A DNA stretch of 64,000 bases from an uncultured Enterobacterales bacterium (GTDB lineage: Bacteria > Myxococcota_A > UBA796 > JAFGLY01), in NCBI GenBank assembly GCA_964481655.1, contig CAYZVO010000015.1, positions 789 through 64,788 of the forward strand, in the 5' to 3' direction. Of the stretch, positions 1 through 64,000 are shown piece after piece; the first letter of the stretch is position 1; each line of letters begins with the position of its first letter. The notes below the pieces were generated by a model, which worked only from the letters and a program-made list of their open reading frames with translations, ran no database searches and was not told the origin of the DNA. Made by a program: the position numbers and the translations under genes.

Positions 1-1
1 G

Positions 2-1093
2 GCCAGTGACGCCCTGACGGTCCTCGAGGCCGAGCTGCCGACGGGCGAGCCGGTGGCCGCGGTGCTGGTGGAGGACGGCCTGCAGGTCGAGGGGCGCCCG
101 GCGCTCATCCTGTCTCAGGAGCAGCTGCAGACTGCGGTGGCGGCGGGCACGCTGGACCAGCAGCAGGTGCGCTGGCTCAAGCCCAAGGCCACGGCCCTGC
201 CCCCCAACCCCCACGCCACCACCGACTTCACCGCCTACACCCTGCAGCCCGGCGAGCTCAAGGTCGGCCTGCTGACCGTCGGCGCAGGCATCCTGCCCAA
301 TGTGCAGGTGACCGCCATGCCGGCGCTCTACCTGGCTGGCGTGCCCAACTTCAGCGCCAAGGTCAACGCCATCCAGGTGGGCCCCCTGGCCCTGGCCGTG
401 ACCGGCAACCGTCACTGGTTGAAGCAGGAGACCTTCCGGGCGGCCTACACCGGCGTCGGTGGCATGGCCTCCCTGAAGGTGGCGAACGCCTGGTCCATCC
501 ACGGCGGCTTCAGCTACGCGGGCCTGTCCGCCAAGGGCGCCCCCGATCTCTGCGCCCTCTCTCCGCTGCTGACCGACGTCGGCACGGTGAGCGCGGCCTG
601 CGGGGCCATCGAGGACAGCAACCCCCAGCCCATCTCCAACAGCGGCTCGGCCTTCGGCCTCGAGGGCAACGACGTCTACGGCGAGATGATGACGGTGCGG
701 GCGGCGACGGACATCCGCTTCAACCGCCGCGACAGCATCATCATCCAGGCCTCGGCCGTGCCCTTCGCGCGGCTGCAGGTGAACGAGAGCATCGATCTCC
801 CCGAGATCGCCCAGCTGGACGAGGTCCTGGCCTTCGACGGTCGTGTGCCCCTGGACACCATGTACACCGCCAGCATCGCCTGGCAGATGGCCTGGAAGAA
901 CGTGCACCTGCGGGTGGGCGGTGGTGTCTCCAGCCTGCCCCTGGCCTGGTTGACTCAGACCACCGAGCTGTCGGTGCGCTTCGGCGGCAAGGACCGCTGG
1001 CAGCGTGGGAAGCAGCAGCGCACCTGGCGGGAGAACCGGCGCGAGCTGCGGCAGGGCCTGGACGAGGACGCGCTGGCGGCCAACGAGGGCTAG
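2..1093 (+). CDS. hypothetical protein, 5' end probably outside the window
   Basis: The frame is open from nt 2 with GC-rich third positions before the GTG at 53 (ORF track 53..1093). I recognise no catalytic motif. It is Gly/Ala/Val-rich with alternating stretches, so possibly a beta-rich envelope protein. Confidence 0.55.
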   Translation, partial: ASDALTVLEAELPTGEPVAAVLVEDGLQVEGRPALILSQEQLQTAVAAGTLDQQQVRWLKPKATALPPNPHATTDFTAYTLQPGELKVGLLTVGAGILPNVQVTAMPALYLAGVPNFSAKVNAIQVGPLALAVTGNRHWLKQETFRAAYTGVGGMASLKVANAWSIHGGFSYAGLSAKGAPDLCALSPLLTDVGTVSAACGAIEDSNPQPISNSGSAFGLEGNDVYGEMMTVRAATDIRFNRRDSIIIQASAVPFARLQVNESIDLPEIAQLDEVLAFDGRVPLDTMYTASIAWQMAWKNVHLRVGGGVSSLPLAWLTQTTELSVRFGGKDRWQRGKQQRTWRENRRELRQGLDEDALAANEG

Positions 1094-1143
1094 GCCTGGC
1101 GGGAGCCTGTACGGAGCGGCCCATCGGCGGATAGGGCCTGTGT

Positions 1144-1908
1144 ATGTCCTCCGTCCCCCACCTCGAGCGCCTGGGGGCCCTGGTCGCGTCCGGGCCCACC
1201 CCGCTGTTCGCCACCGTCAGCGGGGCGCACCTCTACGGCTTCGACTCGCCGGACAGCGACGTGGATCTGCGCGGCGCCTTCGTGCTCCCCATCGAGGCCC
1301 GGCTCGGGCTGCGCAAGGTCGAGGAGACCCACGAAGCCATGTGGGACGACGACGGGCTCGAGCTGGACTGGGTCGCCCACGACGTGCGCAAGTTCGTGCG
1401 GCTGATGACCCGGCGCAACGGTTACGTCCTCGAGCAGCTGCTCTCCCCCCTGGTGGTGCACAGCGGGCCGCTGCACCAGGAGCTGGTCGCTCTGGGCGAG
1501 GGCTGCATCATCCGGCACCTCTACCACCACTACCGGGGCTTCTTGAAGACCCAGCGGGGCCTGCTCGCCAAGCACGAACCCACGGTCAAGGCGATGCTCT
1601 ACGCCTACCGGGTTGCGCTGACGGGGATCTTCGTGCTCCGGACCGGTCGCATCGAGGCCCACCTGCCCACCTTGTTGGACGCGCTGCCCCAGCCCGGGGT
1701 CGGCGAGCTGGTGGAGCGCAAGCGCGGCGGCGCCGAGAAGCAGCCGCTGAGGCGCGGGGAGGCCGCCGCCCACAGCCGGCGGCTCGACGCCCTCGAGCTG
1801 GAGCTGGCGGCGGCCTTCGAGGACAGCCAGCTGCCCGACGAGGTCGCTGACATCGACGCCCTGGACGCCTACGTGATCCGCGTGAGCAAGGAGCTGGGCG
1901 GTGGCTGA
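1144..1908 (+). CDS. Pol-beta superfamily nucleotidyltransferase, RlaP (PF10127)-like, paralog 1
   Basis: 254-aa ORF. N-terminal motif VSGAHLYGFDSPDSDVDLRG matches the GS-x-x-G ... SD-x-D signature of the 'predicted nucleotidyltransferase' family. High GC3. Confidence 0.8.
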   Translation: MSSVPHLERLGALVASGPTPLFATVSGAHLYGFDSPDSDVDLRGAFVLPIEARLGLRKVEETHEAMWDDDGLELDWVAHDVRKFVRLMTRRNGYVLEQLLSPLVVHSGPLHQELVALGEGCIIRHLYHHYRGFLKTQRGLLAKHEPTVKAMLYAYRVALTGIFVLRTGRIEAHLPTLLDALPQPGVGELVERKRGGAEKQPLRRGEAAAHSRRLDALELELAAAFEDSQLPDEVADIDALDAYVIRVSKELGGG

Positions 1909-2761
1909 GTTCTGGGAGACCGGGCTGATCCTGCGGGTGCTGGCCGGGAGCCGGGCCCATGGGCTGGACACGCCACAGAGCGACACGGACACCCGCGGGG
2001 TGTGCATCCCGCCCCGGCGCTACCTGCTGGGGCTGTCCAGCTTCGAGCAGCACGTGAGCGAGGACGGCGACCACGTGGTCTGGTCCCTGCGCAAGTTCGT
2101 GTCCCTGGCCTGCAAGGGCAACCCGAACATCATCGAGGTGCTCTACACCGATCCGGTCCATCAGCTCCACCTCGATCCCCTCGGCGAGCGCCTGCTGGCA
2201 CAGCGCGGGCTGTTCCTGACCAAGCAGGTCGGGGTGAGCTTCGTGCGCTACGCCCAGCAGCAGCTGGGGCGCATCGAGCGGCACTATCGCTGGCTGGCCT
2301 CGCCACCGGAGGCCCAGCCCCAGCCTGCGGAGTTCGGCGGGTTCGAGCGCGCCGGTGGGTACCGCTTCCCCGACACCGCGGCCGAGAAGGCCTACCGGGC
2401 GGCCATGAAGCACTGGACGGCCTACCGGACCTGGCGCCGGGATCGCAACCCGGCCCGCGCCGCCCTCGAGGCTCAGCACGGCTACGACACCAAGCACGCC
2501 ATGCACCTGTGCCGGCTGCTGAACATGGGGCGGGAGATCCTGGTCGAGGGCGAGGTGCGGGTGCTGCGCCCCGACGCCGCCTGGCTCCGCGGGGTGCGCG
2601 GCGGGACGCTGGACTACCCGGATCTGCTGGCCTGGGCCCAGGCCCAGGTCGATGAGCTGCCGGTGCTGGCCGCGGCCTCGTCGCTGCCCGACGAACCGGA
2701 TCGGGGCGCGGCGGAGGCGCTGGTCATCGAGCTGCACGAGCGCTTCCTGGAGCGTGCCTGA
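1901..2761 (+). CDS. Pol-beta superfamily nucleotidyltransferase, RlaP (PF10127)-like, paralog 2
   Basis: 286-aa ORF starting at GTG 1901, overlapping the upstream stop by 8 nt. Motif AGSRAHGLDTPQSDTDTRG. Same family as the upstream gene but diverged. Confidence 0.8.
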   Translation: MAEFWETGLILRVLAGSRAHGLDTPQSDTDTRGVCIPPRRYLLGLSSFEQHVSEDGDHVVWSLRKFVSLACKGNPNIIEVLYTDPVHQLHLDPLGERLLAQRGLFLTKQVGVSFVRYAQQQLGRIERHYRWLASPPEAQPQPAEFGGFERAGGYRFPDTAAEKAYRAAMKHWTAYRTWRRDRNPARAALEAQHGYDTKHAMHLCRLLNMGREILVEGEVRVLRPDAAWLRGVRGGTLDYPDLLAWAQAQVDELPVLAAASSLPDEPDRGAAEALVIELHERFLERA

Positions 2762-2804
2762 TCCCTGCGGCGCCTGCGGTGCTGGGCTGTGGCATCATCC
2801 GGGT

Positions 2805-4121
2805 GTGCGCTCCCTCTCCCTCATCGTGCTGCTCGCCGCCTGTCGTCCCACCGGGACGGTGCTGCCCGCGGACAGCGACCCGCCCGAGACCCGGGACACC
2901 CAGCCCGGCGACAGCGGTGTGGAGACCATCCCCGACGCCTGGGAGCCCCCGGTCTACGACCCCGACGCGCTGCCGGCGGACGTACCTCGGGTGAGCATCG
3001 TCATCGACGCCGACGCCATCGCGCGGCTGGACGCCGATCCCTTCCACGCCGCGGACGAGCGCGGGGTGTTCATCGACGAGGACGGAGTGTCCCACGAGGT
3101 CGACCTCAGCTACCGCGGCGCCTACGCGCTGCTGTCGCTGATCACCTACTACGACCTTCGAAACTGGAAGATCAAGTTCGACGGCGACGACCGCTACCAC
3201 GACCGCCGCGAGTGGAACTTCAACTACGAGCCCCACTTCAACCAGAAGCTGGCCTACGACCTGATGCGCTTCGCCGGGGTGGCCGTGCCCGGGGCCCAGC
3301 ACGTCGTCCTCGAGGTCAACGGCGTCTACCAGGGGCTGTACCTGCGCTACGAGGACCCCGACAACACCCACTGGCTGCGGGACCAGTTCGGCGACGACGA
3401 CGGGGAGCTGTACAAGGCGGCCTACGACCTGCCCTACGAGACCCAGTACTTCGCGGATCTCACGGTGCTGGGGGCGTCCGACGAGGACTACCTGCTGCAC
3501 TACAACAAGAAGATGGGCGCCGAGGAGGATGGCTACGCGGCGCTGCGGGCCTTCATCGACGAGCTGAACGGGGTGAGCGACGCCGACTTCCCCGCGTGGC
3601 TGGAGGCCCATGTGGATGTGGAGCGCCTGCGCTCCTACCTGGTGGTCTCGAACTTCATGGCCAACTGGGACTCCTACCCCCAGCGCCCCAAGAACTACTG
3701 GCTCTACCTGGACCCCCGCTCGGGGCGCGTGGCCTACATCCCCTGGGACATGGACGCGACCTTCTCCCCCTGGACCGACAGCACCTACAACCAGATGGGC
3801 ACGGACGTGTCGGTGCTCTACAACCTGACGGAGCAGGAGTACGACCCACCCCATGTCGACGAGGGCTGGGAGCGCCCGCTGGTGCACCGCATGATGGCCC
3901 GCGAAGACCAGCGGGCCGCCTACCTCGCGCGCTACCGGGAGCTGTCGGGCTCCATCCTGTCCGCCGGCTACCTGTTGGCGCGGATCGACGCCCTCGACGC
4001 GCTGGTGCAGCCGGAGATCTCGGCGACGGATCGCGGGCGGCTCGACAGCTACCGCAGCCAGATCCGCAGCTTCGTGCAGCAGCGCACTGCGGTGGTGGAA
4101 GACGAGCTCGCCGGGTTGTAG
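2805..4121 (+). CDS. CotH family protein (atypical kinase fold), predicted lipoprotein
   Basis: In-frame GTG at 2805 gives VRSLSLIVLLAAC (lipobox). The body (SYRGAYALL..NWKIKFD..NFNYEPHFNQKLAYDLMRFAGV..VNGVYQGLYL..YKA) looks like the CotH domain. The upstream part of track ORF 2652..4121 overlaps the preceding gene and is Arg/Cys-rich junk. Confidence 0.75.
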   Translation: MRSLSLIVLLAACRPTGTVLPADSDPPETRDTQPGDSGVETIPDAWEPPVYDPDALPADVPRVSIVIDADAIARLDADPFHAADERGVFIDEDGVSHEVDLSYRGAYALLSLITYYDLRNWKIKFDGDDRYHDRREWNFNYEPHFNQKLAYDLMRFAGVAVPGAQHVVLEVNGVYQGLYLRYEDPDNTHWLRDQFGDDDGELYKAAYDLPYETQYFADLTVLGASDEDYLLHYNKKMGAEEDGYAALRAFIDELNGVSDADFPAWLEAHVDVERLRSYLVVSNFMANWDSYPQRPKNYWLYLDPRSGRVAYIPWDMDATFSPWTDSTYNQMGTDVSVLYNLTEQEYDPPHVDEGWERPLVHRMMAREDQRAAYLARYRELSGSILSAGYLLARIDALDALVQPEISATDRGRLDSYRSQIRSFVQQRTAVVEDELAGL

Positions 4122-4133
4122 CGGGCCGCCCGT

Positions 4134-4826
4134 TCAGCCCAGCACGGTCCCGACGTAGAGCCAGGCGGCGCCGAAGCCCATGGGTTGGGGGTCGTCCACC
4201 CGCATCCCCGCCTCGCGCATCATCGCCGCGAAGACATCGGGGGCGGGGAAGGCTGCCACCGAGCGCTGCAGGTAGCGGTACTCCTGGGCGCCCGACAGCA
4301 AGGCTCCTACCCGGGGCACCACCTGGCGGATGTGGAAGCGGACGCCGCGGGCGAGCAGGCCCGAGCGGGGCTCGCCCAATTCGAGCACCACCACCCGGCC
4401 GCCGGGGCGGGTCACCCTGGCCATCTCGGCCAGGCCCAGGGCTCTGTCGGGCACGTTGCGGATGCCGAAGGCGATGCAGCTGGCGGCGACATGGTCGTCG
4501 TCGAAGGGCAGGGCCTGGGCGTCGCCCTCGCGCAGCTCGATCCGATGGGCGAGGCCGGCCTCGGCCACCTTGTCGCGGCCCACCGCCAGCATCCCGGCGC
4601 TGGGGTCCACGCCCACGATGGAGGCGTCGCCATGGGCGCGGGCGATGTCCAGGGCCACATCGCCGGTGCCGGTGGCCAGATCGAGCACGGTGTCGCCGGG
4701 GTCGATGGCCATGGCGCGGACCAGCGCCCGTCGCCAGCCCCGGTCGAGACCCAGGGAGAGCACGCGGTTGAGCAGGTCGTAGCGCGCCGCGATGGCGTCG
4801 AACATGGCGCCGCTGCCGTCGGTCAT
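4134..4826 (-). CDS. ubiE: demethylmenaquinone / ubiquinone C-methyltransferase (UbiE/MenG)
   Basis: FDAIAARYDLLNRVLSLGLDRGWRR, SAM motif VLDLATGTGD, AFGIRNV, and YLQRSV near the C-terminus are classic UbiE/MenG blocks. AAGGAG lies 5 nt upstream of the ATG. Confidence 0.9.
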   Translation of the reverse strand: MTDGSGAMFDAIAARYDLLNRVLSLGLDRGWRRALVRAMAIDPGDTVLDLATGTGDVALDIARAHGDASIVGVDPSAGMLAVGRDKVAEAGLAHRIELREGDAQALPFDDDHVAASCIAFGIRNVPDRALGLAEMARVTRPGGRVVVLELGEPRSGLLARGVRFHIRQVVPRVGALLSGAQEYRYLQRSVAAFPAPDVFAAMMREAGMRVDDPQPMGFGAAWLYVGTVLG

Positions 4827-4935
4827 GGGGGCTCCTTGGCGGGGCGGGGCTCTATCCGGGGTGCGGCCTGGCGTCCCGGGAGGTGACGGCGCGGTGTGCC
4901 TGTGGTGTCCTGTTCATCACGGACCGAAGGAGCCC

Positions 4936-6423
4936 ATGCGACGCGGACCCCTGCTGCTCATCGCCCTCGCCTCGTGCGGTGGCAAGCTGGACCTGCCTCC
5001 GCCCGATGGCCTGCCTGACCAGGTCTGGTTCCGGGACGCGGAGCACGGCTTCAACCGTGACTGGTCCGTCGCGCTGCGCGATGGCCGCATCTGGGTGAAG
5101 CCCAGCGATAGGAGTGGAGACTGGGAGCTGCTGGGGGACACGGGCGTGCCCGAGGGGGGCAAGCTGGTGAACTTCGATCCCCCCAGCGCCGTCAGCTCGA
5201 TCTCAGTGGACGGCACCTGGGTCCACGCGATCTCGACCGACGGAACAATCTATCGGGGGGCAGATATGAGGACGGGCCTTCGCGGCCGGTTCTCGTGGAC
5301 CGATCGCTGGGGCTGGCCCGCGGCGTGGGGCGACGGCCTGACCCTGGATGAGCCCGTGCACCGGGGCTGGTCGGTGAGCGACAGCCACCCCTTCGACGTA
5401 GATCACTACAGCGACATCTTCGGGCAGGAGCACAGCGTCGGCCTGGGTGTGGCCCACGTCTACCGGGCCAGCCCCGACGGCCCCCGCATCCACTGGAACG
5501 ACTGGTGGCTGCCGGCGGACTGGAGCCGCCAGGTCTGCACGCCCGAGCGTGGCGGGCTGCGCATCCTGAGCATGAGCGCTTCGGGCTCCACCCTGTTCGT
5601 GCTCACCGAGGACGGGGGGCTCTGGACCCGGTTGTGGGACTTCGACACCGCCGGTGAGAACGACACGCTGACCTACAGCTACCTCGAGGACAACGTCTCC
5701 CGCTCGGTGCGAGGCCTGCCCGCCGAGCCCTGGCTGAGGCAGCCCGCGATCCCCGCAGGGCGCGTCACCGACCGCATCACCGTCTTCCAGGACGGCGAGG
5801 GCAACGCCGCTCGGGTGCTGCGGGTGGAGGGGACGCTGGACGGCGCCCACGGGCTGTTCGAGAAGCGCATCGACGCGGCCTCCTGGAGCTTCGTGGAGAC
5901 GGGGCAGCCCCTCGGGGGGCGCTTCGTGGACGAGCGCGGCGTCGGCCTCCCCACGCCGGAGCCCCGCGGGGTGGGTCTCGCCGGTGTCCTCGGTCGCGAG
6001 GGCCACGACAGCGAGCTCGAGCTGGCGCTGCTCGACTACGACCTCTTCTGCGCGCCGAGCACGGTGGAGCTGCTCCACGACGGCGCGCCTGTCACCGTGG
6101 ACGGCGCGCCCCTGGGCCTGGAGCTGCACCTGGTTCACGCCATGTTGGACGAGGTCCGGGGGCAGGACTGGTGGCAGGCTGGGGACCTCGGCCCGGTGCG
6201 GGCGGCCCTGCTGCTGCCCGACGAGCTGTCCCTGATCGACGATCCCGATGTCCGCGGGGCGGTGCTCGGGCTGCTCGGGGATCGGGCGGTCATCAACTTC
6301 CGGGGCGAGGCCAGCGCGACGGGGCTGACCCTCGAGGAGATCCCCCGCGGCGATCTCTTCCATGTCCCCCGCAGCGAAAAGGGCCGCGACGGAGAGCTGT
6401 TCCTGCTCGAGGCGGGCGGCTGA
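4936..6423 (+). CDS. hypothetical lipoprotein
   Basis: AAGGAG RBS followed by ATG 4936. MRRGPLLLIALASCGG lipobox. High GC3 across about 495 aa. No motif recognised. Confidence 0.7.
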   Translation: MRRGPLLLIALASCGGKLDLPPPDGLPDQVWFRDAEHGFNRDWSVALRDGRIWVKPSDRSGDWELLGDTGVPEGGKLVNFDPPSAVSSISVDGTWVHAISTDGTIYRGADMRTGLRGRFSWTDRWGWPAAWGDGLTLDEPVHRGWSVSDSHPFDVDHYSDIFGQEHSVGLGVAHVYRASPDGPRIHWNDWWLPADWSRQVCTPERGGLRILSMSASGSTLFVLTEDGGLWTRLWDFDTAGENDTLTYSYLEDNVSRSVRGLPAEPWLRQPAIPAGRVTDRITVFQDGEGNAARVLRVEGTLDGAHGLFEKRIDAASWSFVETGQPLGGRFVDERGVGLPTPEPRGVGLAGVLGREGHDSELELALLDYDLFCAPSTVELLHDGAPVTVDGAPLGLELHLVHAMLDEVRGQDWWQAGDLGPVRAALLLPDELSLIDDPDVRGAVLGLLGDRAVINFRGEASATGLTLEEIPRGDLFHVPRSEKGRDGELFLLEAGG

Positions 6424-6482
6424 ACCTGACGGTGATCACGCTGGAAAGGTCAACGGGAATAGATGCGCGTGGCACTACGTAT

Positions 6483-6515
6483 GGGGGACGACCTCCGCGC
6501 GCGGGGGTCGCCCCC
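6483..6515 (+). terminator. candidate intrinsic terminator hairpin
   Basis: GGGGGACGACC ... GGTCGCCCCC: a 10-bp GC-rich stem with one bulged A and a 12-nt loop, followed by GTCTGTTCTCG. It lies 60 nt after the stop at 6423. The U-tract is weak. Confidence 0.35.
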
Positions 6516-6614
6516 GTCTGTTCTCGCCCTGCTCCCCACAGTCCCTGCGGTCCGCTCCGCCCCCTCTACTAAGGGCGTGATACGGGCCCAGGCCCCTCTC
6601 CCCGCTGGTGTTCC

Positions 6615-7991
6615 ATGCGCCGTTCACTCTCGATGTTGGTGGCTCTGACCCTGCTGCTCGCGGCCTGTGGAGGCGGTGGCGGGGACGGCAAGAACGGGCA
6701 TGGCGGTCCCGACGGCGGAGACGACACCCCGCCCCCCGATCCTCGCACATTGGTCGAAGCGGTCGAGGTCACCACCGGTGCTGTGGGCCAGTACGTGGTC
6801 AGCTCGGCGGTGGTGGAGTCCGAGGCCGCTGTGGACCTGCTGCCCGAGACCAACGGCGTGGTCACGGCGGTCAAGGTCGAGGAAGGCGACGCGGTGAGCA
6901 AGGGCCAGGTGCTGGCCGTCATCGAGAATCCCAACCTCGAGGCCACCATGGAGCGGGCCCGGGCCGAGCTCGAGCGGGTCGAGCAGAGCTACGGTGAGAT
7001 CCAGCGCCTGCGGGAGGCCAACGCGGTCAGCGAGCGCGAACTGCTCGACGCTCACCACGCCCTGGTCACCGCCCGGACCTCCTTCGACGAGGCCCAGCGC
7101 ATGGGCGCGACCACCCGCCTGGTCAGCCCCATCAGCGGCCACGTGGCCGCCCGGACCATCAAGTACGGCCAGCTGGTCAGCTCCGCTGTGCCCGCCTTCC
7201 AGGTCGTGGACCTCGACGAGCTGCGAGTCGTGGCCCAGCTGCCCGAGCGGGACCTGGCCCGCATCCGGGTGGGGCAGCCCGCTCAGCTGGTGCCGGTCTA
7301 CGACGAAGACGTGGTGGTGCCCGGTGAGGTCCTGCGGCTCTCCCCGGTGGTGAACTCCCAGACCGGAACCTTCCGAGTCACGGTCGCGCCTGTGGGTGAC
7401 GCCCAGCTGCTGCGCCCAGGCCAGTTCGTCTCGGTGCGCATCCAGGTGGACCACCACGAGGACACCCTGGTCCTGCCCCGCCGCGCGGTGCTCTACGATC
7501 GCGGCGAGCCCTATGTCTTCCGGGTCGAAGAGGTCCCGGACGAGGAGGGCGAGGACGAGGCCGAGGATGAGGCCGACGAGGACGAGGAAGAAGAGGACGA
7601 GGCCGAGCCCGGCTTCGTGGACAAGATCAAGGCCAAGATCGCCGAGATCCAGGAGAAGATGGCCCAGGCCCAGGGCATGGGCGGCGGCGAAGAGGAAGAG
7701 CCGCTCCCCGGGCCCAAGCGCCAGGCCTCCAAGGTCGACATCGAGCTGGGCTTCCTGGAGGTCGAGACCGTCGAGGTGATCGGCGGCCTCGAGGTGGGTG
7801 AGCTGGTGGTCAGCCTGGGCCACGAAGCCCTGCGGGACGAAGCCCGGGTGCGCCTGCCCGAAGACCTGAGCATGGCCGAGATCATGGAGCAGCGGAAGGC
7901 CGAAGCCGAGGCCGAAGAGGCCGCGGCGAAGGCCGAAGAAGACGGCGATGACGCCGGCGACGGTGACGACGCAGCGGCCGGCGACGAGTAG
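6615..7991 (+). CDS. efflux RND transporter periplasmic adaptor (MFP/HlyD family), lipoprotein, with an acidic insertion
   Basis: MRRSLSMLVALTLLLAACGG lipobox. Lipoyl-like hairpin GVVTAVKVEEGDAVSKGQVLAVIEN, a coiled coil, and RPGQFVSVRI beta-barrel blocks. There is an extra Glu/Asp-rich segment around nt 7527-7722 and an acidic C-terminal tail. Confidence 0.85.
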   Translation: MRRSLSMLVALTLLLAACGGGGGDGKNGHGGPDGGDDTPPPDPRTLVEAVEVTTGAVGQYVVSSAVVESEAAVDLLPETNGVVTAVKVEEGDAVSKGQVLAVIENPNLEATMERARAELERVEQSYGEIQRLREANAVSERELLDAHHALVTARTSFDEAQRMGATTRLVSPISGHVAARTIKYGQLVSSAVPAFQVVDLDELRVVAQLPERDLARIRVGQPAQLVPVYDEDVVVPGEVLRLSPVVNSQTGTFRVTVAPVGDAQLLRPGQFVSVRIQVDHHEDTLVLPRRAVLYDRGEPYVFRVEEVPDEEGEDEAEDEADEDEEEEDEAEPGFVDKIKAKIAEIQEKMAQAQGMGGGEEEEPLPGPKRQASKVDIELGFLEVETVEVIGGLEVGELVVSLGHEALRDEARVRLPEDLSMAEIMEQRKAEAEAEEAAAKAEEDGDDAGDGDDAAAGDE

Positions 7992-8006
7992 GTCGGGGGC
8001 ATCACG

Positions 8007-11000
8007 ATGGACGTGCTCGAGCGCCGACACCAGCTCTTCCGCTCCCTGGTCGACCACCCCGTCGGGGTGTTGATGGTGTTCCTGGGGGCCGCGGTCTTCG
8101 GGCTGGTCTCCTACAACCGCCTGGCGCTCAACCTGATGCCGGACATCTCCTACCCCTCGGTCACGGTGCGCACCGAGGTGCCCGGCGCCGCGCCCGAAGA
8201 GGTCGAGGACCAGGTCAGCCGTCCGGTGGAAGAGGCCCTGGCCACCGTGCAGGGCCTGGTGGAGCTCGAGAGCCGCTCCCGGGCCGAGCTGTCCGACGTG
8301 GTGCTCGACTTCGGCTGGGGCACCGACATCGATCAGGCCGCCCAGGACGTGCGCGAGCGCCTGCAGACCACCTGGCTGCCCGACGAGGCCGAGCGCCCGC
8401 TGATCCTGCGCTACGACCCCAACCTCGAGCCCATCCTGCGCCTGTCCATCTCCACCGAGAGCCTGGAGACCTGGCGCGAGCGGAAGCTCGCGGAGCGCGC
8501 CCGCGCGGCCGAGCTGGCGGAGAAGATGGCCAAGGCCCAGGCCAAGCAGGCCAACAGCCCGCTGATGAAGCTGCTGGGTGCGGGCGGGGACGGCGAGGAC
8601 GCCGACGAGGACGCCGACGAGGCCGAGGCCGACGCCGATGATCTCGACGAGGTCGAAGAAGAGCCCCTGCCCGACTACCAGCCGGCGACCCTCTACGATC
8701 TGCGCGAGCTGGCCGAGCGGGAGATCAAGCCCATCCTCGAGGCCATGGACGGCGTGGCCGCGGCCAAGGTGCGCGGCGGGCTCGAGCGCCAGGTGCTCAT
8801 CGAGCTGCGCGAGGACTGGATGGCGGCCCGGGGGGTCACCCTCGAGCAGGTCCAGGCCGCGCTCATCGCCCAGAACGTCAACATCTCCGGTGGGTCCATC
8901 CGCGAGGGTGACACCGAGTACCTCATCCGCACCCTCAACCAGTTCGAGTCGGTGCAGGAGGTCCGCGACATCGAGCTGGTGCGCGCCGACGGCGCCAAGG
9001 TGCGGGTGGCGGATGTGGCCACGGTGCGCGAGGCCCACAAGGACCGGGAGGTGGTCAGCCACCTCGACGGGCGCGAGGCCGTGGAGCTCGAGATCCACCG
9101 CGAAGCCGACGCCAACATCGTCCAGGTGGCGCGCTCCGTGAAGTCCCGCCTGGGGCTCGACAAGGAGCCGGCGCCAGAGCTTCCCCCGGACATGGACCCC
9201 CAGATCCGGGCCATGATCCTGGGCCCCCCCAGCATCATCGACACCCTGCCCGAGGGCGTGGTGCTCGAGGTCCTGGACGACCAGGCCAGCTTCATCGAGG
9301 CCTCGCTCTCCAACCTCTTCTCCACCTTCCGGCTGGGCGCCGTGCTGTCGGTGGTGGTGCTGTTCCTGTTCCTGCGCAACTTCCGCGCCACCACCATCAT
9401 CGCCACCGCCATCCCCATCTCCGTGGTCTGCGCCTTCGCGCCCATGTACCTGGGGTCGGTGTCACTGAACCTCATGTCCCTGGGCGGGCTCGCCCTGGGC
9501 GTGGGCATGCTGGTCGACAACGCCGTGGTGGTGCTCGAGAGCATCCAGACCTGCCTCGATCGAGGCATGAGCCGCCGGGAGGCGGCCATCGAGGGCGTGG
9601 GCGAGGTGGCCGCGGCGGTCAGCGCCTCGACCCTCACCACGGTGGCGGTGTTCTTCCCCATCACCTTCGTCGAGGGTGTGGCCGGCGAGGTCTTCGGTGA
9701 CCTGGCCCTGGCCGTCGTCTTCTCCCTGCTGGCCTCGCTGGTGGTGGCGCTGTTCTTCGTGCCCATGCTGGCGGCCCGGGAGCTGAAGCGACCGGACCAC
9801 GCCCTGACCCTCGACGAGCTCAGCCCGGCGCTGAACTTCCCGTCCCTGCGGGAGTTCATGGCGTCGTGGCGGGCTGGCGTGGGCTGGCGCAAGATCTGGC
9901 GGCCCTACCTCATCGTCCGCATGGTGCTCCGGCTGGGCCTCGACGTCGTCACCGCCATCTTCATGGTGTTGGCGGGCTTCGGCGGCCGCGGCGCGGCCTG
10001 GATCGGCGCCCGGGTGCTGCCCCGCATCGCGGGGGCCGCGCTGTGGTTCGGCGAGCGCTTCGGCTCCCGCTACGATCGCTTCGCGGGCCGCTACGTCGGC
10101 TGGCTGGACAAGGCCCTCGCTCGCCCCGGCACCGTGCTGGGCGTGGCCATCATGCTGCTGCTGGTCAGCCTGGGGGCCATGAAGTCGCTGGGGGTCGAGC
10201 TCATCCCCCAAGTGCACCAGGGTCGCTTCGTGGCCGAGCTGGCCCTGCCGGTGGGCACGCCGCTGGAGCGCACGGTCAAGGTGGTGGAGCGAGCCGAGGA
10301 GCTCACCCGCAACCTCCCCGACATCGCCGGCGTGCACGCCACCATCGGCACCGAGCGCCGGGCCGACTCCGAGCCCGACGAGGGCGAGCACACCGCGCGC
10401 TTGCGCATCCAGCTCGAGCCTGGCGGTGGCCTGGCCGCCCGCGAGCGCGTCGCCATGGATCTGGTGCGCGACGCCCTGGCCGACCTGCCCGACACCGAGG
10501 TGCTGCTCGAGCGGCCTGCGCTGTTCAGCTTCCAGACCCCGGTCGAGGTGGTGATCACCGGCCAGGAGCTGCGCGACCTGCGCCTGCTCTCCGCCCAGGT
10601 GGAGCACGAGATCGGGTCGTTGTCCGGCATCCAGGACGTCTCATCGAGCCTGGTGCGCGGCTTCCCCGAGATCCGCATCCGCTACGACCGCACCCTGCTG
10701 GCGCACTACGGCCTCGACCTCTCCCAGGTCGCCCGGGCCGTGCGGAACAAGGTGCAGGGCGCGGCGGCCAAGGAGCTGGCCCAGGGCGAGCACCGCATCG
10801 ACATGCTGGTGCGCCTGGACGAACGAGACCGGGCCACCGTCGATCAGCTCCGGCGGCTCAACGTCAACCCCATGCTGATGCCCCCCATCCCCCTCGAGGC
10901 CGTGGCCACCCTCGAGGAAGCCGAGGGCCCCTCGGAGATCCGGCGCATCAACCAGCAGCGGGTCGCCGTGGTCACCGCCAATCTGGCGGGCTTCGACCTG

Positions 11001-11720
11001 GCCGGGGCGGGTGAGCGCATCACCCGCGCCCTGGGTGAGGTGGACTGGCCCGACGGCTTCGGCTTCGATCTGGCGGGCCAGAGCCGGGAGATGCAGGAGT
11101 CGCTCACCAGCCTGCGCTTCGCCCTGCTGCTGTCCATCTTCCTGGTCTACGCCATCATGGCGGGCACCTTCGAGCACCTGCTGCACCCCCTGGTCATCCT
11201 GGGCTCCCTGCCGCTGGCGGTGGTGGGTGTGGTGATGGTGCTGTGGCCCCTGGGCATCCCCATCTCGGTGGTGGTGCTCATCGGGTTCATCGTGCTGGCG
11301 GGCGTGGTGGTCAACAACGCCATCGTGCTCGTCGACGCCATCAACCGCAGGCGCAGGCTCGACGGCCTGTCGCGCACCAAGGCCATCCGCGAGGCCGGCC
11401 GCATCCGCCTGCGGCCCATCATGATCACCACGGCCACCACGGTGCTGGGCCTGCTGCCCCTGGCCATGGGCTTCGGCGAAGGCTCGGAGATCCAGCGGCC
11501 GCTGGCCATCACCATCATCGCGGGGCTCACCAGCTCCACCCTGCTCACGCTGCTGGTCATCCCGGTGCTCTACGACCAGGTGGTCAGCCGGGTGGAGGCC
11601 TGGCTGGGCCGCGACACCGTGGGCATCGCCGGCGGCGATCTCGACACGGCCGAGGTGCCCCGTCCAGGCAGCGCCGGCGACACGTTGGTCCCCAAGGACG
11701 AGCTGGGGGACAGCGCGTGA
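8007..11720 (+). CDS. efflux RND transporter permease subunit (AcrB/MdtB-like), pump 1
   Basis: 1237 aa. Typical RND blocks (LAVVFSLLASLVVALFFVPMLA, GFIVLAGVVVNNAIVLVDAIN, LRPIMITTATTVLGLLPLA). It has an atypical acidic insertion in the first periplasmic loop (nt ~8457-8690). Confidence 0.9.
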   Translation: MDVLERRHQLFRSLVDHPVGVLMVFLGAAVFGLVSYNRLALNLMPDISYPSVTVRTEVPGAAPEEVEDQVSRPVEEALATVQGLVELESRSRAELSDVVLDFGWGTDIDQAAQDVRERLQTTWLPDEAERPLILRYDPNLEPILRLSISTESLETWRERKLAERARAAELAEKMAKAQAKQANSPLMKLLGAGGDGEDADEDADEAEADADDLDEVEEEPLPDYQPATLYDLRELAEREIKPILEAMDGVAAAKVRGGLERQVLIELREDWMAARGVTLEQVQAALIAQNVNISGGSIREGDTEYLIRTLNQFESVQEVRDIELVRADGAKVRVADVATVREAHKDREVVSHLDGREAVELEIHREADANIVQVARSVKSRLGLDKEPAPELPPDMDPQIRAMILGPPSIIDTLPEGVVLEVLDDQASFIEASLSNLFSTFRLGAVLSVVVLFLFLRNFRATTIIATAIPISVVCAFAPMYLGSVSLNLMSLGGLALGVGMLVDNAVVVLESIQTCLDRGMSRREAAIEGVGEVAAAVSASTLTTVAVFFPITFVEGVAGEVFGDLALAVVFSLLASLVVALFFVPMLAARELKRPDHALTLDELSPALNFPSLREFMASWRAGVGWRKIWRPYLIVRMVLRLGLDVVTAIFMVLAGFGGRGAAWIGARVLPRIAGAALWFGERFGSRYDRFAGRYVGWLDKALARPGTVLGVAIMLLLVSLGAMKSLGVELIPQVHQGRFVAELALPVGTPLERTVKVVERAEELTRNLPDIAGVHATIGTERRADSEPDEGEHTARLRIQLEPGGGLAARERVAMDLVRDALADLPDTEVLLERPALFSFQTPVEVVITGQELRDLRLLSAQVEHEIGSLSGIQDVSSSLVRGFPEIRIRYDRTLLAHYGLDLSQVARAVRNKVQGAAAKELAQGEHRIDMLVRLDERDRATVDQLRRLNVNPMLMPPIPLEAVATLEEAEGPSEIRRINQQRVAVVTANLAGFDLAGAGERITRALGEVDWPDGFGFDLAGQSREMQESLTSLRFALLLSIFLVYAIMAGTFEHLLHPLVILGSLPLAVVGVVMVLWPLGIPISVVVLIGFIVLAGVVVNNAIVLVDAINRRRRLDGLSRTKAIREAGRIRLRPIMITTATTVLGLLPLAMGFGEGSEIQRPLAITIIAGLTSSTLLTLLVIPVLYDQVVSRVEAWLGRDTVGIAGGDLDTAEVPRPGSAGDTLVPKDELGDSA

Positions 11721-14700
11721 ACCGCTGGCTGCCCAGCTTCGCCGTCACCAAGCCGGTCACGGTCATCATGGCCTTCGTGGCCTTGTGCGTGCTGGGCAGC
11801 ATCGCCTGGAGCCGCATCCCGCTGGACATGTTCCCGCCGGGCTTCAACGCTCCGTACATCTGGATCTGGGTCCCCTTCCGCAACACCACGCCCCTCGAGA
11901 CCGAGGAGCGCATCGTCCACCCCATGGAGGAGCAGCTCGCCACCGTGGGGGGCATCAAGAACTTGTACTCGAGGGCCAACACCACCGGCGGCTCGGTGGA
12001 GCTGGAGTTCCACCAGAGCGTCGACATGTCCGACGCCTACAACCAGGTCGTGGATCGCATGGAGCGGGCCATGGCCGAGCTGCCCGACGAGGTGGAGCGC
12101 TACTGGGTGTTCCGCTGGAACCCGGCGGACGAGGCCAAGATCTGGGTAGGCTTCACGGTCCCCGAGCACCTCGAGGACCCCTACCCCTACGTGGTCCAGC
12201 GCATCCAGCGGCCCCTCGAGCGCATCGAGGGGGTGGGCCAGGTCGAGGTCTGGGGCGTGCACCAGAAGTCGGTGTGGGTGGACTTCGATCGGGAAGCCCT
12301 GGCCGCCTACGGGGTCGACATCGGCACCCTGCTGGGCAAGCTGCGGGGCGACAACTTCCAGCTGTCCGGTGGCCGCATCACCGAGAGGGGGTCCCTGCGC
12401 TATCTGCGCTCCCTGGCACGCTTCGAGGACCTCGACGCCATGCGGGACTACCCCGTGCGGCCTGGGCTGAAGCTGTCGGACGTGGCCGAGGTGAGCTACC
12501 GCTCCGAGCCCGACGACACCATCCACAGCATCAACGGACAAGACGCAGCGGTGCTGGGGGTCACCGCCGAGAGCGGGGCCAACACCGTGTCCATGTGCCA
12601 ACAGGTGCGGGAGATCCTGGCCGAGCTCGAGGGCCAGTCGGATCTCGAGGGCTTCGAGTTCTTCCCGCTGTTCGACCAGGGAGAGCAGATCGAGCAGTCC
12701 ATCGGCACCCTCGAGGACACGGCGCTGCAAGGGGGTTTCTTCGCGCTCATTGTGCTGTTCGTGTTCCTGCGCGAGTGGCGCATGACCCTGCTGATCGCGG
12801 GCTGCATCCCCTTCTCCCTGCTGCTCACCGTGGTGGCCCTGTACTTCACGGGGGGCAACCTCAACCTGCTGTCCATGGCCGGGATGATGATCGCCGTGGG
12901 CATGGTGGTCGACAACGCGATCGTGGTGGTGGAGACCATCTTCAAGTCGAGACAGGAGGGGCTGGGCCGCAAGGCCGCGGCGGTCGCGGGCACCGCCGAG
13001 GTGGCCCTGGCCATCACCCTGTCCACCATGACCACCATGGTGGTCTTCCTGCCCATCATCCTGATGAGCGAGGACGCCATGTTCTCGTTCTTCATGAAGG
13101 CCCTGGGGCTGCCGGTGGTCTGGGCCCTGGGCGCCAGCCTGCTGGTGGCGCTCGTCTTCACCCCGCTGACCACCACCTTCCTCGAGAGCAAGCGCATCGT
13201 GGCCGACGCCCGCTGGCTGGTGTGGCTGTCCGGGTACTACACGCGGGCCCTGCGCTGGGTGCTGTCCCGTCGCTTCGACGCCATGCTGGGGGTGATCGCG
13301 GTGATCGTGGTGACCACCCAGGTGCCCATGAAGGCGGTGGGCTGCAGCGAGGGCAACGACGGCGAGGTGGGGGAGTTCCAGCTGCGCTTCGAGCTGCCCG
13401 CGGTGATGACCCAGGCCGAGCGGGCCGATGTCGTGGGCGCCATCGAGGGCATGGTCAACGACAACTGGGACGAGTGGGGCGTGGTGTTCACCCGCACCCG
13501 GCTGCGCGAGGGGCGCACCTCGGGCTGGACCCAGGTCTCGCTCAAGGACAAGAAGGAGTGGCCGGACGACGCGCTGCCCCGGGACGAGATCCTGAAGGAC
13601 GTGCGCAAGAAGCTCCCCGATCTGCCCGGCGTGCGCACGCGGCTGGGCTGGGGTGATGATCCCATGGGCAACCGCACCATCGGGGTGCGCCTGTTCGGCG
13701 AGGAGACCGAGGTCCTCGAAGAGCTCTCCCAGGAAGTGGCGCGGCGCCTCGAGGCGCAGCCCGCGTTCCTGTCGGCCTACACCAGCGACGACACAGAAGG
13801 CTCCCAGGAGATCCGGCTCGAGGTCGACCGCGACGCTTTGACCCGCCACGGCATGGACGCCTCCAGCATCGGCGGCTCCCTGGCCTTCGCGATGCGGGGC
13901 ATCGACCTGCCCGAGATGTGGGACAACGGCCGCGACGTGGGGGTCAAGGCCCGCTTCCAGGAAGCCGATCGCGACGACTTGGACACCCTGCTGGACTTCC
14001 CCATCTACGGCCGGGACGGCACCGCGGTGCCCATCCGGGCGGTCACCAGCTCCGAGGTCGCCAAGGGCTGGGGCTCCATCCACCGCGATCAGCGGCGCAC
14101 CGGGCTGACCGTGCAGGTGGACCTGGCAGAGGGCGTGGAGACCCACGCCGCCTTCGGGGTCATCGAGCAGACCTTGAGCCAGTTCGACTTCCCCCGGGGC
14201 TACGGCTGGAACCAGGGCAACAAGTTCCTCGAGCAGCAGGAGAGCGACAACGCGCAGCAGTTCGCGCTGTTGCTCAGCGTGGTGCTGGTGTTCTTGCTCA
14301 TGGGCGTGCTCTTCGAGAGCTTCATCCTGCCCTTGAGCGTCATCACCACCGTGCCCATGGCCCTGCTGGGGGTCTACTGGACCCTCTACATCACCGACAC
14401 ACCGCTGGATCTCATGGCGGGCATCGGCCTGGTCGTGCTCATCGGGGTGGTGGTCAACAACGGCATCGTGCTCGTGGATCTGGTCACCAGGCTCCGGAGC
14501 CAGGGTGTGGAGCGCACCGACGCGCTCATCCAGGCCGGGCAGCGTCGCCTGCGCCCCATCCTCATGACCGCCATGACCACCTTCTTCGGGCTGCTGCCCA
14601 TGGCCTTGGGGCGGTCCACCTTCCTGGACATCCCGTATTCGCCGCTGGGTCGCGTCGTGGCGGGTGGCCTGGCCACCGCCACCGTGCTCACACTGTTCTT

Positions 14701-14800
14701 CGTGCCCCTGCTGTACACTCTGCTGGACGACATGCGGGCCGCCAGCCGCCGCTGGTTCGCCTTCGCCTGGCCCGCCGAGAGGGAGGCCTCCTCCAAATGA
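11717..14800 (+). CDS. efflux RND transporter permease subunit (MdtC-like), pump 2
   Basis: GTG 11717 overlaps the TGA of pump 1 (GTGA). It begins VNRWLPSFAVTKPVTVIMAF. RND blocks: MVVDNAIVVVE, VVNNGIVLVDLV, LRPILMTAMTTFFGLLPMA. The earlier part of track ORF 11243..14800 is an alternate frame of pump 1. Confidence 0.9.
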   Translation: MNRWLPSFAVTKPVTVIMAFVALCVLGSIAWSRIPLDMFPPGFNAPYIWIWVPFRNTTPLETEERIVHPMEEQLATVGGIKNLYSRANTTGGSVELEFHQSVDMSDAYNQVVDRMERAMAELPDEVERYWVFRWNPADEAKIWVGFTVPEHLEDPYPYVVQRIQRPLERIEGVGQVEVWGVHQKSVWVDFDREALAAYGVDIGTLLGKLRGDNFQLSGGRITERGSLRYLRSLARFEDLDAMRDYPVRPGLKLSDVAEVSYRSEPDDTIHSINGQDAAVLGVTAESGANTVSMCQQVREILAELEGQSDLEGFEFFPLFDQGEQIEQSIGTLEDTALQGGFFALIVLFVFLREWRMTLLIAGCIPFSLLLTVVALYFTGGNLNLLSMAGMMIAVGMVVDNAIVVVETIFKSRQEGLGRKAAAVAGTAEVALAITLSTMTTMVVFLPIILMSEDAMFSFFMKALGLPVVWALGASLLVALVFTPLTTTFLESKRIVADARWLVWLSGYYTRALRWVLSRRFDAMLGVIAVIVVTTQVPMKAVGCSEGNDGEVGEFQLRFELPAVMTQAERADVVGAIEGMVNDNWDEWGVVFTRTRLREGRTSGWTQVSLKDKKEWPDDALPRDEILKDVRKKLPDLPGVRTRLGWGDDPMGNRTIGVRLFGEETEVLEELSQEVARRLEAQPAFLSAYTSDDTEGSQEIRLEVDRDALTRHGMDASSIGGSLAFAMRGIDLPEMWDNGRDVGVKARFQEADRDDLDTLLDFPIYGRDGTAVPIRAVTSSEVAKGWGSIHRDQRRTGLTVQVDLAEGVETHAAFGVIEQTLSQFDFPRGYGWNQGNKFLEQQESDNAQQFALLLSVVLVFLLMGVLFESFILPLSVITTVPMALLGVYWTLYITDTPLDLMAGIGLVVLIGVVVNNGIVLVDLVTRLRSQGVERTDALIQAGQRRLRPILMTAMTTFFGLLPMALGRSTFLDIPYSPLGRVVAGGLATATVLTLFFVPLLYTLLDDMRAASRRWFAFAWPAEREASSK

Positions 14801-16242
14801 CCCCTGTGCTCCTGCTCGCCCTGATCGCCGCGGCGCCCCACGCCGCCGAGCTGTCCTACACCCAGGCCCTCGAGGATGCGCTGGCGCGCAACCCCACCTT
14901 GATCCAGGCCGAGGCCAGCCTGCTGTCTTCGGAGGGCTCGCTGGTGTCGGCCCGTGGGACCTTCGATCCCTACCTGAACCTGGGCGCCACCCACTCCACC
15001 TCGATCTCGGAGAGCTTCAGCCAGTTCGGACAGGTCGCCTCGGAGACGGACCGCAACGGCTTCAACACCACCCTGAGCCAGTACCTGCCCACGGGCACCT
15101 CCATGAGCCTGGACTGGTCGGTGGACAGCTCCACCTACCTCTACGAGCTGCTCGAGAGCGGCATGACCTTCGAGATGGAGGAGCCCCAGCGCTTCAGCAC
15201 CCTGTCGGCCAGCGTCAGCCAGAGCCTGCTGCAGGGCCACCGCATGGCCTACAACCTGCAGGCTGTGCACGAGGCCGAGCGCTCCGTGACCCGGGCGGAG
15301 GCCACCCTGGCCGCCACGCGCCTGCAGGTCGTGGCCGACACCGCGGCGGCCTATTGGTCGCTGCACACCATGGCCGAGTTCGAGGACATCGCCCGCCAGG
15401 CGCTGGCCGTGGCCGAAGAAGAGGGTCGCGTCGTGCAGGCCATGGTCGATGCCGGGCAGCTCGCCCCCGTCGAGGCCACCCGGGTCCAGGCGGCGGTGGT
15501 GCAGTCCCGCAGCGCCCTGATCGAGGCGGAGCACAGTCATCGGGTCGCCTCGGAGGCCCTGGCCCAACTGCTGGGCGCCGATCCCGCGGAGCTCATCCAG
15601 GCCGGCAGCGTGCCCGAACCGCCGGTGGCGATGAGTCTGGACGAGGGACGCGTGATCGAGGCGGCGCTCGAGGGCAACCCCGACCTGCTCGTCTACCGCT
15701 CGAGCGTGGACTCCGCGAAGGTGGCTGTGGCCAACGCCAAGCACGCCCGGCTGCCCGAGCTCGCCCTGACCGGCGGCTTCGGGGTCAACGGCTACGACCC
15801 GTCGTTCAACGAGGCCTTCTCCGAGATGTTCAGCGGCGACCTGCGCTTCTGGAGCGTGGGGGCCGATCTGTCGGTCCCTCTGGGCAACCGCGCCGATCGA
15901 GGCTCGGTGCAGCAGGCCGAGGCGGCCTACACGCAGGCTCAGCAGCAGCTCGAGGTCATGCAGCGCTCGGTGTCCGCCCAGGTGCTGGCCCAGGTGCGCA
16001 ACGTCGAGGCCGGCCTGGTGCAGGTGGAGCTGGCCGAGGTGAACGTCGAGCTGGCCGAAGCCACCCTGGCCGCCGAGAAGGCCAAGCAGCGCGAAGGTCG
16101 CGCGATCCAGAAGGACGTGCTCGAGGCCCAGCGCGCCTACAGCAACGCCCAGGCCAGCCTGGTGCTCGCCCGCACCGACTATGTGCTGGCGCTGGTGGAG
16201 CTGGGCCGCCTGCAGGGCCGGATCGAAGGCGTGGCGCGCTAG
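14797..16242 (+). CDS. TolC family outer membrane efflux protein
   Basis: ATG 14797 overlaps the upstream TGA (ATGA). Signal peptide MTPVLLLALIAAAPHA. Starts LSYTQALEDALARNPTL, followed by repeated coiled-coil / beta segments typical of outer membrane factor (OMF) proteins. Confidence 0.85.
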   Translation: MTPVLLLALIAAAPHAAELSYTQALEDALARNPTLIQAEASLLSSEGSLVSARGTFDPYLNLGATHSTSISESFSQFGQVASETDRNGFNTTLSQYLPTGTSMSLDWSVDSSTYLYELLESGMTFEMEEPQRFSTLSASVSQSLLQGHRMAYNLQAVHEAERSVTRAEATLAATRLQVVADTAAAYWSLHTMAEFEDIARQALAVAEEEGRVVQAMVDAGQLAPVEATRVQAAVVQSRSALIEAEHSHRVASEALAQLLGADPAELIQAGSVPEPPVAMSLDEGRVIEAALEGNPDLLVYRSSVDSAKVAVANAKHARLPELALTGGFGVNGYDPSFNEAFSEMFSGDLRFWSVGADLSVPLGNRADRGSVQQAEAAYTQAQQQLEVMQRSVSAQVLAQVRNVEAGLVQVELAEVNVELAEATLAAEKAKQREGRAIQKDVLEAQRAYSNAQASLVLARTDYVLALVELGRLQGRIEGVAR

Positions 16243-16323
16243 CCGGGGCGTGTGACCCCTCCCTGACCCCTCATCGGCCTTGGCGGCCCGATATCCACGC
16301 TGCGTCATCGCCGGGGTCCCGCC

Positions 16324-16581
16324 ATGTCCACCAGTCGCCGCCTCAACATTCCGCTCTCCGTTCTCATCGCCCTGAGCGTGGCCTGCGGGCTCAGCGGTGT
16401 CGGTGGGGTGGTCGGGCTCGCGGTGGATCCGTCGGCGTCGGCCGAGCCCGCCGCGGCCTCGGTGCAGGACCCGGGTTGTGAGGCGGTGGCCATGGTCTCC
16501 CCCCGCGTGCGGGCCCAGGCCGCGCCGCCATGCGAGCAGACCGAGCTCAGCACCCGCTTCGGCAAGGCCCGGGTGCGCTGA
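16324..16581 (+). CDS. small hypothetical secreted protein or lipoprotein
   Basis: 85-aa ORF with hydrophobic N-terminus LSVLIALSVACG and mostly GC-rich third positions. No strong RBS. It abuts the convergent gene's stop. Confidence 0.4.
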   Translation: MSTSRRLNIPLSVLIALSVACGLSGVGGVVGLAVDPSASAEPAAASVQDPGCEAVAMVSPRVRAQAAPPCEQTELSTRFGKARVR

Positions 16582-17439
16582 CTACCGCTCCGCCACGAAC
16601 CAGTCCGGGATCGCGACGGGGGCGTCCTCGAGCCAGCCGTGGTGGACCTCGGGCTCCACGATGACCTCGGTGGGGGTGCCCTGGGCCTCCAGGGCTTCCT
16701 GGTAGAGCCACATGGTGTCCACGGGGACCACCTCGTCCTGCTCACCGTGGAGGAAGAGGGTCGGTGGGTGATCGGCGGGGAGGGCGACCGGGAGGGCGCA
16801 GGCCACGCCACCGCAGGTGGCCCAGCTCGCGCTCTGGATGGCCAGGGCTCGGAACGCGCCCGGGTAGGACAGCGCCATGCGGCTGCTCATGTAGCCGCCG
16901 CTCGAGATGCCCGTGGCGAACAGGCTGCCGGGGTCGAGGGGGCCCAGTTCGCCGGCGTCGACACCGTCCAGCAGCCCCTGCACCAGCAGGTGGTCGCGGG
17001 AGCGGTCCCAGGTGTAGGCCCAGGGCAGCACGTTGGTGTCCCACCAGGTGGCGTCCAGGCGGGTGGCCGGCGCGATCACCGCGAACCCCTCATCCAGCAG
17101 CGACGCGGTGAGGCGAGCCTGCCACCAGCCACCCCAGGCGTCGTCCACAGCGGCCTCGAAGCTGTGGATGCTGCCGTGGCCGGTGCCCTGGAACACCACC
17201 ACCGCGGGCCAGCCGGCCTCGGGAGGCTCCCCCGGGGGCAGCTGCCAGCGCACCCTGCGGCTGACGCGCCCGTCGCGGAAGCGACTGACGATGTGCTCGC
17301 AGCGGATGGTGGCGCCGTCGTCGGTGCAGGCCCGCTCCGGGCCCGCGCTGGGGGGCTCGGCCTGCGGGTGCTCCCAGCCGGAGCCGCCGGAGCAGCCGGC
17401 CACCAGCGCGACGACCATCGAGAGCGTGATGTGGGTCAT
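16582..17439 (-). CDS. alpha/beta hydrolase, PHB-depolymerase/LpqC-like esterase, lipoprotein
   Basis: GGAG RBS then ATG 17439. MTHITLSMVVALVAGCSGG lipobox. Nucleophile elbow GISSGGYM. C-terminal LFLHGEQDEVV ... HHGW is typical of the family. Confidence 0.75.
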   Translation of the reverse strand: MTHITLSMVVALVAGCSGGSGWEHPQAEPPSAGPERACTDDGATIRCEHIVSRFRDGRVSRRVRWQLPPGEPPEAGWPAVVVFQGTGHGSIHSFEAAVDDAWGGWWQARLTASLLDEGFAVIAPATRLDATWWDTNVLPWAYTWDRSRDHLLVQGLLDGVDAGELGPLDPGSLFATGISSGGYMSSRMALSYPGAFRALAIQSASWATCGGVACALPVALPADHPPTLFLHGEQDEVVPVDTMWLYQEALEAQGTPTEVIVEPEVHHGWLEDAPVAIPDWFVAER

Positions 17440-17471
17440 GGCTCCAGCATAGCCCGGCGCTGGCCGCGGGA

Positions 17472-17487
17472 GATAACACCCGTTATC
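17472..17487. promoter_or_regulatory. candidate TetR operator (perfect inverted repeat)
   Basis: GATAAC-ACCC-GTTATC lies in the 75-nt divergent intergenic region, 28 nt upstream of the TetR start codon. It is AT-rich relative to its surroundings. Confidence 0.45.
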
Positions 17488-17514
17488 GAACACCCGTCAC
17501 ACAAGGAGCACATC

Positions 17515-18084
17515 ATGCCACCCAAGGTGTCTACCACCGAAACCGAGATCCTCGACGCCGCCTTCGAGCTGGTCCGCAGCCAAGGCGTCCAGGCTCTCTC
17601 CGCCCGGGCCGTGGCCCAGGCCCTCGGCTGCTCCACGCAGCCAATCTACCGAGCGTTCGGGTCCATGTCCGGGCTCCGCGATGCTGTGTTCGAGCGCGCC
17701 TCCGAGGTCGCGTTGTCCTACCTCACCCGCGAGAGCGCGGAGCATCCCTTCCTGGGCATGGGCTACGGCAACCTGCGCTTCGCCCAGAACGAGCCCTGGC
17801 TCTACCAGCTCATCACCCGCGAAGACCGGGTGGTGCGGGACCTGATCGATGGCGCCGCGCCGCCCCCCTTCGTGCTCGAGCAGATGCGCGCGGTGCCCGA
17901 GCTGGCCTCGCTGGACCACGAGCAGCTGAGCCGCATCCACACCTTCCTGTGGTTCTTCAGCCAGGGCATCGCCACCGTCTTCGACGCGGCCACCGGCTCG
18001 GACCCGATGCCCATGGCGCGGGAGTACCTGACGCTGGCGGGCAAGGCCGTGATCGCGTGGGAGCTGTCCCAGGTGGACTCATGA
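17515..18084 (+). CDS. TetR/AcrR family transcriptional regulator
   Basis: AAGGAG RBS then ATG 17515. N-terminal HTH ILDAAFELVRSQGVQALSARAVAQALGCSTQPIYRAFGS. 189 aa. Confidence 0.85.
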   Translation: MPPKVSTTETEILDAAFELVRSQGVQALSARAVAQALGCSTQPIYRAFGSMSGLRDAVFERASEVALSYLTRESAEHPFLGMGYGNLRFAQNEPWLYQLITREDRVVRDLIDGAAPPPFVLEQMRAVPELASLDHEQLSRIHTFLWFFSQGIATVFDAATGSDPMPMAREYLTLAGKAVIAWELSQVDS

Positions 18085-19475
18085 ACATCGCCGTACTCCT
18101 GGGCAGCCCCTGCGGCCAGGACAGCATCACCCTGCTCTATGTGGAGTACGTGCGGCGCTCCTTCCCGGAGCATCACTTCGAGCTCATCGACATCGGGCGC
18201 GGGATGCGGCGCCTCGAGCGGGACCGTGAGCGCTTCGACGGGTTGGTGGCCACGCTGGCCAGCGCCGACGGGGTCCTCTGGACCTTCCCGGTCTACACCA
18301 TGCTCACCCCGGCCGCGGTGGTGCGCTTCGTGGAGCTGCTCTTCGAGCGCGACGCCGGCGTGGCGCTGGCCGGCAAGCCCTGCTCGATCCTGACCACCTC
18401 CGAGCACTTCTTCGACCACACCGCCCACGCCTACCTCGAGGCGATCTCCGAGGATCTCGGCATGGGGGTCTTCCGCGGCTACTCCGCGGCCATGGAGGAC
18501 CTGCTGAAGCCCGAGGGCCAGCACGGCCTGCGGGGCTGGGCGCACGCCTTCCTGCGGGCGGTGGAGCAGGACGCACCCCTCGAGCAGCACGTGGCCCCTG
18601 TCAGCTGGCAGCCGCACCCCTACCAGCCCGTCCTCGACGTGGAGCGCCCCGACAGCGGCGATCGGCGCATCACCGTCATCACCGATCTGCAGCCCGGCGA
18701 GGACAACCTCGCGCGGATGATCGAGGCCTTCGTGCACTACGCGGCCCACCCCGTGGACGTGCTCAACCTGCGGGAGATCGGCATGAAGGGCAGCTGCCTG
18801 GGCTGCCTGCGCTGCGTGCACGACGGCAGCTGCGTCTACAACGACGGCTTCGATGCGGCCTTCGACGAGCGCATCCAGACCGCCGATGTCCTGGTGTTCG
18901 CCTCCGCGGTCCACCACCGCTACCTGTCGTCGGTCTTCAAGACCTACTTCGACCGCAACTTCCGCAATGGCCACCGGCCGGTCTTGCACGGCAAGCCCGT
19001 GGGCTGGCTCATCTCCGGGCCGCTGCGACAGCTGCCCAACCTGCGGCGCATCGTGGAGGCCAAGGCCCAGGTCCAGCACAGCCCGCGCCTGGGCCTGGTC
19101 ACCGACGAGTACGGCCACGACGCGGCCATCACCGCTCGCATCGTCGAGCTGGCCACCGCGGTGGACCGCTGGGACGCCGAGCCGTGGATGCGTCCCCTGA
19201 CCTTCCCCGGGGTGGGCGGCCGCAAGATCTTCCGTGACCTGATGTGGGCCATGCGCGGCATCGTCCGCGCGGATCACGCCTACTACGCCCGCGAGGGGCT
19301 CTACGACTTCCCCCAGCGGGACCGCGGCCGCACCCTCTTCAACTGGGTGATGGCGGCGCTGATGGCCCTGCCCTGGACCCGGGGCTGGGTGCTGAAGAAC
19401 ATGCCAATGCTCAAGACTCAGCAGCTCCGCAAGCTGGTCGAGCAGGTCGGGCCGCCCGCCGCCGACCCGGCCTGA
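18081..19475 (+). CDS. fused two-domain flavodoxin-like / NAD(P)H-dependent FMN reductase; second domain iron-sulfur flavoprotein-like
   Basis: ATG 18081 overlaps the TetR stop (ATGA). Domain 1 has MNIAVLLGSP...ADGVLWTFPVY. Domain 2 has ITVITD...CLGCLRCVHDGSC...ADVLVFASAVH. The CX2CX2CX5C motif at nt 18795-18833 matches the compact 4Fe-4S motif described for iron-sulfur flavoproteins. Confidence 0.7.
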   Translation: MNIAVLLGSPCGQDSITLLYVEYVRRSFPEHHFELIDIGRGMRRLERDRERFDGLVATLASADGVLWTFPVYTMLTPAAVVRFVELLFERDAGVALAGKPCSILTTSEHFFDHTAHAYLEAISEDLGMGVFRGYSAAMEDLLKPEGQHGLRGWAHAFLRAVEQDAPLEQHVAPVSWQPHPYQPVLDVERPDSGDRRITVITDLQPGEDNLARMIEAFVHYAAHPVDVLNLREIGMKGSCLGCLRCVHDGSCVYNDGFDAAFDERIQTADVLVFASAVHHRYLSSVFKTYFDRNFRNGHRPVLHGKPVGWLISGPLRQLPNLRRIVEAKAQVQHSPRLGLVTDEYGHDAAITARIVELATAVDRWDAEPWMRPLTFPGVGGRKIFRDLMWAMRGIVRADHAYYAREGLYDFPQRDRGRTLFNWVMAALMALPWTRGWVLKNMPMLKTQQLRKLVEQVGPPAADPA

Positions 19476-19540
19476 CCCCCACATGCCCCCCCGTCCGTGG
19501 CGGGGGCTCGATAGCTGGGCGCTCCCTGTCGGAGTGACCC

Positions 19541-20320
19541 ATGGCCCGCCCCCGCTCTCTGGCCGCCCCCCTGATGCCCATGCTGATCCTCGGGCTGGCC
19601 TGCGGGTTGGGGAGCTTCGACATCGTGGCCTACCAGGAGGCCGAAGCCGAGCACGCGGCCATGGTCGCTGGCCTGCAGGCCATCCACGCCGAGCTGTCGG
19701 CCCTCGATGCGCCCGCGACCGAGCCCAGCCCCGACGCGGACATCGACGCCTGGTTCGAGCGCCAGCGGGCCGCCGAGGCGGTGCCGGCCTTGGTGGGCTC
19801 TCTGCCCACGGTGGAGCACGACTTCCTCTCCCACCTCAGCCACAGCTTCGAGGCCGGCGATCAGCCCTGGTCCTGGATGCGCACCGGCTGGGTGGGGGGC
19901 TTCGACGGTGTGTTCCTCGAGCCGGAGGTCGAGGATCCCGAGAGCATGATGGGTCGCCTCGAGCGCAGCGCGGCGGCCGCCAACAGCCGCGATCGCATCG
20001 ACGGCATCAAGGTCGAGCGCTACCTCGGCGTGCTGGTCCCCGAGCAGGCCCGGCTGCCTGTCGTGACCGCAGACGACTACCTGGGTGGGATCTTTCAGGG
20101 TTGGCTGGTCATCTACGACCTGCACGGCTTCGCGCGCCTCTGCCAGGCCCCCGTCGTCGCGGTGAGCGGTGACGAGGTGGAGTTCTCCACCGGGCCCATC
20201 GGCCGCGGTGCCCACAGCGCCGTCCAGCACGACTTCGAGATCAAGGTCGAGCTGGCGGTGGAGGACGCCCTGCGGACCATCAGCGATGAGCTGCGGGCTC
20301 CGGTGCTGACCGGCTTCTAG
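19541..20320 (+). CDS. hypothetical lipoprotein
   Basis: GGAG RBS. MARPRSLAAPLMPMLILGLACG lipobox. 259 aa with high GC3. No motif recognised. Confidence 0.65.
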   Translation: MARPRSLAAPLMPMLILGLACGLGSFDIVAYQEAEAEHAAMVAGLQAIHAELSALDAPATEPSPDADIDAWFERQRAAEAVPALVGSLPTVEHDFLSHLSHSFEAGDQPWSWMRTGWVGGFDGVFLEPEVEDPESMMGRLERSAAAANSRDRIDGIKVERYLGVLVPEQARLPVVTADDYLGGIFQGWLVIYDLHGFARLCQAPVVAVSGDEVEFSTGPIGRGAHSAVQHDFEIKVELAVEDALRTISDELRAPVLTGF

Positions 20321-20787
20321 TAGCTGAAGACCGCGGCTCCAGCGTCCATCGCGCCGAACAGGCTCTCGCGGCTGGCCAGCTGCACGCCTTCGATGAGCTC
20401 CGCCTCCGTCAGGCCCGCGTTCTCGAGGCAGTGGGGGCAGACCAGCACGGTGGCGCCGTCGGCGATGAGCTGCTCGAGGGTGGCCTTGATGGGCGTGCCG
20501 TCCACGAAGCCGAGCGTGGCGGGGAAGGCCTCCCCCGCGATGACGGGGGCGGCGACGTTGAGGAAGACGGTGACCTCGCGGCCGTCGGCCACGCCGTGGG
20601 CGGCCAGGCCCAGGCCCATGCTGAGGGTCTGGATGTCGGCGGTGCCCGCGGTGAGGTTGATGATCATGGCCCGCTTGACGACCTCGACCGGCTCCGCCGC
20701 CTTCTTCTTGGCGATGGCCGGGTTGGGGGCGGCGAGGGCGCCGATGACGGCGGCCAGCAGGACGGTGAGCAGCAGGTTGCGGCGCAT
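20317..20787 (-). CDS. DsrE/DsrF-like family protein with signal peptide
   Basis: ATG 20787 (GGAG RBS) gives MRRNLLLTVLLAAVIGALAAPNPAIA. The body (MIINLTAG...VTVFLNVAAP...LVCPHCLENAG) resembles the DsrE-like sulfur-relay fold. The rest of track ORF 20317..21321 is antisense to the next gene. Confidence 0.6.
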   Translation of the reverse strand: MRRNLLLTVLLAAVIGALAAPNPAIAKKKAAEPVEVVKRAMIINLTAGTADIQTLSMGLGLAAHGVADGREVTVFLNVAAPVIAGEAFPATLGFVDGTPIKATLEQLIADGATVLVCPHCLENAGLTEAELIEGVQLASRESLFGAMDAGAAVFSY

Positions 20788-20839
20788 GGTGTCTCCGAAC
20801 AGGGGATAGGGAAAGCGAGATACAGTAACCGGGGCGCCG

Positions 20840-22354
20840 ATGGAACGGGACCGGGGATACGCTGTCGACCCCCAGGTGCATCCCATGGACGACGAGCCCG
20901 ATCTCCGCGCCATCCTCCGCGCCCAGCGCCGGGCGCTGATGTTGAAGATCGCCCTGGCGGCGGGTGTGTTCCTGGTGATCTTCGCCGCGTCGGTGCACAA
21001 GCCGCTGCTGGGCTTCGTCGACGGCTGGCTGCACGGGGACCACGATCTGCTCGGCCGCTCCCTGTGGGCACCGCCGGAGCTGCCGGCGGACCCTGGCGCC
21101 ATCGACGGCGTGGATCTGCACCGGGTGCACGCGGAGCTCATCCCCGGCTGGTTCATCGTCCTCGCCCGGCTCGACCCGGAGTCCCCCCGGGTCCAGGAGG
21201 CCCTGGGTGCCTTGCAGGAGGGCGTCGCCGGGTCGCCCCAGCTGCTGGCCATCGTCTCGGAGCTGCACACCCTCGTCGCGGAGGACCCCTGGGCCAACTC
21301 GGACCGCATCTTCGCGCTCACGGACGCCTGGAACGTTCACCTGCGGGCGCTGGGCCAGCCCTGGCACCTCGAGTCCAACGTGGTGGACATGGGCAGCGGC
21401 CCCTTCTTCTACGCCAAGAGCTACCGGGTGGAGGCCGATCTGGTGGTCCCGGTCGAGGGGATCGACACCCCCCTGAAGGTCCTTCGGCGCGTGGACAACA
21501 CCAACGTCCGCGAGAGCTACCTGGGCATGGTGGTGCAGGGGCAGGAGCAGGCGCTGGTGATGGTGGATCGGGTGCGGGAGCTGGCGCTGGACGAGCTGTG
21601 GCCCCTGATGGACCCAGCGCTGGATCCCGAGCTGTCCGCCTACGAGGCCGCGTTCGCCACCGCGGTGCGCGCCGAGGTCCTCGGCGGCTTCGCACCCGAG
21701 CACCAGCGGGTCCTGTCCCGCACCGCTCGCGCCCGCTTCGAGCTCATGTCGGTGGCCTCGGCCATGGAGTTGAGGCAGGCCTGCGGCGGTGGCTTGCGTG
21801 TGCTGCAGGTGCCCTGGCAGGGCATGGACGCGTCCGAGCTCGACGGGCTCGAGCAGCTGGCGCGTCGGGACGCCCACCAGGCCTGCCCCTCGGTGACCCT
21901 GGGAGAGGTGGACCGCCTGCGGGAGGCCACCGCCGCGGTGCGCGCCGAGGCCGAGCTCGAGCCGGCCCTCGAGTCCCTGGCGGCCTGGGCGGCCCGGGGC
22001 ACCGCTGTGCACGAGCTGCGCCACGTGGCCGACACCCGCGCCCACGGTGAGGGGCGGCTGCCGTGCACGGGCTGCGACGAGCTGTCCGTGGCGGCGGTGC
22101 GCGAGGCCTCGGCCTACCTCGCCTCCACGGCCTGGAGTCGGGCGCGGGCCAGCGCCCTGTACCAGGCCTGCAGCCAGACCAGCGGGGCCCACGCGGCGGC
22201 GGTGGACTGGCTGGGCGACCGGCTGGGTGGCGCCTGCGAGGGGCCGCCTGTCGATCTGGGGGAGCGCGCGGAGGCCCTCGAGGCCGAGTTGTTCGGCGCC
22301 CGTGGTTCCATCGTGCTCCCGCCCGGCTGGCCCGAGCGGCTCCCGGTGCGCTGA
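20840..22354 (+). CDS. membrane-anchored hypothetical protein with HExxH (putative zincin) motif
   Basis: 504 aa. One TM segment, LMLKIALAAGVFLVIFAASV. GTAVHELRHVAD, with Glu residues 19 and 27 positions after the second His (DELS..VREASAYL), resembles gluzincin spacing. Confidence 0.6.
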   Translation: MERDRGYAVDPQVHPMDDEPDLRAILRAQRRALMLKIALAAGVFLVIFAASVHKPLLGFVDGWLHGDHDLLGRSLWAPPELPADPGAIDGVDLHRVHAELIPGWFIVLARLDPESPRVQEALGALQEGVAGSPQLLAIVSELHTLVAEDPWANSDRIFALTDAWNVHLRALGQPWHLESNVVDMGSGPFFYAKSYRVEADLVVPVEGIDTPLKVLRRVDNTNVRESYLGMVVQGQEQALVMVDRVRELALDELWPLMDPALDPELSAYEAAFATAVRAEVLGGFAPEHQRVLSRTARARFELMSVASAMELRQACGGGLRVLQVPWQGMDASELDGLEQLARRDAHQACPSVTLGEVDRLREATAAVRAEAELEPALESLAAWAARGTAVHELRHVADTRAHGEGRLPCTGCDELSVAAVREASAYLASTAWSRARASALYQACSQTSGAHAAAVDWLGDRLGGACEGPPVDLGERAEALEAELFGARGSIVLPPGWPERLPVR

Positions 22355-22355
22355 T

Positions 22356-23816
22356 CTAGAACTCGGCCCTGGCTTCGATCACGCGGTTCACCCGGCATTG
22401 GCAGCCCAGGTGGAAGGGGGGCAGCCCCCGTCTGGCCAGGCGGGCCGGGGTGGTGGGGCGGCCGTGCTGCGCGCGGCAGCGCTGGCAGGACGCCCGATCT
22501 CCACCGCCGATCTCCACCAGGGCGGGCTCGTCCTGGGCGTGGGCGGCGGCCTTGCGCAGGGTCTGGGTGGCCTCGAGGCGGGTGACGTGGGCCAGCACGA
22601 TCCAGGCGGCGGCCTGGGCCATGGGGTCCCGGGCGTGCTTGGAACGATCCTCGAGCTCCGGCCAGCGCCACTGGACGTCTCGCAGCAGCTGGCCCACCTC
22701 GTCGCACAGGACCAAGTAGTCCTCGTCGGCCCGCCCGAGGATGGTCTCGAGGGTCCGCCGGTCCCTGGGGTTGGCCAGCTCCATGGCGGCCAGGGGACCG
22801 GGGAGCTCGTCGAGGGCGGCGTCCAGGGGATCGGTCGCGGGCTCGAGGCCGAACAGGCGGGACAGGAAGGCCCCGTCGATGGGAGTGGTCGCGGCCTTCT
22901 GGGCCGTGTAGGCGAGGGCGCGGGCGACGGCCATGGCCGGGTTGGTGTCGTCCTCGTCTCCGACGGTCCGCAGGCCCTCGTGCTGGTGGGGGTCCAGATC
23001 CAGGTTGGCGCCGAACCCGGTGGGGTGGAGCACCAGCACCTGGGCCTGGCAGCGCAGATCCACGTGACCCGGCAGCACCAGCCGGACCATGATCTCCTGG
23101 TCGAGCGCGGGCGGCGGCCCCTGGTAGGGGACGAAGGCGACGCCCTGGTGGAGCCAGGAGGCCCAGTCCCGGCGCCAGGCGTCCAGGCCCTGGTAGTGGA
23201 GCTCGACGATGGGCGGTTCCAGCTCGAGGTAGGCCCGGACCTCGGGGTCGTGGTCGTGGGGGGTGACCACGCCGCGTTCCCCTGGCAGCGGATCGGCGAA
23301 GGCGGCCCGCAGCACCGCGCGCAGGGCCTGGCGGCGGCTGCCCTGGTGCTCGACGGACTGGGAGACGGACAGGGAGCGATCCGCCCCCCAGGTGGAGGCG
23401 GGCGGGCGGGCGGCCTGCTCGCCGGCGGCGCGGGGGAGCTCCCCGTGGACCCGCGAGGGCACGCGGGAGCCCACCTGGCTGTCCAGCGGGCCGGCGTCGG
23501 AGGTGGAGCCCTCGGCTCCCTGCTGTTCCTCGTACCAGTCCTGCAGGGCCTGGCGGTCGGCCCGCCGCATCTCGAGGATGCGCAGCAGGTAGCGGTTGAG
23601 GCGGGGCGCGCGGATGTCGGCCTTGGCGACTTCGGCGATGCCGGTGACCGTCTGCTCCCAGCCGGTGAGCTCGAGCTGGAACTCCAGGAAGTCCCCGGTG
23701 CGGTAGCGGGCGTCGGTGGTGATGCCGGCCCGGCCGCGCCCCAGGCGCACCAGCGTGCCGAAGTGGATGCCGTCACCGCGGCGTAGTGAGATGCCTGCGT
23801 AGACCTTGATCGTCAA
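22356..23816 (-). CDS. PilZ-like tandem-domain protein with C-terminal Mu gpF/SPP1 gp7-like zinc-knuckle motif
   Basis: Proposed TTG start at 23816, 6 nt after GGGAGC. The ATG-initiated track ORF (to 24350) would overlap the divergent gene, and its extra N-terminus is the antisense of a DTD repeat. There are two PilZ-like beta-barrel patterns, although canonical RxxxR/DxSxxG is not intact. C-terminus: VTRLEA...DRASCQRCRAQHGR...LPPFHLGCQCRV. Confidence 0.55.
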   Translation of the reverse strand: MTIKVYAGISLRRGDGIHFGTLVRLGRGRAGITTDARYRTGDFLEFQLELTGWEQTVTGIAEVAKADIRAPRLNRYLLRILEMRRADRQALQDWYEEQQGAEGSTSDAGPLDSQVGSRVPSRVHGELPRAAGEQAARPPASTWGADRSLSVSQSVEHQGSRRQALRAVLRAAFADPLPGERGVVTPHDHDPEVRAYLELEPPIVELHYQGLDAWRRDWASWLHQGVAFVPYQGPPPALDQEIMVRLVLPGHVDLRCQAQVLVLHPTGFGANLDLDPHQHEGLRTVGDEDDTNPAMAVARALAYTAQKAATTPIDGAFLSRLFGLEPATDPLDAALDELPGPLAAMELANPRDRRTLETILGRADEDYLVLCDEVGQLLRDVQWRWPELEDRSKHARDPMAQAAAWIVLAHVTRLEATQTLRKAAAHAQDEPALVEIGGGDRASCQRCRAQHGRPTTPARLARRGLPPFHLGCQCRVNRVIEARAEF

Positions 23817-23960
23817 GTGATGCTCCCGGCCCGATCGGATGGGCTGCCCCTGTTCGAACTGGGGGTATCGGTCATTCTGTGCGCCGGCCAGCGTCCCGTC
23901 GTTGGCATGACATGTGATGACAGTGGTCCTCGAAGGGTGATTTCCATGCGCTGGGCCGCT

Positions 23961-23989
23961 GTCGAACCATGTGCGCGCTCTGGTATGAT
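23961..23989 (+). promoter_or_regulatory. candidate sigma-70 extended -10 promoter for the nine-gene lipoprotein operon
   Basis: TGgTATGAT at 23981-23989 (extended -10). A weak -35, GTCGAA, sits 17 nt upstream. The -10 ends 26 nt before ATG 24016. The region is locally AT-richer. Confidence 0.4.
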
Positions 23990-24015
23990 GCCCGCCCCTG
24001 CAGCAGGGAGCCCCC

Positions 24016-25434
24016 ATGCGCACCACCGTCCTCTGCCTGTCCGCCCTCGCCTTGCACACCGGCTGTCCTGGCCCGGAGTGTGGCCCGGGCACCCACCTCG
24101 AGGACGGTCTGTGCGTGCCCGACGAGCCCGAGGGCGACACCGACACGGACGCCGACGGGGACACCGACACCGACACGGACACCGACACCGACGCCGACAC
24201 GGACCTCGAGCCGGATCCGCCCATCGGCTGCCCGCCCCTGTCCCCCTCGTTCGGGAACGAGGTGATCATCCCCTCCGGCAACGCCTCGGCCCTGCGCACG
24301 GCGGTGGACACCGCGTCGGAGGGGGACGTCATCCTGCTCGAGGACGGCACCTACAACCTGAACGGCGACTACCTGTGGATGGACGTGGACGATGTGGTCC
24401 TGCGCTCCCAGAGCGGCGACCGCGACGCGGTGATCCTCGACGGTGGGTACATCACCACCGAGATCATCAACATGGTGGGCTCGAACATCACCGTGGCCGA
24501 CATCACCATCCAGCGCTGCTCGAGCTGCGCCCTGCACGTGCAGCCGGCCAACGGCTACGACACCACCGGCCACCTGATCTACAACGTCGCGATCATCGAT
24601 CCCGGCGAGCACGCCATCAAGGTCAACCAGAACGGGGGCTACTACACGGACAACGGCACCATCGCCTGTTCCTGGATGGAGCTGACCGACGAGGGCCGGC
24701 CCCACGTCTCCACCTACAGCACCGGCTGCTACACCGGCGGCATCGACACCCACAACACCCGCGGCTGGAAGCACTACGACAACCACATCGAGGGCTTCTG
24801 GTGTGAGTCGGGCCTGTCCGAGCACGGCATCCACCTGTGGAACGGCAACGCCGACACCCTCATCGCCCGCAACACCATCGTGAACGTGGCCCGCGGCATC
24901 GGGCTGGGCATGGCCACCGCCGACGACAACGAGCGGGGCTTCGAGTCCGAGTACAGCTGCGTGAACGGCGCCCACCCCGACGACTTCGCCGCCACCGTGC
25001 GCAACAACACCGTCTTCGCCGACGATCCGCGCCTGTTCGCCTCGGGCTCCGGCTTCGACGCGGGCATCGAGATCGAGAACGCCTGTGATGCCAAGCTGCT
25101 GCACAACACCGTCTACAGCAGCTCGGCGCCGTACTCATCCATGTCCTGGCGCTACCCCACCTCCAGCGGGCATGTGGCCAACAACCTGCTCTCCCACAAC
25201 CTGCGGGAGCGCATCGAGTCCGGCGAGGACCCGGCCGATGTGCTCGCCGAGGGCAACATCCAGGACGCCCCGGCGGATCTGTTCGAGGACGCCCTCGCGG
25301 GTGAGCTGCACCTCGTGACCGGGGCCAGCGCCGCGGACGCGGGGGTCGCGCTCACCGGCGACAGCGCCGTGACCCACGACATGGACGGCGAGCTCCGGGA
25401 CAGCAGCCCGGACGTGGGCGCGGACGAGCTGTGA
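24016..25434 (+). CDS. right-handed parallel beta-helix (pectin-lyase fold) lipoprotein with CGPGTHLEDG/DTD leader
   Basis: MRTTVLCLSALALHTGC lipobox, ECGPGTHLEDGLCV, a DTD repeat linker, and repeated NxxI/V beta-helix rungs (NITVADITIQ, NTIVNVARGIGL, NNTVF, HNTVY). C-terminal D..G..R......DVGADE motif as in 'choice-of-anchor Q'-type proteins. Confidence 0.75.
   Translation: MRTTVLCLSALALHTGCPGPECGPGTHLEDGLCVPDEPEGDTDTDADGDTDTDTDTDTDADTDLEPDPPIGCPPLSPSFGNEVIIPSGNASALRTAVDTASEGDVILLEDGTYNLNGDYLWMDVDDVVLRSQSGDRDAVILDGGYITTEIINMVGSNITVADITIQRCSSCALHVQPANGYDTTGHLIYNVAIIDPGEHAIKVNQNGGYYTDNGTIACSWMELTDEGRPHVSTYSTGCYTGGIDTHNTRGWKHYDNHIEGFWCESGLSEHGIHLWNGNADTLIARNTIVNVARGIGLGMATADDNERGFESEYSCVNGAHPDDFAATVRNNTVFADDPRLFASGSGFDAGIEIENACDAKLLHNTVYSSSAPYSSMSWRYPTSSGHVANNLLSHNLRERIESGEDPADVLAEGNIQDAPADLFEDALAGELHLVTGASAADAGVALTGDSAVTHDMDGELRDSSPDVGADEL
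24136..24204 (+). repeat. imperfect hexanucleotide (GACACS/GACGCC) repeat encoding a D-T-D-A linker
   Basis: gacaccgacacggacgccgac... read directly from the sequence. In frame within CDS 24016..25434. Confidence 0.9.
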
Positions 25435-27173
25435 TCCGCGGCGCGCTTTCGGCGCTGCTCCTGACCGCCTGCACCGAGACCCAGGTGCAGGGGCTGGAGC
25501 CCGCCCTGACCGTGGCGCCCGAGTCGGTGCTGTTCGAGGGGGTGCCGCTGGATGGCGAAGGCGAAGCCGTGGTCACCATCGGCAACGCCGGCGGGGGCAC
25601 GCTGCAGCTGGAGGGCTTCTCGACCGCCAGCCCGTTCTCCGTCGAGGGCGAGCCCCAGGACCTCGAGCCCGGGGCGAGCCTCGCGGTGGGGTTGCGCTTC
25701 TACGCCCTGGCCGATGGCACCCACGAGGGCGCGCTGCGCATCGCGTCCAACGACCCCGAACAGCCCACGGTCGACGTGCCCCTGTCCGCCGTGGTGGTGG
25801 CGCCGGACATCCTGGTGGAGCCCGAGCGGCTGGTGTTCGCCGGCGACGGCGCCCGGCAGCAGCAGCGGATCTACATCAGCAACGAGGGCGAGGGCCCCCT
25901 GGTGCTCGTCACGGCGGCGGTGAGCGACGACGGTGGCGGCGCGTTCGAGCTGGCCCAGGAACCCCAGGACCTGCGGGTGGAGGCCGGAGAGATCACCCAG
26001 CTGGACGTGATCTGCGAGGTGGAGGGCACAGCCATCGGCGCGCTGTCCATCCAGTCCAACGATCCCGACAGCCCCACGGTCGAGGTCTGGCTGGGGGCCG
26101 AGGATCCGGACAACGACACGCCGTCGGCGCCGGTGGTCGCGATCACTCCGGGTGAGCCCGAGGAGGGCGACGGGCTGCTGTGCGAGATCCTGGAGCCCGC
26201 GGTGGACCCCGAGGGCGAACAGGTCGGCTACACCTTCGCGTGGCGTGAGGACGACGCGGCCTGGGCCGGCGCCACGGGGTCCTCGGCCCACGCGGGGGAC
26301 AGCATCGACGGGGCCGAGACCCAGGACCTCGAGATCTGGACCTGCGAGGTGACCCCGAGCGATCCCTGGGGAGCCGGTGACGCGGGTGAGGCCTCAGTGC
26401 AGATCGGCTGCGTCTACGGCGCGGACGAGCGCTGCCCGGGGCTGTCCTGTCTGGACATCCTCGAGCAGGGTGCTGCCGACGGCGACGGGGTCTACTGGAT
26501 CGATCCGCTGGGGGAGGGGGCCTACCAGGTCCACTGCGACATGACGCTGGATGGGGGGGGGTGGACGCTCACCATGGTCTCGAGCGACGACGATCAGACC
26601 ACCTGGACCTGGAACAACCGCACCCTGATGTCCAGCGACGCGCGGCCCGTCGGCTCCCTCGACGCCATCGATCGGGACTTCGAGTCCGCCGCGCACGTCG
26701 ATGTGGTCTTCGCCGACCTGATGTTCTTGCACGCGCCGTCGGGCGTCTGGGCCGCCTACGATCTGGTGGGCGACGGCACGCTGGGGCTCGCGGCCACCAT
26801 CGCCGCCGTCGGAGATCCCGTCTGCTACGACCCGGGCGACGGCTTCGCCATGACCGCGGGCACGCTCACGCTGCAGGGCGATCTGTGCTCCACCGAGCTG
26901 TACTTCAGCCCCCAGGACTGGGACGGCTGGGGCTGCAGCGCGGACAACGACGGGCACACCCACGGCCCGGCGTGGAGCGCGGCGAACAACAGCGGCTGCC
27001 CCTTCGACGATCCGGGCTCCATCTCGGGCCTGGGCCCCAACCAGCACGATGGTCAGCAGGACCTCGAGTGCCGCATGCCCGACGAGAACTGCCTCGGCTT
27101 CGCCGAGAAGGCCGGCCTGAACACCGGAGCCCAGGGCGCGGCGGAGAACTACATGCAGGTGTATGTGCGATGA
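25431..27173 (+). CDS. lipoprotein with N-terminal Ig-like (ASH/choice-of-anchor-D-like) domains and C-terminal fibrinogen-like YCDxxxxGGGW domain
   Basis: GTG 25431 overlaps the upstream TGA. MIRGALSALLLTAC lipobox. Two F..V..G......I.N.G...L modules. C-terminal CPGLSCLDILEQG..DGVYWIDP..AYQVHCDMTLDGGGWTLT is the hallmark of the fibrinogen C-terminal globular domain. Confidence 0.7.
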   Translation: MIRGALSALLLTACTETQVQGLEPALTVAPESVLFEGVPLDGEGEAVVTIGNAGGGTLQLEGFSTASPFSVEGEPQDLEPGASLAVGLRFYALADGTHEGALRIASNDPEQPTVDVPLSAVVVAPDILVEPERLVFAGDGARQQQRIYISNEGEGPLVLVTAAVSDDGGGAFELAQEPQDLRVEAGEITQLDVICEVEGTAIGALSIQSNDPDSPTVEVWLGAEDPDNDTPSAPVVAITPGEPEEGDGLLCEILEPAVDPEGEQVGYTFAWREDDAAWAGATGSSAHAGDSIDGAETQDLEIWTCEVTPSDPWGAGDAGEASVQIGCVYGADERCPGLSCLDILEQGAADGDGVYWIDPLGEGAYQVHCDMTLDGGGWTLTMVSSDDDQTTWTWNNRTLMSSDARPVGSLDAIDRDFESAAHVDVVFADLMFLHAPSGVWAAYDLVGDGTLGLAATIAAVGDPVCYDPGDGFAMTAGTLTLQGDLCSTELYFSPQDWDGWGCSADNDGHTHGPAWSAANNSGCPFDDPGSISGLGPNQHDGQQDLECRMPDENCLGFAEKAGLNTGAQGAAENYMQVYVR

Positions 27174-29293
27174 ATCCCCGACTCTCCCTGCTGCTCCTGA
27201 TCCTCACTGCCTGCAGCTCCAGCCAGGACCAGGACATGGACGGCTTCGGTGTGCTGCAGGGGGACTGTGACGACCACGACGACACCATCCACCCGGCCGC
27301 GCCCGAGGTCTGCAACGGCCTCGACGACGACTGCGACGGGACCGTGGACGACGACGCTGCCGGTGGTGACTGGTTCTACCCGGACGCCGACGGCGACGGC
27401 TACGGGCTGACCGCCTTCCCGGCCCAGCACTGCGCCGAGTCGGTGCCCGGCTGGACCCGGGAGCGGGGCGACTGCGACGAGGGCGACGCCAGCATCCATC
27501 CCGGCGCCGATGAGCTCTGCAACGGCGTGGACGACGACTGCGACGAGCGGGTCGATGAGAACGCCGCGGACGTCACCACCTGGTACGCCGACGACGACGG
27601 GGATGGGTTTGGAGACAGCGATCGCAGCTGGCCCGCCTGCATGCAGCCCGAGGGCTGGGTGGAGCACGGTGGGGACTGCGACGACGGCGATCCAGCGGTG
27701 CACCCCGACGCCGATGAGAGCTGCCTGACCGAGTCGGACGACGACTGCGACGGTGAGGCCAACGAGGTGGACGCGGTGGCGTGCTCCGACTGGTACGAGG
27801 ACGCGGACGGCGACGGCTACGGCGGCGACGGGCTCTGCCTCTGCGAGGCCGCGGAGCCCTTCACCCTCGAGGCCTCGGAGGACTGCGACGACGGGGACGA
27901 GGGGGTGCACCCCGGAGCCGAGGAGCTGGACGACCTGGTGGACCAGGACTGCGACGGCCAGGCGGCCGTCAGCGCCGACATCCTCGGGATCTCCATCAGC
28001 GGCGAGGACTACGCCGACTACGCCGGCATCGCCCTGGCGCTGGTGGGCGACACCGACGGGGACGGCTGGGATGACCTGCTCATCGGGGCCCACGGGGACG
28101 ACAGCATCGGCAACGCCACGGGTGCCGCCTACCTGGTGGCCGGTCCCATCACCGCCTCGATGGACCTGGCGGATGCCCAGGCGAAGCTGCTGGGAGAAGC
28201 CGGCAACGACTACACCGGGCTCAGCATGGCCCCGGCGGGCGATCTCGACGGCGACGGGCTGGCCGACCTGCTGGTGGGCGCCTATCGCAACGATCGTGGG
28301 GGCACGGACGCCGGCGCGGTGTTCCTCGTGCACGGCCCGGTGGAGGGTGAGATCGAGCTGGGCGTCGCCGCCCTGGCGTTCACCGGCGAGGGCTCCTACC
28401 ACTACGCCGGCTACGCCCTGGACGGCGGCGGCGACCTGACCGGGGATGGGTGGCCCGATGTGGCCATCGGAGCCTACCTGGCCGACGGCGCCGGCAGCAG
28501 CGCTGGTGCGGTCTACGTGCTCGAAGGGCCGGTGGACGAGGGGGGCTCGCTGCCCGAGATCGGCCTGATCCTGGAGCCCTACAGCAGCGGCAGCTCCTTC
28601 GGCTACGACCTCTGCTCGCTGGACCTGGACGGTGACGGTGTGGACGAGCTGGCCGTCGGGGCCCTCACCACCGATCTCGAGGAGAGCAACACCGGCTCTG
28701 TGATGGTGTACCGGGGGCCGGTGCAGCACGCGGGCGACTACCCCGACAGCGAGATCTACGGCACCCTGTCGGGGGACTACCTGGGGCGCACGGTGGCCGA
28801 CGGAGGCGATCTCGATGGCGACGGCGTCCCCGACCTCGTCATCGGGAGCCAGGACGCCGACTACGTGCGCATCAACGCCGGTGTCCTCTACGTCATCGAT
28901 GAGCTCCCCGTGGGCCAGGAGGACGTGCACGAGACCTGGTCCGCGCGCATCGTAGGCGCCGGGGAGACGGACAACATCACCCAGGTGGAGTCCGCAGGGG
29001 ACATCGACGGAGACGGCTGGGGCGACCTGGTGCTGGGAGCCCGCTACCACGACGCCGCCGGGGAGTCCGCGGGCCAGGCCTACCTGCTGCTCGGCCCCGT
29101 CGAGGGCTCCATCGACCTGCAGGACGCGCCCCTGATCATCGACGGCGCGGAGGCGGGCGACGCCGTGGGCTGCGCCGTGGCGGGGGGCGTCGATCTCGAC
29201 GGCGGAGGCGAGCTGGACTTCCTGTTCAGCGCCATCTACGCGGGCGAGGACACCGAGGGCCTGGTCTACCTGGCCCAGGGGGAGGACCGATGA
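27170..29293 (+). CDS. lipoprotein with MopE-type putative metal-binding repeats plus FG-GAP (integrin-alpha-like) repeats, copy A
   Basis: ATG 27170 overlaps the upstream TGA. MNPRLSLLLLILTAC. Four to five GDCDDxD..IHPGA.E.CNG.DDDCDG units, then repeated GD.DGDG..D..IGA FG-GAP blades. Confidence 0.8.
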   Translation: MNPRLSLLLLILTACSSSQDQDMDGFGVLQGDCDDHDDTIHPAAPEVCNGLDDDCDGTVDDDAAGGDWFYPDADGDGYGLTAFPAQHCAESVPGWTRERGDCDEGDASIHPGADELCNGVDDDCDERVDENAADVTTWYADDDGDGFGDSDRSWPACMQPEGWVEHGGDCDDGDPAVHPDADESCLTESDDDCDGEANEVDAVACSDWYEDADGDGYGGDGLCLCEAAEPFTLEASEDCDDGDEGVHPGAEELDDLVDQDCDGQAAVSADILGISISGEDYADYAGIALALVGDTDGDGWDDLLIGAHGDDSIGNATGAAYLVAGPITASMDLADAQAKLLGEAGNDYTGLSMAPAGDLDGDGLADLLVGAYRNDRGGTDAGAVFLVHGPVEGEIELGVAALAFTGEGSYHYAGYALDGGGDLTGDGWPDVAIGAYLADGAGSSAGAVYVLEGPVDEGGSLPEIGLILEPYSSGSSFGYDLCSLDLDGDGVDELAVGALTTDLEESNTGSVMVYRGPVQHAGDYPDSEIYGTLSGDYLGRTVADGGDLDGDGVPDLVIGSQDADYVRINAGVLYVIDELPVGQEDVHETWSARIVGAGETDNITQVESAGDIDGDGWGDLVLGARYHDAAGESAGQAYLLLGPVEGSIDLQDAPLIIDGAEAGDAVGCAVAGGVDLDGGGELDFLFSAIYAGEDTEGLVYLAQGEDR

Positions 29294-31221
29294 GCGCGCG
29301 CACCCCCTTCATGTTCGTTCTGCTGTGCTCGGCCTGCACCGACTACGGCGTGAACATCATCGAGCTGCCCGATCCCGATCCGCCGGACACCGAGGTTCCC
29401 GGAGACAGCGAGCGCTTCGACAGCGGGCCCCCACTGGACACCGACGCGCCGCCCGCCTGCTCGGATGGTCCCTGGCCCGAGGGCGAGGCTGCGGTGGACG
29501 AGACCTGTCGCTGGGAGCCCGAGACCGGCACCTTCCGGCCGGTGATCGAGTGGTGGATGTCCAGTTTCGACGAGCACCCCCAGTTCGCCAGCACCACGGT
29601 CACGCCGGCGGTCGGCCAGCTCACCGACGACGACGGCGACGGCGACATCGACAGCGACGACACCCCCGACATCGCCGCGGTCTTCTACGAGGAGCTCGAC
29701 AACCGCTACGAGACCGTGCTGCGCCTGATCTCCGGCGACGGATCGGGTGTGCACTGGAGCGTGAAGGGCGCGGAGCTGGACGGCACCACCTGGCACCCGT
29801 ACCAGAACGCCAACTGTGCCTTGGCGGACATCGGGGCCGACGGTCGGGCCGAGATCGCCACCACTGTCAACGACGGCAGCACCTGCCGGGCGGGCTTGTT
29901 CGACAACCAGGGCGCCCTGCTGTGGGTCAACACCGACGTGGCGCTCAAGTGCGGCAACAACGCGCCCGCCTTCGCCGATCTCGAAGGCGACGGCGTGGTG
30001 GAGCTGGTGTACGGACCGTTCATCTTCGACGCGGCCAGCGGTCAGCTGCTGGGCGAAGGCAGCCACGGCACCGGCTGCAACCAGGGCTACTCCTGGGGTG
30101 GCTACCACAGCGTGCCCGCAGACCTGGACGGCGACGGCATCCAGGAGATCGTGGCCGGTCGGTCGGTGTATCGGCCCGATGGCGAACACCACTGCTTCGC
30201 CGACTTCGAGGACGGCTACGCGGCGGTGGCCGATCTCGACGGCGATGGGCTCGGGGAGTTCGTCATCACCGGCGCCGGTGATGTGCGCCTCTTCGAGCAC
30301 GACTGCTGGTACATCGACGGCTGGGAGCTGGACGACGAGGGGAGCGGTGGGCCGGCGACCATCGCCGACTACGACGGCGATGGCGAGCCCGAGATCGGGG
30401 TCGCCTCCTACGGCCACTACACCGTCTACGAGACGGACGGCAGCCTGCTGTGGCGCAACGACGTGCAGGACCACAGCTCGTCCTCCACGGGCTCGTCTGT
30501 CTACGACTTCGACGGCGATGGTTACGCCGAGGTCGTCTATGCCGACGAGGAGGACCTCTGGATCTTCCAGGGCATCGACGGCGCCGTGCGTATGCGGGAC
30601 GGAACCCACTGGTCCTGGACGGGCAACGAGCTGCCCGTCGTCGTGGACGTGGACGGCGACGGTGAGGTGGAGATCGTGGTCTCGGACCTCGAGGGCATCT
30701 TCGTGGTCGGCGACCAGGACCACAGCTGGGTGGCCGGCCGCCAGGTTTGGAATCAGCCCAGCTACAACATCACCAACGTCAACGACGACCTGACCATCCC
30801 CGCCATCCCCGATCCCAACTGGCCCGAGCACAACAACTTCCGCTCCGGCGACATCACCCCGGCCTTCGGCGCGGCCGCCCCCGACGCGGCGCCCCTGCTG
30901 GTGGACGTCTGCACCCTCGAGTGCGACGCCGGGCTCCTGCAGCTCACCATCCAGGTGGGCGACAGCGGGCTCGAGGCCCTCGAACCAGGCGTCGCCATCG
31001 CCGTGTACGCCGGGGCCGAGGCCAGCGGCGATCCCCTCGCCACGGGGAACACCAGCGAGGCCGTGCCTTCTGGCGGCGCCAGCGAGGCCATCGTCGTCGA
31101 GCTGGACGTGTCCGCCACCGCGCTCGAGGCCCTCACCGTGGTGGTGGACCCCGACGACGCGCTGTCCGAGTGCAGCGAGGACAACAACACCATCGTCATC
31201 CAGGAGGGGCTGTGTCCCTGA
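29290..31221 (+). CDS. FG-GAP/VCBS beta-propeller lipoprotein with C-terminal CARDB-like domain, copy A
   Basis: ATG 29290 overlaps the upstream TGA. MSARTPFMFVLLCSAC. About 8 DxDGDG.E calcium-loop blades. C-terminus ends ...SECSEDNNTIVIQ, typical of CARDB. Confidence 0.8.
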   Translation: MSARTPFMFVLLCSACTDYGVNIIELPDPDPPDTEVPGDSERFDSGPPLDTDAPPACSDGPWPEGEAAVDETCRWEPETGTFRPVIEWWMSSFDEHPQFASTTVTPAVGQLTDDDGDGDIDSDDTPDIAAVFYEELDNRYETVLRLISGDGSGVHWSVKGAELDGTTWHPYQNANCALADIGADGRAEIATTVNDGSTCRAGLFDNQGALLWVNTDVALKCGNNAPAFADLEGDGVVELVYGPFIFDAASGQLLGEGSHGTGCNQGYSWGGYHSVPADLDGDGIQEIVAGRSVYRPDGEHHCFADFEDGYAAVADLDGDGLGEFVITGAGDVRLFEHDCWYIDGWELDDEGSGGPATIADYDGDGEPEIGVASYGHYTVYETDGSLLWRNDVQDHSSSSTGSSVYDFDGDGYAEVVYADEEDLWIFQGIDGAVRMRDGTHWSWTGNELPVVVDVDGDGEVEIVVSDLEGIFVVGDQDHSWVAGRQVWNQPSYNITNVNDDLTIPAIPDPNWPEHNNFRSGDITPAFGAAAPDAAPLLVDVCTLECDAGLLQLTIQVGDSGLEALEPGVAIAVYAGAEASGDPLATGNTSEAVPSGGASEAIVVELDVSATALEALTVVVDPDDALSECSEDNNTIVIQEGLCP

Positions 31222-32654
31222 TCGCCCTGACCACCGCCGCCCTGCTGCTCCCCGCCTGCGACCGCTCCGAGTGCGGCCCTGGCACCCACCTCGAGGACGG
31301 CGTGTGCGTGCTGGACGAGGACACCGACGTCGAGGGAGACACCGACACCGACGCGGACGCCGACACGGACAGCGACACGGACGCCGACGCCGACGCCGAC
31401 ACGGACGCCGACGCCGACACGGACGCCGACACCGACATCCACAGCCCGCGCAGCTTCCCCGAGGTCATGGACCGCGTCGCCGTGTTCGCTGATCAGTTCT
31501 GGCCCTACACCGACGAGCAGGCCCAGGTGATGGCGGAGAGGTTCCTGGGCACCCAGAAGATCTTCCTGGATCAGTCCGCCGCCATCCGTACCCACGACGA
31601 GGACTTCCTGGTCCTGCACTACCACCTCTGCATCTGGCAGCAGCAGCCCGACCACCAGCTCATCATCGACGGCGAGAACTGGGGCAACGACTTCGAGTTC
31701 GTGACGAAGCACGAGGACTGGTTCTGGCACAACGAGGCCGGCGAGCGGGTGCGCTCGAGCAGCGACGGCAAGTACCTGATGAACATCTCGAACACCGAGT
31801 TCATCGAGTACTGGAAGTCCTCCATCCTCGAGCAGATGCGCCTGGGGGACTACGACGGCGTGTTCCTGGACTCCTGCTCCACCGGGTTGCTCAACAGCGA
31901 AGCCTTGGGAGGCACCTACGACGGCGAGGAGGTGCCGGGTGAGGCCCGCTTCGCGGGCACCGGAGCCCTCAGCAGCTTCGACGAGCTCGGCGGGCTGACC
32001 TGGCCCCAGGCCTACGAGGCCTTCATGTCGGAGATCTGCGCCCACTACGAGTCCTACGGCTACGCCTGCTTGCCCAATGTCGGCAACCAGACCACCACCT
32101 GGGACCCCACCGACTACGACGACACATCCACGGGCGGCATGGTGGAGAACGCCTTCAACGTCAGCACGGAGGGTGATTGGGTGCAGGTGGCGAACCGCAT
32201 CCTGGGCCTCACCGACGGGATCATCATCCTGCAGTCCTACCCGAGCGACTCCGACATCGATGCACGCCAGTACTACCTGGGCAGCTACCTGTTGGTGAGG
32301 GAAGCGCGGACCTACATCAGCTACTTCTCGGCGCACACCTTCTCCTGGTTCCCGGAGTGGGATGTCCCCCTGGGCGCGCCCACCGAGTCCGCTGCGGGCG
32401 AGGACGTCTCCACCCTGGCCTGGAGCGGGGTCTACCGGCGCCGCTTCGACCACGGCTTCGTGCTGGTCAATCCCCACGACGACGCGGCGGAGGTGACCCT
32501 CGAGGCCACCGCCTGGCGGGCCGTCCCGACCGGAGGCGGCCCGCTCAACCGCGCGGGCACCAACGACGCCAAGCTCGCCTACGAGGCCGTGAGCGGCGTG
32601 ACGATGGACCCCTGGAGCGCCGCGATCTTCCTGAACAGCGCGCCCGCGGAGTAG
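31212..32654 (+). CDS. TIM-barrel glycoside-hydrolase-like lipoprotein (GHL15/GH114-like) with CGPGTHLEDG/DTD leader
   Basis: GTG 31212 after CAGGAGGGG, with a 10-nt overlap of the upstream gene. VSLIALTTAALLLPAC, ECGPGTHLEDGVCV and a long DTD/DAD linker. The body (WFWHNEAGERV..YLMNISNTEFIEYWK..YDGVFLDS) resembles hypothetical glycosyl hydrolase-like families. The function call is tentative. Confidence 0.6.
   Translation: MSLIALTTAALLLPACDRSECGPGTHLEDGVCVLDEDTDVEGDTDTDADADTDSDTDADADADTDADADTDADTDIHSPRSFPEVMDRVAVFADQFWPYTDEQAQVMAERFLGTQKIFLDQSAAIRTHDEDFLVLHYHLCIWQQQPDHQLIIDGENWGNDFEFVTKHEDWFWHNEAGERVRSSSDGKYLMNISNTEFIEYWKSSILEQMRLGDYDGVFLDSCSTGLLNSEALGGTYDGEEVPGEARFAGTGALSSFDELGGLTWPQAYEAFMSEICAHYESYGYACLPNVGNQTTTWDPTDYDDTSTGGMVENAFNVSTEGDWVQVANRILGLTDGIIILQSYPSDSDIDARQYYLGSYLLVREARTYISYFSAHTFSWFPEWDVPLGAPTESAAGEDVSTLAWSGVYRRRFDHGFVLVNPHDDAAEVTLEATAWRAVPTGGGPLNRAGTNDAKLAYEAVSGVTMDPWSAAIFLNSAPAE
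31338..31436 (+). repeat. imperfect hexanucleotide repeat encoding a D-T-D-A linker
   Basis: gacaccgacaccgacgcggacgccgacacggacagcgac... read directly. In frame in CDS 31212..32654. Confidence 0.9.
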
Positions 32655-32662
32655 GCCTGAGC

Positions 32663-34795
32663 ATGCGCACCGCCTGCCCCCTCCTGCTGCTGCTCCTGGC
32701 CGGCTGCAGCTCCGGCCAGGACCAGGACATGGACGGCTTCGGGGTGCTGCAGGGCGACTGCGACGACCACGACCCCACCATCCATCCCGCGGCGCCGGAG
32801 GTCTGCAACGGCATCGACGACGACTGCGATGGGACGGTGGATGACGACGCCGAGGGCGGCGAGTGGTTCTACGTGGACGCCGACGGCGACGGCTGGGGCT
32901 TGTCCGCTTACGCCGAGCAGCACTGCGCCAGTGAGGTCGCCGGCTGGGCCCAGCAACGCGGGGACTGCAACGACTACGACCCGGGGGTCCACCCGGGGGC
33001 CGACGAGCTGTGCAACGGCACCGACGACGACTGCGACGGCCGCACGGACGAGGGCGCGGTGGATGCGGCCACCTGGTACGCGGACGACGACGGGGATGGG
33101 TGGGGGGATGAGGGCATCAACTGGCCTGCCTGCGAGCAGCCCAGCGGCTGGATCGCCCAGGGGGGCGACTGCGACGACGGCGATCCCGACGTGCATCCCG
33201 AGGCCGGGGAGGTCTGCTGGACCAGCTTCGACGACGACTGCGACGGAGAGCCCAACGAGCAGGACGCGGCCGGGTGCGAGATCTTCCACGAGGATGCGGA
33301 CGGAGACGGGTACGGAGGCGCGGGGGCTTGCTTCTGCGAGGCCGTGGATCCCTGGCTGCTCGACGACGCCACGGACTGCGATGACCACGACGCCTCCATC
33401 CACCCGGGCGCCGAAGATCTGGACGATCTCATCGACCAGGACTGCGACGGCGGGGTGAACCTGGCGGTCTCGGCCATGACGCTGCGGGTGACTGGGGAGT
33501 ACGAGAACGACAACGCCGGCATCAGCGCTGCCATGGTGGGCGACGTGGACGGGGACGGCTGGGGCGATCTACTGGTGGGCGCCCACGGCGACGACAGCAA
33601 CGCCAGCGCCTCGGGTGCGGCCTACCTGGTGCGGGGTCCGATCACGGCCGATGTGGCCTTGGTCGACGCCGAGGCCAAGCTCGTCGGCGCCAGCTACGCC
33701 GACTACGCGGGCTGGCAGGTCGCGCCGGCGGGGGACCAGGACGGGGACGGCTACGCCGACCTGCTCGTGGCAGCCTACGGCTGTGACGAACAGGCGAGCT
33801 CCGCCGGTGTCGCCTACCTGGTCTATGGCCCCGTCAGCGGCGAGCACCAGCTCGAGGACGCCGACGCGGAGCTCTGGGGGCTCGGTGGCGGACTCATGGG
33901 CTGGAACATCGACGGTGGCGAGGATCTCACCGGCGACGGTGTCCCCGATCTGATCCTGGGCGCCTACGCCAGCGACGAGGGTGGCACCGACAGCGGGGTC
34001 GCCTGGCTGGTGCCCGGGCCGGTGACCGGCCAGCACGTGGTGGACGGGATCGCCTTCGGCATCTACGGCGAGCGTGACGACGAGCTCGGCTACAGCGTGG
34101 CCATGGGTGGGGACCAGGACGGCGATGGCCAGCGGGAGCTGCTGCTGGGCGCGCCGGACGACGACCTGGGGGACACCAGCACCGGCTCGCTGCTGATCTT
34201 CAACACCCCGCTGGACACGGACTACCTGACCGCCGACGCCACGCTGTACGGGGAGACCAACTACGATCGCATGGGCCGCTGGGTCGCCGACGGCGGCGAC
34301 ATCGACGGGGATGGCTACGACGATCTGCTCGCCGGCTCCCAGCACGGGGACCTGCTGCGACCCAACGCCGGCACCCTGTGGGTCATCCCGGGCCCGGTCT
34401 GGGGCCAGCTGTGGACCTCGGAGGTGTTGGCGGCGCGCATCGCCGGACCCCACGAGTACGCGGAGGTCTACAAGCTCGAGGGTGCAGGCGACATCGACAA
34501 CGACGGCTTCGACGACGTGGTCATCGGGGGGGAGTACGTGGACGGAGACACAGGCGAGAACCAGGGAGCCGCCTGGCTGCTCTACGGCCCTGTCTCTGGC
34601 AACATCGACCTGGCCGACGATGCCGACGTGAGCTTCCTCTCCGAGGACGCCTCGGACTACCTGGGCGTGTCGGTGCGCGGCGGCGGGGACATCACCGGCG
34701 ACGGGCTGGACGACCTGCTCATCGGCGCTCGGTATGCGGGTGAGGGTGACGTCGGGACCCTGTTCATCCTGCCGGGCCAGGGGGGCGGCTCATGA
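32663..34795 (+). CDS. lipoprotein with MopE-type repeats plus FG-GAP repeats, copy B
   Basis: ATG 32663. MRTACPLLLLLLAGC. Colinear with 27170..29293 over its full length (SSxQDQDMDGFGVLQGDCDDHD..IHPAAPEVCNG.DDDCDGTVDDD identical or near-identical). Confidence 0.8.
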   Translation: MRTACPLLLLLLAGCSSGQDQDMDGFGVLQGDCDDHDPTIHPAAPEVCNGIDDDCDGTVDDDAEGGEWFYVDADGDGWGLSAYAEQHCASEVAGWAQQRGDCNDYDPGVHPGADELCNGTDDDCDGRTDEGAVDAATWYADDDGDGWGDEGINWPACEQPSGWIAQGGDCDDGDPDVHPEAGEVCWTSFDDDCDGEPNEQDAAGCEIFHEDADGDGYGGAGACFCEAVDPWLLDDATDCDDHDASIHPGAEDLDDLIDQDCDGGVNLAVSAMTLRVTGEYENDNAGISAAMVGDVDGDGWGDLLVGAHGDDSNASASGAAYLVRGPITADVALVDAEAKLVGASYADYAGWQVAPAGDQDGDGYADLLVAAYGCDEQASSAGVAYLVYGPVSGEHQLEDADAELWGLGGGLMGWNIDGGEDLTGDGVPDLILGAYASDEGGTDSGVAWLVPGPVTGQHVVDGIAFGIYGERDDELGYSVAMGGDQDGDGQRELLLGAPDDDLGDTSTGSLLIFNTPLDTDYLTADATLYGETNYDRMGRWVADGGDIDGDGYDDLLAGSQHGDLLRPNAGTLWVIPGPVWGQLWTSEVLAARIAGPHEYAEVYKLEGAGDIDNDGFDDVVIGGEYVDGDTGENQGAAWLLYGPVSGNIDLADDADVSFLSEDASDYLGVSVRGGGDITGDGLDDLLIGARYAGEGDVGTLFILPGQGGGS

Positions 34796-36744
34796 CCTCG
34801 TCCATCTCCGTCCTCGCGCTGCTGCTGGTCCCCGCATGCACGGACTACGGCGTGAACATCATCGAGCTGCCCGAGCCCGATCCCCCAGACAGCGAGCCGC
34901 CGTTCGTGGACACCCAATGGGAGGACACCCAGCCTCCCATCGACACCCAGCCGCCCCCGGTGTGCGACGAGGGCCCGTGGCCCGACGGCGACGCCGCCGT
35001 GGACGAGAGCTGCATCTGGGAGCCGATCACCGGCACCTTCCGGCCTGTGGTGGAGTGGTGGATCAGCGACTTCGGCGATGGCTACGACGACGGGATCGCC
35101 AACCTGGCCACCCCCACGGTGGGCCAGGTCACCGACGACGACGGCGACGGTGATGTGGACAGCGACGACGTCCCCGACATCGCGGTCGTGGCCTACCAGC
35201 GCGATGAGTCGCTCTTCGTGGGCACGATGAGGCTGGTCTCGGGAGATGGCTCGGCGGTGCACTGGTCGGTGCGCGAGGCCGAGCTGAATGGGGTGACCTG
35301 GTACCCCTTCGGGCTGTCCGGCGTGTCCATGGCCGACGCCGACGCCGACGGTGACGTGGAGCTGGCCGCGGTGGTCTGCGATGGCGAGGGCTCGAGCACC
35401 GGCGCCAACTACTACACCTGCTACCCGGCGATGTTCGACCATGGCGGGACGCTGCTGTGGGTCAACGACGACTACGAGGTGGACTGCGGTGGCCACGCGC
35501 CCGCCTGGGCGGACATGGAGGGAGACGGCGTGGTGGAGCTGATCCTCGGTCGCCTGATCCTGGACCCGCTGACCGGCGAGGTGCTGGCCGAGGGAGAGTG
35601 GGGCTACGGCTACGACCCGGAGTACCAGAACTCCGGCTTCCACAGCTTCGCCATCGACATCGACGGTGAGGGGACCCAGGAGCTCGTCACCGGCAACTCC
35701 ATCTATACCCCCGAGGGGGAGCTGGTCTGCTTCACCGGCTACGACGACGGCTACCCGGCCGTGGCGGATCTGGACGGTGACGGCCGCGGTGAGCTGGTCA
35801 CCACGGGCAACGGCTGGGTGCGGCTGTTCGAGGACGACTGCTGGATCATCGATCAGTGGCAGCTGTTCGACAGCGGCGCGGGTGGCCCGGCCACCATCGC
35901 CGACTACGACGGCGACGGGGAGCCCGAGATCGGGGTGGCGTCCTACGGCATCTACTACGTGTTCGAGGTGGACGGGACGCTGCTGTGGTCCCGCTACACC
36001 CAGGACCACTCGAGCTCTTCGACGGGGTCCTCGGTCTACGACTTCGACGGCGACGGCTACGCCGAGGTGGTCTACGCCGACGAGGAGGACCTCTGGATCT
36101 ACGCTGGCACCGACGGCACCGTGCGGATGCAGGACACCACCCACGAGTCGGGCACCATCAACGAGTACCCGGTCATCGTGGATGTGGACGGCGACGGCGA
36201 GGTCGAGATCGTGGTGGCCGACAACAACGGCCTGTTCGTCGTCGGTGACTACGACCACAGCTGGGTGGCCGGCCGCCAGGTCTGGAACCAGGCCAGCTAC
36301 AACATCGTCAACGTCAACGACGACCTGACCATCCCGGCTGTACCCGAGCCCAACTGGCCCGGACACAACAACTTCCGCTCCGGGGACGTCACCCGCTCCT
36401 TCGCTTCGGCGGCGCCCGATCCCGTGCCCCTGCTGGTGGATCTGTGCAGCCTCGAGTGCGACGCCGGCGTCCTGCAGCTCGGGGTGCAGGTGGGCAACGG
36501 CGGCCTGGGCGAGGTCGACGGACCCCTCGTGGTCGGTGTCTATGGCGACGACGTCCTGCTGGACTCCACCACCACCATCGCGTCCATCCCCTCGGGGGAG
36601 GCGAACGACACCCTGCTGTTCCGGCTCGACGTGACGGGCCTCGCCCTCGAGACGCTGACGGTGGTCGTGGACGACGGCGGCTCCTTGCCCGAGTGCCACG
36701 AAGACAACAACACCCTCACCATCACGGAGGGCCTGTGTCCGTGA
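34792..36744 (+). CDS. FG-GAP/VCBS beta-propeller lipoprotein with CARDB-like C-terminus, copy B
   Basis: ATG 34792 overlaps the upstream TGA. MTSSISVLALLLVPAC. CTDYGVNIIELP, GTFRPV.EWW and RQVWNQ.SYNI.NVNDDLTIPA are shared with copy A. Confidence 0.8.
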   Translation: MTSSISVLALLLVPACTDYGVNIIELPEPDPPDSEPPFVDTQWEDTQPPIDTQPPPVCDEGPWPDGDAAVDESCIWEPITGTFRPVVEWWISDFGDGYDDGIANLATPTVGQVTDDDGDGDVDSDDVPDIAVVAYQRDESLFVGTMRLVSGDGSAVHWSVREAELNGVTWYPFGLSGVSMADADADGDVELAAVVCDGEGSSTGANYYTCYPAMFDHGGTLLWVNDDYEVDCGGHAPAWADMEGDGVVELILGRLILDPLTGEVLAEGEWGYGYDPEYQNSGFHSFAIDIDGEGTQELVTGNSIYTPEGELVCFTGYDDGYPAVADLDGDGRGELVTTGNGWVRLFEDDCWIIDQWQLFDSGAGGPATIADYDGDGEPEIGVASYGIYYVFEVDGTLLWSRYTQDHSSSSTGSSVYDFDGDGYAEVVYADEEDLWIYAGTDGTVRMQDTTHESGTINEYPVIVDVDGDGEVEIVVADNNGLFVVGDYDHSWVAGRQVWNQASYNIVNVNDDLTIPAVPEPNWPGHNNFRSGDVTRSFASAAPDPVPLLVDLCSLECDAGVLQLGVQVGNGGLGEVDGPLVVGVYGDDVLLDSTTTIASIPSGEANDTLLFRLDVTGLALETLTVVVDDGGSLPECHEDNNTLTITEGLCP

Positions 36745-38333
36745 CCTGTCTTTGGTCGGGCGGACGTGACGTCCGCCCCTACGTTCTGTTGGCGCTGCTC
36801 CACCCCGCCTGCGACCGCTCCGAGTGCGGCCCCGGCACCCACCTCGAGGATGGCGTCTGCGTGCTCGACGAGGACACCGACGTCGAGGGAGACACCGACA
36901 CCGACACGGACGCCGACACGGACAGCGACACGGACGCCGACGCCGACACGGACGCCGACACGGACGCCGATGCCGACATCGTCGTGGACCCCTGCGAGGA
37001 GCGGCCGGCCATCTGGGTCGATCCCACCGGCATCGACCGCGACGGCTGCGGTGCCGAGGGCGACCCCTGCGCCAGCCTGCGCTACGGCCTGGGCCTGGCC
37101 AGCAGCGGCGACGCGGTCTGCGCGCGGGCCGGGACCTACACCGAGAACTGGGTCTATGTGCCTAGCGGGGTCTGGTTGGTCGGCGTGGACGGGCCCGAGG
37201 CCACGGCCATCTACAGCCGGACCTACTCGGCGCTGCGTGTCGAGGGCGTGCAGGATGTGGGCGTCCAGGGCTTCGAGGTCTACGGCGACTGGGGCGACGG
37301 CGCAGCCGGCGATGGCCTGGTGCGCGTGCTGGACTCCAGCGGGGTGGTGCTGCGGGATCTGATCGTGCACGACGCCCCCTACGATCAGGACTGCATCAAG
37401 GTCTCCGGCGAGGTCAGCGACCTGCTCATCGACGGGGTCATCGCCTGGAATCCCGGGCCTCGCACCACCGCGGGCACCTACCAGGAGAACATCGACATCT
37501 ACGGCAGCGGGGCAGGGGAGGGCGAGCCACCGCCGGTCTCGGACGTCACGGTGCGCGGCTGCTGGCTGTTCCACCGCGGCGAGGTCGGGGACTGGCTCAT
37601 CTACAGCAAGATCAACGCCGAGAACATCCTCTACGAGAACAACGTCTTCGGGCCCTCGGCGGGCATGGGCTACGGCAACGCCGCGGTGGGCGTCGGCACC
37701 GGCGAGGCCGGGGAGCCCGACAGCGGCGCCGCTGTGGTCACCCACGCCATCGTGCGCAACAACCTGTTCCTCGGCCTTCAGGGTGACGCCGCCCTGGCGG
37801 TGATGAACGCCGAGGACACCTGGATCCACGGCAACACCTTCTACGGCAACAGCGGCGACGGGCTGCGCTCGGTGCTGATGCTCCGGGGCAACACCCACGC
37901 GGTGGGAGCCACCCGGGTGCTGGGCAACCTGTTCGTGTCCAACCAACCCGCCAAGTACGGCGCGGGCAGCTTCGTCTGGGTGCGGGATGCGCTGCCCGAT
38001 GAGTGGGTGCTGGACTACAACCTGTACCTGGACAACGTCGCCGCCAGCGACACGCCGACCACCGGCGAGGCCCACGGCCTGTACGACCAGGACCCCCTGT
38101 TGGTGGCACCGACGATCCCCAGCGGGGACAGCCCGACGCCGGCCCGGCTCGCCGAGATCCAGGCAGCCTTCGAGCTGGGCGAGGGTTCGCCGGCGCTGAG
38201 CGTGGTCCCGGACGTCGTGGCGCAGCCCGGCTACCCCGCCTGGCACCCCGGGCGGACGGACGTCCGGGAGGACATGCAGGGGGATCCACGAGCCGAGGGT
38301 GGGCCCTGGGACATCGGCGCCGACGAACGCTGA
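36735..38333 (+). CDS. right-handed parallel beta-helix lipoprotein with CGPGTHLEDG/DTD leader
   Basis: GTG 36735 is positionally homologous to GTG 31212; GTG 36741 is an alternative start. ...LLALLHPAC lipobox, ECGPGTHLEDGVCV and a DTD linker. Beta-helix rungs (VRNNLFLG, HGNTFYGN, LGNLFVSN). Ends ...DMQGDPR....WDIGADER. Confidence 0.75.
   Translation: MSVTCLWSGGRDVRPYVLLALLHPACDRSECGPGTHLEDGVCVLDEDTDVEGDTDTDTDADTDSDTDADADTDADTDADADIVVDPCEERPAIWVDPTGIDRDGCGAEGDPCASLRYGLGLASSGDAVCARAGTYTENWVYVPSGVWLVGVDGPEATAIYSRTYSALRVEGVQDVGVQGFEVYGDWGDGAAGDGLVRVLDSSGVVLRDLIVHDAPYDQDCIKVSGEVSDLLIDGVIAWNPGPRTTAGTYQENIDIYGSGAGEGEPPPVSDVTVRGCWLFHRGEVGDWLIYSKINAENILYENNVFGPSAGMGYGNAAVGVGTGEAGEPDSGAAVVTHAIVRNNLFLGLQGDAALAVMNAEDTWIHGNTFYGNSGDGLRSVLMLRGNTHAVGATRVLGNLFVSNQPAKYGAGSFVWVRDALPDEWVLDYNLYLDNVAASDTPTTGEAHGLYDQDPLLVAPTIPSGDSPTPARLAEIQAAFELGEGSPALSVVPDVVAQPGYPAWHPGRTDVREDMQGDPRAEGGPWDIGADER
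36891..36977 (+). repeat. imperfect hexanucleotide repeat encoding a D-T-D-A linker
   Basis: gacaccgacaccgacacggacgccgacacggacagcgac... read directly. In frame in CDS 36735..38333. Confidence 0.9.
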
Positions 38334-38397
38334 GCCCAACAAGCCCCGCGGACGGCCTCGGTTCGTGCTAGAACCTCCTGTGATGACTGGAGAGAGC

Positions 38398-39087
38398 ATG
38401 GTCCCCCGCCACCACCTGCCCATCGCGCTGCTGACGGCCCTCGCCGCGGGCTGCAGCTGCCCCAACGTGCCCCTGGATCCACTGCCCACCGGCGGTGACT
38501 CCGACGAACCCCCGCTGGACAGCGAGCCCGAGACCAACCCCTGGGACTCGGACGACACGCCCCCCGACGACAGCGAGCCGGACACCACCGAGCCCCAGGA
38601 GGGCTCGAACCAGCTCATGAACGGCGGCTTCGAGCAGGGCGAAGGGTCCTTCTCGGGCGTGGGCTACGGCTGGGAGACCGCCGACGGCGCCTCCCACGGC
38701 GAGGACTACCTCGACTACCACACGCCCTACGCGGGCACCGCCGCCCAGTGCATCACCGGCGGCTGGAGCGCGGCGGCCATCCAGCAGATCACCCGCGAGG
38801 GCACGGTCTCCCCGGGCACCACCTACCGGGTGCGCGCCATGGTCCGCGCTCAGCACATGAGCAGCGGCCACGGCTGGTACCTGCTCGGCCTGCGCTGGTA
38901 CTCGGGCGACAGCTACGTCTCCGAAGTCCAGATGACTCAGCCCCACGCCATCACCTACGACTGGACCCAGGTCGTCGTCGACGCTGTGGCCCCCGATGGT
39001 GTGGATCGGGCCGCCGCCTACCTGGCGTCCTACACCGATGGCATCGCCTGCTACGACGACGTGGTGCTGACCGACCTCAGCAAGTAG
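38398..39087 (+). CDS. lipoprotein with CBM4_9-like carbohydrate-binding module
   Basis: GGAGAG RBS then ATG 38398. LLTALAAGCSC lipobox. Acidic/Pro linker, then NQLMNGGFEQGEG...GW...A..C... ending YDDVVLTDL, the usual CBM_4_9 jelly-roll pattern. Confidence 0.7.
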   Translation: MVPRHHLPIALLTALAAGCSCPNVPLDPLPTGGDSDEPPLDSEPETNPWDSDDTPPDDSEPDTTEPQEGSNQLMNGGFEQGEGSFSGVGYGWETADGASHGEDYLDYHTPYAGTAAQCITGGWSAAAIQQITREGTVSPGTTYRVRAMVRAQHMSSGHGWYLLGLRWYSGDSYVSEVQMTQPHAITYDWTQVVVDAVAPDGVDRAAAYLASYTDGIACYDDVVLTDLSK

Positions 39088-39120
39088 CGCCCGCGAATCG
39101 TCGAATTTCGCCATTTGTCC

Positions 39121-39149
39121 TTGACGTTCGGTCTGGGCGCGCCTATCTG
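39121..39149 (+). promoter_or_regulatory. candidate sigma-70-type promoter
   Basis: TTGACG, a 17-nt spacer, then TATCTG, in the AT-richer 118-nt gap upstream of ATG 39206 (RBS AGGAGG). Confidence 0.35.
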
Positions 39150-39205
39150 GTTCGCGACTGAACGATCATTCATTTTCCGAGCGGGCCCTGCCCCAGGAGG
39201 AGATC

Positions 39206-39721
39206 ATGGTGGCCGACATCCTCGACAACCTGAAGGAAGAGCTGTCCAACGTCCCCGACCGCGTCAAGACCGGCATCGAGAAGCTCAAGGACGTGCCCGA
39301 GCGCCTCGAGGACGCCCCCGAGAAGCTGCAGAGCGCGGGGCAAGAAGTCGGCCGCAAGCTCCGCGAGCGCATCGGTGAGCTGCGGGACGAGGGCGAAGAG
39401 CGTGCCTGGGAGCTCGAGAAGCGCGCCCTCGAGGCCGCCGGCGGGCTCATCGAGCGGGCCTCCGAGGTCCCCGTGGTCTCCACCGTCGCCCCCAAGGTGG
39501 AAGGCGCGGTGCAGGACCGCCTGGCCACCATCACCACGCCTCCCATCGAGGGCTACGACGAGATGAACGTCAAGAACATCCGCCTCGCCCTGCGGGAGCT
39601 CGACCGCCTCGATCTCATCAAGGTCGCCCGGTACGAGGAAGCCCACAAGGCCCGCAAGACGGTGGCCCGCGACGTGCAGGCCGAGCTGGACCGGCGCAAG
39701 GCCGCGGCTGAGCTCGACTAG
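39206..39721 (+). CDS. hypothetical coiled-coil protein with C-terminal helix-extension-helix (Rho_N/SAP-like) motif
   Basis: Strong RBS. 171 aa, Glu/Lys/Arg-rich helical N-half. C-terminal GYDEMNVKNIRLALRELDRLDLIKVARYEEAHKARKTV resembles a motif common at the end of phasin-like or lipid-droplet-associated proteins of GC-rich bacteria. Confidence 0.6.
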   Translation: MVADILDNLKEELSNVPDRVKTGIEKLKDVPERLEDAPEKLQSAGQEVGRKLRERIGELRDEGEERAWELEKRALEAAGGLIERASEVPVVSTVAPKVEGAVQDRLATITTPPIEGYDEMNVKNIRLALRELDRLDLIKVARYEEAHKARKTVARDVQAELDRRKAAAELD

Positions 39722-39756
39722 CTGACCCGGCGCATGGGCGCCCGAGGGTGACTGTG

Positions 39757-39783
39757 GTATTACGGATCGACTATCCGTAATAC
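39757..39783. promoter_or_regulatory. perfect 11-bp inverted repeat (operator or hairpin) abutting the TonB-dependent receptor start
   Basis: GTATTACGGAT-CGACT-ATCCGTAATAC. AT-rich in a GC-rich genome. It lies 36 nt after the upstream stop and ends 4 nt before GTG 39788. Confidence 0.5.
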
Positions 39784-39787
39784 TCCC

Positions 39788-41794
39788 GTGTTGTTCGTCA
39801 TACCAATTCTGCTGCTCGCCGCCCCCGTCCATGCCGATGACGGGGACGAGGAGTTGGTGGTGGAGGCGGAGCGCCCGCGCGAAGAGGCCTCCGAGCAGGC
39901 CCTGGATCGCGACGCCATCGAGGTCTTCCCGGCCCGCTCGGCGGACGAACTGCTCCAGGCCATGCCCGGGCTGCACCAGAGCGCCCACGGGGGCCACGGC
40001 AAGGCCTACCAGTACTTCGTGCGCGGCTTCGACGCGGTCCACGGGGCGGACCTGGCGGTCAGCCTCGAGGGCATCCCCCTGAACGAGCCGAGCAACGTGC
40101 ACGGCCACGGCTACCTGGACCTGCACGCCGTCCCTACGCACCTGATCCAGGGTGTGCGGCTGTACAAGGGCGCCAGCCGGGCCGAGGTGGGGGACTTCGG
40201 CGTGGCGGCCTCGGCGGACTTTCAGCTGGGGCTGGCCGCGCCCGGCCTGTACACGGAGCTGGGTGGGGGCACGGATCGCTCCGGGGAGGCCCTGCTGGCC
40301 TGGCGGCCGGGCTCCGGTGACAGCGGGGACTTCCTGCTGGCCGAGGTGGACGCCGGGCTGGGCGTGGGGGATCACCGCGCCTGGCGGCAGCTGAACCTGG
40401 CGGCGGGCGCGGAGCATTGGTGGGGGCTCACCCGCGGACGGATCTTCGCCCTGGGCTACCACGGGAGCTTCGACTCCCCCGGGGTGTTGCGGGAGGACGA
40501 TCTGCTCGCCGGGGAGGTGGACTTCTACGGCGCCTACCCCGAGGCAGGCGACGGCGTGTCCAGCCGGTTGATCGCCGCCGCCGAGCTGTCGCGCCCCTGC
40601 GCGGGCTGCGGCTGGAAGGTCCTGGCCTGGGGCCAGCTGCGGGGCCTCGAGCTGACCCGCAACTTCACCGGCTACGCTCAGCATCCGGACCACGGTGACG
40701 GCGTGCTCCAGGGTCAGCAGGGGGGGGCCGTGGGCCTGCGCGCCCTGCGCTGGGAGCAGGTCGAGCTGCTGGGGGGCTGGCACCAGCTGATGGGCGGGAT
40801 CGACCTGCGGGCCGACCTGCTCGAGCAGTGGGAGCGGGGCATCGAGCCCGATGGTCGCGTCTGGGACGAGCGCATCGACGCCGACGCGCGGCAGGGCGAG
40901 GCCGCGGCCTGGTTCACGGCCGAGCTGCACCCCTGGCCGTGGCTGGAGCTGGAGCCCGGCGTGCGCGCCGCGCTGCTGGGGGTCGAGCTGTGGCGTGGCT
41001 ACGACGACGAGGGCGTGGCGATCGCCGAGCCGGTGCCGGCCCGTTCCTGGGCCCCGGTGCTGGCCCCCAAGGGTCGGGCGGTGCTCGCCCCCGAGGCGCC
41101 GCTGTCTCTGTTCCTGAGCGCCGGGCGCGGCTACCGCTCCCCGGAGGCCCGGGGCATCGAGGACGGAGATCGGGCTCCGGTCAGCGTGGCGGACACCCAG
41201 GAGCTGGGGCTGCGCTGGGAGCTGGGCTCCGGCGCCGAGCTGGCCCTGGTGGGCTTCCACACCGCCATCAGCAACGAATTGGTCTTCGATCACACCGCGG
41301 CCCGCTTCCTGTCCTCAGGGGCCACCCGCCGCATCGGCGGGGAGCTGCTCGGCAGCGCCGAGCCCCTGCCGTGGCTGCGGGGGGAGCTGGAGCTCACCTG
41401 GACCGACGGCCGCAGCCAGGCCACCGGGGAGCCGCTGCCCTACGCCCCCCGCTGGCTGGTCTCGGCCGGCGGCTACGGGCGAGGGGAGCTCCCGTGGGAG
41501 GACGGCCGCTGGAGCGCGGGGCTGCGAGGCTGGTTCCTGGGGCCCCGGCCTCTGCCGGAGGGCTTCTACAGCCAGGCCGCCGTGGTGGTGGACGCCACGG
41601 GCACCGTGGGCTGGCGCCGCTGGGAGCTGTCCTTCGACATCGACAACCTGCTGGGCTCGCGCTGGCGGGACGGGGAGTTCGTCTACCCGTCATGCTTCGA
41701 CCCCGAGGGCGGCTGCAGCGAGCTGCCCGCCCTGCACATCACCGCCGGCGAGCCTCTCGCCGTTCGGATCGGCCTTGGCCGGAGGTTCCGATGA
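39788..41794 (+). CDS. TonB-dependent receptor
   Basis: Signal peptide, then plug-domain blocks (ADELLQAMPGL, FVRGFD, VSLEGIPLNEP, IQGVRLYKGAS) and a long beta-barrel region. The start is uncertain: GTG 39788 has no SD, and an in-frame CTG at 39752 follows GAGGG. Confidence 0.8.
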   Translation: MLFVIPILLLAAPVHADDGDEELVVEAERPREEASEQALDRDAIEVFPARSADELLQAMPGLHQSAHGGHGKAYQYFVRGFDAVHGADLAVSLEGIPLNEPSNVHGHGYLDLHAVPTHLIQGVRLYKGASRAEVGDFGVAASADFQLGLAAPGLYTELGGGTDRSGEALLAWRPGSGDSGDFLLAEVDAGLGVGDHRAWRQLNLAAGAEHWWGLTRGRIFALGYHGSFDSPGVLREDDLLAGEVDFYGAYPEAGDGVSSRLIAAAELSRPCAGCGWKVLAWGQLRGLELTRNFTGYAQHPDHGDGVLQGQQGGAVGLRALRWEQVELLGGWHQLMGGIDLRADLLEQWERGIEPDGRVWDERIDADARQGEAAAWFTAELHPWPWLELEPGVRAALLGVELWRGYDDEGVAIAEPVPARSWAPVLAPKGRAVLAPEAPLSLFLSAGRGYRSPEARGIEDGDRAPVSVADTQELGLRWELGSGAELALVGFHTAISNELVFDHTAARFLSSGATRRIGGELLGSAEPLPWLRGELELTWTDGRSQATGEPLPYAPRWLVSAGGYGRGELPWEDGRWSAGLRGWFLGPRPLPEGFYSQAAVVVDATGTVGWRRWELSFDIDNLLGSRWRDGEFVYPSCFDPEGGCSELPALHITAGEPLAVRIGLGRRFR

Positions 41795-42444
41795 GAGCGA
41801 TGATTCTTTGCCTGCTGCTGCCGCTCGCCGCCTGCGCCCACGAGCAGCGTGAGAGCCTGACCATCCCCGTGCAGGCCGCGAGCCAGGAGGACGCCACCGT
41901 CACGACCGACGACGGTGTGGAGGTCCAGCTCGACACGGCCTGGATCGTGCTCGCCGATCTGCGCCTCGAGGCGCCCTCGAGTGTCGACGCCAAGCACCCG
42001 GGCCACGACTTCAGCGGCGCCACCAGCTGTGAGCTGCTGGGCAGCTGGGAGCTGGATCTGCTTGGTGATCCCGTCGAGCTGGGCGAGGCGCTCTGCCTCG
42101 ACGGCGAGCTTGCCACCGGTCGCGTCGTGCTGTCCGCCGCTCCGACCCTGCTGCTGGCGGGCGCGGCCTTCCTGCCCGACGCCACCGAGCGGGCCTTCTC
42201 CTTCGAGCTGGACCTCGACGACGAGATCACCGGCATCCCCGTCGAAGCCTGGCTCGACGCGGCGGCGCCCCCCGACTCCATCGTCGTGGGTGTCCACCCT
42301 CAGACCATGCTGTCCTTCGTGGACTGGTGGAGCGAGGACAGCGACGTCAACGGCACCCTCACCATCACTGACGACCTGCTGGGCAACACCGTGCCCTTCG
42401 GGGCCGTCAGCACCACCTCCTTCTCCATCGACATCGAGGAGTGA
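41791..42444 (+). CDS. hypothetical lipoprotein (TBDR-associated 1)
   Basis: ATG 41791 overlaps the upstream TGA. MRAMILCLLLPLAACAH lipobox. 217 aa. Confidence 0.7.
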   Translation: MRAMILCLLLPLAACAHEQRESLTIPVQAASQEDATVTTDDGVEVQLDTAWIVLADLRLEAPSSVDAKHPGHDFSGATSCELLGSWELDLLGDPVELGEALCLDGELATGRVVLSAAPTLLLAGAAFLPDATERAFSFELDLDDEITGIPVEAWLDAAAPPDSIVVGVHPQTMLSFVDWWSEDSDVNGTLTITDDLLGNTVPFGAVSTTSFSIDIEE

Positions 42445-42448
42445 CCCC

Positions 42449-43186
42449 ATGAACCCCACCCGCGCACTCACCCTGATCTCCCTGCTCGTCGCCGGTTGCG
42501 GCGGCGAAGGCACCTGGGTCCTCACCACCTGGGGCGAGGACTACATCGAGGTCGGGATCCCGGCCGCCGACTTCGTCGACGGCTGCTCGGTCGTATTCGA
42601 TCGCTTCGAGGTCGTGGACCTCGACTTGGCCCTGCTGGACGGCGACGGCGAGCTCGTCGGCGAGATCCCCGGCAGCTTCGTGAAGGACATGGTCGAGCCG
42701 GGGCCTGTGGAGCTGGGCACCGCGGCGGTCCCCGCGACCCACTACGACAGCGTGCGCTGGCGCATCGCTCCCACCGACGATGAGCCCGTCTCCATCAGCG
42801 TCGCGGGGACCCTCACCTGCGGCGAGACCAGCGTCGACTTCGCCTGGGACTTCGACACGGACACAACCTACTTCTGCGAGCCCGAGGACCTCACCATCCC
42901 CAGCGGCGGTGAGGACGAGACCGAGCTGACCGTACACGGCGACCACCTGTTCTACGACAGCCTCGAGGATCCCGACGCCGGCCTGCGGGGCCAGGCCTTC
43001 GTGGATGCCGATGCTGACGCTGACGGTGAGGTCACCGTGGTCGAGCTGGAGGCCGTCAGCGTGGCCGAGCTGGGCTACGACGTGGGCTCCCAGTCCGATG
43101 TCACAGACCTGTACGCCTTCGTGGCCTTCCTGACCCGCACCCTGGGGCACGTGGACGGCGAGGGGCACTGCCAGGTGGAGCTGTGA
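42449..43186 (+). CDS. hypothetical lipoprotein (TBDR-associated 2)
   Basis: ATG 42449 lies 4 nt after the upstream stop. MNPTRALTLISLLVAGCGG lipobox. Contains an EF-hand-like DADADADGEVTVVELE segment and several His residues (HGDH, GHVDGEGHC). Confidence 0.7.
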   Translation: MNPTRALTLISLLVAGCGGEGTWVLTTWGEDYIEVGIPAADFVDGCSVVFDRFEVVDLDLALLDGDGELVGEIPGSFVKDMVEPGPVELGTAAVPATHYDSVRWRIAPTDDEPVSISVAGTLTCGETSVDFAWDFDTDTTYFCEPEDLTIPSGGEDETELTVHGDHLFYDSLEDPDAGLRGQAFVDADADADGEVTVVELEAVSVAELGYDVGSQSDVTDLYAFVAFLTRTLGHVDGEGHCQVEL

Positions 43187-43357
43187 GCTAGTACGCCCCG
43201 AGCGTCATGAGCACGAGCAGGAAGCTGATGCGGGGGGGCCTGCTGGGACGGGGCATGGGGCGCCTCCAGGGTGCGTGCTCTCGGTGGATCGGTGCCTCGG
43301 GGTCGGGGAGATGTTGACCCGCGAGGCGGAAGGATCGGAAACGCTGAATACACGCTC

Positions 43358-43381
43358 CCGTGACCCGGTGCGGGGTCACGG
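43358..43381. terminator. candidate bidirectional terminator hairpin between convergent genes
   Basis: CCGTGACCC-GGTGCG-GGGTCACGG, a 9-bp perfect stem. It lies 6 nt downstream (minus-strand sense) of the stop of CDS 43387..43971. There is no clear U-tract. Confidence 0.35.
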
Positions 43382-43386
43382 GGGGG

Positions 43387-43971
<585 letters not shown>

Positions 43972-44090
43972 GGGAGACTCCGGTGGGGTTCAGTGTTTCC
44001 ACTGGTAACTACGGTCCTGGATCCATGGGGGGTCACGCGGGGGTCATGGGGATCTCGCCGTTGTGCGCGACGATTCGTTCCCAGCTGGGT

Positions 44091-44102
44091 GGGGCATGCC
44101 CC
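44091..44102. promoter_or_regulatory. 12-bp perfect palindrome in a divergent promoter region
   Basis: GGGGCATGCCCC, about 70 nt upstream of the sigma-54 -24 element. Possibly an activator (enhancer-binding protein, EBP) site or another transcription factor site. Confidence 0.25.
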
Positions 44103-44166
44103 CCCATGCCAGGATTCCGACGAGGGCTTTCGGGCGTCGATGCCGTCCCGGTCGCCTTCGGCGATG

Positions 44167-44182
44167 TGGCACGGGAGTTGCA
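44167..44182 (+). promoter_or_regulatory. sigma-54 (-24/-12) promoter
   Basis: TGGCAC-GGGAG-TTGCA matches the TGGCAC-N5-TTGCW consensus exactly, with correct spacing. The -12 GC is about 33 nt upstream of ATG 44214, leaving room for the GGAGGA RBS. Confidence 0.65.
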
Positions 44183-44213
44183 AAGGGGGCCGGCGCAACC
44201 CCCGGAGGATCCC

Positions 44214-44690
44214 ATGGTCGGTCTCACCACCCTCGTCCCCCTCTTCCTCGCCCTCGCCCAGCCAGTCCACGCCCAGAGCTGCGACGTGTCGGGGCTCGAC
44301 GGGGTCGCCCGGGATCTCGACACCGTCCTCGACGAGGTGGCGCCGGTGCCCGAGGGTTCCGCCCTCGACGAGGCCACCGCTCGCACCGTCAGCTGGATCG
44401 TGGACGCCCTCGAGTTCGAGCTCGACACGATGCTCGAGCTGGTGGACGTCGGCCACACCAAGACCGCCGAGGTCATCGGCGAGGTGGTGCTGGGCGAGCT
44501 CGAGCAGCTGCGCGAGGTCGTGGGCATGAGCGACGAGGACTGGGCCACGCTGGTGGGCCTGTACGCTCAGGTCTTCGACCCCCAGACCCTGGCCTCACCC
44601 GAGCGGACCCGCGAGGCGGTGGACGCGCTGATGGACGAGGTGGGCCGTCACGGCTCCGGGACGGGCTGGGCGGACTCGCTCGAGGACTGA
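44214..44690 (+). CDS. hypothetical secreted acidic helical protein (sigma-54-dependent candidate)
   Basis: GGAGGA RBS. Signal peptide MVGLTTLVPLFLALAQPVHA. 158 aa. Its 3' end overlaps the convergent gene by 43 nt. Confidence 0.65.
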   Translation: MVGLTTLVPLFLALAQPVHAQSCDVSGLDGVARDLDTVLDEVAPVPEGSALDEATARTVSWIVDALEFELDTMLELVDVGHTKTAEVIGEVVLGELEQLREVVGMSDEDWATLVGLYAQVFDPQTLASPERTREAVDALMDEVGRHGSGTGWADSLED

Positions 44691-46681
44691 ACCGGGCTGG
44701 GGTCCTCCCGCCGACGTCGGAACACCACCCAGACCAGGCCGAACAGCCCGACGCCGCTGGCGCCGGCGTGGCAGCCGCAGTCGCTCGTCTCGGGTAGCAG
44801 GATGCAGCCGCACACATGGTCAGCGGGGTCCGGGCCGCAGTCGATGGGCTCCCAGTCCCAGGGGTCGTAGTCGTCGTCCTCCCAGCTGTCCCAGTCGTCG
44901 TCATCGTCGTCATCCCAGCTGTCCCAGTCGTCGCCGGGGTCGCCGCTGGCCACGATCTCGAACAGCTCCACGCGGCGGCCGCCGTCCTCGTCCACCATGG
45001 TGACCTCGATCGCCCAGACGCCCTGCTCGCCAGAGGGGTTGGTGAACAGGACCTCGTCGTGGTCGATCTCCACCTCGGCCTCGTCGCAGAATGCGACCAG
45101 CTCGTAGTCGTCTTCTCCCGGCTCATGGGCGCGCAGCACGCCGCGGACGCTGGCGTTGAGCTCGACCTCCATGGGGCTGGTGCGGATGTTGGTGGTGCCG
45201 CCGCCGCAGCCCCAGCCGCCGCCTCCGCCGCCTTCGCCGTCGTCGTAGGCCACGACCTCGAGGCCCAGCAGCCACGGGGCGACGTTCCTGGCCGCGAAGT
45301 CGAAGTTCACGGCGTCCACCAGGCTGCCGTCGTCGCTGTTCAGCAGCCAGAAGTCCATGCTCGAGCGGCCCTGGTCCAGCAGCCGGCAGCGGAAGGGTGG
45401 GCCGTCGTCCTGCCCCTCGCTCTCGCAGGAGATGGGGCCCTCGTACGAGTGGAACAGCTCGCTGTCGAGCTCATCGAAGCAGCCCTCGACGGTGACCGCC
45501 ACGCGGAACACGCCGCCCTCGGGAGCGTCGCCGGTGTCCCGGCCGCTGTCGCCGTCCCAGCGGGGGTCGAAGGCCCCGAAGTGGCCGGTGTCCGGCACGG
45601 TCAGCTCGCTGACCAGCGTGACGTTGTACTCGTCCACCTCGCCGTCGCAGTCGTTGTCGACGCCGTCGCAGGTCTCCACCGCGCCTGGGTAGACCGCGGC
45701 GTTGTCGTCGTCGCAGTCCCCCGCTTCCGTGCTGACGCCGTCGCCGTCGCCGTCCAGGTGCTCGCCGCAGCCTGTGGTGAGCATCGTGCGCACGGTGGAG
45801 CCGTCGGCGTCCAGCATGATCAGATCCCAGCACAGGTCCCCGTCGACCGAGTGGAGGATGGCCGCCCCGGGCCCGAAGCCCAGGGGCACGTTGTGGGCGC
45901 TGCCGTCGACCCCGCGCACCAGGGTGACGGAGGCGTCTGCAGGGTGCAGCACCAGCGTGTCGGGCGCGTCGTCACCGTCGAACTCAGCGACCAGGAAGGC
46001 GCCCGGCTCGGCGGCCAGGGGGGTGAGGGTGCCGTCCTCGGTGGCCAGCAGCCAGGCGTCGCTGATGGTCCAGGCCCAGCGATCGTCGATCACGCCCAGG
46101 GAGGCCACCAGGCCTCCCGCCGCCAGGAGGTTGGTGCCCAGGGTGTCCAGCTCCTGGACCTGATCGTCTCCGACCGCGGCGGCCAGCAGGCCGTCGGTGC
46201 GGGTGGCCAGCAGGGCGGCGCCGTCGATCTGCATGTCGGGTTCGTCGATGGCTGCGCCGTTGCCGGACCAGAGCTGGACGGTGTCACCGGCGGTGGCGTA
46301 GCCGTCCACGCCGTCCCAGGTCCCGGCCACCAGGGCGTCGCAGCCCTCGCTGGTGATGGACCCCGCGGTGCTCAGGTTGAGGCTGGCGGGGACCCAGACC
46401 AGGCCCTCGTCCCGGCAGAAGACGGCGTCCAGCGTGCCGTTGCCGTTGCGGTCCTCGAGCAGCAGGCTGCGGCCGCCGGGCTCCAGCTGATCGGCGACGG
46501 CGCCGGTGCTGGGGTCCACCAGCCACAGGGCCTCTTCGCCCAGCAGCATCAGGCCATGGTCGGCCATGGCGAGCGAGCGGGCCTCGCCAGGGGTGGCCCA
46601 GCTGCTCTGCTCTTCGAGGGACCAGGCTCCGGCCGGCGCGGTCGCCAGCAGGCCTGCGAACACAGGGGTGAGTGCGAACAT
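44648..46681 (-). CDS. secreted repeat protein with one MopE-type motif and a MYXO-CTERM-like sorting tag
   Basis: Signal peptide MFALTPVFAGLLATAPAGA. GDCDDDNAAVYPGAVETCDGVDNDCDGEVDE. Acidic DDWDSW tract. C-terminal CGCHAGASGVGLFGLVWVVFRRRRE. Confidence 0.75.
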   Translation of the reverse strand: MFALTPVFAGLLATAPAGAWSLEEQSSWATPGEARSLAMADHGLMLLGEEALWLVDPSTGAVADQLEPGGRSLLLEDRNGNGTLDAVFCRDEGLVWVPASLNLSTAGSITSEGCDALVAGTWDGVDGYATAGDTVQLWSGNGAAIDEPDMQIDGAALLATRTDGLLAAAVGDDQVQELDTLGTNLLAAGGLVASLGVIDDRWAWTISDAWLLATEDGTLTPLAAEPGAFLVAEFDGDDAPDTLVLHPADASVTLVRGVDGSAHNVPLGFGPGAAILHSVDGDLCWDLIMLDADGSTVRTMLTTGCGEHLDGDGDGVSTEAGDCDDDNAAVYPGAVETCDGVDNDCDGEVDEYNVTLVSELTVPDTGHFGAFDPRWDGDSGRDTGDAPEGGVFRVAVTVEGCFDELDSELFHSYEGPISCESEGQDDGPPFRCRLLDQGRSSMDFWLLNSDDGSLVDAVNFDFAARNVAPWLLGLEVVAYDDGEGGGGGGWGCGGGTTNIRTSPMEVELNASVRGVLRAHEPGEDDYELVAFCDEAEVEIDHDEVLFTNPSGEQGVWAIEVTMVDEDGGRRVELFEIVASGDPGDDWDSWDDDDDDDWDSWEDDDYDPWDWEPIDCGPDPADHVCGCILLPETSDCGCHAGASGVGLFGLVWVVFRRRREDPSPVQSSSESAQPVPEP

Positions 46682-46732
46682 CCTCCAGCTCCTCCATGGC
46701 CAGGATAGCCGCGGAGGACGCCGGTCGTGGGC

Positions 46733-48631
46733 CTACCAGCCGGTGTCCCACCACTCGTCGCTGTCCTGCCAGCTGTAGTCGTTGCAGGGGTCCAGCCCCT
46801 CGAAGGGCACGGCGGCCAGGACCTCATTGGGCTCGTCCAGGGTGGCCACGGTGAAGCCCGCCGAGCCGATGGCGTAGGCGTAGCGGTCCATGATCACCGA
46901 GCGGCGCACGGGGGCGCAGGTCCAGGCTTCGGAGCCGAAGCTCTCGAGCACGGCGTCCTGCTCGAGGGAGCCGGTGTGGGAGAGCCCGGCGGTGGTGGCG
47001 TCGAAGATCTCGAGCACCGGGTCGCCGCCGGCGGCCCAGCTGGGGATGGCCAGGGCGTCCTGGTCGGAGAAGTAGTTGAAGGCGTGGTGCTCATCCAGCG
47101 CCTCGGACTCGCTGGCGTCGAGCATCACCCGGTCCGCCAGCCGTGGGTTGCCCAGGTCGCTGATGTCGAACAGGGAGACCGCCAGCTTCCAGTCCCAGCC
47201 GTCGTCCTCGTCCATGCCCACGGCCAGCAGGTGATCCTCGCCCATGGGGTGCAGGTAGGTGGAGAATCCGGTGACCTCGAGGGCCCCGCGCTGCACGATG
47301 TCGGTGGGGTCGGACAGGTCGATGGTGAACAGCGGGTCCCCCAGCCAGACCTCGTAGGTCACGATGTAGCCGATGCGACCCAGGAAGCGGGCGGCGAAGA
47401 TCTCCTCGCCCTCGGCCAGGCCCACCAGGCTGTCCAGCAGCTCGAAGCTGCCGCTCTCCTCGCGCAGGGTGTGCACCTCGGCGGAGACCGGCCACTCCTG
47501 CTGGGTGGTGGCCACCCGCAAGATCCCGTCGTACTCGCTCAGGGCGAACTCGTCGCTCAGGGTGCCGGAGACCTTGGTGCTGGCGGCGTAGCTGGGGTGG
47601 GGATCGTCGGCGCCGATGTCGAACTTGTGCAGGATGGTCTCGAGGCTGCCGTCGATGCTGGGGAAGGGGCCCGAGCTGTACTCGGTGGCCGCGATGTAGA
47701 TGGCGTTGGTGCTGGCGTAGACGGTCTCGGCCTCACCCACCACGCTCTCGCCCGCGAAGGAGCCCATGGGGTCGTCCAGGTCCAGGGACATCACCGTGGT
47801 GAGGTAGGTGCCGCCCTCGCGGTCGGAGACCCAGACGTCGGTGCAGTCGCACACTGCGTCTTCCTCGGTGACCCAGGCGCCGTCCACCAGCTTGTGGTCG
47901 GCGCTCCAGCTCAGCCAGTCGGCGGGCTCGGTCTGCCGCAGGCGCTTGCGGGCGGAGCGCACCGAGGTGGCGCCGTCGGTGACCCGCAGGTCCTGGTAGG
48001 TGACCACGAACAGGCGGCTGCCGATGCGGCGGGTGGCCTCGAAGCGGCCCTCCACGTAGGTCTCGCGGACCACCTGGGGGTGGGTCGGGGTGCCCACGTC
48101 CACGATGGTCACCAGGGTGCGGGGCTCGTTCTCGTTGATGACCGAGTTGGAGCCGGAGCGGGGCTTGCCCTCGTCGGTGACCCGGGACAGGGCGATCACC
48201 GTGGTGCCGTAGAGGTAGATGCCGTCCGGCGTCCCGTCGAGCTCCAGGCGGGAGAGCTCGGCAGCGTCGGTGTAGGGCCAGGCCTGGGAGATGACCAGGT
48301 GGCCGTCGGCCAGGCTGAAGAGGTAGCGGCCGTCGGTCTTGACCAGGTCGGCTTCGTCGACCCCTTCTTCCTGGAGGTTGGTCTCGGAGTAGGACTCGGG
48401 GCCGGACCCCATGCCGCCGTCGTCCTTGGCGGAGAAGCTGTACTCGGCGCAGCCGGAGAGCACGTCACCGGGGGCCCAGCGGTAGTCCCAGAGCACCTCC
48501 TTGCGGGCCATGCGCTCCATGGCGTTGCCCAGCTGGTTGCAGCTGTCGATGCGGTAGAGGTCCGGGGCGGGGTCCATGGCCGAGCATGCGGCCAAGGGGG
48601 CGATCAGGGCGATGAGGAGGGGATGGCGCAT
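46733..48631 (-). CDS. beta-propeller domain-containing lipoprotein (COG4880/Beta_propel-like)
   Basis: ATG 48631 overlaps the upstream TGA (ATGA). MRHPLLIALIAPLAAC. Blocks NLQEEGVDEADLVKTDG.YLF, YAS.NAIYIA, DEFALSEYDGILRVATT, ARF.G..GY.VTY...DPLF..DLSDP, GFS.YLHP are typical of this family. Confidence 0.75.
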   Translation of the reverse strand: MRHPLLIALIAPLAACSAMDPAPDLYRIDSCNQLGNAMERMARKEVLWDYRWAPGDVLSGCAEYSFSAKDDGGMGSGPESYSETNLQEEGVDEADLVKTDGRYLFSLADGHLVISQAWPYTDAAELSRLELDGTPDGIYLYGTTVIALSRVTDEGKPRSGSNSVINENEPRTLVTIVDVGTPTHPQVVRETYVEGRFEATRRIGSRLFVVTYQDLRVTDGATSVRSARKRLRQTEPADWLSWSADHKLVDGAWVTEEDAVCDCTDVWVSDREGGTYLTTVMSLDLDDPMGSFAGESVVGEAETVYASTNAIYIAATEYSSGPFPSIDGSLETILHKFDIGADDPHPSYAASTKVSGTLSDEFALSEYDGILRVATTQQEWPVSAEVHTLREESGSFELLDSLVGLAEGEEIFAARFLGRIGYIVTYEVWLGDPLFTIDLSDPTDIVQRGALEVTGFSTYLHPMGEDHLLAVGMDEDDGWDWKLAVSLFDISDLGNPRLADRVMLDASESEALDEHHAFNYFSDQDALAIPSWAAGGDPVLEIFDATTAGLSHTGSLEQDAVLESFGSEAWTCAPVRRSVIMDRYAYAIGSAGFTVATLDEPNEVLAAVPFEGLDPCNDYSWQDSDEWWDTGW

Positions 48632-49782
48632 CAGAAGCGGACCTCCGTGGCGAGCCCGGGGATGGCCCGTCCCTCGTAGGGCACGAGGGTGGGGCTGGGC
48701 AGGGTGAAGGCCGTCAGCTTCAGACGGCCGAGGCGGCGGTCGGCGGGGGGAGTGAGCATCCAGCTGTTCAGGGCGTAGCCGGCCAGGCCCCCCGCGACGG
48801 TGGCGCCGGTGACGAAGGCCACGACGCCGTGCTCGGTGTACCAGACGATGTTCGAGGTGACCCAGGCGAAGCCGTAGGCCCCCATGCCACCCACCAGAGC
48901 ACCGGCGTTGAACATCCGGATGTCCTGACGGGACAGGCCCAGGCCCCGGGTGAGGGTCCAGCCACCAAGGGCGCCCAGGTTGGCGGCCAGGGCCAAGGGG
49001 TAGACGGAGTCCTCGTACAGCTCGTCGAAGGCGTAGGTGTAGGCCATCACCGCGAAGCCCAGTCCGGTGCCCCAGTAGGCCCCCCACTGCATGCCGAGGC
49101 TGGCCGCGGGGTCGGGGTCCTGCAGGGCCCACAGGGTGCCCGCAGCGGCGCCCGCGCCGGCGCCGAGCATCATGCCGGCGGGGATCGCGGACCAGCTGTA
49201 GTTGTCGCCGGTGATGGCGTAGCCGATGACGGCGCCGTTGAGGAGCCCCAGCTGCTCGATGCCGATGATGGTCGAGGCGGTGGCCGAGTCGATGCCGTGG
49301 TGCTTGGCCAGCAACAGGGCCGAGCCCGCGCCCAGCCCTCCACCGGCCATGGCCAGGGCGAGGTAGGCGCGCTCGTCGTAGCCCAGCGGTTCGTTGATCA
49401 GCAGGTTGGGCCCGAGCAGGTAGCTGCCCATGGCGGCCTGCCAGCCCACCAGGCGCACGGCGGGGCCGACGTCGCGCTTGGCGCCCTCGGGATCGGGCAG
49501 GCGGGCGAGCTTCAGGACCACAGCGCGGCGATCCTCGGAGGCCAGCTGTTGGTCGAGGACCCAGCGCAGCACGTCGCGGGCGGCGTCGTAGTCACCCTCG
49601 GCGCTCAGGTCGTCGGCCAGGATCAGGGCGGTCTCGATGGTGGGGTTGGGGGCCACCTCGATGGGATCAGGGGTCGTGGTCGCGGCCTCCGGGGCTGGGG
49701 GCTCCGCGGCCTGGACGTCCACGAAGTCGCGCTCCTGGGCCTGGGCGACGGTGAGGGCGGAGGCGAGCAGCAGTGACAACAT
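48631..49782 (-). CDS. hypothetical glycine-zipper-rich polytopic membrane protein, paralog 2
   Basis: ATG 49782 lies 7 nt after AGGAGG; GTG 49788 is the track start. Signal peptide, a TPR-like helix pair, then multiple Gly/Ala-rich hydrophobic segments. Ends ...ATEVRF. Confidence 0.65.
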   Translation of the reverse strand: MLSLLLASALTVAQAQERDFVDVQAAEPPAPEAATTTPDPIEVAPNPTIETALILADDLSAEGDYDAARDVLRWVLDQQLASEDRRAVVLKLARLPDPEGAKRDVGPAVRLVGWQAAMGSYLLGPNLLINEPLGYDERAYLALAMAGGGLGAGSALLLAKHHGIDSATASTIIGIEQLGLLNGAVIGYAITGDNYSWSAIPAGMMLGAGAGAAAGTLWALQDPDPAASLGMQWGAYWGTGLGFAVMAYTYAFDELYEDSVYPLALAANLGALGGWTLTRGLGLSRQDIRMFNAGALVGGMGAYGFAWVTSNIVWYTEHGVVAFVTGATVAGGLAGYALNSWMLTPPADRRLGRLKLTAFTLPSPTLVPYEGRAIPGLATEVRF

Positions 49783-49794
49783 CAGCACACCTCC

Positions 49795-50913
49795 TCAGAA
49801 GCGGTAGGCGACCAGCGGCAGGCCGTAGGCCAGGCCGTCGTCGCTGGGGATGGGGGTGGGGACGGGCACGCCGATGCGCAGCTCGTCGTCGGTGCCGCTG
49901 ATCAGCGCGGCCGCCAGGGCTCCGTCGCGAGCCCGGTGCTCCGAGCGCTTCGCCAGCCACAGGCCGACCCCGCCTCCCAGCAGGGTGCCCGCGGTGGCCA
50001 TGACGATCAGCGGTTCGTCGTCGATGCCGTTGTTCCAGGACAGCAGCGCGATGAGCTGCAGGGTGCCCACCCCGCCGATCACGCCGCCGAGGTTCATGGC
50101 CCAGACCTGGGAGCGGGACAGGTCCAGCCGGTGGGCCAGGGCCAGCCCGGCGAGGGTGCCCACGTCGCTCCAGACCAGCATCGAGGTCAGCAGTTCGTCG
50201 TCGTACCACTCCATCAGGCCGCCGTGGGCCGCGCCCATGGCCAGGCCCCAGACCGCGCCGGAGTGGGCGCCGAGGGCCTCGCCGCCGGTGGGGTCGGTCA
50301 TGGTCAGCAGGTAGCCACCTGCTGTGCCGACCCCGACCCCGGCCAGCAGGCCGATGGAGGTGTTCACCTCGTCCCCGCCGACCAGGTGGGCGATGGCCGC
50401 CCCGTTCCAGCCGCCCAGCTGTTGGGCGGCGATGACGGTGTTGGCCTGGCCCTGGCTCAGGCCGGGGCCCACCGCCATGGCGATGGCCGAGCCCGTGCCG
50501 AGGGCCGCGCCGCCCGCGGCCCCGATGAAGTAGGGCGTGGCGGTGCGCAGGGGATCGTAGCTGATGCGGGCCATGTGGGGCCCCAGCAGGTAGGCGCCAA
50601 GGGCCGTCTGCCAGGCCGCGAGGCGCATGGCGGGCATGACGTCCCGTCGGCGGCGGGGCAGGGTGGCCTGCAGGGCCTCGGCCTCGCTTCGCACGCCGGT
50701 GTCGAGCTCTTGCTCGAGCATCCAGTCCAGCGTCGCGCGGGCGCTGTCCCGCTGCTCGAGGGCGATCAGATCCTGGGCCAACGCCAGGGCCTCGGCGGGA
50801 TCGGCGGCCTCTTCGACCGGCGGGGTTGTGACCTCGGCCGCGCTCGGCGCCGCCTCCGGCGCCCCCAGCGCTGCGGCTGCCAATGACACTGTGAACCAGA
50901 CGGACGCCGCCAT
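49795..50913 (-). CDS. hypothetical glycine-zipper-rich polytopic membrane protein, paralog 1
   Basis: GGAGGAGCG RBS then ATG 50913. MAASVWFTVSLAAAALGAPEA. Same architecture as the downstream paralog (LRLAAWQTALGAYLLGP vs VRLVGWQAAMGSYLLGP). Ends ...VAYRF. Confidence 0.65.
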   Translation of the reverse strand: MAASVWFTVSLAAAALGAPEAAPSAAEVTTPPVEEAADPAEALALAQDLIALEQRDSARATLDWMLEQELDTGVRSEAEALQATLPRRRRDVMPAMRLAAWQTALGAYLLGPHMARISYDPLRTATPYFIGAAGGAALGTGSAIAMAVGPGLSQGQANTVIAAQQLGGWNGAAIAHLVGGDEVNTSIGLLAGVGVGTAGGYLLTMTDPTGGEALGAHSGAVWGLAMGAAHGGLMEWYDDELLTSMLVWSDVGTLAGLALAHRLDLSRSQVWAMNLGGVIGGVGTLQLIALLSWNNGIDDEPLIVMATAGTLLGGGVGLWLAKRSEHRARDGALAAALISGTDDELRIGVPVPTPIPSDDGLAYGLPLVAYRF

Positions 50914-51010
50914 CGCTCCTCCTGTGGGTCGATGCTGTGGCCCGGTCCAGTCTCTGACATCCTCCTGGTGCGCGCAAGGAGGCAGAACGATCACTCCCGT
51001 GCGCTTGCCG

Positions 51011-51022
51011 GGACGATCGTCC
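51011..51022. promoter_or_regulatory. 12-bp perfect palindrome in a divergent promoter region
   Basis: GGACGATCGTCC, 30 nt upstream of ATG 51052. A second near-palindrome, CCGGATTCCGG, is at 51033-51043. Confidence 0.25.
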
Positions 51023-51051
51023 GGTCATAGGCCCGGATTCCGGGAGGAACG

Positions 51052-52035
51052 ATGATCAACTTCGCCATCCTCGCCTTGGCGACGGCCGTCGCCAGCGAGC
51101 CACCCGCCGTCGGTGAGCGCAGCGCCAGCGTGTCCGAGCTGCTCCGCGCCAGCGGCCCCGCCAAGCTCGAGGCTTGCGGCGACGATCTGGCCTGCATGGT
51201 CGATGTCTACGGCAGCTTCGAGCCGACGGTCCCCGGCCAGGCCGCCCCGGGCAGCCCCCACTTCGACCTCGAGGTGCTCTACACCGCCAAGCGCTTCGAG
51301 CGAGGGCTGGAGCTCACGCAGCAGCGCCTGGCCGCGGATCCCGACGATCTCGTGCTGGCCTGGATGGAGGCCCGCTTCTACTACGAGCTGGGGGAGCTGC
51401 ACGGCGAGGACTTCGACAAGGAGGCCTGGTACGAGGCCATGCTGGCCAAGGTGGAGGCGGCGATGGCCCGCCACCCGAGCGACCCGCACCTGCTGTTCCT
51501 GCACGGCCTGGCCATGGGGCGGCTGGGCACGACCCGCGGGGTGTTGTCCACCCTGGGCTTCGTGGACGACGTCGAGGCCGCCTGGCTGGCGGCCGAGGCC
51601 GCGGGCACCCGCTACGCCAGCCTGGGCCTCGAGGAGCACCTGCCCTGCGACCACGCCCTGGTGCTGGGCATCTTCTACCGGATCATCCCCGACTCCTGGA
51701 TCATCGAGCTGATCACCGGCACCCGGGGCGACATCGACAAGAGCCTGGCCTACCACGAGGCCTCCTGCAGCTGCTCGCCGGATCGGATCCGCAGCATGAT
51801 TGAGCTGGCGGTCACCCAGCTGTGCATCGGTCACAGCCGCGACGACGCGGCCATGCTGGCCCAGGGCCAGGCCACGCTGTCCCGCATCCGGGCCCTGCCC
51901 CCCAGCCTGCCCACAGACCTCATCGACCAGGAGCACGCCCCCCTGCTGGCGGCCCACCCGGAGCTGGCTTGCGGCTACTCCCGCGACGGGATGCAGGAGC
52001 AGGACACCAGCGAGCTCGAGGCGGGGGCCCACTGA
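51052..52035 (+). CDS. hypothetical secreted helical (TPR-like) protein
   Basis: GGGAGG RBS. Signal-like N-terminus MINFAILALATAVA. 327 aa, helical repeats, several Cys. Confidence 0.6.
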   Translation: MINFAILALATAVASEPPAVGERSASVSELLRASGPAKLEACGDDLACMVDVYGSFEPTVPGQAAPGSPHFDLEVLYTAKRFERGLELTQQRLAADPDDLVLAWMEARFYYELGELHGEDFDKEAWYEAMLAKVEAAMARHPSDPHLLFLHGLAMGRLGTTRGVLSTLGFVDDVEAAWLAAEAAGTRYASLGLEEHLPCDHALVLGIFYRIIPDSWIIELITGTRGDIDKSLAYHEASCSCSPDRIRSMIELAVTQLCIGHSRDDAAMLAQGQATLSRIRALPPSLPTDLIDQEHAPLLAAHPELACGYSRDGMQEQDTSELEAGAH

Positions 52036-52041
52036 GCGGGG

Positions 52042-53598
52042 TCACTCGGTCCGCATCTCCAGCCCGTCCAGCTCCACCGTGCCGCTCTCCGCGGTGATGG
52101 TCAGGCGGGTGTGGAAGACCGCTCGGCCGCCGCTCGGCGCGGTGGCCTCGAGCTCGTGGAAGCTCCAGTCGCTGCCCAGCTCGATGGTCTCGCTGTGGCT
52201 GTCCAGCGGTGTGGTCCACATGGCCTGATCCCGGAAGTCGATGGTGACGGTGGCGCTGTCTCCATCGGCGGCGCCCCGCAGCCACAGGCCGACGGTGACG
52301 CGGTCGCCGTCCCGGGCCGGGTTGGGCTGGTGGGTGGAGGCGCCGTCGCTCAGGCGCAGGTAGGCGTCGCCTTCGTAGGCCCCGGTGGAATCCACCACCC
52401 GCTCTACGCCGGCGTCGTCGAGGTAGCGCCAGCCGTAGCCGCCGAAGGGGGCCACCTGCTCGAAGCCACCGTTGGCCAGGCCGCCGTCGGCGCCGAAGCC
52501 GGACATCAGGGCGGGCTCCTCGGCCTCCCAGCCCAGCACCTCCTCGAGGTGGGCGATGAGCACCCGGGCCATGCCGCCGTGGTCGTACTCGCAGCCGTGC
52601 CACTGCTCGAAGACCCAGGGGAAGGTCGCCACCGACACGTTCGGGTCCCCGTAGGCGTCCACCACCTCGGCGGTGTAGTCGGCGGGTTCGTCGTAGGCCC
52701 AGCCCCAGCCGTTGTAGACCACGATGTGGGCGTCGGGCTGGGCGGCGCGGAGCAGGTCGAGCATGGTCTCGTAGCGGCCGCGGATGGTGGGCTCGGAGGC
52801 CCCGTAGATGTCGTTGGCACCCAGGTTCATCACCACCACATCGGCGGGGTGTTCGGCGTGGTCCCAGGTGGGCTCGCTGTCGTACCAGCTCTGGCGATCG
52901 TACAGGGAGGTCATGCCCTGCAGGGTCTCCCCGGAGACGGAGATGTTGTGGTAGTCGGCCCCGAAGGCCCTGGCGACGACCCCTGCGTAGGTGAAGTGGC
53001 TGCCGTCGGTCTCGACGCCACCCTGGTTGCGCTCGCTCATCAGGGACGAGCCGGCCAGGTTGCTGTCGCCGTAGAACTCCATGCGGCGAGGGGCGGGCTC
53101 CGGCGGATCGAGCAGGTCCTCGCCTGCCAGGCCGAAGCCCCAGATCTCCAGATCGATGCCGAAGTAGGTCTCCTTGATCAGCTCGACGCTGTGCTCACCG
53201 GGCTCCAGGTCCTCGGCGAGCGCGAGATAGCTCAGGCCGGAGGTGACGAGGCGTTGGGAGCCGAGCTGGTCTCCGTCGATCACCACCCGGAACGCCTCGT
53301 CGTGGTTGCCAGCGTCCATGGTCACCCACAGGTCGGTGCCCTCGAAGCGCAGCGCCACGCTGGAGCCCTGCCAGCCGGCGCTCGGGGCGCTGCGATCGGT
53401 GAAGTTCCACCGGCCCGTGTAGCGCAGGCGGGGATCGTCGGGCTCGATGGCCAGGGGGTCGGTGGGCCGCCCGCTGTCCCCGGTGTCGTCGGAGCTGCTG
53501 TCGTCCGGGATGCTGTCGACCGGGGGGGCGCTGTCCGTGTCACCGGGGCCGGGGCAGCCGATCAGCAGGGGCAGCAGGATGATGGTCGCGCGGGTCAC
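52042..53598 (-). CDS. SGNH/GDSL hydrolase lipoprotein with N-terminal beta-sandwich (CE2-like layout) and C-terminal CBM4_9-like module
   Basis: GTG 53598 after GGAGGAG. VTRATIILLPLLIGC lipobox. FYGDSNLAG (block I), NLGANDI (block III). C-terminal ANGGFEQ...DGLEMRTE jelly-roll pattern. Confidence 0.75.
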   Translation of the reverse strand: MTRATIILLPLLIGCPGPGDTDSAPPVDSIPDDSSSDDTGDSGRPTDPLAIEPDDPRLRYTGRWNFTDRSAPSAGWQGSSVALRFEGTDLWVTMDAGNHDEAFRVVIDGDQLGSQRLVTSGLSYLALAEDLEPGEHSVELIKETYFGIDLEIWGFGLAGEDLLDPPEPAPRRMEFYGDSNLAGSSLMSERNQGGVETDGSHFTYAGVVARAFGADYHNISVSGETLQGMTSLYDRQSWYDSEPTWDHAEHPADVVVMNLGANDIYGASEPTIRGRYETMLDLLRAAQPDAHIVVYNGWGWAYDEPADYTAEVVDAYGDPNVSVATFPWVFEQWHGCEYDHGGMARVLIAHLEEVLGWEAEEPALMSGFGADGGLANGGFEQVAPFGGYGWRYLDDAGVERVVDSTGAYEGDAYLRLSDGASTHQPNPARDGDRVTVGLWLRGAADGDSATVTIDFRDQAMWTTPLDSHSETIELGSDWSFHELEATAPSGGRAVFHTRLTITAESGTVELDGLEMRTE

Positions 53599-54521
53599 GG
53601 TAGCTCTCCTCCTCGGCCGAACAGCCCGAAGGCGCCGCCGGTGTGCCAGAACAGCACCCTCCCGGTCATGCGTCCGGCGCGGGCCTCGCTGACGATGGCG
53701 TGCATGGCCTTGCCCGTGTAGCACGGGTCCACCAGCAGGCCCTCGCTGCGGGCGGTGAGCGCGATGGACTCCCAGCAGGCGCGGTCGGCCACGCCGTAGG
53801 CCGGGCCGGTGTAGCGGTCGTCGATGGACCAGCCCGCCGGGTCCACGGCCTGTGCACCGGCGGCCTGGTGCAGGGCCCGCACGCGGGCGGTGAAGCTCTC
53901 GGCGTCGTCGCAGACGGCGATGCCGTGCACGTGGCCCCGCAGCCCAGCCATGGCCAGGCCGGCCGCGGTGCCCCCGGAGCCCACCGCCACCACGTGGTGG
54001 TCGAAGCGCTCGTCGCCCAGCTCGCGGGTGGCGTCGGCGTAGGCGCGCGCGCCGTCGGCGTTGCTGCCACCCTCGGGGATCACCCAGGGGCGGGCCCCCT
54101 GGGCCCGCAGGCGCGCGGCGATGGACTCCATGATGGCGTCCCGCTCGCAGCGGTACTCATCGGGGGTGCACCAGTGGATGGTGGCCCCCAGCAGCCGGTC
54201 CAGCAGCAGGTTTCCGTCGGGCACGGCGGGGTCTTCGCCCCGCAGCAGCAGCACCGGCTGCAGCCCCAGCATCCGGGCCGCGACCGCGGTGGCCCGGCAG
54301 TGGTTGGACTGGATGCCGCCGGTGGTGATCAGGGTGTCTGCGCCGGCGGCCACGGCCTTGGCCAGGATGCGCTCGAGCTTGCGCACCTTGTTGCCCGACA
54401 GGCCCAGGCCGGTCAGGTCGTCGCGCTTGGCCCACAGCTCGATGCCGAGGGCGGCGGACAGGCGGGTCAGGGGCCTCAGCGGGGTGGGGAGCCGGGCGAG
54501 GGTGAGGGATGCTGGAGGCAT
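53595..54521 (-). CDS. PLP-dependent D-cysteine desulfhydrase / ACC deaminase family protein
   Basis: GAGGA RBS then ATG 54521. LWAKRDDLTGLGLSGNKVRKLE (PLP lysine motif), TTGGIQSNHCRATA, VVAVGSGGTAAG. Its stop overlaps the GTG of the SGNH gene (GTGA). The track ORF continuing to 56762 is read-through artefact. Confidence 0.85.
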   Translation of the reverse strand: MPPASLTLARLPTPLRPLTRLSAALGIELWAKRDDLTGLGLSGNKVRKLERILAKAVAAGADTLITTGGIQSNHCRATAVAARMLGLQPVLLLRGEDPAVPDGNLLLDRLLGATIHWCTPDEYRCERDAIMESIAARLRAQGARPWVIPEGGSNADGARAYADATRELGDERFDHHVVAVGSGGTAAGLAMAGLRGHVHGIAVCDDAESFTARVRALHQAAGAQAVDPAGWSIDDRYTGPAYGVADRACWESIALTARSEGLLVDPCYTGKAMHAIVSEARAGRMTGRVLFWHTGGAFGLFGRGGELP

Positions 54522-54668
54522 GGAGTCCTCGGGATGGGTGGCGTCCGCTCCGTATCGCTCCGGAGTTCTCGGCGCTCCGGCGGCCCTGGTGGCGATCAGC
54601 ACCGGACGTCTTCCCGTTGGACACGTCGTCCCTGTCGGGGCAAGCTGCCCTCGATTCTGGAGGCTCCC

Positions 54669-55250
54669 ATGTTCGGCATCGTCGTGTTGGTCACGCTGTT
54701 CCTGCCCCTCTCCGCCCACGCCGCCCCTCAGGGATGCGAGGCGGTCTGCACGGCCCTCAGCGCTGCGGGTGAACAGTGCATGGCGGATCTCGGACCCGAC
54801 CAGGAGCCCTGCACTACGCTGACCGGCAAGCTCCTGGACACCTGCGCCCTGGGCGAGGAGGCCAAGCCCGATGACTGCCTGGCCATCTGCGCCTCCCTGG
54901 TGTCTCTGGACCTGGCCTGCGACGACGACAAGGGCAAGGACAACGACGTCTGCAGGGCTATCGACGACATGGCCGACGATCTCTGCGCCGGCGAGGAACC
55001 CGACGCCAAGGACGAGGAGGTCGAGGCGGTGGGCGAGGGCGAGCCGCCCCCCGGAGGCGAGGAGGACCCGGACATGGGCGGGCCCGACCATGGCAAGCCC
55101 CCTGATCACGATGACCAGGCCAAGGGCGGACCGGCCGGTGAGGCCATCGTGCAGCCGGAAGGCGCCTGCGGCTGCGCGGCTGGCACCAGCCCCGCGACCG
55201 CGTCCCTGCTGCTGCTGCCGTTGTTGGGGCTCGCGATCCGCCGCGGCTAG
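54669..55250 (+). CDS. Cys-rich acidic secreted protein with canonical MYXO-CTERM tag
   Basis: GGAGG RBS. Signal peptide MFGIVVLVTLFLPLSAHA. About 10 Cys in the mature part. Ends GACGCAAGTSPATASLLLLPLLGLAIRRG. Confidence 0.75.
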   Translation: MFGIVVLVTLFLPLSAHAAPQGCEAVCTALSAAGEQCMADLGPDQEPCTTLTGKLLDTCALGEEAKPDDCLAICASLVSLDLACDDDKGKDNDVCRAIDDMADDLCAGEEPDAKDEEVEAVGEGEPPPGGEEDPDMGGPDHGKPPDHDDQAKGGPAGEAIVQPEGACGCAAGTSPATASLLLLPLLGLAIRRG

Positions 55251-56650
55251 CGGCCTCGGCGCAGCGTCGTGAGCATGGCCGCCAGCCGGAGGGGATAGGC
55301 CGGCTCGCGGATGGCGAGGCGGGCCAGGCGCGCGATGGTGCGCGGGTGGGCATAGAAGCGCCGCAGGGACCAGGCGCTCCAGCGGTTCAGCGCCGCGGGC
55401 TCCATGCCGCAGACTGCCTCTGGTCGGCCGGCGTGCTCCTGGTGCAGGGCCGAGCCCTCGATCAGGGACAGGGGGTTGAAGTGGGCGAAGTCGGCACCCA
55501 CCTCGAGGGCGAACTCGGGGTTGGCCCGCAGGCTCTCCGGGGTCTCCCCCGGCAGGCCCAGGACGAACTGCAGCGCCACGCTCATGCCCGCGCGGCGGGC
55601 GATGGGGATGGCCCGGCGCACCAGGGCGCGCTCTCCGGGATCCCGGCCGGCGCCCCGGAGCACCGTGGGGTCCGCCGACTGCACGCCCACGATCAGCAGG
55701 GCGCAGCCCGCCCGGGCCAGCGCCTGGAGCTTGGCCTCGGCGTCCCTGGCGAACACCACGGGGTGGGTGGTGCAGACCCAGCGCAGGGGGTAGCGGCGGG
55801 CGGCGAGCTCGCTGCAGAAGCGCTCCAGCCAGCGGGGGTCGATGCCGAAGGCGTCGTCCAGGAACGAGATTGAGCGCACCCCCAGCCGGCCGACCAGGTC
55901 GTCGACCTCGGCCAGCACCGTCTCCACCGACCGGTGACGGACCACCGGGTACAGGCCCGGCAGAGCGCAGAAGCTGCAGCGCCCGAAGCAGCCGCGGCTG
56001 GTCATGACCGTGGCGAAGGGCAGGCGCATGAAGGGCAGCCGCCAGTCGTGGTAGCGCCCGACGCTGGTCTCGTGGGCGAAGGGGAAGGGCAGGGCGTCGA
56101 GGTCCACCGGCGCGGCGGGCTCCGCCGCGATGGTGGGGACCCCCGGGGCGGCGTGGGCGATGCCGGGGATCGCCTCGAGGGCGGGGGCGCCGCCGCGGGC
56201 GTGGTCCACCAGCTGCAGGATCGTGTGCTCGCCCTCGCCGATGGCCACCGCGTCTGCGCCCGCCTCGAGGTAGCGGCGCCAGGCGGGGTGGTCGGGCCCA
56301 CCGACGGCGATGAGCGCGTCGGGCAGCGCGGCGCGGGCCGACCGCACCAGCTCGAGGGCCAGGGCCCGGCTGGGGGTGGTGGCGCTGATGCCGCACAGCG
56401 ATGGACGCTCGCGGCGCAGGTGCGCCAGGAACTCGGAGACGGTGCGGGGGCGCTCGAAGCCGTTGAGCAGGGTCGCCTCGATGCCGCGCTCGCGCCACAG
56501 GACCGCCGCCAGCTGCTGCAGGCCGAGCACCGGCATGCTCCGGATTCGGGCCTCGGCCAGGCGATCGGCCGGGGTCGTGGCCGGATCGTGGCCCGGGGCG
56601 ATCAGGCACACGCCGCCCTGGGGGCGCTGAGCTCCGGGGGCCGGCGTCAT
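55247..56650 (-). CDS. B12-binding domain-containing radical SAM protein (class B)
   Basis: N-terminal Rossmann-like B12 domain (CLIAPG...GISATTP...IAVGGPDH). Radical SAM motif SRGCFGRCSFC (CX3CX2C). ATG 56650 overlaps the upstream TGA. Confidence 0.85.
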   Translation of the reverse strand: MTPAPGAQRPQGGVCLIAPGHDPATTPADRLAEARIRSMPVLGLQQLAAVLWRERGIEATLLNGFERPRTVSEFLAHLRRERPSLCGISATTPSRALALELVRSARAALPDALIAVGGPDHPAWRRYLEAGADAVAIGEGEHTILQLVDHARGGAPALEAIPGIAHAAPGVPTIAAEPAAPVDLDALPFPFAHETSVGRYHDWRLPFMRLPFATVMTSRGCFGRCSFCALPGLYPVVRHRSVETVLAEVDDLVGRLGVRSISFLDDAFGIDPRWLERFCSELAARRYPLRWVCTTHPVVFARDAEAKLQALARAGCALLIVGVQSADPTVLRGAGRDPGERALVRRAIPIARRAGMSVALQFVLGLPGETPESLRANPEFALEVGADFAHFNPLSLIEGSALHQEHAGRPEAVCGMEPAALNRWSAWSLRRFYAHPRTIARLARLAIREPAYPLRLAAMLTTLRRGR

Positions 56651-59136
56651 GGGCTGGCCTCGTGGTCCGGCGCGGGCACGGCCCAGGGCTCGCGGGTAGG
56701 GGCGTGGCCCCGCTCGGCGCCGGCGAGAGCCCCTTCCAGGATCGCGCGCCAGCCTGGCTCATCCAGCGACGCCAACGCCGCGTCGATGGCCCCGGAGTCG
56801 GGGGCCGCCCGCTGCAGGTTCCAGGCCAGGCCCTGGATGCAGGCGTGCTGCAGGGGGGGCTCCAGGGCTGCCAGCCAGCGATTCGGTCGGTCCAGCGGGT
56901 CCCCGGCGTCCCAGCCGCCGCGGCACAGGCCGTGGGCGAAGGCAGGCTGCGCGGCTGGGCCCACCACCGCGAGCGAGGCCAGGGGGTCGGCGTGGGGGTC
57001 GTCGCTCTCGTCGCCGGCCCGCCAGCCTAGCTCCTCCAGCAGGGCCGGGTGGTAGTCCTCGGGGTAGCGCTGGGCCACGGCGATGGCGGCCGGGAGGTCG
57101 TCCCCGAGACGCTGCTGCAGGCCGATGCGCACTCCGTTGTGGGGGCCCATCTCCACCCGCCGGGCCAGCTCCTCGGCGAAGGGCACCACCTGCTCAGGGT
57201 CGGCCTCCACGGCGATGGTGAAGTGCATCAGCAGGCCGTCGTGGGCGTGGAAGCGGTAGGGCTCGGGGATGGCGGCTTCGATGACCCCCAGCTGGGCCTC
57301 CAGGGCCACCAGATCCCAGGGGTAGGCGTGGGCCAGGCCGTCCCAGAAGTCGTCCCGCAGGGCGCGGGGGAGCTGCGCGGCGCGGGCCCGTGCGGCGTCG
57401 AGATCGCCGCTGGTGCCGAGCTGCTCGCCCAGCATGAAGGCCGCCAGCCAGGAGCCGGCGTGCCCCGGCTCGCTGTCGTCGCTGTCGAGGCCGCAGGCGG
57501 GGTGGGCCAGCAGGGTCCAACCGCTCGGCGGTTCGTGGACAGTCGTCAACCCCAGGGCCGACGGCGGGATCGCCGCGGGCAGGGACTCGGGCCGTTCGAT
57601 GGCCACCATCACACAGCGCTCCCCCTCGATCAGCGCGCGCACCCCGGCCAGATCCTCCGCGGTATCCGCCGGGGGCTCCCGCAGGATCCGGGAGAGCTGC
57701 CGCAGGGCCGGCTCGACCCAGATCAGCTGGTCGGTGGAGGGCTCGGGTTGCCACATGTCCAGGTAGAAGCTGCCGCGGGTGTCGAGCTCGAGGTCCTCCC
57801 GGGCCATGACCACCAGCCAGGTGCTCTGGACATCGAGCTCGGCCAGGGTAGGCTCGAGGCGCAGGGAGGCCTCGGGGACCTCGAGGGTCCGCACGCGGGC
57901 CTCGACGGCGGTCCACAGCACCAGGCCCAGCGCCGCCGCCCACAGCATCGTGGCTCCCCGGCCGGGCAGGCGCGCGGTGAGGGCCGCGATCCCGGCGGCC
58001 GCCAGGCAGGTCAGGCAGAGCACGGGCCAGGCGGTGATCATGTCCAGCCTGCGGGCTCGCCACAGGACGTCGGACGCCTGCAGCAGGGGCAGCAGCTGGT
58101 CCGGCAGGGCGGTGATGAGGGCCAAGCCGCCGGCCATGAGCACGGTCACCGCGATGAGCACAGCCCGCTCCCGGCGGCCGATGCCGGTGGGCAGGGCGAC
58201 GCCTGCGATGGCCAGCAGCGCCACCAGCCAGGGCCAGGGGGAGCCAGCGGGGAGCAGGTGGGCCCGCCAGAGGCGGTGGTCGAACAGGGGGTTGGGGCTC
58301 TCGCCGATGGTCATCTCGGCCAATTCGGCGCGCTGCCGCTCCAGCACGTCCGTCAGGCCCGGCAGCAGAGGGGAGACCATCGCCACGGCCAGGGCCCCGG
58401 CGATGGCCACCCGGGCGGCGCCGCGCGCGCGCCCCCGCGGGCCGGGGAGCGCGACGGCCGCGAGCAGGACGATCCCTCCGACCGGGATCAGGCCGATGGC
58501 GAGTACCGGGCTGCTCAGGGCCAGCGCAGCCATGGCGACGCCGGCGGCGGGTGGCCCCCACAGATCGCGGCTGTCAGGCAGGCGCAGCAGCAGGATGAGG
58601 CAGAGGGGCAGCAGGGCGATCAGCCCGTAGTCCAGGCTGCTGCAGTGGACGGTGTGGATGACGAAGGGAGAGACCGCGAACAGCAGGCCGGTGAGCACCG
58701 CGGGGCCGCCCCGCCCCAGCAGCCGCCAGGCCAGCGCGGTCGCCAGCAGCGCCGCGGCCCACCAGGCGGCGAGCATGGACAGGTTGAAGGCCAGGATCGG
58801 GTGGAGCCAGCTGATGGGACCCCGCAACATCAGCGAGGGCAGGAAGGTGAACAGCTCCTGGTCTCGCAGGGGCTCGTGGCGCTCGAGGGCCTGGCCGATG
58901 GCCGCCAGACGATCGCAGGCCTGGGCGGCGTAGCCGAGCTCATCGATGGGGTCGACGGTCTGGAACCCCGGGCAGGCCGCGGCCATCAGCCAGCGATCGA
59001 GCACCGGCAGCAGGCTCCACTCCACCAGCAGCAGGACCCCCAGCAGGGCTCCGGCGGCCACCAGGACCCAGCCCCAGAGGGGCAGCGGCCCGCGGGGGGG
59101 CGTGTCCTGGGCAGCGCTGATGCTGGGGTCGCTCAT
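56647..59136 (-). CDS. large polytopic membrane protein with soluble C-terminal helical domain (GT-C-like topology, function unknown)
   Basis: 829 aa. About 10-12 hydrophobic segments in the first ~400 aa, then a soluble ~400-aa domain. High GC3. Confidence 0.65.
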   Translation of the reverse strand: MSDPSISAAQDTPPRGPLPLWGWVLVAAGALLGVLLLVEWSLLPVLDRWLMAAACPGFQTVDPIDELGYAAQACDRLAAIGQALERHEPLRDQELFTFLPSLMLRGPISWLHPILAFNLSMLAAWWAAALLATALAWRLLGRGGPAVLTGLLFAVSPFVIHTVHCSSLDYGLIALLPLCLILLLRLPDSRDLWGPPAAGVAMAALALSSPVLAIGLIPVGGIVLLAAVALPGPRGRARGAARVAIAGALAVAMVSPLLPGLTDVLERQRAELAEMTIGESPNPLFDHRLWRAHLLPAGSPWPWLVALLAIAGVALPTGIGRRERAVLIAVTVLMAGGLALITALPDQLLPLLQASDVLWRARRLDMITAWPVLCLTCLAAAGIAALTARLPGRGATMLWAAALGLVLWTAVEARVRTLEVPEASLRLEPTLAELDVQSTWLVVMAREDLELDTRGSFYLDMWQPEPSTDQLIWVEPALRQLSRILREPPADTAEDLAGVRALIEGERCVMVAIERPESLPAAIPPSALGLTTVHEPPSGWTLLAHPACGLDSDDSEPGHAGSWLAAFMLGEQLGTSGDLDAARARAAQLPRALRDDFWDGLAHAYPWDLVALEAQLGVIEAAIPEPYRFHAHDGLLMHFTIAVEADPEQVVPFAEELARRVEMGPHNGVRIGLQQRLGDDLPAAIAVAQRYPEDYHPALLEELGWRAGDESDDPHADPLASLAVVGPAAQPAFAHGLCRGGWDAGDPLDRPNRWLAALEPPLQHACIQGLAWNLQRAAPDSGAIDAALASLDEPGWRAILEGALAGAERGHAPTREPWAVPAPDHEASP

Positions 59137-59157
59137 GGCGGGCTTTGGGGTGGAGGG

Positions 59158-61035
59158 TCAGTCGCGATCGTAGTCGTAGCCCACCGCCGTGTCCCGGTAG
59201 GGCGAGGCGGTCTCGCGGTAGTTGCTGCTCATCCCGTCCACCTTCTGGGGGGCGTAGGCGTACATGGCCTCCATCGTCGCGATCCCCGCCAGCAGGCTGT
59301 CCCGGGCCTCGACGGGCTGGCCGGCTTCGGCCAGGGCCAGGCCCAGGGCGACCTGCAGCTCCGGGCGGCCGGGCGCGGCGTCCACGGCGTCCCGCAGCAG
59401 GGGCAGCGCGGCGCTTGCGCGGCCGTCGTACATCAGCTCCAGGGCCTCGTCGAGCAGGGCCTCGGCCCGGGGACCGCCCGGCGATCCCAGCTCACCGATC
59501 CGGCGGATGAGGGCCCGCAGGGAGCCCCGCTCGGCGTCGAGATCCCGCCGCGCCCAGTGCAGGAAGGCGGCGCGCTCCCGGGGGCTGATGGGCTGGTCCT
59601 CGAGCTCGGCGCGGGTGGCGGCGTCGATGGTCCAGGTGGCCAGGACCTCGAGCTCGGCATGCTTGGGCAGCACCCGCTCGAGGGCCTTGTTGCGGCGGGC
59701 GTGGACGTCCAGCCAGTGGCGGGTCGGGTCCTGGATCAGGTCGCCGCCGTCGATGATCCAGGTGTCCAGGAAGCGCTCGGCGTTGGGCAGGTGGTAGAGC
59801 ACGGCGCCGTCTTCGCCGTCGGCCAGGGCCAGCTCGGACAGCTGCAGGTGGGCCATGGAGCGGTAGGTCCGCAGGGTGTGCAGCCCGTAGTAGCCCCACA
59901 GCGCCGGGCTGCAGGCCACGGCCCAGGCGATGGCGATCAGCGCCGTGAGCGCGGGCACTACAGGCCGCGGTCGGCGCAGCAGGTCCCCGGCGCGCTCCGC
60001 CAGCCAGGTGCCGCCCGCGCCCGCGAACAGCAGCAGCATGGGCACCGTGAACATCAGGTGCTCGGCGTCGAAGGCGTCCCGGGTGCGCAGGGCGAAGGCG
60101 CCCCCAAGGGGCAGGCCCACGTGGGTGAGCAGCAGCAGCGCCTCGGGCCGCTTGCGGGCGGCGGTGACGGCCAGTCCGACCACCAGCAGGGCTGCGAACA
60201 GCCAGACCGCAGGCCCGGGCCCGGGGCCGTACAGGCCCAGCAGCTCGAGGGCGAAGTCGAGGTCGGCGTACAGCCGCGGGGTGGCCCAGCGCCCGATGCC
60301 CACCCCGTCGTTGTTCACCACCGTGCGGAAGAAGATGGGCAGATAGGGCAGGTAGCCCAGCACCACCACGCCCGTGGAGACCCCCAGCCCGGTGAGCACC
60401 CGGCGGCGCAGGGGGGGCTGGCGGGCGATCACCACCAGGGCCCAGGCGATGTTCGAGGCGATGAGCAGGGCCGTGTAGAACTGGTTGTACAAGGACAGCA
60501 GGGAGAGCAGCGCCAGGCCCGCGATGGACCAGACGTCGCCCCGCTTCAGCAGCCGCTGCAGGCACCACAGGGTGCCCAGGCCCAGCAGCACCATGCAGGG
60601 GTAGAACTTGGCCAGCTGGGACTGGAAGACGTGCATCGGGGCGAAGGTCAGCAGGGCGCAGGCCAGCAGGGCGGCGCGCTGGCCGAACCAGCGCCGACCG
60701 ACGACGTAGAGCACCGGCACCGCCGCGACCCCGCACAGCAGCCCCGGCAGCCGCAGCCCCAGGGCCGTGGGCAGGACCTCGAGCACCACGCTCTGCATGG
60801 CGTAGGTCAGCGGGATCATGAACAGGCCGTAGGGCGGCGGCGGCGTGAACAGCTCCAGCACGCCGAACTGAGCGGCCAGGAAGCTGTTGGTCTCGGTGCC
60901 CACCAGGGGGCGCGCGGCCACATCCAGGAAGCGCAGCAGCGCGGCGACGGCCGTCAGCCCCAGCACCACCGCCCACGGCACCAGCCGAGGGGAGCCATCG
61001 CTCTGGGGGGGCGGGTGCTGGTCGGTGGTGGTCAT
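59158..61035 (-). CDS. putative GT-C fold membrane glycosyltransferase (family 39/ArnT/PMT_2-like) with C-terminal TPR-like region
   Basis: 625 aa. N-terminal polytopic region with ArnT-like layout (LRFLDVAARPL...FLAAQFG...RLPGLLCGVAAVPVLYVVGRRWFG). C-terminal helical repeats. The usual DE/DxD in loop 1 is not obvious, so the family call is tentative. Confidence 0.55.
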   Translation of the reverse strand: MTTTDQHPPPQSDGSPRLVPWAVVLGLTAVAALLRFLDVAARPLVGTETNSFLAAQFGVLELFTPPPPYGLFMIPLTYAMQSVVLEVLPTALGLRLPGLLCGVAAVPVLYVVGRRWFGQRAALLACALLTFAPMHVFQSQLAKFYPCMVLLGLGTLWCLQRLLKRGDVWSIAGLALLSLLSLYNQFYTALLIASNIAWALVVIARQPPLRRRVLTGLGVSTGVVVLGYLPYLPIFFRTVVNNDGVGIGRWATPRLYADLDFALELLGLYGPGPGPAVWLFAALLVVGLAVTAARKRPEALLLLTHVGLPLGGAFALRTRDAFDAEHLMFTVPMLLLFAGAGGTWLAERAGDLLRRPRPVVPALTALIAIAWAVACSPALWGYYGLHTLRTYRSMAHLQLSELALADGEDGAVLYHLPNAERFLDTWIIDGGDLIQDPTRHWLDVHARRNKALERVLPKHAELEVLATWTIDAATRAELEDQPISPRERAAFLHWARRDLDAERGSLRALIRRIGELGSPGGPRAEALLDEALELMYDGRASAALPLLRDAVDAAPGRPELQVALGLALAEAGQPVEARDSLLAGIATMEAMYAYAPQKVDGMSSNYRETASPYRDTAVGYDYDRD

Positions 61036-63371
61036 GGCGCCGGCTCCGCGGCGCGCTCCGGGGGCCGCAGGGTCAGCAGCCTATCGCCTGCGGCGATCAG
61101 GAGCCGTCCGCCCCGGGCGTCCCAGGCGATGGCGGCGATGGGGTCCTTCCCCAACGGGCTGTCGCCGGCCTGGTGGCAGGTGGTCTCGCCGTCGATGCCC
61201 GTGCCGCACAGGGCCGCGCCGCTGGCGTGCCAGTGGCGGCCGTGGGGATCGGTCAGGCTGGTGCGCGGGGTGCCGCGGCAGCCGTGCGCGTCCTCGCTGC
61301 GGGGTGGTCCGGCGCGGGCGGCGATCCGCCAGCCCTGCTCGGTGCGCTCGAAGCCCACCGTGTCCTCGGCCGCCGACGCCTCGCCCCCGCGGTCGCGGAC
61401 CCGGGTCCAGGCCATGCCGCCGTTGGGCTCGACGCACCAGGCCGCGCCGGGCTGGCGAGCCTCGACCAGGAAGTACTTCACATCGACCGTGGTGACGCGC
61501 TCCATGCGCTCGAGCTCGACCTGGCTCCAGCCGCCGGCGAGGATCCGCTCCTCGAGGCGCAGGATGCTGGAGTCGCCGTCGTCCACCCGCACCCGGTGCC
61601 CGAGGCTGTCCACGGAGAGCCCGACGGCGTCGCCGGAGACCGAGGAGGTCGTGCGCAGCACCGTGATCTCGGCGCCGTCGGGGTACTCGTCCAGGTCCCG
61701 GGGGGACATGACCTCGCCCACTCGCTGGCGGAGCAGGGACAGCAGGTGGAACTCGGCGAAGCCGATGTCGTCGTCGCTGGTCCTGGCCGCGATCCATGCG
61801 TCGGCGTCGACCTCCTCGGCCAGCGTGATGGCGAGGTCGACCTCGCGGTTGGAAGAGGCCGAGATGGCGTCCAGATCGTGCACAGCGAGGAAGCGTCCCA
61901 GCTGCTGTGCGGTGGCACCCAGCTGGGCTCCGGCGCAGCCCAGCAGGTAGGCCAGCGCCAGCCCGGCGAGCGCCCACTGCCAGCGGGGCCGGCGCCCGGC
62001 GTCCTCGCGACGCCCCCCCAGCAGCAGGGCGGCGAGCAGCCACAACACCGGCACCACCGGCAGCATGGCCTCCACCCGCTTGTAGGTGGTCAGGGCGAAG
62101 AAGATCAGGTGGATCCAGACGAAGGCGGTGGGCACGAGCCAGGCCACCGGGCGCCCCCGGTGCAGCGCGAGCGCGGAGGCGGCCGCCAGCGCGGCGAGGG
62201 CCAGCAGGCCCTGACCCCAGTGGGTGAAGTAGCGCACGGCGAAGTGGCCCTTGCGCACCCAGACGCCGTCTTCGGCGAACTCGAAGGGGGCGCTGTTGGT
62301 GACCAGCAGCTTCGCGTAGAGCAGCGGCTCCAGCCCTCCGCCCGTGATCCCCACCTGGCCGGCGACCACCTCGGCCGCGTTCCAGCTGTGCTGCAGCTGC
62401 AGCGCCGCGGTGGGCAGGGTCAACAGCGCGAAGACGGCGGCCCCTGGCCACCACCACAGCAGCCGTCGGCGTTCGGGGCTGCTCCAGGCCCACAGCACCA
62501 GCTCGAGGGCCAGCGCGGCGCTCAGCGCCATGCCCACGTTGTAGCGGCACCAGGTGCACAGCCACAGCAGCGCGCCCAGCGCGGCCGCGAGGCCCATGGC
62601 GCGTCCCCGGGCCTGGGCCAGCCAGGCGCCCCGCAGGCCCGCGTGGGCCCACAGCGCCCCGAACAGCAGGGCCATGGCCACCAGGTCCTCCGGGGTCTCG
62701 CCGGCGAAGAGGCACTGCAGCACGAAGGGGCAAGACAGGGCCAGCATGGCCAGGGCGGCCTGGGACACCGCGCTCACCCGCCCCTGCCAGGCGCGCAGGA
62801 TGCCCGAACCCGCCACCAGCACCGCGGCCGTGCACAGGAAGTACAGGGCCCGTAGGGCCTGCAAGGTGTCCAGCCCCAGGGGCCGGAGCGCGGTCTCGGT
62901 GAGGCCCGCGAGCAGCACGGTCACGAAGGGGTGCTTGCGCGGCTCGAAGAGGATGGCGAGCAGCTCGCCGAGCCTGCCTGCGCTGATGGCGTCGGCCACC
63001 GCGGCGCTGGGCGCGAGGTACTCGACCTCGTGGGGGTTCACCAGATCGAAGCCGTGCCAGGGCAGGGGACCCCACCACAGGGCGGCCAGCGCGGCCAGGC
63101 CCGCCAGCAGGGGCAGCGATCGTGTCGTGGCCGCGATCAGGGTCCGAGCGCTCCGATGATCCGCGCGACAGTACGGGAACCGAGGAAGCCGTAACAGAGA
63201 TCGCCGTGCAGGTGCCCGTCGGAGCTCGGTTGGGCGCGCCGGGGCCGCGTCCGGTAGGATTCCTTGCAGCCCCTCCCGGACCCCGATGCCCGCTCCACGC
63301 TCCCCCCTGCCGCTGCGTCGCCGCCTCTTGCTCGGGGCGGTGGTGAGCGTGGCTGCGCTGCTCATCGCCAT
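61032..63371 (-). CDS. large polytopic membrane protein with soluble C-terminal domain (function unknown); start uncertain
   Basis: Its stop overlaps the ATG of the next gene (ATGA). The hydrophobic core starts at LPLLAGLAALAALWW. The longest ATG ORF (63371) overlaps the divergent gene by 86 nt, and GC3 drops between about 63145 and 63200. Alternative starts are CTG 63140 (GGAG 10 nt upstream) or GTG 63041. Confidence 0.5.
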   Translation of the reverse strand: MAMSSAATLTTAPSKRRRRSGRGERGAGIGVREGLQGILPDAAPARPTELRRAPARRSLLRLPRFPYCRADHRSARTLIAATTRSLPLLAGLAALAALWWGPLPWHGFDLVNPHEVEYLAPSAAVADAISAGRLGELLAILFEPRKHPFVTVLLAGLTETALRPLGLDTLQALRALYFLCTAAVLVAGSGILRAWQGRVSAVSQAALAMLALSCPFVLQCLFAGETPEDLVAMALLFGALWAHAGLRGAWLAQARGRAMGLAAALGALLWLCTWCRYNVGMALSAALALELVLWAWSSPERRRLLWWWPGAAVFALLTLPTAALQLQHSWNAAEVVAGQVGITGGGLEPLLYAKLLVTNSAPFEFAEDGVWVRKGHFAVRYFTHWGQGLLALAALAAASALALHRGRPVAWLVPTAFVWIHLIFFALTTYKRVEAMLPVVPVLWLLAALLLGGRREDAGRRPRWQWALAGLALAYLLGCAGAQLGATAQQLGRFLAVHDLDAISASSNREVDLAITLAEEVDADAWIAARTSDDDIGFAEFHLLSLLRQRVGEVMSPRDLDEYPDGAEITVLRTTSSVSGDAVGLSVDSLGHRVRVDDGDSSILRLEERILAGGWSQVELERMERVTTVDVKYFLVEARQPGAAWCVEPNGGMAWTRVRDRGGEASAAEDTVGFERTEQGWRIAARAGPPRSEDAHGCRGTPRTSLTDPHGRHWHASGAALCGTGIDGETTCHQAGDSPLGKDPIAAIAWDARGGRLLIAAGDRLLTLRPPERAAEPAP

Positions 63372-64000
63372 CGCTGGCGCCGAGCTGGCCGTGCGGCTGC
63401 TGGGGGTCCCCGAGCGGGTCTATCCGGACTATCGAGTGGTCACCGCCCAGCTGGACGGCGCCATCCTCGAGCACAACTTCCTGCAGCCCCACCCCACGCG
63501 CCTGTGGCAGAACACACCGGGGAAGGGCGAGGTGGATGCGCGGGGCTACCGCCGGACCCTCCAGCCCGAGCCCACCGGGGACGCGCTGCGGGTGCTCTTT
63601 CTGGGGGACTCGGTCACCTATGGTCACGACGCCGCCTGGGACGAGAGCCTGCCCTCGGCGGCGGCCCGACTCGCAGGCGGGCGGGTCGTCAGCGTCAACG
63701 CCGGCGTGGTGGGGTACTCGTCCTTTCAGGGCCTGCAGACCCTGCGGGTGGACCGCCCCCACCGGGACGCCGACGTGGTGGTGGTCAGCTTCTACCAGAA
63801 CGACGAGGACGAGGGCTGCCTGCACGACGTGCAGCTGTACGAGCACAACCGCCGGCTGCTGCGCACCGACAGCCTGCTGGCCGGCTCCCGGCTGCACAAC
63901 CTCTGGGCCCTGCGCCGGCTGTCCCGGGAGGAGGCGCGCAGCCTGATGCAGCCCCACTGCGACGACGGGCAGCTGCTGCGGGTCCCCCCCGAGGACTTCA
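63286..64000 (+). CDS. SGNH/GDSL hydrolase family protein, membrane-anchored; 3' end outside the window
   Basis: Not in the ORF track because there is no stop inside the window. My manual translation from ATG 63286 is open to nt 64000: MPAPRSPLPLRRRLLLGAVVSVAALLIAIAG..., with block I LFLGDSVTYG and block II NAGVVGYSS. Confidence 0.7.
   Translation, partial: MPAPRSPLPLRRRLLLGAVVSVAALLIAIAGAELAVRLLGVPERVYPDYRVVTAQLDGAILEHNFLQPHPTRLWQNTPGKGEVDARGYRRTLQPEPTGDALRVLFLGDSVTYGHDAAWDESLPSAAARLAGGRVVSVNAGVVGYSSFQGLQTLRVDRPHRDADVVVVSFYQNDEDEGCLHDVQLYEHNRRLLRTDSLLAGSRLHNLWALRRLSREEARSLMQPHCDDGQLLRVPPEDF

Follow-up and report, generated by a model that had tools for sequence, protein, structure and literature searches.

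The Vibrio rbm cluster encodes a beta-helix polysaccharide-degrading protein, RbmB, alongside its matrix proteins, and in Bacteroidota the joint occurrence of surface lipoprotein binders, CAZymes, and CBMs is the logic of the PULs. The propellers of Vibrio cholerae Bap1 and RbmC bind the cell's own exopolysaccharide, that of Bap1 directly, and Bap1 is an adhesin (PMC10102183). We compared these systems, together with the integrin alpha head, the cellulosome, and the animal intelectins, to an array of nine consecutive plus-strand genes, g1 to g9 (positions 24016 to 39087), in a 64,000-nucleotide stretch of DNA (the window). The host of the array is an uncultured aquatic myxobacterium. The reading that we favor, to which we give a probability of roughly 0.55, is that the array is a translationally coupled operon of modular, lipid-anchored, acidic proteins that bind and locally cut extracellular polysaccharide.

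All nine reading frames were open and in frame with GC3 values of 0.81 to 0.96, and gene calls made on the source scaffold by an independent pipeline gave identical coordinates (Table 1). The operon-like packing described in the first-pass annotation was confirmed, with overlaps of 4 nt (GTGA or ATGA) at 25431, 27170, 29290, and 34792 and of 10 nt at 31212 and 36735, an 8-nt gap between g5 and g6 (32655 to 32662), and a 64-nt gap between g8 and g9 (38334 to 38397). At each 10-nt overlap, a GGAGG was present 5 to 6 nt upstream of a GTG start, and this SD-like site of the downstream gene sits within the C-terminal codons of the preceding gene, g4 or g7 (family D below). No terminator-like site was found between 23000 and 42500. 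The 199-bp region upstream of g1 is bordered by a minus-strand gene (22356 to 23816 in the source-scaffold call), and no sigma-70 consensus site was found in it, a search that is uninformative for this taxon. This layout suggests that g1 to g9 form one polycistronic operon read as a single transcript.

Table 1. Features of the array and its surroundings (positions in the window)
Feature	Position	Strand	Description	Basis
Intergenic region	23817..24015 (199 bp)	.	Divergent, upstream of g1; presumed promoter region	Sequence read
g1	24016..25434	+	Predicted lipoprotein: CGPGTHLEDGxCV mini-domain, (Asp-Thr)n stalk, right-handed beta-helix (PL9/DUF1565-like); conserved head gene	Profile comparison
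g1 stalk repeat	24135..24204	+	Tandem repeat of a GACACC-type hexanucleotide; encodes the Asp-Thr stalk	Tandem Repeats Finder
g2	25431..27173	+	Predicted lipoprotein: three Ig-like (ASH/choice-of-anchor D) domains, C-terminal intelectin/fibrinogen-related lectin-like domain (residues ~340-580)	NCBIfam, AlphaFold, profile
g3 (C1)	27170..29293	+	Predicted lipoprotein: four MopE Cys-rich acidic repeats, integrin-alpha-like FG-GAP propeller	Pfam, PDB sequence matches
Duplication, copy 1	27186..31419	+	C, D, 5' end of following stalk gene	blastn self-comparison
g4 (D1)	29290..31221	+	Predicted lipoprotein: Pro/Asp linker, 8-blade Bap1-like propeller, C-terminal Ig-like (CARDB-type) domain	Model, PDB matches
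g5	31212..32654	+	Predicted lipoprotein: mini-domain and (Asp-Thr/Ala)n stalk as in g1/g8, GHL15 TIM-barrel head	Pfam
g5 stalk repeat	31320-31437	+	Equivalent stalk repeat array	Tandem Repeats Finder
g6 (C2)	32663..34795	+	g3 paralogue: four MopE repeats, FG-GAP propeller	Pfam
Duplication, copy 2	32679..36978	+		blastn self-comparison
g7 (D2)	34792..36744	+	g4 paralogue: 8-blade propeller, CARDB domain	Pfam
g8	36735..38333	+	Predicted lipoprotein: common mini-domain and stalk, beta-helix head (DUF1565/Pel9A-like family); conserved tail gene	Homologue and profile searches
g8 stalk repeat	36873-36978	+	Equivalent stalk repeat array	Tandem Repeats Finder
g9	38398..39087	+	Small predicted lipoprotein: Pro/Asp linker, CBM_4_9	Pfam
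g10	39206..39721	+	171-aa coiled-coil protein, no signal peptide; array membership uncertain	Comes after g9 in relatives
TonB-dependent receptor	39788..41794	+	Adjoins array, probably not part of it	Pfam Plug and TonB_dep_Rec_b-barrel

Each of the nine products opens with a short hydrophobic leader whose last two residues are Gly or Ala and then Cys, the Cys lying at residues 14 to 26, and the leader strings were exactly those quoted when a signal peptide and lipobox Cys were first assigned to all nine. The strict PROSITE PS51257 pattern was matched by g2, g3, g6, and g9 only; the other five products depart from it through His at -3 (g1), Cys at -3 (g4), Pro at -2 (g5 and g7), or both His at -3 and Pro at -2 (g8). 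A lenient lipobox rule was satisfied by all nine array genes, compared to approximately 9 of 28 other open reading frames in the window when every candidate start was allowed. The leader Cys was invariant in an alignment of 28 D-family homologues and was also kept in orthologues of C (the family of g3 and g6), g1, g2, g5, and g8. The nine products share a pI of approximately 4.1, and their Lys plus Arg content was 2 to 5%, versus 6 to 13% in most neighboring genes. The leaders point to lipidation of the array products and to a location outside the cytoplasm, most likely at the outer membrane or cell surface. No export component was found within the operon.

The propeller genes, which account for 8.2 of the 15 kb, fall into families C and D. 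For C, g3 matched Pfam Cu-binding_MopE over four stretches (115 bits) and FG-GAP over six (90 bits), g6 matched MopE (120 bits) and FG-GAP over seven stretches, the FG-GAP scores exceeding the cut-off, and the two were 54% identical in amino acid sequence. The Ca2+-binding blades of the integrin alpha-IIb, alpha-5, and alpha-V propellers were matched by the g3 sequence in the PDB (E 1e-12). Like the integrin alpha head, a 7-blade FG-GAP propeller, C invariably occurs together with a partner, but that partner is another propeller rather than a VWA/beta-I domain, C is a predicted lipoprotein rather than transmembrane, and MopE repeats replace the thigh and calf domains. For D, the g4 model (pLDDT 85, pTM 0.76) had by far its closest PDB fold match in V. 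cholerae Bap1 (6MLT; E 1e-24, TM 0.58/0.61), followed by YesX (PL11) and integrin alpha-V, and the sequence match to 6MLT had an E value of 1.8e-29 with an identity to Bap1 of only about 20%. A match of this kind, at a TM of about 0.6 and 20% identity, says nothing on the ligand and counts against a glycan reading, as does the occurrence of beta-helix and propeller folds in non-glycan contexts. The g7 product, 60% identical to g4, scored above cut-off for FG-GAP_3 and for CARDB (24.5 bits versus 22.7). Eight DxDGDG-type loops were read from the D-family alignment, which includes g7, and the array proteins are probably loaded with, or dependent on, Ca2+. As in Bap1/RbmC, the propeller is combined with lectin-type domains. 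Unlike the freely secreted Vibrio proteins, the array proteins are predicted to be lipid anchored, D lies in an obligate gene pair with the integrin-like, MopE-bearing C, no beta-prism domain is present, and no exopolysaccharide-synthesis genes were found nearby, in the scanned parts of the window.

C was always followed by D in the window and its relatives. Of the 15 C-to-D junctions listed in their gene tables, 12 were 4-nt overlaps and the remainder gaps of 1 to 2 nt. C and D may heterodimerize. D-family proteins were also found as singletons across Myxococcota, so C is not required by D in general. Paralogous pairs were only 45 to 60% identical, which suggests different ligands. One could instead regard the pairs primarily as a recognition or adhesion repertoire, in which they act as integrins do in binding to surfaces, kin, or prey cells, with the enzymes and lectins as accessories or passengers. 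The space given to propellers, the four pairs in one relative (L092), the divergence of the paralogues, the resemblance of C to integrin alpha, and the adhesin role of Bap1 all fit that idea, which we nevertheless hold to be unlikely, given the absence of a VWA/beta-I partner domain and the translational coupling of enzyme and lectin genes to the pairs, with which they are retained at the locus across relatives. It overlaps largely with the binding-and-cutting reading and differs from it mainly in emphasis.

The enzyme candidates g1, g5, and g8 have in common a module of lipid anchor, mini-domain, and (Asp-Thr)n stalk, a feature absent from the first-pass annotation. Stalk length varied between orthologues, and in related bacteria the same module bears GH114, GH18, SASA-esterase, and Pel9A-like heads. 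The beta-helix calls for g1 and g8 rest on profile comparison, the Pfam Beta_helix matches of both and the NosD match of g1 being below cut-off; TIGR03805 fits the N-terminal part of g1, for which a weak Pel9A-like match was recorded in the source collection. The two families matched each other by hhalign with a probability of 99.5% (E 8e-23). The g8 family profile matched PL6 alginate lyases, GH120 xylosidase, phage tailspikes, and PL9 rhamnogalacturonan lyase, and GH28 enzymes were also among the relatives of both beta-helices by profile comparison. Domains of the Beta_helix, DUF1565, or Pel9A-like type were present in many of the 85 g8 homologues, and Dockerin_1 in some. The g8 start codon is uncertain, since another pipeline predicts a 514-aa product. 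Pfam GHL15 covered profile positions 7 to 270 of 271 in g5 (139 bits versus a cut-off of 27; 3e-40), and weak PDB sequence matches were to GH114, endo-1,3-fucanase, and a GHL15 structure. No activity has been demonstrated for the GHL15 family (PMC5765458). Judged from these sequence relationships, g1, g5, and g8 may be catalytic. One non-catalytic N-terminal module shared by varied CAZyme heads recalls the cellulosome, as does Dockerin_1 in distant g8 relatives, but a Pfam search found no dockerin or cohesin at the array locus, and the lipid anchor, 2-Cys mini-domain, and acidic stalk would tether each head directly to the membrane. The idea that the stalk module docks onto C or D is purely speculative.

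Lectin-type domains were recognized in g2 and g9. In g2, NCBIfam models choice_anch_D (67 bits versus a cut-off of 45) and GGGWT_bact (63 versus 30) were matched, and the Ig-like part of the AlphaFold model (pLDDT 89) resembles HYDIN-type folds. The motif itself is already in NCBI model NF040941, "fibrinogen-like YCDxxxxGGGW." The C-terminal profile was closest to lamprey serum lectin (1.6e-13), human intelectin-1 (1.5e-12), and XEEL; it aligned over profile positions 7 to 109, beyond the fibrinogen-like subdomain (fibrinogen-type domains align over 7 to 60 only), with the intelectin Ca2+/ligand-site region outside the alignment. Unlike the animal intelectins (X-type lectins), the g2 domain is bacterial, predicted to be lipid anchored, and preceded by three Ig-like domains. 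Pfam CBM_4_9 was matched by g9 at 1.7e-7 (32.1 bits versus a cut-off of 25.9). Profile searches thus reproduced every module assignment made earlier (GHL15, MopE, FG-GAP, FG-GAP_3, CARDB, CBM_4_9, and GGGWT_bact). The proposal that the locus acts outside the cytoplasm to bind or remodel a glycan or matrix was likewise upheld by the Bap1-like D, the intelectin-like g2, the beta-helices of g1 and g8, GHL15, and CBM_4_9, and the domain content suggests that array products bind glycans.

At least six related metagenome contigs carried the same parts together, between a head (g1) and a tail (g8-g9-g10) that stayed constant: g1 orthologues were the first genes of the arrays in L007 and L010, and g9 orthologues came after g8 in L003, L092, and a JGI 96-kb contig. 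The contigs held two to four C-D pairs, L092 having four, so that 8 of its 12 genes were propeller binders. These close relatives (73 to 87% identity) lacked GHL15 or had g2 placed elsewhere, and some had extra genes inserted. The variation in pair number, GHL15, g2 position, and insertions argues for a modular array, not a complex of fixed composition, and the variable gene order means that a fixed complex is not required. The first-pass view of a single machine therefore holds for the co-localization of its parts but not for their number and arrangement, and conservation of gene order, which it had raised, extends to the head, the tail, and the order of pair types but not to the placement of g2 and GHL15.

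Self-comparison also revealed a segmental duplication of approximately 4.2 kb, absent from the earlier annotation, whose copies were 75 to 77% identical and up to 94% identical over the leader and mini-domain segment. Together with the differing copy number and order among relatives, the very large D family (more than 2,100 matches at E<=1e-10, usually a singleton elsewhere), and the abundance of lipoproteins in the window, it could indicate a tandem-duplication hotspot that collects common Myxococcota lipoprotein paralogues with no joint function, the packing being a by-product. We find this highly improbable, however: head and tail genes are conserved, pair types keep the order C3D3, C4D4, C1D1, C2D2 across contigs, C always precedes D, and the non-propeller genes are all carbohydrate related, three of them with a common stalk. 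In addition, dN/dS versus orthologues was 0.16 to 0.47 in all nine genes, indicating purifying selection and lowest in C and D, and extreme acidity is common to all nine products.

Another alternative is nutrient harvest. Surface binders and enzymes would capture and cut environmental polysaccharide, and oligosaccharides would enter through the TonB-dependent receptor, whose gene, also on the plus strand, lies 700 nt beyond g9. The predicted coexpression of surface lipoprotein binders with lipoprotein glycoside hydrolases or lyases and a CBM resembles a Bacteroidota PUL (SusC/SusD), and a lipoprotein CE2 esterase is encoded elsewhere in the window. The array differs from a PUL on two counts. 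The nine products and the neighboring genes that were scanned yielded nothing SusD-like, and the receptor is not conserved, its position being taken by a Metallophos gene in L003 and a Beta_helix gene in the JGI contig; for these two reasons, the array is not a Bacteroidota-type PUL. Between array and receptor lie the nonsecreted g10 and a strong, perfect hairpin (39757 to 39783), the latter directly before the receptor. After a 118-nt gap from g9, g10 had only weak apolipoprotein-like matches, with a 73% identical orthologue after g9 in L003, and the JGI contig has a 172-aa gene in the corresponding position. Binders predominate over enzymes (4 of 9 genes here), unlike in enzyme-rich PULs, adjacent sugar-catabolic genes or a regulator are absent, and the phylum is another one. 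PUL-like harvest is therefore a doubtful explanation.

Under the polysaccharide binding-and-cutting reading, the binders would be the C-D lipoprotein pairs, always encoded together. In C, the four MopE repeats would serve as a stalk for the integrin-alpha-like propeller; in D, a linker leads to the 8-blade Bap1-like propeller, which is followed by the Ig-like domain. Additional binding sites would come from g2 (three Ig-like domains and an intelectin-like domain) and g9 (CBM4_9). The three predicted enzymes (the PL9/PL6-like beta-helices of g1 and g8 and the GHL15 TIM barrel of g5) would be kept away from the membrane by their common anchor, mini-domain, and (Asp-Thr)n stalk and would depolymerize or trim the glycan held by the binders. 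Gain and loss of C-D pairs and accessory heads may take place at the conserved D-to-next-gene junction, where the downstream ribosome-binding site and start codon lie inside the conserved C-terminal codons of D. The earlier statement that no such system has been described agrees with the open-access literature searched, in which none was found, an absence of evidence only. The parts of the array are already known, and their arrangement is apparently new. As to what the organism would bind and cut with it, we lean slightly toward foreign material, either prey envelope or particulate glycan, over its own matrix.

The nine-gene array of putative lipoproteins described in the first-pass annotation was confirmed, with nine intact ORFs (g1 to g9), their leaders and their domains, and all of the module assignments made there were reproduced by Pfam and NCBIfam. 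The GC content of the window is approximately 70%, which leads to crowded raw ORF lists, and the plus-strand frames named in that annotation are marked out by GC3 values of 0.81 to 0.96. The window belongs to a metagenome scaffold of 72 kb (SUTE22-1_SAMN10231913, scaffold_967), on which an independent pipeline produced identical gene calls for g1 to g9. The junctions between these genes were also borne out, comprising four 4-nt overlaps, two 10-nt overlaps, and gaps of 8 and 64 nt. At the 10-nt overlaps, the conserved C-terminal codons (...E-G-L-C-P-stop) of the D propeller proteins (g4 and g7), each of which follows a C propeller protein (g3 and g6), contain both an SD-like GGAGG and the GTG at which the next gene starts. 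The start codon of g8 is ambiguous (36735-36790), with two pipelines giving either a 532-aa product (GTG at 36735, 10-nt overlap with g7) or a 514-aa product. The shorter call begins at LALLHPAC and would have no signal peptide, and the longer one was preferred because it mirrors the g4-g5 junction. The dN/dS values measured against orthologues were 0.16 to 0.47 for every gene from g1 to g9 and were lowest in the propeller genes. The data show that the operon from g1 to g9 is tightly coupled and that purifying selection maintains the locus as a modular unit.

Coordinates of the array genes and associated features in the window
Feature	Coordinates	Strand	Description
Divergent upstream neighbour	22356-23816	-	199-bp intergenic region to g1
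g1	24016-25434	+	Stalked beta-helix
Stalk repeats of g1	24135-24204
g2	25431-27173	+	Three Ig-like domains and a 240-residue C-terminal domain (model pLDDT 89)
g3 (C1)	27170-29293	+	Four MopE repeats and 6-7 FG-GAP repeats (Pfam)
Duplicated segment, first copy	27186-31419		C1, D1 and 5' end of g5
g4 (D1)	29290-31221	+	Pro/Asp linker, propeller, C-terminal Ig-like (CARDB) domain
g5	31212-32654	+	Stalked GHL15
Stalk repeats of g5	31320-31437
g6 (C2)	32663-34795	+	Four MopE repeats and 6-7 FG-GAP repeats (Pfam)
Duplicated segment, second copy	32679-36978		C2, D2 and 5' end of g8
g7 (D2)	34792-36744	+	Pro/Asp linker, propeller, C-terminal Ig-like (CARDB) domain
g8	36735-38333	+	Stalked beta-helix
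Stalk repeats of g8	36873-36978
g9	38398-39087	+	CBM_4_9 carbohydrate-binding module (Pfam)
g10	39206-39721		171-aa coiled-coil
AT-rich inverted repeat	39757-39783		11-bp stem
TonB-dependent receptor gene	39788-41794	+	GTG start
Downstream gene	44651-46732	-	Envelope/carbohydrate type
Downstream gene	46736-49591	-	Envelope/carbohydrate type
Downstream gene	52045-54156	-	Envelope/carbohydrate type

Each of the nine products has a short hydrophobic leader with a [G/A]-Cys at residues 14 to 26. The strict lipobox pattern (PROSITE PS51257, [LVI][ASTVI][GAS]C after an N-terminal signal peptide) was passed by four of them, and the other five deviate at position -2 or -3, g8 at both. The lipobox Cys is invariant in 28 D-family homologues, and orthologues of C, g1, g2, g5, and g8 preserve it. 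When a lenient lipobox rule was applied, all nine array genes passed, compared to approximately 9 of 28 other ORFs in the window; the run of nine is therefore not trivial, although the genome is lipoprotein rich. All nine products are also very acidic (K+R 2 to 5%, D+E 15 to 23%, pI approximately 4.1), K+R being 6 to 13% in most neighbouring genes, and this extreme acidity fits Ca2+-binding extracellular proteins.

The C propeller matched the Ca2+-binding blades of integrin alpha (E 1e-12), and its 6 to 7 FG-GAP stretches resemble the 7-blade FG-GAP propeller with Ca2+ loops of that protein. Integrin alpha forms a heterodimer with a VWA/beta-I subunit and has a transmembrane anchor. Unlike integrin alpha, C has a predicted lipid anchor and no transmembrane helix, and an integrin was ruled out because the VWA partner is absent from the locus. 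The lack of a VWA domain also ruled out a gliding-motility adhesin of the CglB type. For D, an alignment read by eye revealed eight DxDGDG-type loops, in keeping with an 8-blade FG-GAP/VCBS propeller, and the g4 model had a pLDDT of 85 and a pTM of 0.76. The best PDB match of D by far was V. cholerae Bap1 (6MLT; fold E 1e-24, TM 0.58/0.61; sequence E 1.8e-29), with YesX (PL11) and integrin alpha-V far behind as fold matches. Assignment of D as a PL11 rhamnogalacturonan lyase was not adopted, YesX being a second-tier fold match (E 6e-9, TM approximately 0.33); RGL11_C was only "faint" in the one D homologue with a match strength given. Bap1 and RbmC share the 8-blade propeller fold with D but possess one or more beta-prism lectin domains and are secreted as soluble matrix proteins, whereas D shows a lipoprotein-type leader and ends in a CARDB/Ig-like domain. 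No beta-prism or jacalin-type domain was matched in the nine products. D is thus not a Bap1/RbmC orthologue, since it lacks the beta-prism, has a predicted lipid anchor, and is only approximately 20% identical; its mode of action is nevertheless plausibly similar. Vibrio exopolysaccharide is bound directly by the propeller of Bap1/RbmC (PMC10102183). The two C-D pairs lie in a segmental duplication whose copies are 75 to 77% identical in nucleotide sequence, the identity climbing to 94% across the segment encoding the leader and mini-domain of the downstream stalked protein.

The Ig-like part of g2 matched HYDIN/ASH folds, and Ig-like domains dominated the matches in a fold search with the full-length model, which was uninformative for the C-terminal lectin domain. 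The profile of that C-terminal domain (A3) was closest to lamprey serum lectin, intelectin-1 (1.5e-12), and XEEL over positions 7 to 109, and fibrinogen-type domains aligned with its first 55 or so positions only. The domain has the fibrinogen-like N-terminal subdomain with the GGGWTL motif that is typical of X-type lectins, and the similarity reaches past this subdomain. The alignment to intelectins stops short of the ligand-site region; in intelectins (X-type lectins) this site is Ca2+ dependent and binds exocyclic 1,2-diols. A score of 63 bits was obtained with NF040941, the NCBI model "fibrinogen-like YCDxxxxGGGW." These profile matches indicate that g2 bears a putative bacterial FReD/intelectin-like domain of a type already modelled in NCBIfam. 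Intelectins are described as occurring in chordates in one paper (PMC12800186), and nothing specific on bacterial intelectins was found in the literature searched. Among g2 homologues in Myxococcota-type MAGs, the intelectin/fibrinogen-like domain is part of many further architectures, with fusions to EGF-like repeats, MopE repeats, FGE-sulfatase (PF03781), PF13948, Kelch, or lectin C domains.

The products of g1, g5, and g8 have only an N-terminal module in common. In this module the lipobox Cys is followed by a two-Cys mini-domain ((E)CGPGTHLEDGxCV) and an (Asp-Thr/Ala/Ser)n stalk, whose coding sequence is made up of imperfect hexanucleotide tandem repeats (GACACC type, 12 to 17 copies). Stalk length varies among orthologues, and slippage or recombination at these repeats may change the length of the stalk and aid the swapping of heads. 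Related bacteria have this module ahead of GHL15, GH114, Pel9A-like, DUF5123, GH18, SASA-esterase, and FG-GAP heads, and on this comparison it behaves as an anchor and stalk that can be reused under different carbohydrate-active heads. SitA-like polymorphic lipoprotein toxins, which also combine a constant N-terminus with a variable C-terminus, were rejected, because carbohydrate-active enzymes make up the variable heads and small immunity genes are absent downstream. The TIM-barrel head of g5 matched GHL15 (Pfam PF14885) with 139.3 bits against a cut-off of 27 (3e-40) over profile positions 7 to 270 of 271, and is by this match a bona fide member. Predicted as a hydrolase family in 2011, GHL15 had yet to be characterised in 2017 (PMC5765458), and no assigned activity was found for it in the literature searched. 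Weak PDB sequence neighbours of g5 were GH114 and an endo-1,3-fucanase. By themselves, g1 and g8 each fall under the Pfam Beta_helix cut-off. Beta_helix, Pel9A-like, and DUF1565 domains occur among the 85 g8 homologues, and the g8 family profile matched AlyGC (PL6 alginate lyase, 5e-7), GH120 xylosidase, tailspikes, PL9 lyase, and GH28; the g1 and g8 families matched each other with an hhalign probability of 99.5%. On these matches, both are pectin-lyase-fold proteins with a right-handed beta-helix, without a CAZy family assignment. A cellulosome, which has dockerins on its enzymes and cohesins on its scaffoldin, was ruled out because the nine products contain neither domain, Dockerin_1 being found in some distant g8 homologues only.

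Orthologues of g2 and g4 (62 to 87% identity) were found in several aquatic and other metagenomes, in loci built of the same parts, L092 being the one useful locus added by a metagenome scan with g4. The window order is g1, g2, [C1 D1], GHL15, [C2 D2], g8, g9, g10. Further pair types (C3D3 and C4D4) occur in related loci, which read [C3 D3], g2, [C1 D1], GHL15, [C2 D2], g8 (L004 and L005); [C3 D3], g2, GHL15, [C2 D2], g8, g9, g10 (L003); g1, [C3 D3], [C1 D1], g2, C2... (L007); and g1, [C3 D3], [C4 D4], [C1 D1], [C2 D2], g2, a reversed D-like gene, g8, g9 (L010/L092). A JGI 96-kb contig carries a 482-aa gene, [C D], an 880-aa gene, [C D], [C D], then a reversed FG-GAP gene, a g8-like gene, a CBM gene, a 172-aa gene, and a beta-helix gene. 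D directly follows C in every case, with a 4-nt overlap at 12 of 15 C-D junctions (manual count from gene tables), the pair types hold their relative order across loci, and the array is opened by g1 and closed by g8-g9-g10; what differs between loci is how many pairs there are and whether and where g2 and GHL15 occur. The opposite-strand D-like FG-GAP gene that sits, in two relatives, between the final forward-strand array gene and the g8-like tail (L092, 17723-19558, minus strand; a 622-aa gene in the JGI contig) would interrupt a single transcript there.

The D family is very large, with more than 2,100 matches at E<=1e-10; in Myxococcota MAGs, members are named "VCBS repeat-containing" or "MopE-related." A D-profile scan of GTDB species representatives gave 80 loci (Nannocystis, Enhygromyxa, Sandaracinaceae, Polyangiaceae, Myxococcus, and others), all with at most 46% identity and D as a singleton. 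A C neighbour was present in only one of the 80 and other array parts in none, and the array was absent from cultured Myxococcota in the GTDB set scanned. This points to an array confined to a narrow uncultured clade, which by the naming of homologues probably belongs to Myxococcota.

Several observations concern the flanks, part of the upstream context being taken from the annotation of the source scaffold. The divergent upstream gene matched PilZ just under the cut-off (E 3.6e-4, 21.2 bits versus 22.5); if this match is real, a c-di-GMP effector would adjoin a putative matrix/adhesion operon. In relatives, the contigs end at g1. Consensus scans found no promoter and, between 23000 and 42500, no terminator-like site, although such consensus scans say nothing either way for a non-enterobacterial genome with 70% GC. 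An Rfam scan of the whole window gave no RNA family, and there is thus no riboswitch upstream of g1. The g10 product, which lacks a signal peptide and gave only weak, apolipoprotein- or lipid-droplet-like matches, has counterparts in L003 (13382-13873, 73% identity) and in the 172-aa gene of the JGI contig. A 69-nt spacer that folds at -30.4 kcal/mol contains an AT-rich inverted repeat with perfectly matching arms (GTATTACGGAT-cgact-ATCCGTAATAC), conspicuous in a 70% GC genome, which ends 4 nt upstream of the start of the TonB-dependent receptor gene. This hairpin could be a g10 terminator, an operator, or a translation-masking hairpin. The envelope/carbohydrate-type genes farther downstream encode a further MopE-containing protein that is very acidic (pI 4.1), a Beta_propel protein (PF09826, E 4e-106), and a CE2 carbohydrate esterase/GDSL protein that likewise starts with a lipobox-like leader (MTRATIILLPLLIGC).

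The products of g1 to g9 are alike in leader type, acidity, and carbohydrate-related domains. We propose that they would be exported by Sec and lipidated, placing them in the cell envelope, most likely on the outer membrane surface, where acidic linkers, MopE stalks, or Asp-Thr stalks would hold them away from the membrane. By analogy with Bap1 and integrin alpha, the C-D pairs would act as Ca2+-dependent glycan or matrix binders, diverged paralogues having different specificities, while g2 and g9 would supply lectin sites and g1, g5, and g8 would cut the bound polymer. The first-pass proposal of a co-translated surface machine is partly supported, as a surface glycan-binding and -remodelling module and not as a fixed nine-part machine. 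Putative surface glycan-binding lipoproteins and CAZymes are co-encoded here (CBM_4_9, the lectin-like g2, GHL15, and two beta-helices) as they are in a Bacteroidota-type PUL, which has an adjacent susC-like TonB-dependent transporter and susD-like lipoprotein. A PUL of this type was ruled out because no SusD family match was found in the nine products or scanned neighbours and the TonB-dependent receptor is set apart from the array and not conserved in relatives, where other genes follow g10.

The target glycan may be foreign material, as suggested by the intelectin-like lectin of g2, the CBM_4_9 of g9, the range of catabolic heads found on the same stalk, and the neighbouring receptor. Alternatively, it may be the cell's own exopolysaccharide, which would be consistent with the likeness of D to Bap1 and with GHL15 having GH114/PelA-type relatives. 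Bap1 and RbmC bind the producer's own exopolysaccharide and are genetically linked to its synthesis genes, and no EPS-synthesis genes were found in the scanned parts of the window. A more elaborate possibility, which we consider improbable, is that the C-D pairs are integrin-like heterodimeric receptors that also serve the stalked enzymes as a platform on which their CGPGTHLEDGxCV mini-domain docks, together forming a lipoprotein-based, cellulosome-like surface machine. Were this true, the machine would be restricted to one uncultured clade of Myxococcota. Its repertoire of receptors, two to four diverged pairs, would determine the prey or matrix glycans that it recognises, with recognition of microbial glycans added by the intelectin-like lectin.

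Literature searches found no description of the array. We class it as a set of co-encoded putative surface glycan binders and depolymerases, a kind already known, and every one of its domain types is known; what distinguishes it are the obligate propeller-pair cassettes, the common enzyme stalk, and the cassette-level variation between close relatives. The locus is a solid lead and not a surprise, with a function that we infer and an organism that is uncultured. Unannotated "VCBS / FG-GAP / MopE-related" lipoproteins abound in Myxococcota genomes, and the locus provides a testable context for them, in which obligate propeller pairs are coupled to lectins and predicted polysaccharide-cutting enzymes. 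If this is correct, the Bap1 "double-sided tape" idea, in which a propeller grips exopolysaccharide, would extend to lipid-anchored proteins of another phylum, a reusable stalk module for CAZyme display would be defined, and genomic clues to the substrate would become available for a GHL15 enzyme that is uncharacterised and for an intelectin-like lectin of bacterial origin. As a well-defined and testable lead, the locus gives access to a protein family that is very large and lacks annotation.

Follow-up and report, generated by a model that had tools for sequence, protein, structure and literature searches.

A block of four tightly packed minus-strand genes (positions 55247-63371) in an uncultured high-GC organism, probably a myxobacterium, encodes two GT-C-fold transferases, an orphan polytopic membrane protein, and a class B radical SAM enzyme. 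The combination of GT-C and B12 radical SAM genes appears to be undescribed and is known so far from one lineage only. We tentatively propose that the four genes form an operon that may build or decorate an exported envelope glycoconjugate, with the radical SAM enzyme (gene 4) tailoring a sugar or lipid-linked intermediate. We know of no described ArnT or PMT operon with a radical SAM enzyme, and our literature search found neither such an operon nor any other operon joining GT-C and B12 radical SAM genes, which bears out the initial annotation, whose author did not recognise the combination.

Many bacterial surface structures are built by GT-C enzymes, among them lipid A modifications, arabinans, and protein glycans of the O- and N-linked types; class B radical SAM enzymes perform demanding C-H chemistry. 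If the two are truly linked here, the operon would point to bacterial envelopes having a novel type of modification of a sugar or lipid-linked donor. It would also offer a testable role for the widespread, uncharacterised clade of B12 radical SAM genes in glycosyltransferase clusters. Regardless of this link, two unannotated families are defined, a GT-C family (~25 clusters in 1.84 billion representative proteins) and an exported alpha-solenoid domain (~75 clusters, without a solved relative). The chief limitation is the restriction of the operon to a single uncultured lineage. The four-gene arrangement was found in one organism only, on near-identical contigs in three assemblies.

Organization of the four-gene block and its surroundings

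The window that was analysed is a stretch of 64,000 nucleotides. The features considered are listed below, with the basis of the assignment in brackets where one was recorded.

61032..63371, minus strand: gene 1 (M1), orphan polytopic membrane protein (open reading frame, translation, hydropathy)
59158..61035, minus strand: gene 2 (M2), PMT_2/ArnT-type GT-C glycosyltransferase, 625 aa (Pfam, junction)
57487..59136, minus strand: gene 3 (M3) residues 1-550, unannotated GT-C membrane domain plus a small alpha/beta domain (AlphaFold, Foldseek)
58936..58956, minus strand: VDPIDEL motif of gene 3, first extracytoplasmic loop (alignment, model)
56647..57486, minus strand: gene 3 residues 551-829 (~280), all-alpha solenoid domain (profile matches, model)
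55247..56650, minus strand: gene 4, class B radical SAM enzyme by its domains, 467 aa (Pfam, NCBIfam, hydropathy)
55967..55990, minus strand: CX3CX2C motif (CFGRCSFC, gene 4 residues 221-228), radical SAM [4Fe-4S] cluster-binding motif
63286..64000, cut by the window end, plus strand: divergent SGNH/GDSL protein, membrane-anchored at its N terminus (translation, GC3, Lipase_GDSL_2)
54669..55250, plus strand: convergent gene, product secreted, 193 aa, rich in Cys and Asp, with a tail resembling MYXO-CTERM (gene calls)
52042..54521, minus strand: separate downstream unit, PLP enzyme plus CE2_N/SGNH esterase
53595..54521, minus strand: PLP enzyme (D-cysteine desulfhydrase/ACC deaminase family)
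52042..53598, minus strand: CE2_N plus SGNH esterase, GTGA-coupled to the PLP enzyme

The four minus-strand open reading frames that the initial annotation had placed at 61032..63371, 59158..61035, 56647..59136, and 55247..56650 were all present. The start ATG of gene 2 overlaps the TGA of gene 1 at 61032-61035, the ATG of gene 4 overlaps the TGA of gene 3 at 56647-56650 with a GAGG 7 nt upstream, and a 21-nt gap leads from gene 2 (59158) to gene 3 (59136); these junctions are as originally described. GC3 was 0.91-0.99 in these frames over the whole length of all four genes. Three independent gene callers (JGI, ENA, and Logan) returned the same genes, with JGI using for gene 4 a GTG start that lies 13 codons further in (454 aa) and would abolish the ATGA overlap. 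No terminator-like sites were found on the minus strand within the block. The overlaps, the short gap, and this terminator result support the single transcription unit proposed earlier, and cotranscription of genes 1 to 4 is very likely. The plus-strand gene at 54669..55250 is convergent and ends on the radical SAM stop codon (CTAG at 55247-55250); thus, the operon consists of four genes. The product of this convergent gene matched the MXAN_5453 family (E 2e-6) and, under the cut-off, MYXO-CTERM (E 0.0086).

SGNH esterases had been said to flank the block on both sides. Both genes exist, but the one starting at 63286 (351 aa in full; Lipase_GDSL_2, E 4.5e-12) lies on the plus strand and is divergent, and the one at 52042..53598 belongs to a separate unit. 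On the full contig, the divergent operon runs from the SGNH gene through a gene for a flippase-like protein (LPG_synthase_TM/TIGR00374) to a paralogue of gene 3 (41 % identity, E 2e-63). The paralogue lies beyond the window end and is joined by overlaps with the flippase-like gene and the SGNH gene; the flippase-like gene is coupled to it and not to the four-gene block. A third, distant member of the gene-3 family past the window end overlaps a second, SPASM-like radical SAM gene. The second overlap of a membrane-protein gene with a radical SAM gene on this contig lies 11 kb from the block, and both gene-3 paralogue arrangements are at most ~17 kb away.

The three large membrane proteins

Hydropathy analysis confirmed that in each of the three large proteins a multi-pass membrane domain of ~400 aa precedes a soluble part of 250-420 aa. 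The initial annotation had called all three GT-C-like, a description that could be borne out for genes 2 and 3 but not for gene 1.

Gene 2 is a GT-C glycosyltransferase by sequence family membership. It matched PF13231 PMT_2 over residues 76-220 at 35.4 bits (cut-off 26.1, E 1.5e-8), and STT3 at 23.9 bits, slightly under the cut-off. The membrane domain ends at about residue 376, and the C-terminal TPR repeat, a short tail, covers residues 528-586. The C-terminal fragment matched TPR_19 weakly (25.9 bits versus 25) and also TPR_16, so the ArnT/PMT-like layout with TPR-like repeats described earlier stands, with PMT_2 above its cut-off and TPR weakly above. The loop after TM1 is RPLVGTETNSFLAAQ, with a single Glu. 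In hhalign, gene 2 aligned to the gene-3 family profile with a probability of 95 % (E 4e-8).

The AlphaFold model of gene 3 residues 1-550 is confident (pLDDT 83.7, pTM 0.87). A Foldseek check against GT-C families had been suggested originally and was run for gene 3; all 21 of its 21 best PDB matches were GT-C structures (ArnT, DPY19, AftA, and PglB/STT3), with ArnT 5f15 as the best (E 2e-5, TM 0.53). Family membership for gene 2 and the predicted fold for gene 3 show both to be GT-C-fold transferases. The sequence of gene 3 itself is tied to GT-C families at the profile level only. Neither gene 3 nor its relatives reached a Pfam or NCBIfam GT-C family cut-off, the GT87 match of gene 3 was 16.4 bits against a cut-off of 25 (E 0.0077), and a sub-threshold PMT_2 match occurred in 1 of 23 relatives. 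The gene-3 family profile found TMEM260 as its best, weak match among PDB sequences (E 0.0037). In the model, VDPIDEL sits at the start of a helix (61-71) between TM1 (20-38) and the next TM, and in the alignment D62 and E66 are invariant across the 7 closest family members; this pair is a candidate for the GT-C-type catalytic acidic residues. The motifs SLDYG and LWRxR are conserved in the family alignment as well.

The C-terminal solenoid of gene 3 was modelled with 15 helices (pLDDT 91.4), and the model found nothing better than E 0.16 in the PDB. A Pfam search with 41 members of this domain returned no family. EELGW is invariant and NGVRIGLQ conserved, and ~75 of 102 matches aligned to the solenoid part only. 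Outside gene 3, the domain was found only in standalone exported proteins of 250-370 aa, which bear signal peptides, lipoboxes, or TM anchors; among the family members retrieved, gene 3 is the only fusion of a GT-C domain with the solenoid.

Compared with ArnT/PMT_2-type GT-C enzymes (GT83/GT39, PglB/STT3, DPY19, and AftA), gene 2 is a regular Pfam PMT_2 member, and gene 3 has the same fold, with acidic residues paired in the first outer loop and an outer domain at the C terminus, but it scores below the family cut-offs and carries the extra alpha-solenoid domain. The eukaryotic O-mannosyltransferases TMTC1-4 and TMEM260 likewise have a GT-C membrane domain followed by TPR or helical repeats. 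The proteins described here differ from them in their bacterial host, in the weakness of the sequence match, and in the gene 3 solenoid, which has no detectable similarity to TPR families.

Gene 1 agrees with GT-C proteins in overall layout only, with ~10-12 hydrophobic helices (about 11 in this comparison) followed by a C-terminal soluble domain of ~290 aa. It had no match in Pfam or NCBIfam even at E 10 and no match in the PDB, to GT-C structures or otherwise, and the homologue and paralogue searches came back empty. In hhalign against the gene-3 family it reached 0.3 %, compared with 95 % for gene 2 as the positive control. Its candidate starts are ATG 63371 (779 aa), the near-cognate CTG/ATC at 63140/63137, and GTG 63041 (669 aa). 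The first of these, used in the initial annotation, would give an 86-nt overlap with the divergent SGNH gene, and the last, chosen by the gene callers, would remove the first hydrophobic helix. The coding signal of gene 1 (GC3 profile) starts only near residue 79, and residues 3-111 hold no ATG, GTG, or TTG.

The B12 radical SAM enzyme and its relatives

By its domain content, gene 4 belongs to the class B (B12-binding) radical SAM enzymes. As first annotated, it combines a B12-binding domain (PF02310, residues 39-147; 54 bits versus 32.1) with a Radical_SAM core (PF04055, residues 217-374; 67.3 bits versus 29.5), both above cut-off, and the CX3CX2C motif was located within the core. No TM helix was found by hydropathy. 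GenK/GenD1, AprD4, and HpnJ have the same order of B12-binding domain and CX3CX2C-bearing core, but against named class B enzymes gene 4 scores at least 6-fold under every family cut-off, and no aminoglycoside or hopanoid genes lie near the operon. The top NCBIfam scores were HpnJ (94.2 versus 577.6), PhpK (87.2 versus 600), and BchE (87.2 versus 481), followed by AprD4 (70.3 versus 500) and HpnR (45.8 versus 650); no cut-off was reached for these named subfamilies or for RiPP C-methyltransferases. The best PDB sequence match was AprD4 6fd2 (E 4.7e-17). AprD4 is a sugar dehydratase. For HpnJ, a sugar ring contraction has been proposed (PMC13459092), and these two nearest characterised relatives of gene 4 would both act on sugar rings. 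The reaction had been put forward as a radical methylation or a related one; methylation is not the sole candidate. Sequence does not separate methylases from non-methylating class B members, and the nearest characterised relatives of gene 4 (HpnJ, AprD4, BchE, and PhpK, all far below cut-off) are mostly non-methylases.

The expectation that the radical SAM gene would co-occur with the membrane proteins in other genomes failed. We found no orthologous four-gene cluster elsewhere, and no radical SAM gene lay near gene-3 relatives at any of six other loci (4.5-11 kb of sequence each). The closest relatives of gene 4 are 37-39 % identical, and their neighbours are usually other B12 radical SAM genes, not GT-C genes. 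Glycosyltransferase-rich surroundings were found at 5 of the 6 loci examined for gene 4 relatives, which fits a glycoconjugate or a lipid role. Such relatives lie amid GT2, GT4, and GT9 genes at L001, L014, L015, and L017, the last of which holds the closest relative (39 % identity) together with a PMT_2 gene. L013 is a further locus of the metagenome sample that yielded the window. A B12 radical SAM gene overlaps a flippase-like gene there; this locus also has a GT2 gene and two genes paralogous to the small radical SAM gene, and its membrane protein matched the gene-3 family profile at 88 % (E 3e-6).

Proposed role and alternative explanations

By analogy with other GT-C enzymes, the products of genes 2 and 3 would act at the inner membrane's outer face, where a polyprenyl-phosphate-linked donor would supply the sugar that they may hand to an acceptor gripped by their TPR or alpha-solenoid domains. 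Gene 4 needs SAM, a reductant, and cobalamin and must therefore act on the cytoplasmic side, so it most likely tailors a sugar or lipid-linked intermediate before flipping and transfer. Its chemistry could be C-methylation or, just as well, a radical reaction on a sugar without methyl transfer, for instance deoxygenation, ring contraction, or epimerisation. The flippase-like protein of the divergent operon would move the intermediate across the membrane, gene 1 would be a further membrane component, and the SGNH proteins may attach or strip acyl groups on the product. The lipid-linked glycan or envelope-lipid pathway of the initial annotation is in keeping with the GT-C assignments of genes 2 and 3 and with the context of gene 4 relatives; gene 1 lends it no support, and the co-occurrence result counts against it. 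We regard as unlikely the more specific proposal that gene 4 tailors a polyprenyl-phosphate-linked sugar on the cytoplasmic face (by C-methylation, deoxygenation, or ring contraction) and that the resulting unusual donor is used by a dedicated, hitherto unannotated GT-C family, one member of which is fused to a new solenoid domain for acceptor binding, for transfer to an acceptor in the envelope. If true, this would be the first radical-SAM-tailored pathway for a lipid-linked glycosyl donor and would give a first functional handle on the many uncharacterised B12 radical SAM genes of glycosyltransferase clusters.

The logic we propose is that of the Gtr and CsbB/GtcA/YfhO three-component systems and of the Arn pathway, in which a lipid-linked sugar, made and tailored in the cytoplasm, crosses the membrane by flipping before a GT-C enzyme transfers it; here a flippase-like gene is coupled to the gene-3 paralogue of the divergent operon. 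The flippase-like protein differs in being of the MprF-TM/TIGR00374 type and not GtrA, and cytoplasmic tailoring would, on this proposal, fall to a radical SAM protein instead of, e.g., the ArnD deformylase. A further difference is that the GT2 donor synthase was not found on the contig: a tblastn search of the window and the 75-kb contig (E 0.01), using as queries three GT2 proteins encoded at related loci, returned none, and the gene calls around the operon included none.

Several other explanations were weighed against this glycoconjugate role. Gene 4 could alter a membrane lipid tail or isoprenoid, as do HpnP/HpnR and other archaeal and bacterial lipid radical SAM enzymes, sharing no substrate with the GT-C proteins and being coexpressed with them merely as part of general envelope remodelling. 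Several class B enzymes modify lipids, and a broad range of such reactions is documented (review PMC13459092). Gene 4 matched TIGR04072, "lipid biosynthesis B12-binding/radical SAM protein," at E 5e-16, and its relatives adjoin KASIII, ACP, and SDR genes at L015 and a UbiA prenyltransferase gene at L018, where no glycosyltransferase is nearby and the context points towards lipids. However, the lipid-family scores are far under their cut-offs (58.3 versus 360 for TIGR04072, and HpnR as given above), no lipid-synthesis genes were found near the operon in the window or the rest of the contig, and overlapping start and stop codons, as between gene 4 and a GT-C gene, are more usual where the proteins serve a single pathway. 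We judge a separate lipid role to be rather improbable. It is quite unlikely that gene 4 was simply appended to a GT-C operon in one lineage and serves an unrelated process. The restriction to one organism and the gene-3 relatives elsewhere without a radical SAM neighbour fit this explanation, and ATGA overlaps are common in high-GC genomes. Against it, L013 repeats the B12 radical SAM, small radical SAM, flippase-like, and GT-C-like parts, a second membrane-protein/radical SAM overlap occurs on the same contig, and gene 4 relatives recur within glycosyltransferase clusters.

Protein glycosylation would give the TPR and solenoid domains exported proteins to bind, with the GT-C enzymes glycosylating secreted or MYXO-CTERM-anchored proteins and gene 4 modifying the sugar donor or else, ahead of export, that same protein or peptide. 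The PMT_2 plus TPR layout of gene 2 agrees with this, as do the gene-3 family's top PDB sequence match, TMEM260, the Cys-rich MYXO-CTERM-like protein encoded directly downstream, and the SPASM/peptide-maturase type of the second radical SAM gene nearby. Against it, the TMEM260 match is weak, the top structural match is ArnT, a lipid A transferase, the gene for the secreted protein is convergent and outside the operon, and gene 4 is weak against RiPP methyltransferase models (66.8 bits versus 281.85). We hold this explanation to be distinctly unlikely. Lastly, the gene-3 family and the recurrent SGNH proteins might acylate an exported polymer, much as O-acetylation systems that pair a membrane protein with an SGNH protein do, with the radical SAM enzyme as an accessory; we consider this very improbable. 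SGNH genes do recur beside gene-3 relatives, on the window contig and at L009 (three), L012 (two), and L010, but the gene 3 model matched GT-C structures only, MBOAT and acyltransferase-3 structures being absent among its significant Foldseek matches, and the gene-3 family retains the acidic pair typical of the GT-C first loop.

Organization of the four-gene operon

The block at 55247-63371 reads on the minus strand as follows:

61032-63371 (-), gene 1, large polytopic membrane protein
59158-61035 (-), gene 2, large polytopic membrane protein
56647-59136 (-), gene 3, large polytopic membrane protein
55247-56650 (-), gene 4, predicted B12-binding radical SAM enzyme

These genes form a tightly packed operon. 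All four open reading frames were recovered as first annotated, with a third-position GC of 0.91-0.99 in exactly those frames (window GC, about 71%), and the parent contig carries the same four genes in the JGI, ENA, and Logan calls. That contig is about 72-75 kb long, continues past the window end, and turned up in three or more assemblies. The junctions were confirmed: ATG overlaps TGA at 61032-61035 (genes 1 and 2) and at 56647-56650 (genes 3 and 4), and 21 nt separate genes 2 and 3. No terminator-like site was found on the minus strand inside the block. Given that the last codon of the convergent plus-strand gene 54669..55250 falls on the gene 4 stop, where the palindrome CTAG at 55247-55250 is common to both, the operon consists of four genes. 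There was no Rfam match to a cobalamin riboswitch or other RNA, and no tRNA, near the operon. The convergent gene encodes a 193-aa Cys- and Asp-rich secreted protein, and its MYXO-CTERM-like sorting tail suggests a myxobacterial lineage.

Two gene starts require comment. The reading frame of gene 1 was confirmed, but the annotated ATG at 63371 would run 86 nt into the divergent SGNH (esterase/GDSL-type) gene. A coding signal is not apparent until about residue 79, residues 3-111 contain no canonical start codon, and gene callers start at GTG 63041 (669 aa), which would remove the first hydrophobic helix. That SGNH gene (63286..), described as flanking the block, is present but is a plus-strand gene divergent from it. 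For gene 4, the JGI start is a GTG 13 codons downstream of the overlapping ATG; the ATG is preceded by GAGG 7 nt upstream. By hydropathy, genes 1-3 each begin with about 400 aa of membrane helices and end in a soluble part, as proposed, and gene 4 has no membrane helix.

GT-C enzymes of the operon and the adjoining contig

The initial annotation described all three membrane proteins as GT-C-like, and this held for genes 2 and 3. Gene 2 was matched by PMT_2 at 35.4 bits (cut-off, 26.1), in agreement with the proposed ArnT/PMT-like layout, and its STT3 score fell just under the cut-off for that family. The expected TPR repeats were found, numbering one or two, at residues 528-586. Gene 2 is a PMT_2-type GT-C enzyme.

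Gene 3 as a whole had no Pfam or NCBIfam match. When 1.84 billion representative proteins were scanned in full with HMMER, 102 relatives emerged, among them a paralogue from the same contig, and the protein resolved into residues 1-550, which resemble about 25 clusters of 550-580-aa proteins, and residues 551-829. The AlphaFold model of residues 1-550, built from an alignment of 23 relatives, had a pLDDT of 83.7 and a pTM of 0.87. Its best 21 PDB matches were all GT-C proteins, with ArnT at an E value of 2e-5 (TM score, 0.53) and DPY19, AftA, PglB, STT3, AftD, Pmt4, and Emb among the others, and transporters appeared only at a probability of 0.2 or lower. The gene-3 family profile matched TMEM260 (E value, 0.0037), and hhalign matched gene 2 to that profile with a probability of 95% (E value, 4e-8). 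D62 and E66 are invariant in the seven closest family members and fall in the loop that follows TM1, the site of the catalytic acids in GT-C enzymes; these members also have SLDYG and LWRxR motifs in common. The modeled structure thus assigns gene 3 a predicted GT-C fold outside any curated family.

Standalone proteins of 250-370 aa, in about 75 clusters, match residues 551-829 and no other part of gene 3; most of them bear a signal peptide, lipobox, or membrane anchor. The very confident model of this domain (pLDDT, 91.4) is an all-alpha solenoid of 15 helices with no significant neighbor in the PDB (best E value, 0.16). No Pfam family was found in 41 members, and an EELGW motif is invariant. 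The C-terminal domain of gene 3 represents a family of exported alpha-solenoid proteins that lacks annotation. By analogy with the TPR tail of gene 2, we infer that it may serve as an acceptor- or partner-binding module. The genomic context of one standalone member (L016) was uninformative. In another member, P0085 (1178 aa), the domain is joined to 14 MopE-type Cu-binding motifs.

Further members of the gene-3 family are encoded on the parent contig past the window end (stretch L006):

L006:6105-7724, 7721-8641, and 8701-9756 (-), divergent operon just beyond window position 64000, running from an SGNH gene through a flippase-like gene to a gene-3 paralogue
L006:3250-5082 (+), U610 (610 aa), a third and distant gene-3 family member
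L006:5079-6101 (+), second radical SAM gene (340 aa), with an ATGA overlap with the U610 stop

The gene-3 paralogue (515-539 aa; 41% identity over 542 aligned positions; E value, 2e-63) is without the C-terminal solenoid domain, and the flippase-like protein scores above the cut-offs for LPG_synthase_TM and TIGR00374. Past this operon lie a sulfatase gene, a GH5-like gene, U610, and then the second radical SAM gene. U610 matched the gene-3 paralogue with an E value of 8e-8 and the gene-3 family profile with 98.9% probability (hhalign). Four of the five large membrane proteins at this locus are GT-C proteins, and the overlap of U610 with the second radical SAM gene means that a GT-C-family protein and a radical SAM enzyme overlap twice within about 11 kb. 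The second radical SAM protein carries a CNYSCSYC motif at residues 40-47, ends in a Cys-rich SPASM-like tail, and lacks a B12 domain. Although the sulfatase gene is close by, a role as a sulfatase maturase found no support among its best 25 NCBIfam matches, which included no anaerobic sulfatase-maturase model.

Gene 1 did not bear out its GT-C assignment. It had no Pfam match on fragments even at an E value of 10, no NCBIfam family, no GT-C protein among its PDB sequence matches, no tblastn match in plasmids, and no phmmer match, including no paralogue, among all open reading frames of the loci examined here. By hhalign, it matched neither gene 2, U610, nor the gene-3 family profile (0.3%, against 95% for gene 2 as a positive control). 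A word-index homologue search returned the query alone, but such null results are unreliable for these Ala/Leu-rich high-GC membrane proteins: the same search with gene 3 also returned only the query despite a paralogue in the same collection at an E value of 1e-83. Given this false negative, the lack of a gene 1 homologue is weak evidence. Gene 1 is an orphan, compatible with GT-C only in its layout. Genes 1-3 were also compared with one another as possible paralogues, and had no pairwise BLASTP similarity.

Gene 4 and the search for the pairing elsewhere

The proposed domains of gene 4 were confirmed, with a B12-binding domain at residues 39-147, a radical SAM core at 217-374, and the CX3CX2C motif as CFGRCSFC at 221-228. 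AprD4, a sugar dehydratase, is its best PDB sequence match. Gene 4 reached no named subfamily cut-off; HpnJ scored 94 bits against a cut-off of 578, and the PhpK, BchE, AprD4, and HpnR scores were likewise far under theirs. Gene 4 is a class B radical SAM enzyme in no named subfamily. Ring contraction of a hopanoid-bound glucosamine is the reaction proposed for HpnJ (PMC13459092). Methylation, the reaction first suggested for gene 4, stands as one option, but given that its nearest characterized relatives are HpnJ and AprD4, non-methylating sugar chemistry is equally plausible.

The closest relatives of gene 4 are only 37-39% identical. Of the six loci with such relatives that were examined, five are rich in glycosyltransferases (L001, L013, L014, L015, and L017).

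Loci carrying relatives of gene 4
L001: GT4
L013 (ENA SUTE22-1 scaffold_984): same metagenome sample as the window
L014: GT2, GT4, GT9, ABC exporter
L015: GT2, KASIII/ACP/SDR, polytopic protein
L017: GT2, GT9, two GT4, PMT_2
L018: UbiA prenyltransferase in place of glycosyltransferases

In L013, a flippase-like gene overlaps the B12 radical SAM gene, for which tblastn gave 33% identity to gene 4. The locus also carries a GT2, a pair of carbamoyltransferases, two paralogues of the second, small radical SAM gene, and one GT-C-like membrane protein that matches the gene-3 family profile at 88%. The tetranucleotide correlation of L013 with the window was 0.954, no better than that of unrelated high-GC loci, so composition cannot place the two in the same genome.

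On the gene-3 side, a search of GTDB genomes with an alignment of gene 3 and its paralogue returned nothing, and a degenerate DNA pattern designed by hand picked up one locus in a genome and two in metagenomes. The expected co-occurrence failed in this small sample: a radical SAM gene was found by tblastn in none of six loci with gene-3 relatives (L007-L012; 4.5-11 kb each). SGNH genes did recur there (three in L009, two in L012, and one in L010), as did pairs of gene-3-like and U610-like genes. One such pair lies with the three SGNH genes in L009 (GTDB contig CAZEJJ010000016.1), which is syntenic with metagenome locus L012; L009 is labelled "uncultured Enterobacterales" yet has 72% GC, and the label looks wrong. 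Separately, a clear class I SAM methyltransferase gene (L008:3510-4403, +) begins 4 nt after a gene-3 relative, and another relative, P0116 (830 aa), carries a fused sub-threshold methyltransferase domain at residues 633-731; together these give a weak hint that methylation accompanies the gene-3 GT-C family.

A tentative model and its alternatives

We tentatively favor a model, held at somewhat less than an even chance, in which a lipid-linked sugar or intermediate is modified by gene 4 and then moved by the GT-C enzymes. Gene 4 would act in the cytoplasm, given that it needs SAM, reductant, and cobalamin and has no membrane helix or signal, and would thus act on a precursor (a sugar or lipid-linked intermediate) prior to flipping, for which the flippase-like protein of the adjoining divergent operon is the candidate. 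Genes 2 and 3, GT-C-fold enzymes with outer helical-repeat domains, would by established GT-C behavior transfer sugars from polyprenyl-phosphate-linked donors on the outer face of the inner membrane. In its workings the block would resemble lipid-linked glycosylation routes of the ArnT or Gtr type, with gene 2 as a PMT_2 member; it departs from the three-component definition given that the contig yielded no GT2 donor synthase.

The L018 relative, which adjoins a UbiA prenyltransferase rather than glycosyltransferases, favors a lipid-directed gene 4 that is merely co-regulated with its neighbors, an explanation we consider unlikely. That gene 4 and the GT-C genes are adjacent without any functional link is quite unlikely; it would fit the lack of conserved coupling among gene-3 relatives, and the second such overlap within this locus speaks against it. 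A protein-glycosylation system served by the same GT-C enzymes seems distinctly improbable, and an acylation system operating with the SGNH proteins, genes for which adjoin the operon and recur near gene-3 relatives, very improbable.

The initial interpretation is thus supported in part: genes 2 and 3 keep their GT-C assignment and gene 4 its class B one, and gene 1 does not. The operon is known from one uncultured lineage. The combination had not been recognized as a described pathway, and full-text literature searches likewise gave no paper on an operon that joins GT-C genes to a B12 radical SAM enzyme. What is new here is this set of genes together with two protein families that had no annotation.

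Two other gene pairs were observed in the window. A PLP enzyme of the D-cysteine desulfhydrase/ACC deaminase family (53595..54521, -) is GTGA-coupled to a CE2_N plus SGNH esterase (52042..53598, -), an unusual pairing. The products of 48631..49788 (-) and 49795..50994 (-), which had no family in precomputed Pfam matches, are tandem paralogues with 37.5% identity over 269 aa (E value, 1.5e-29).
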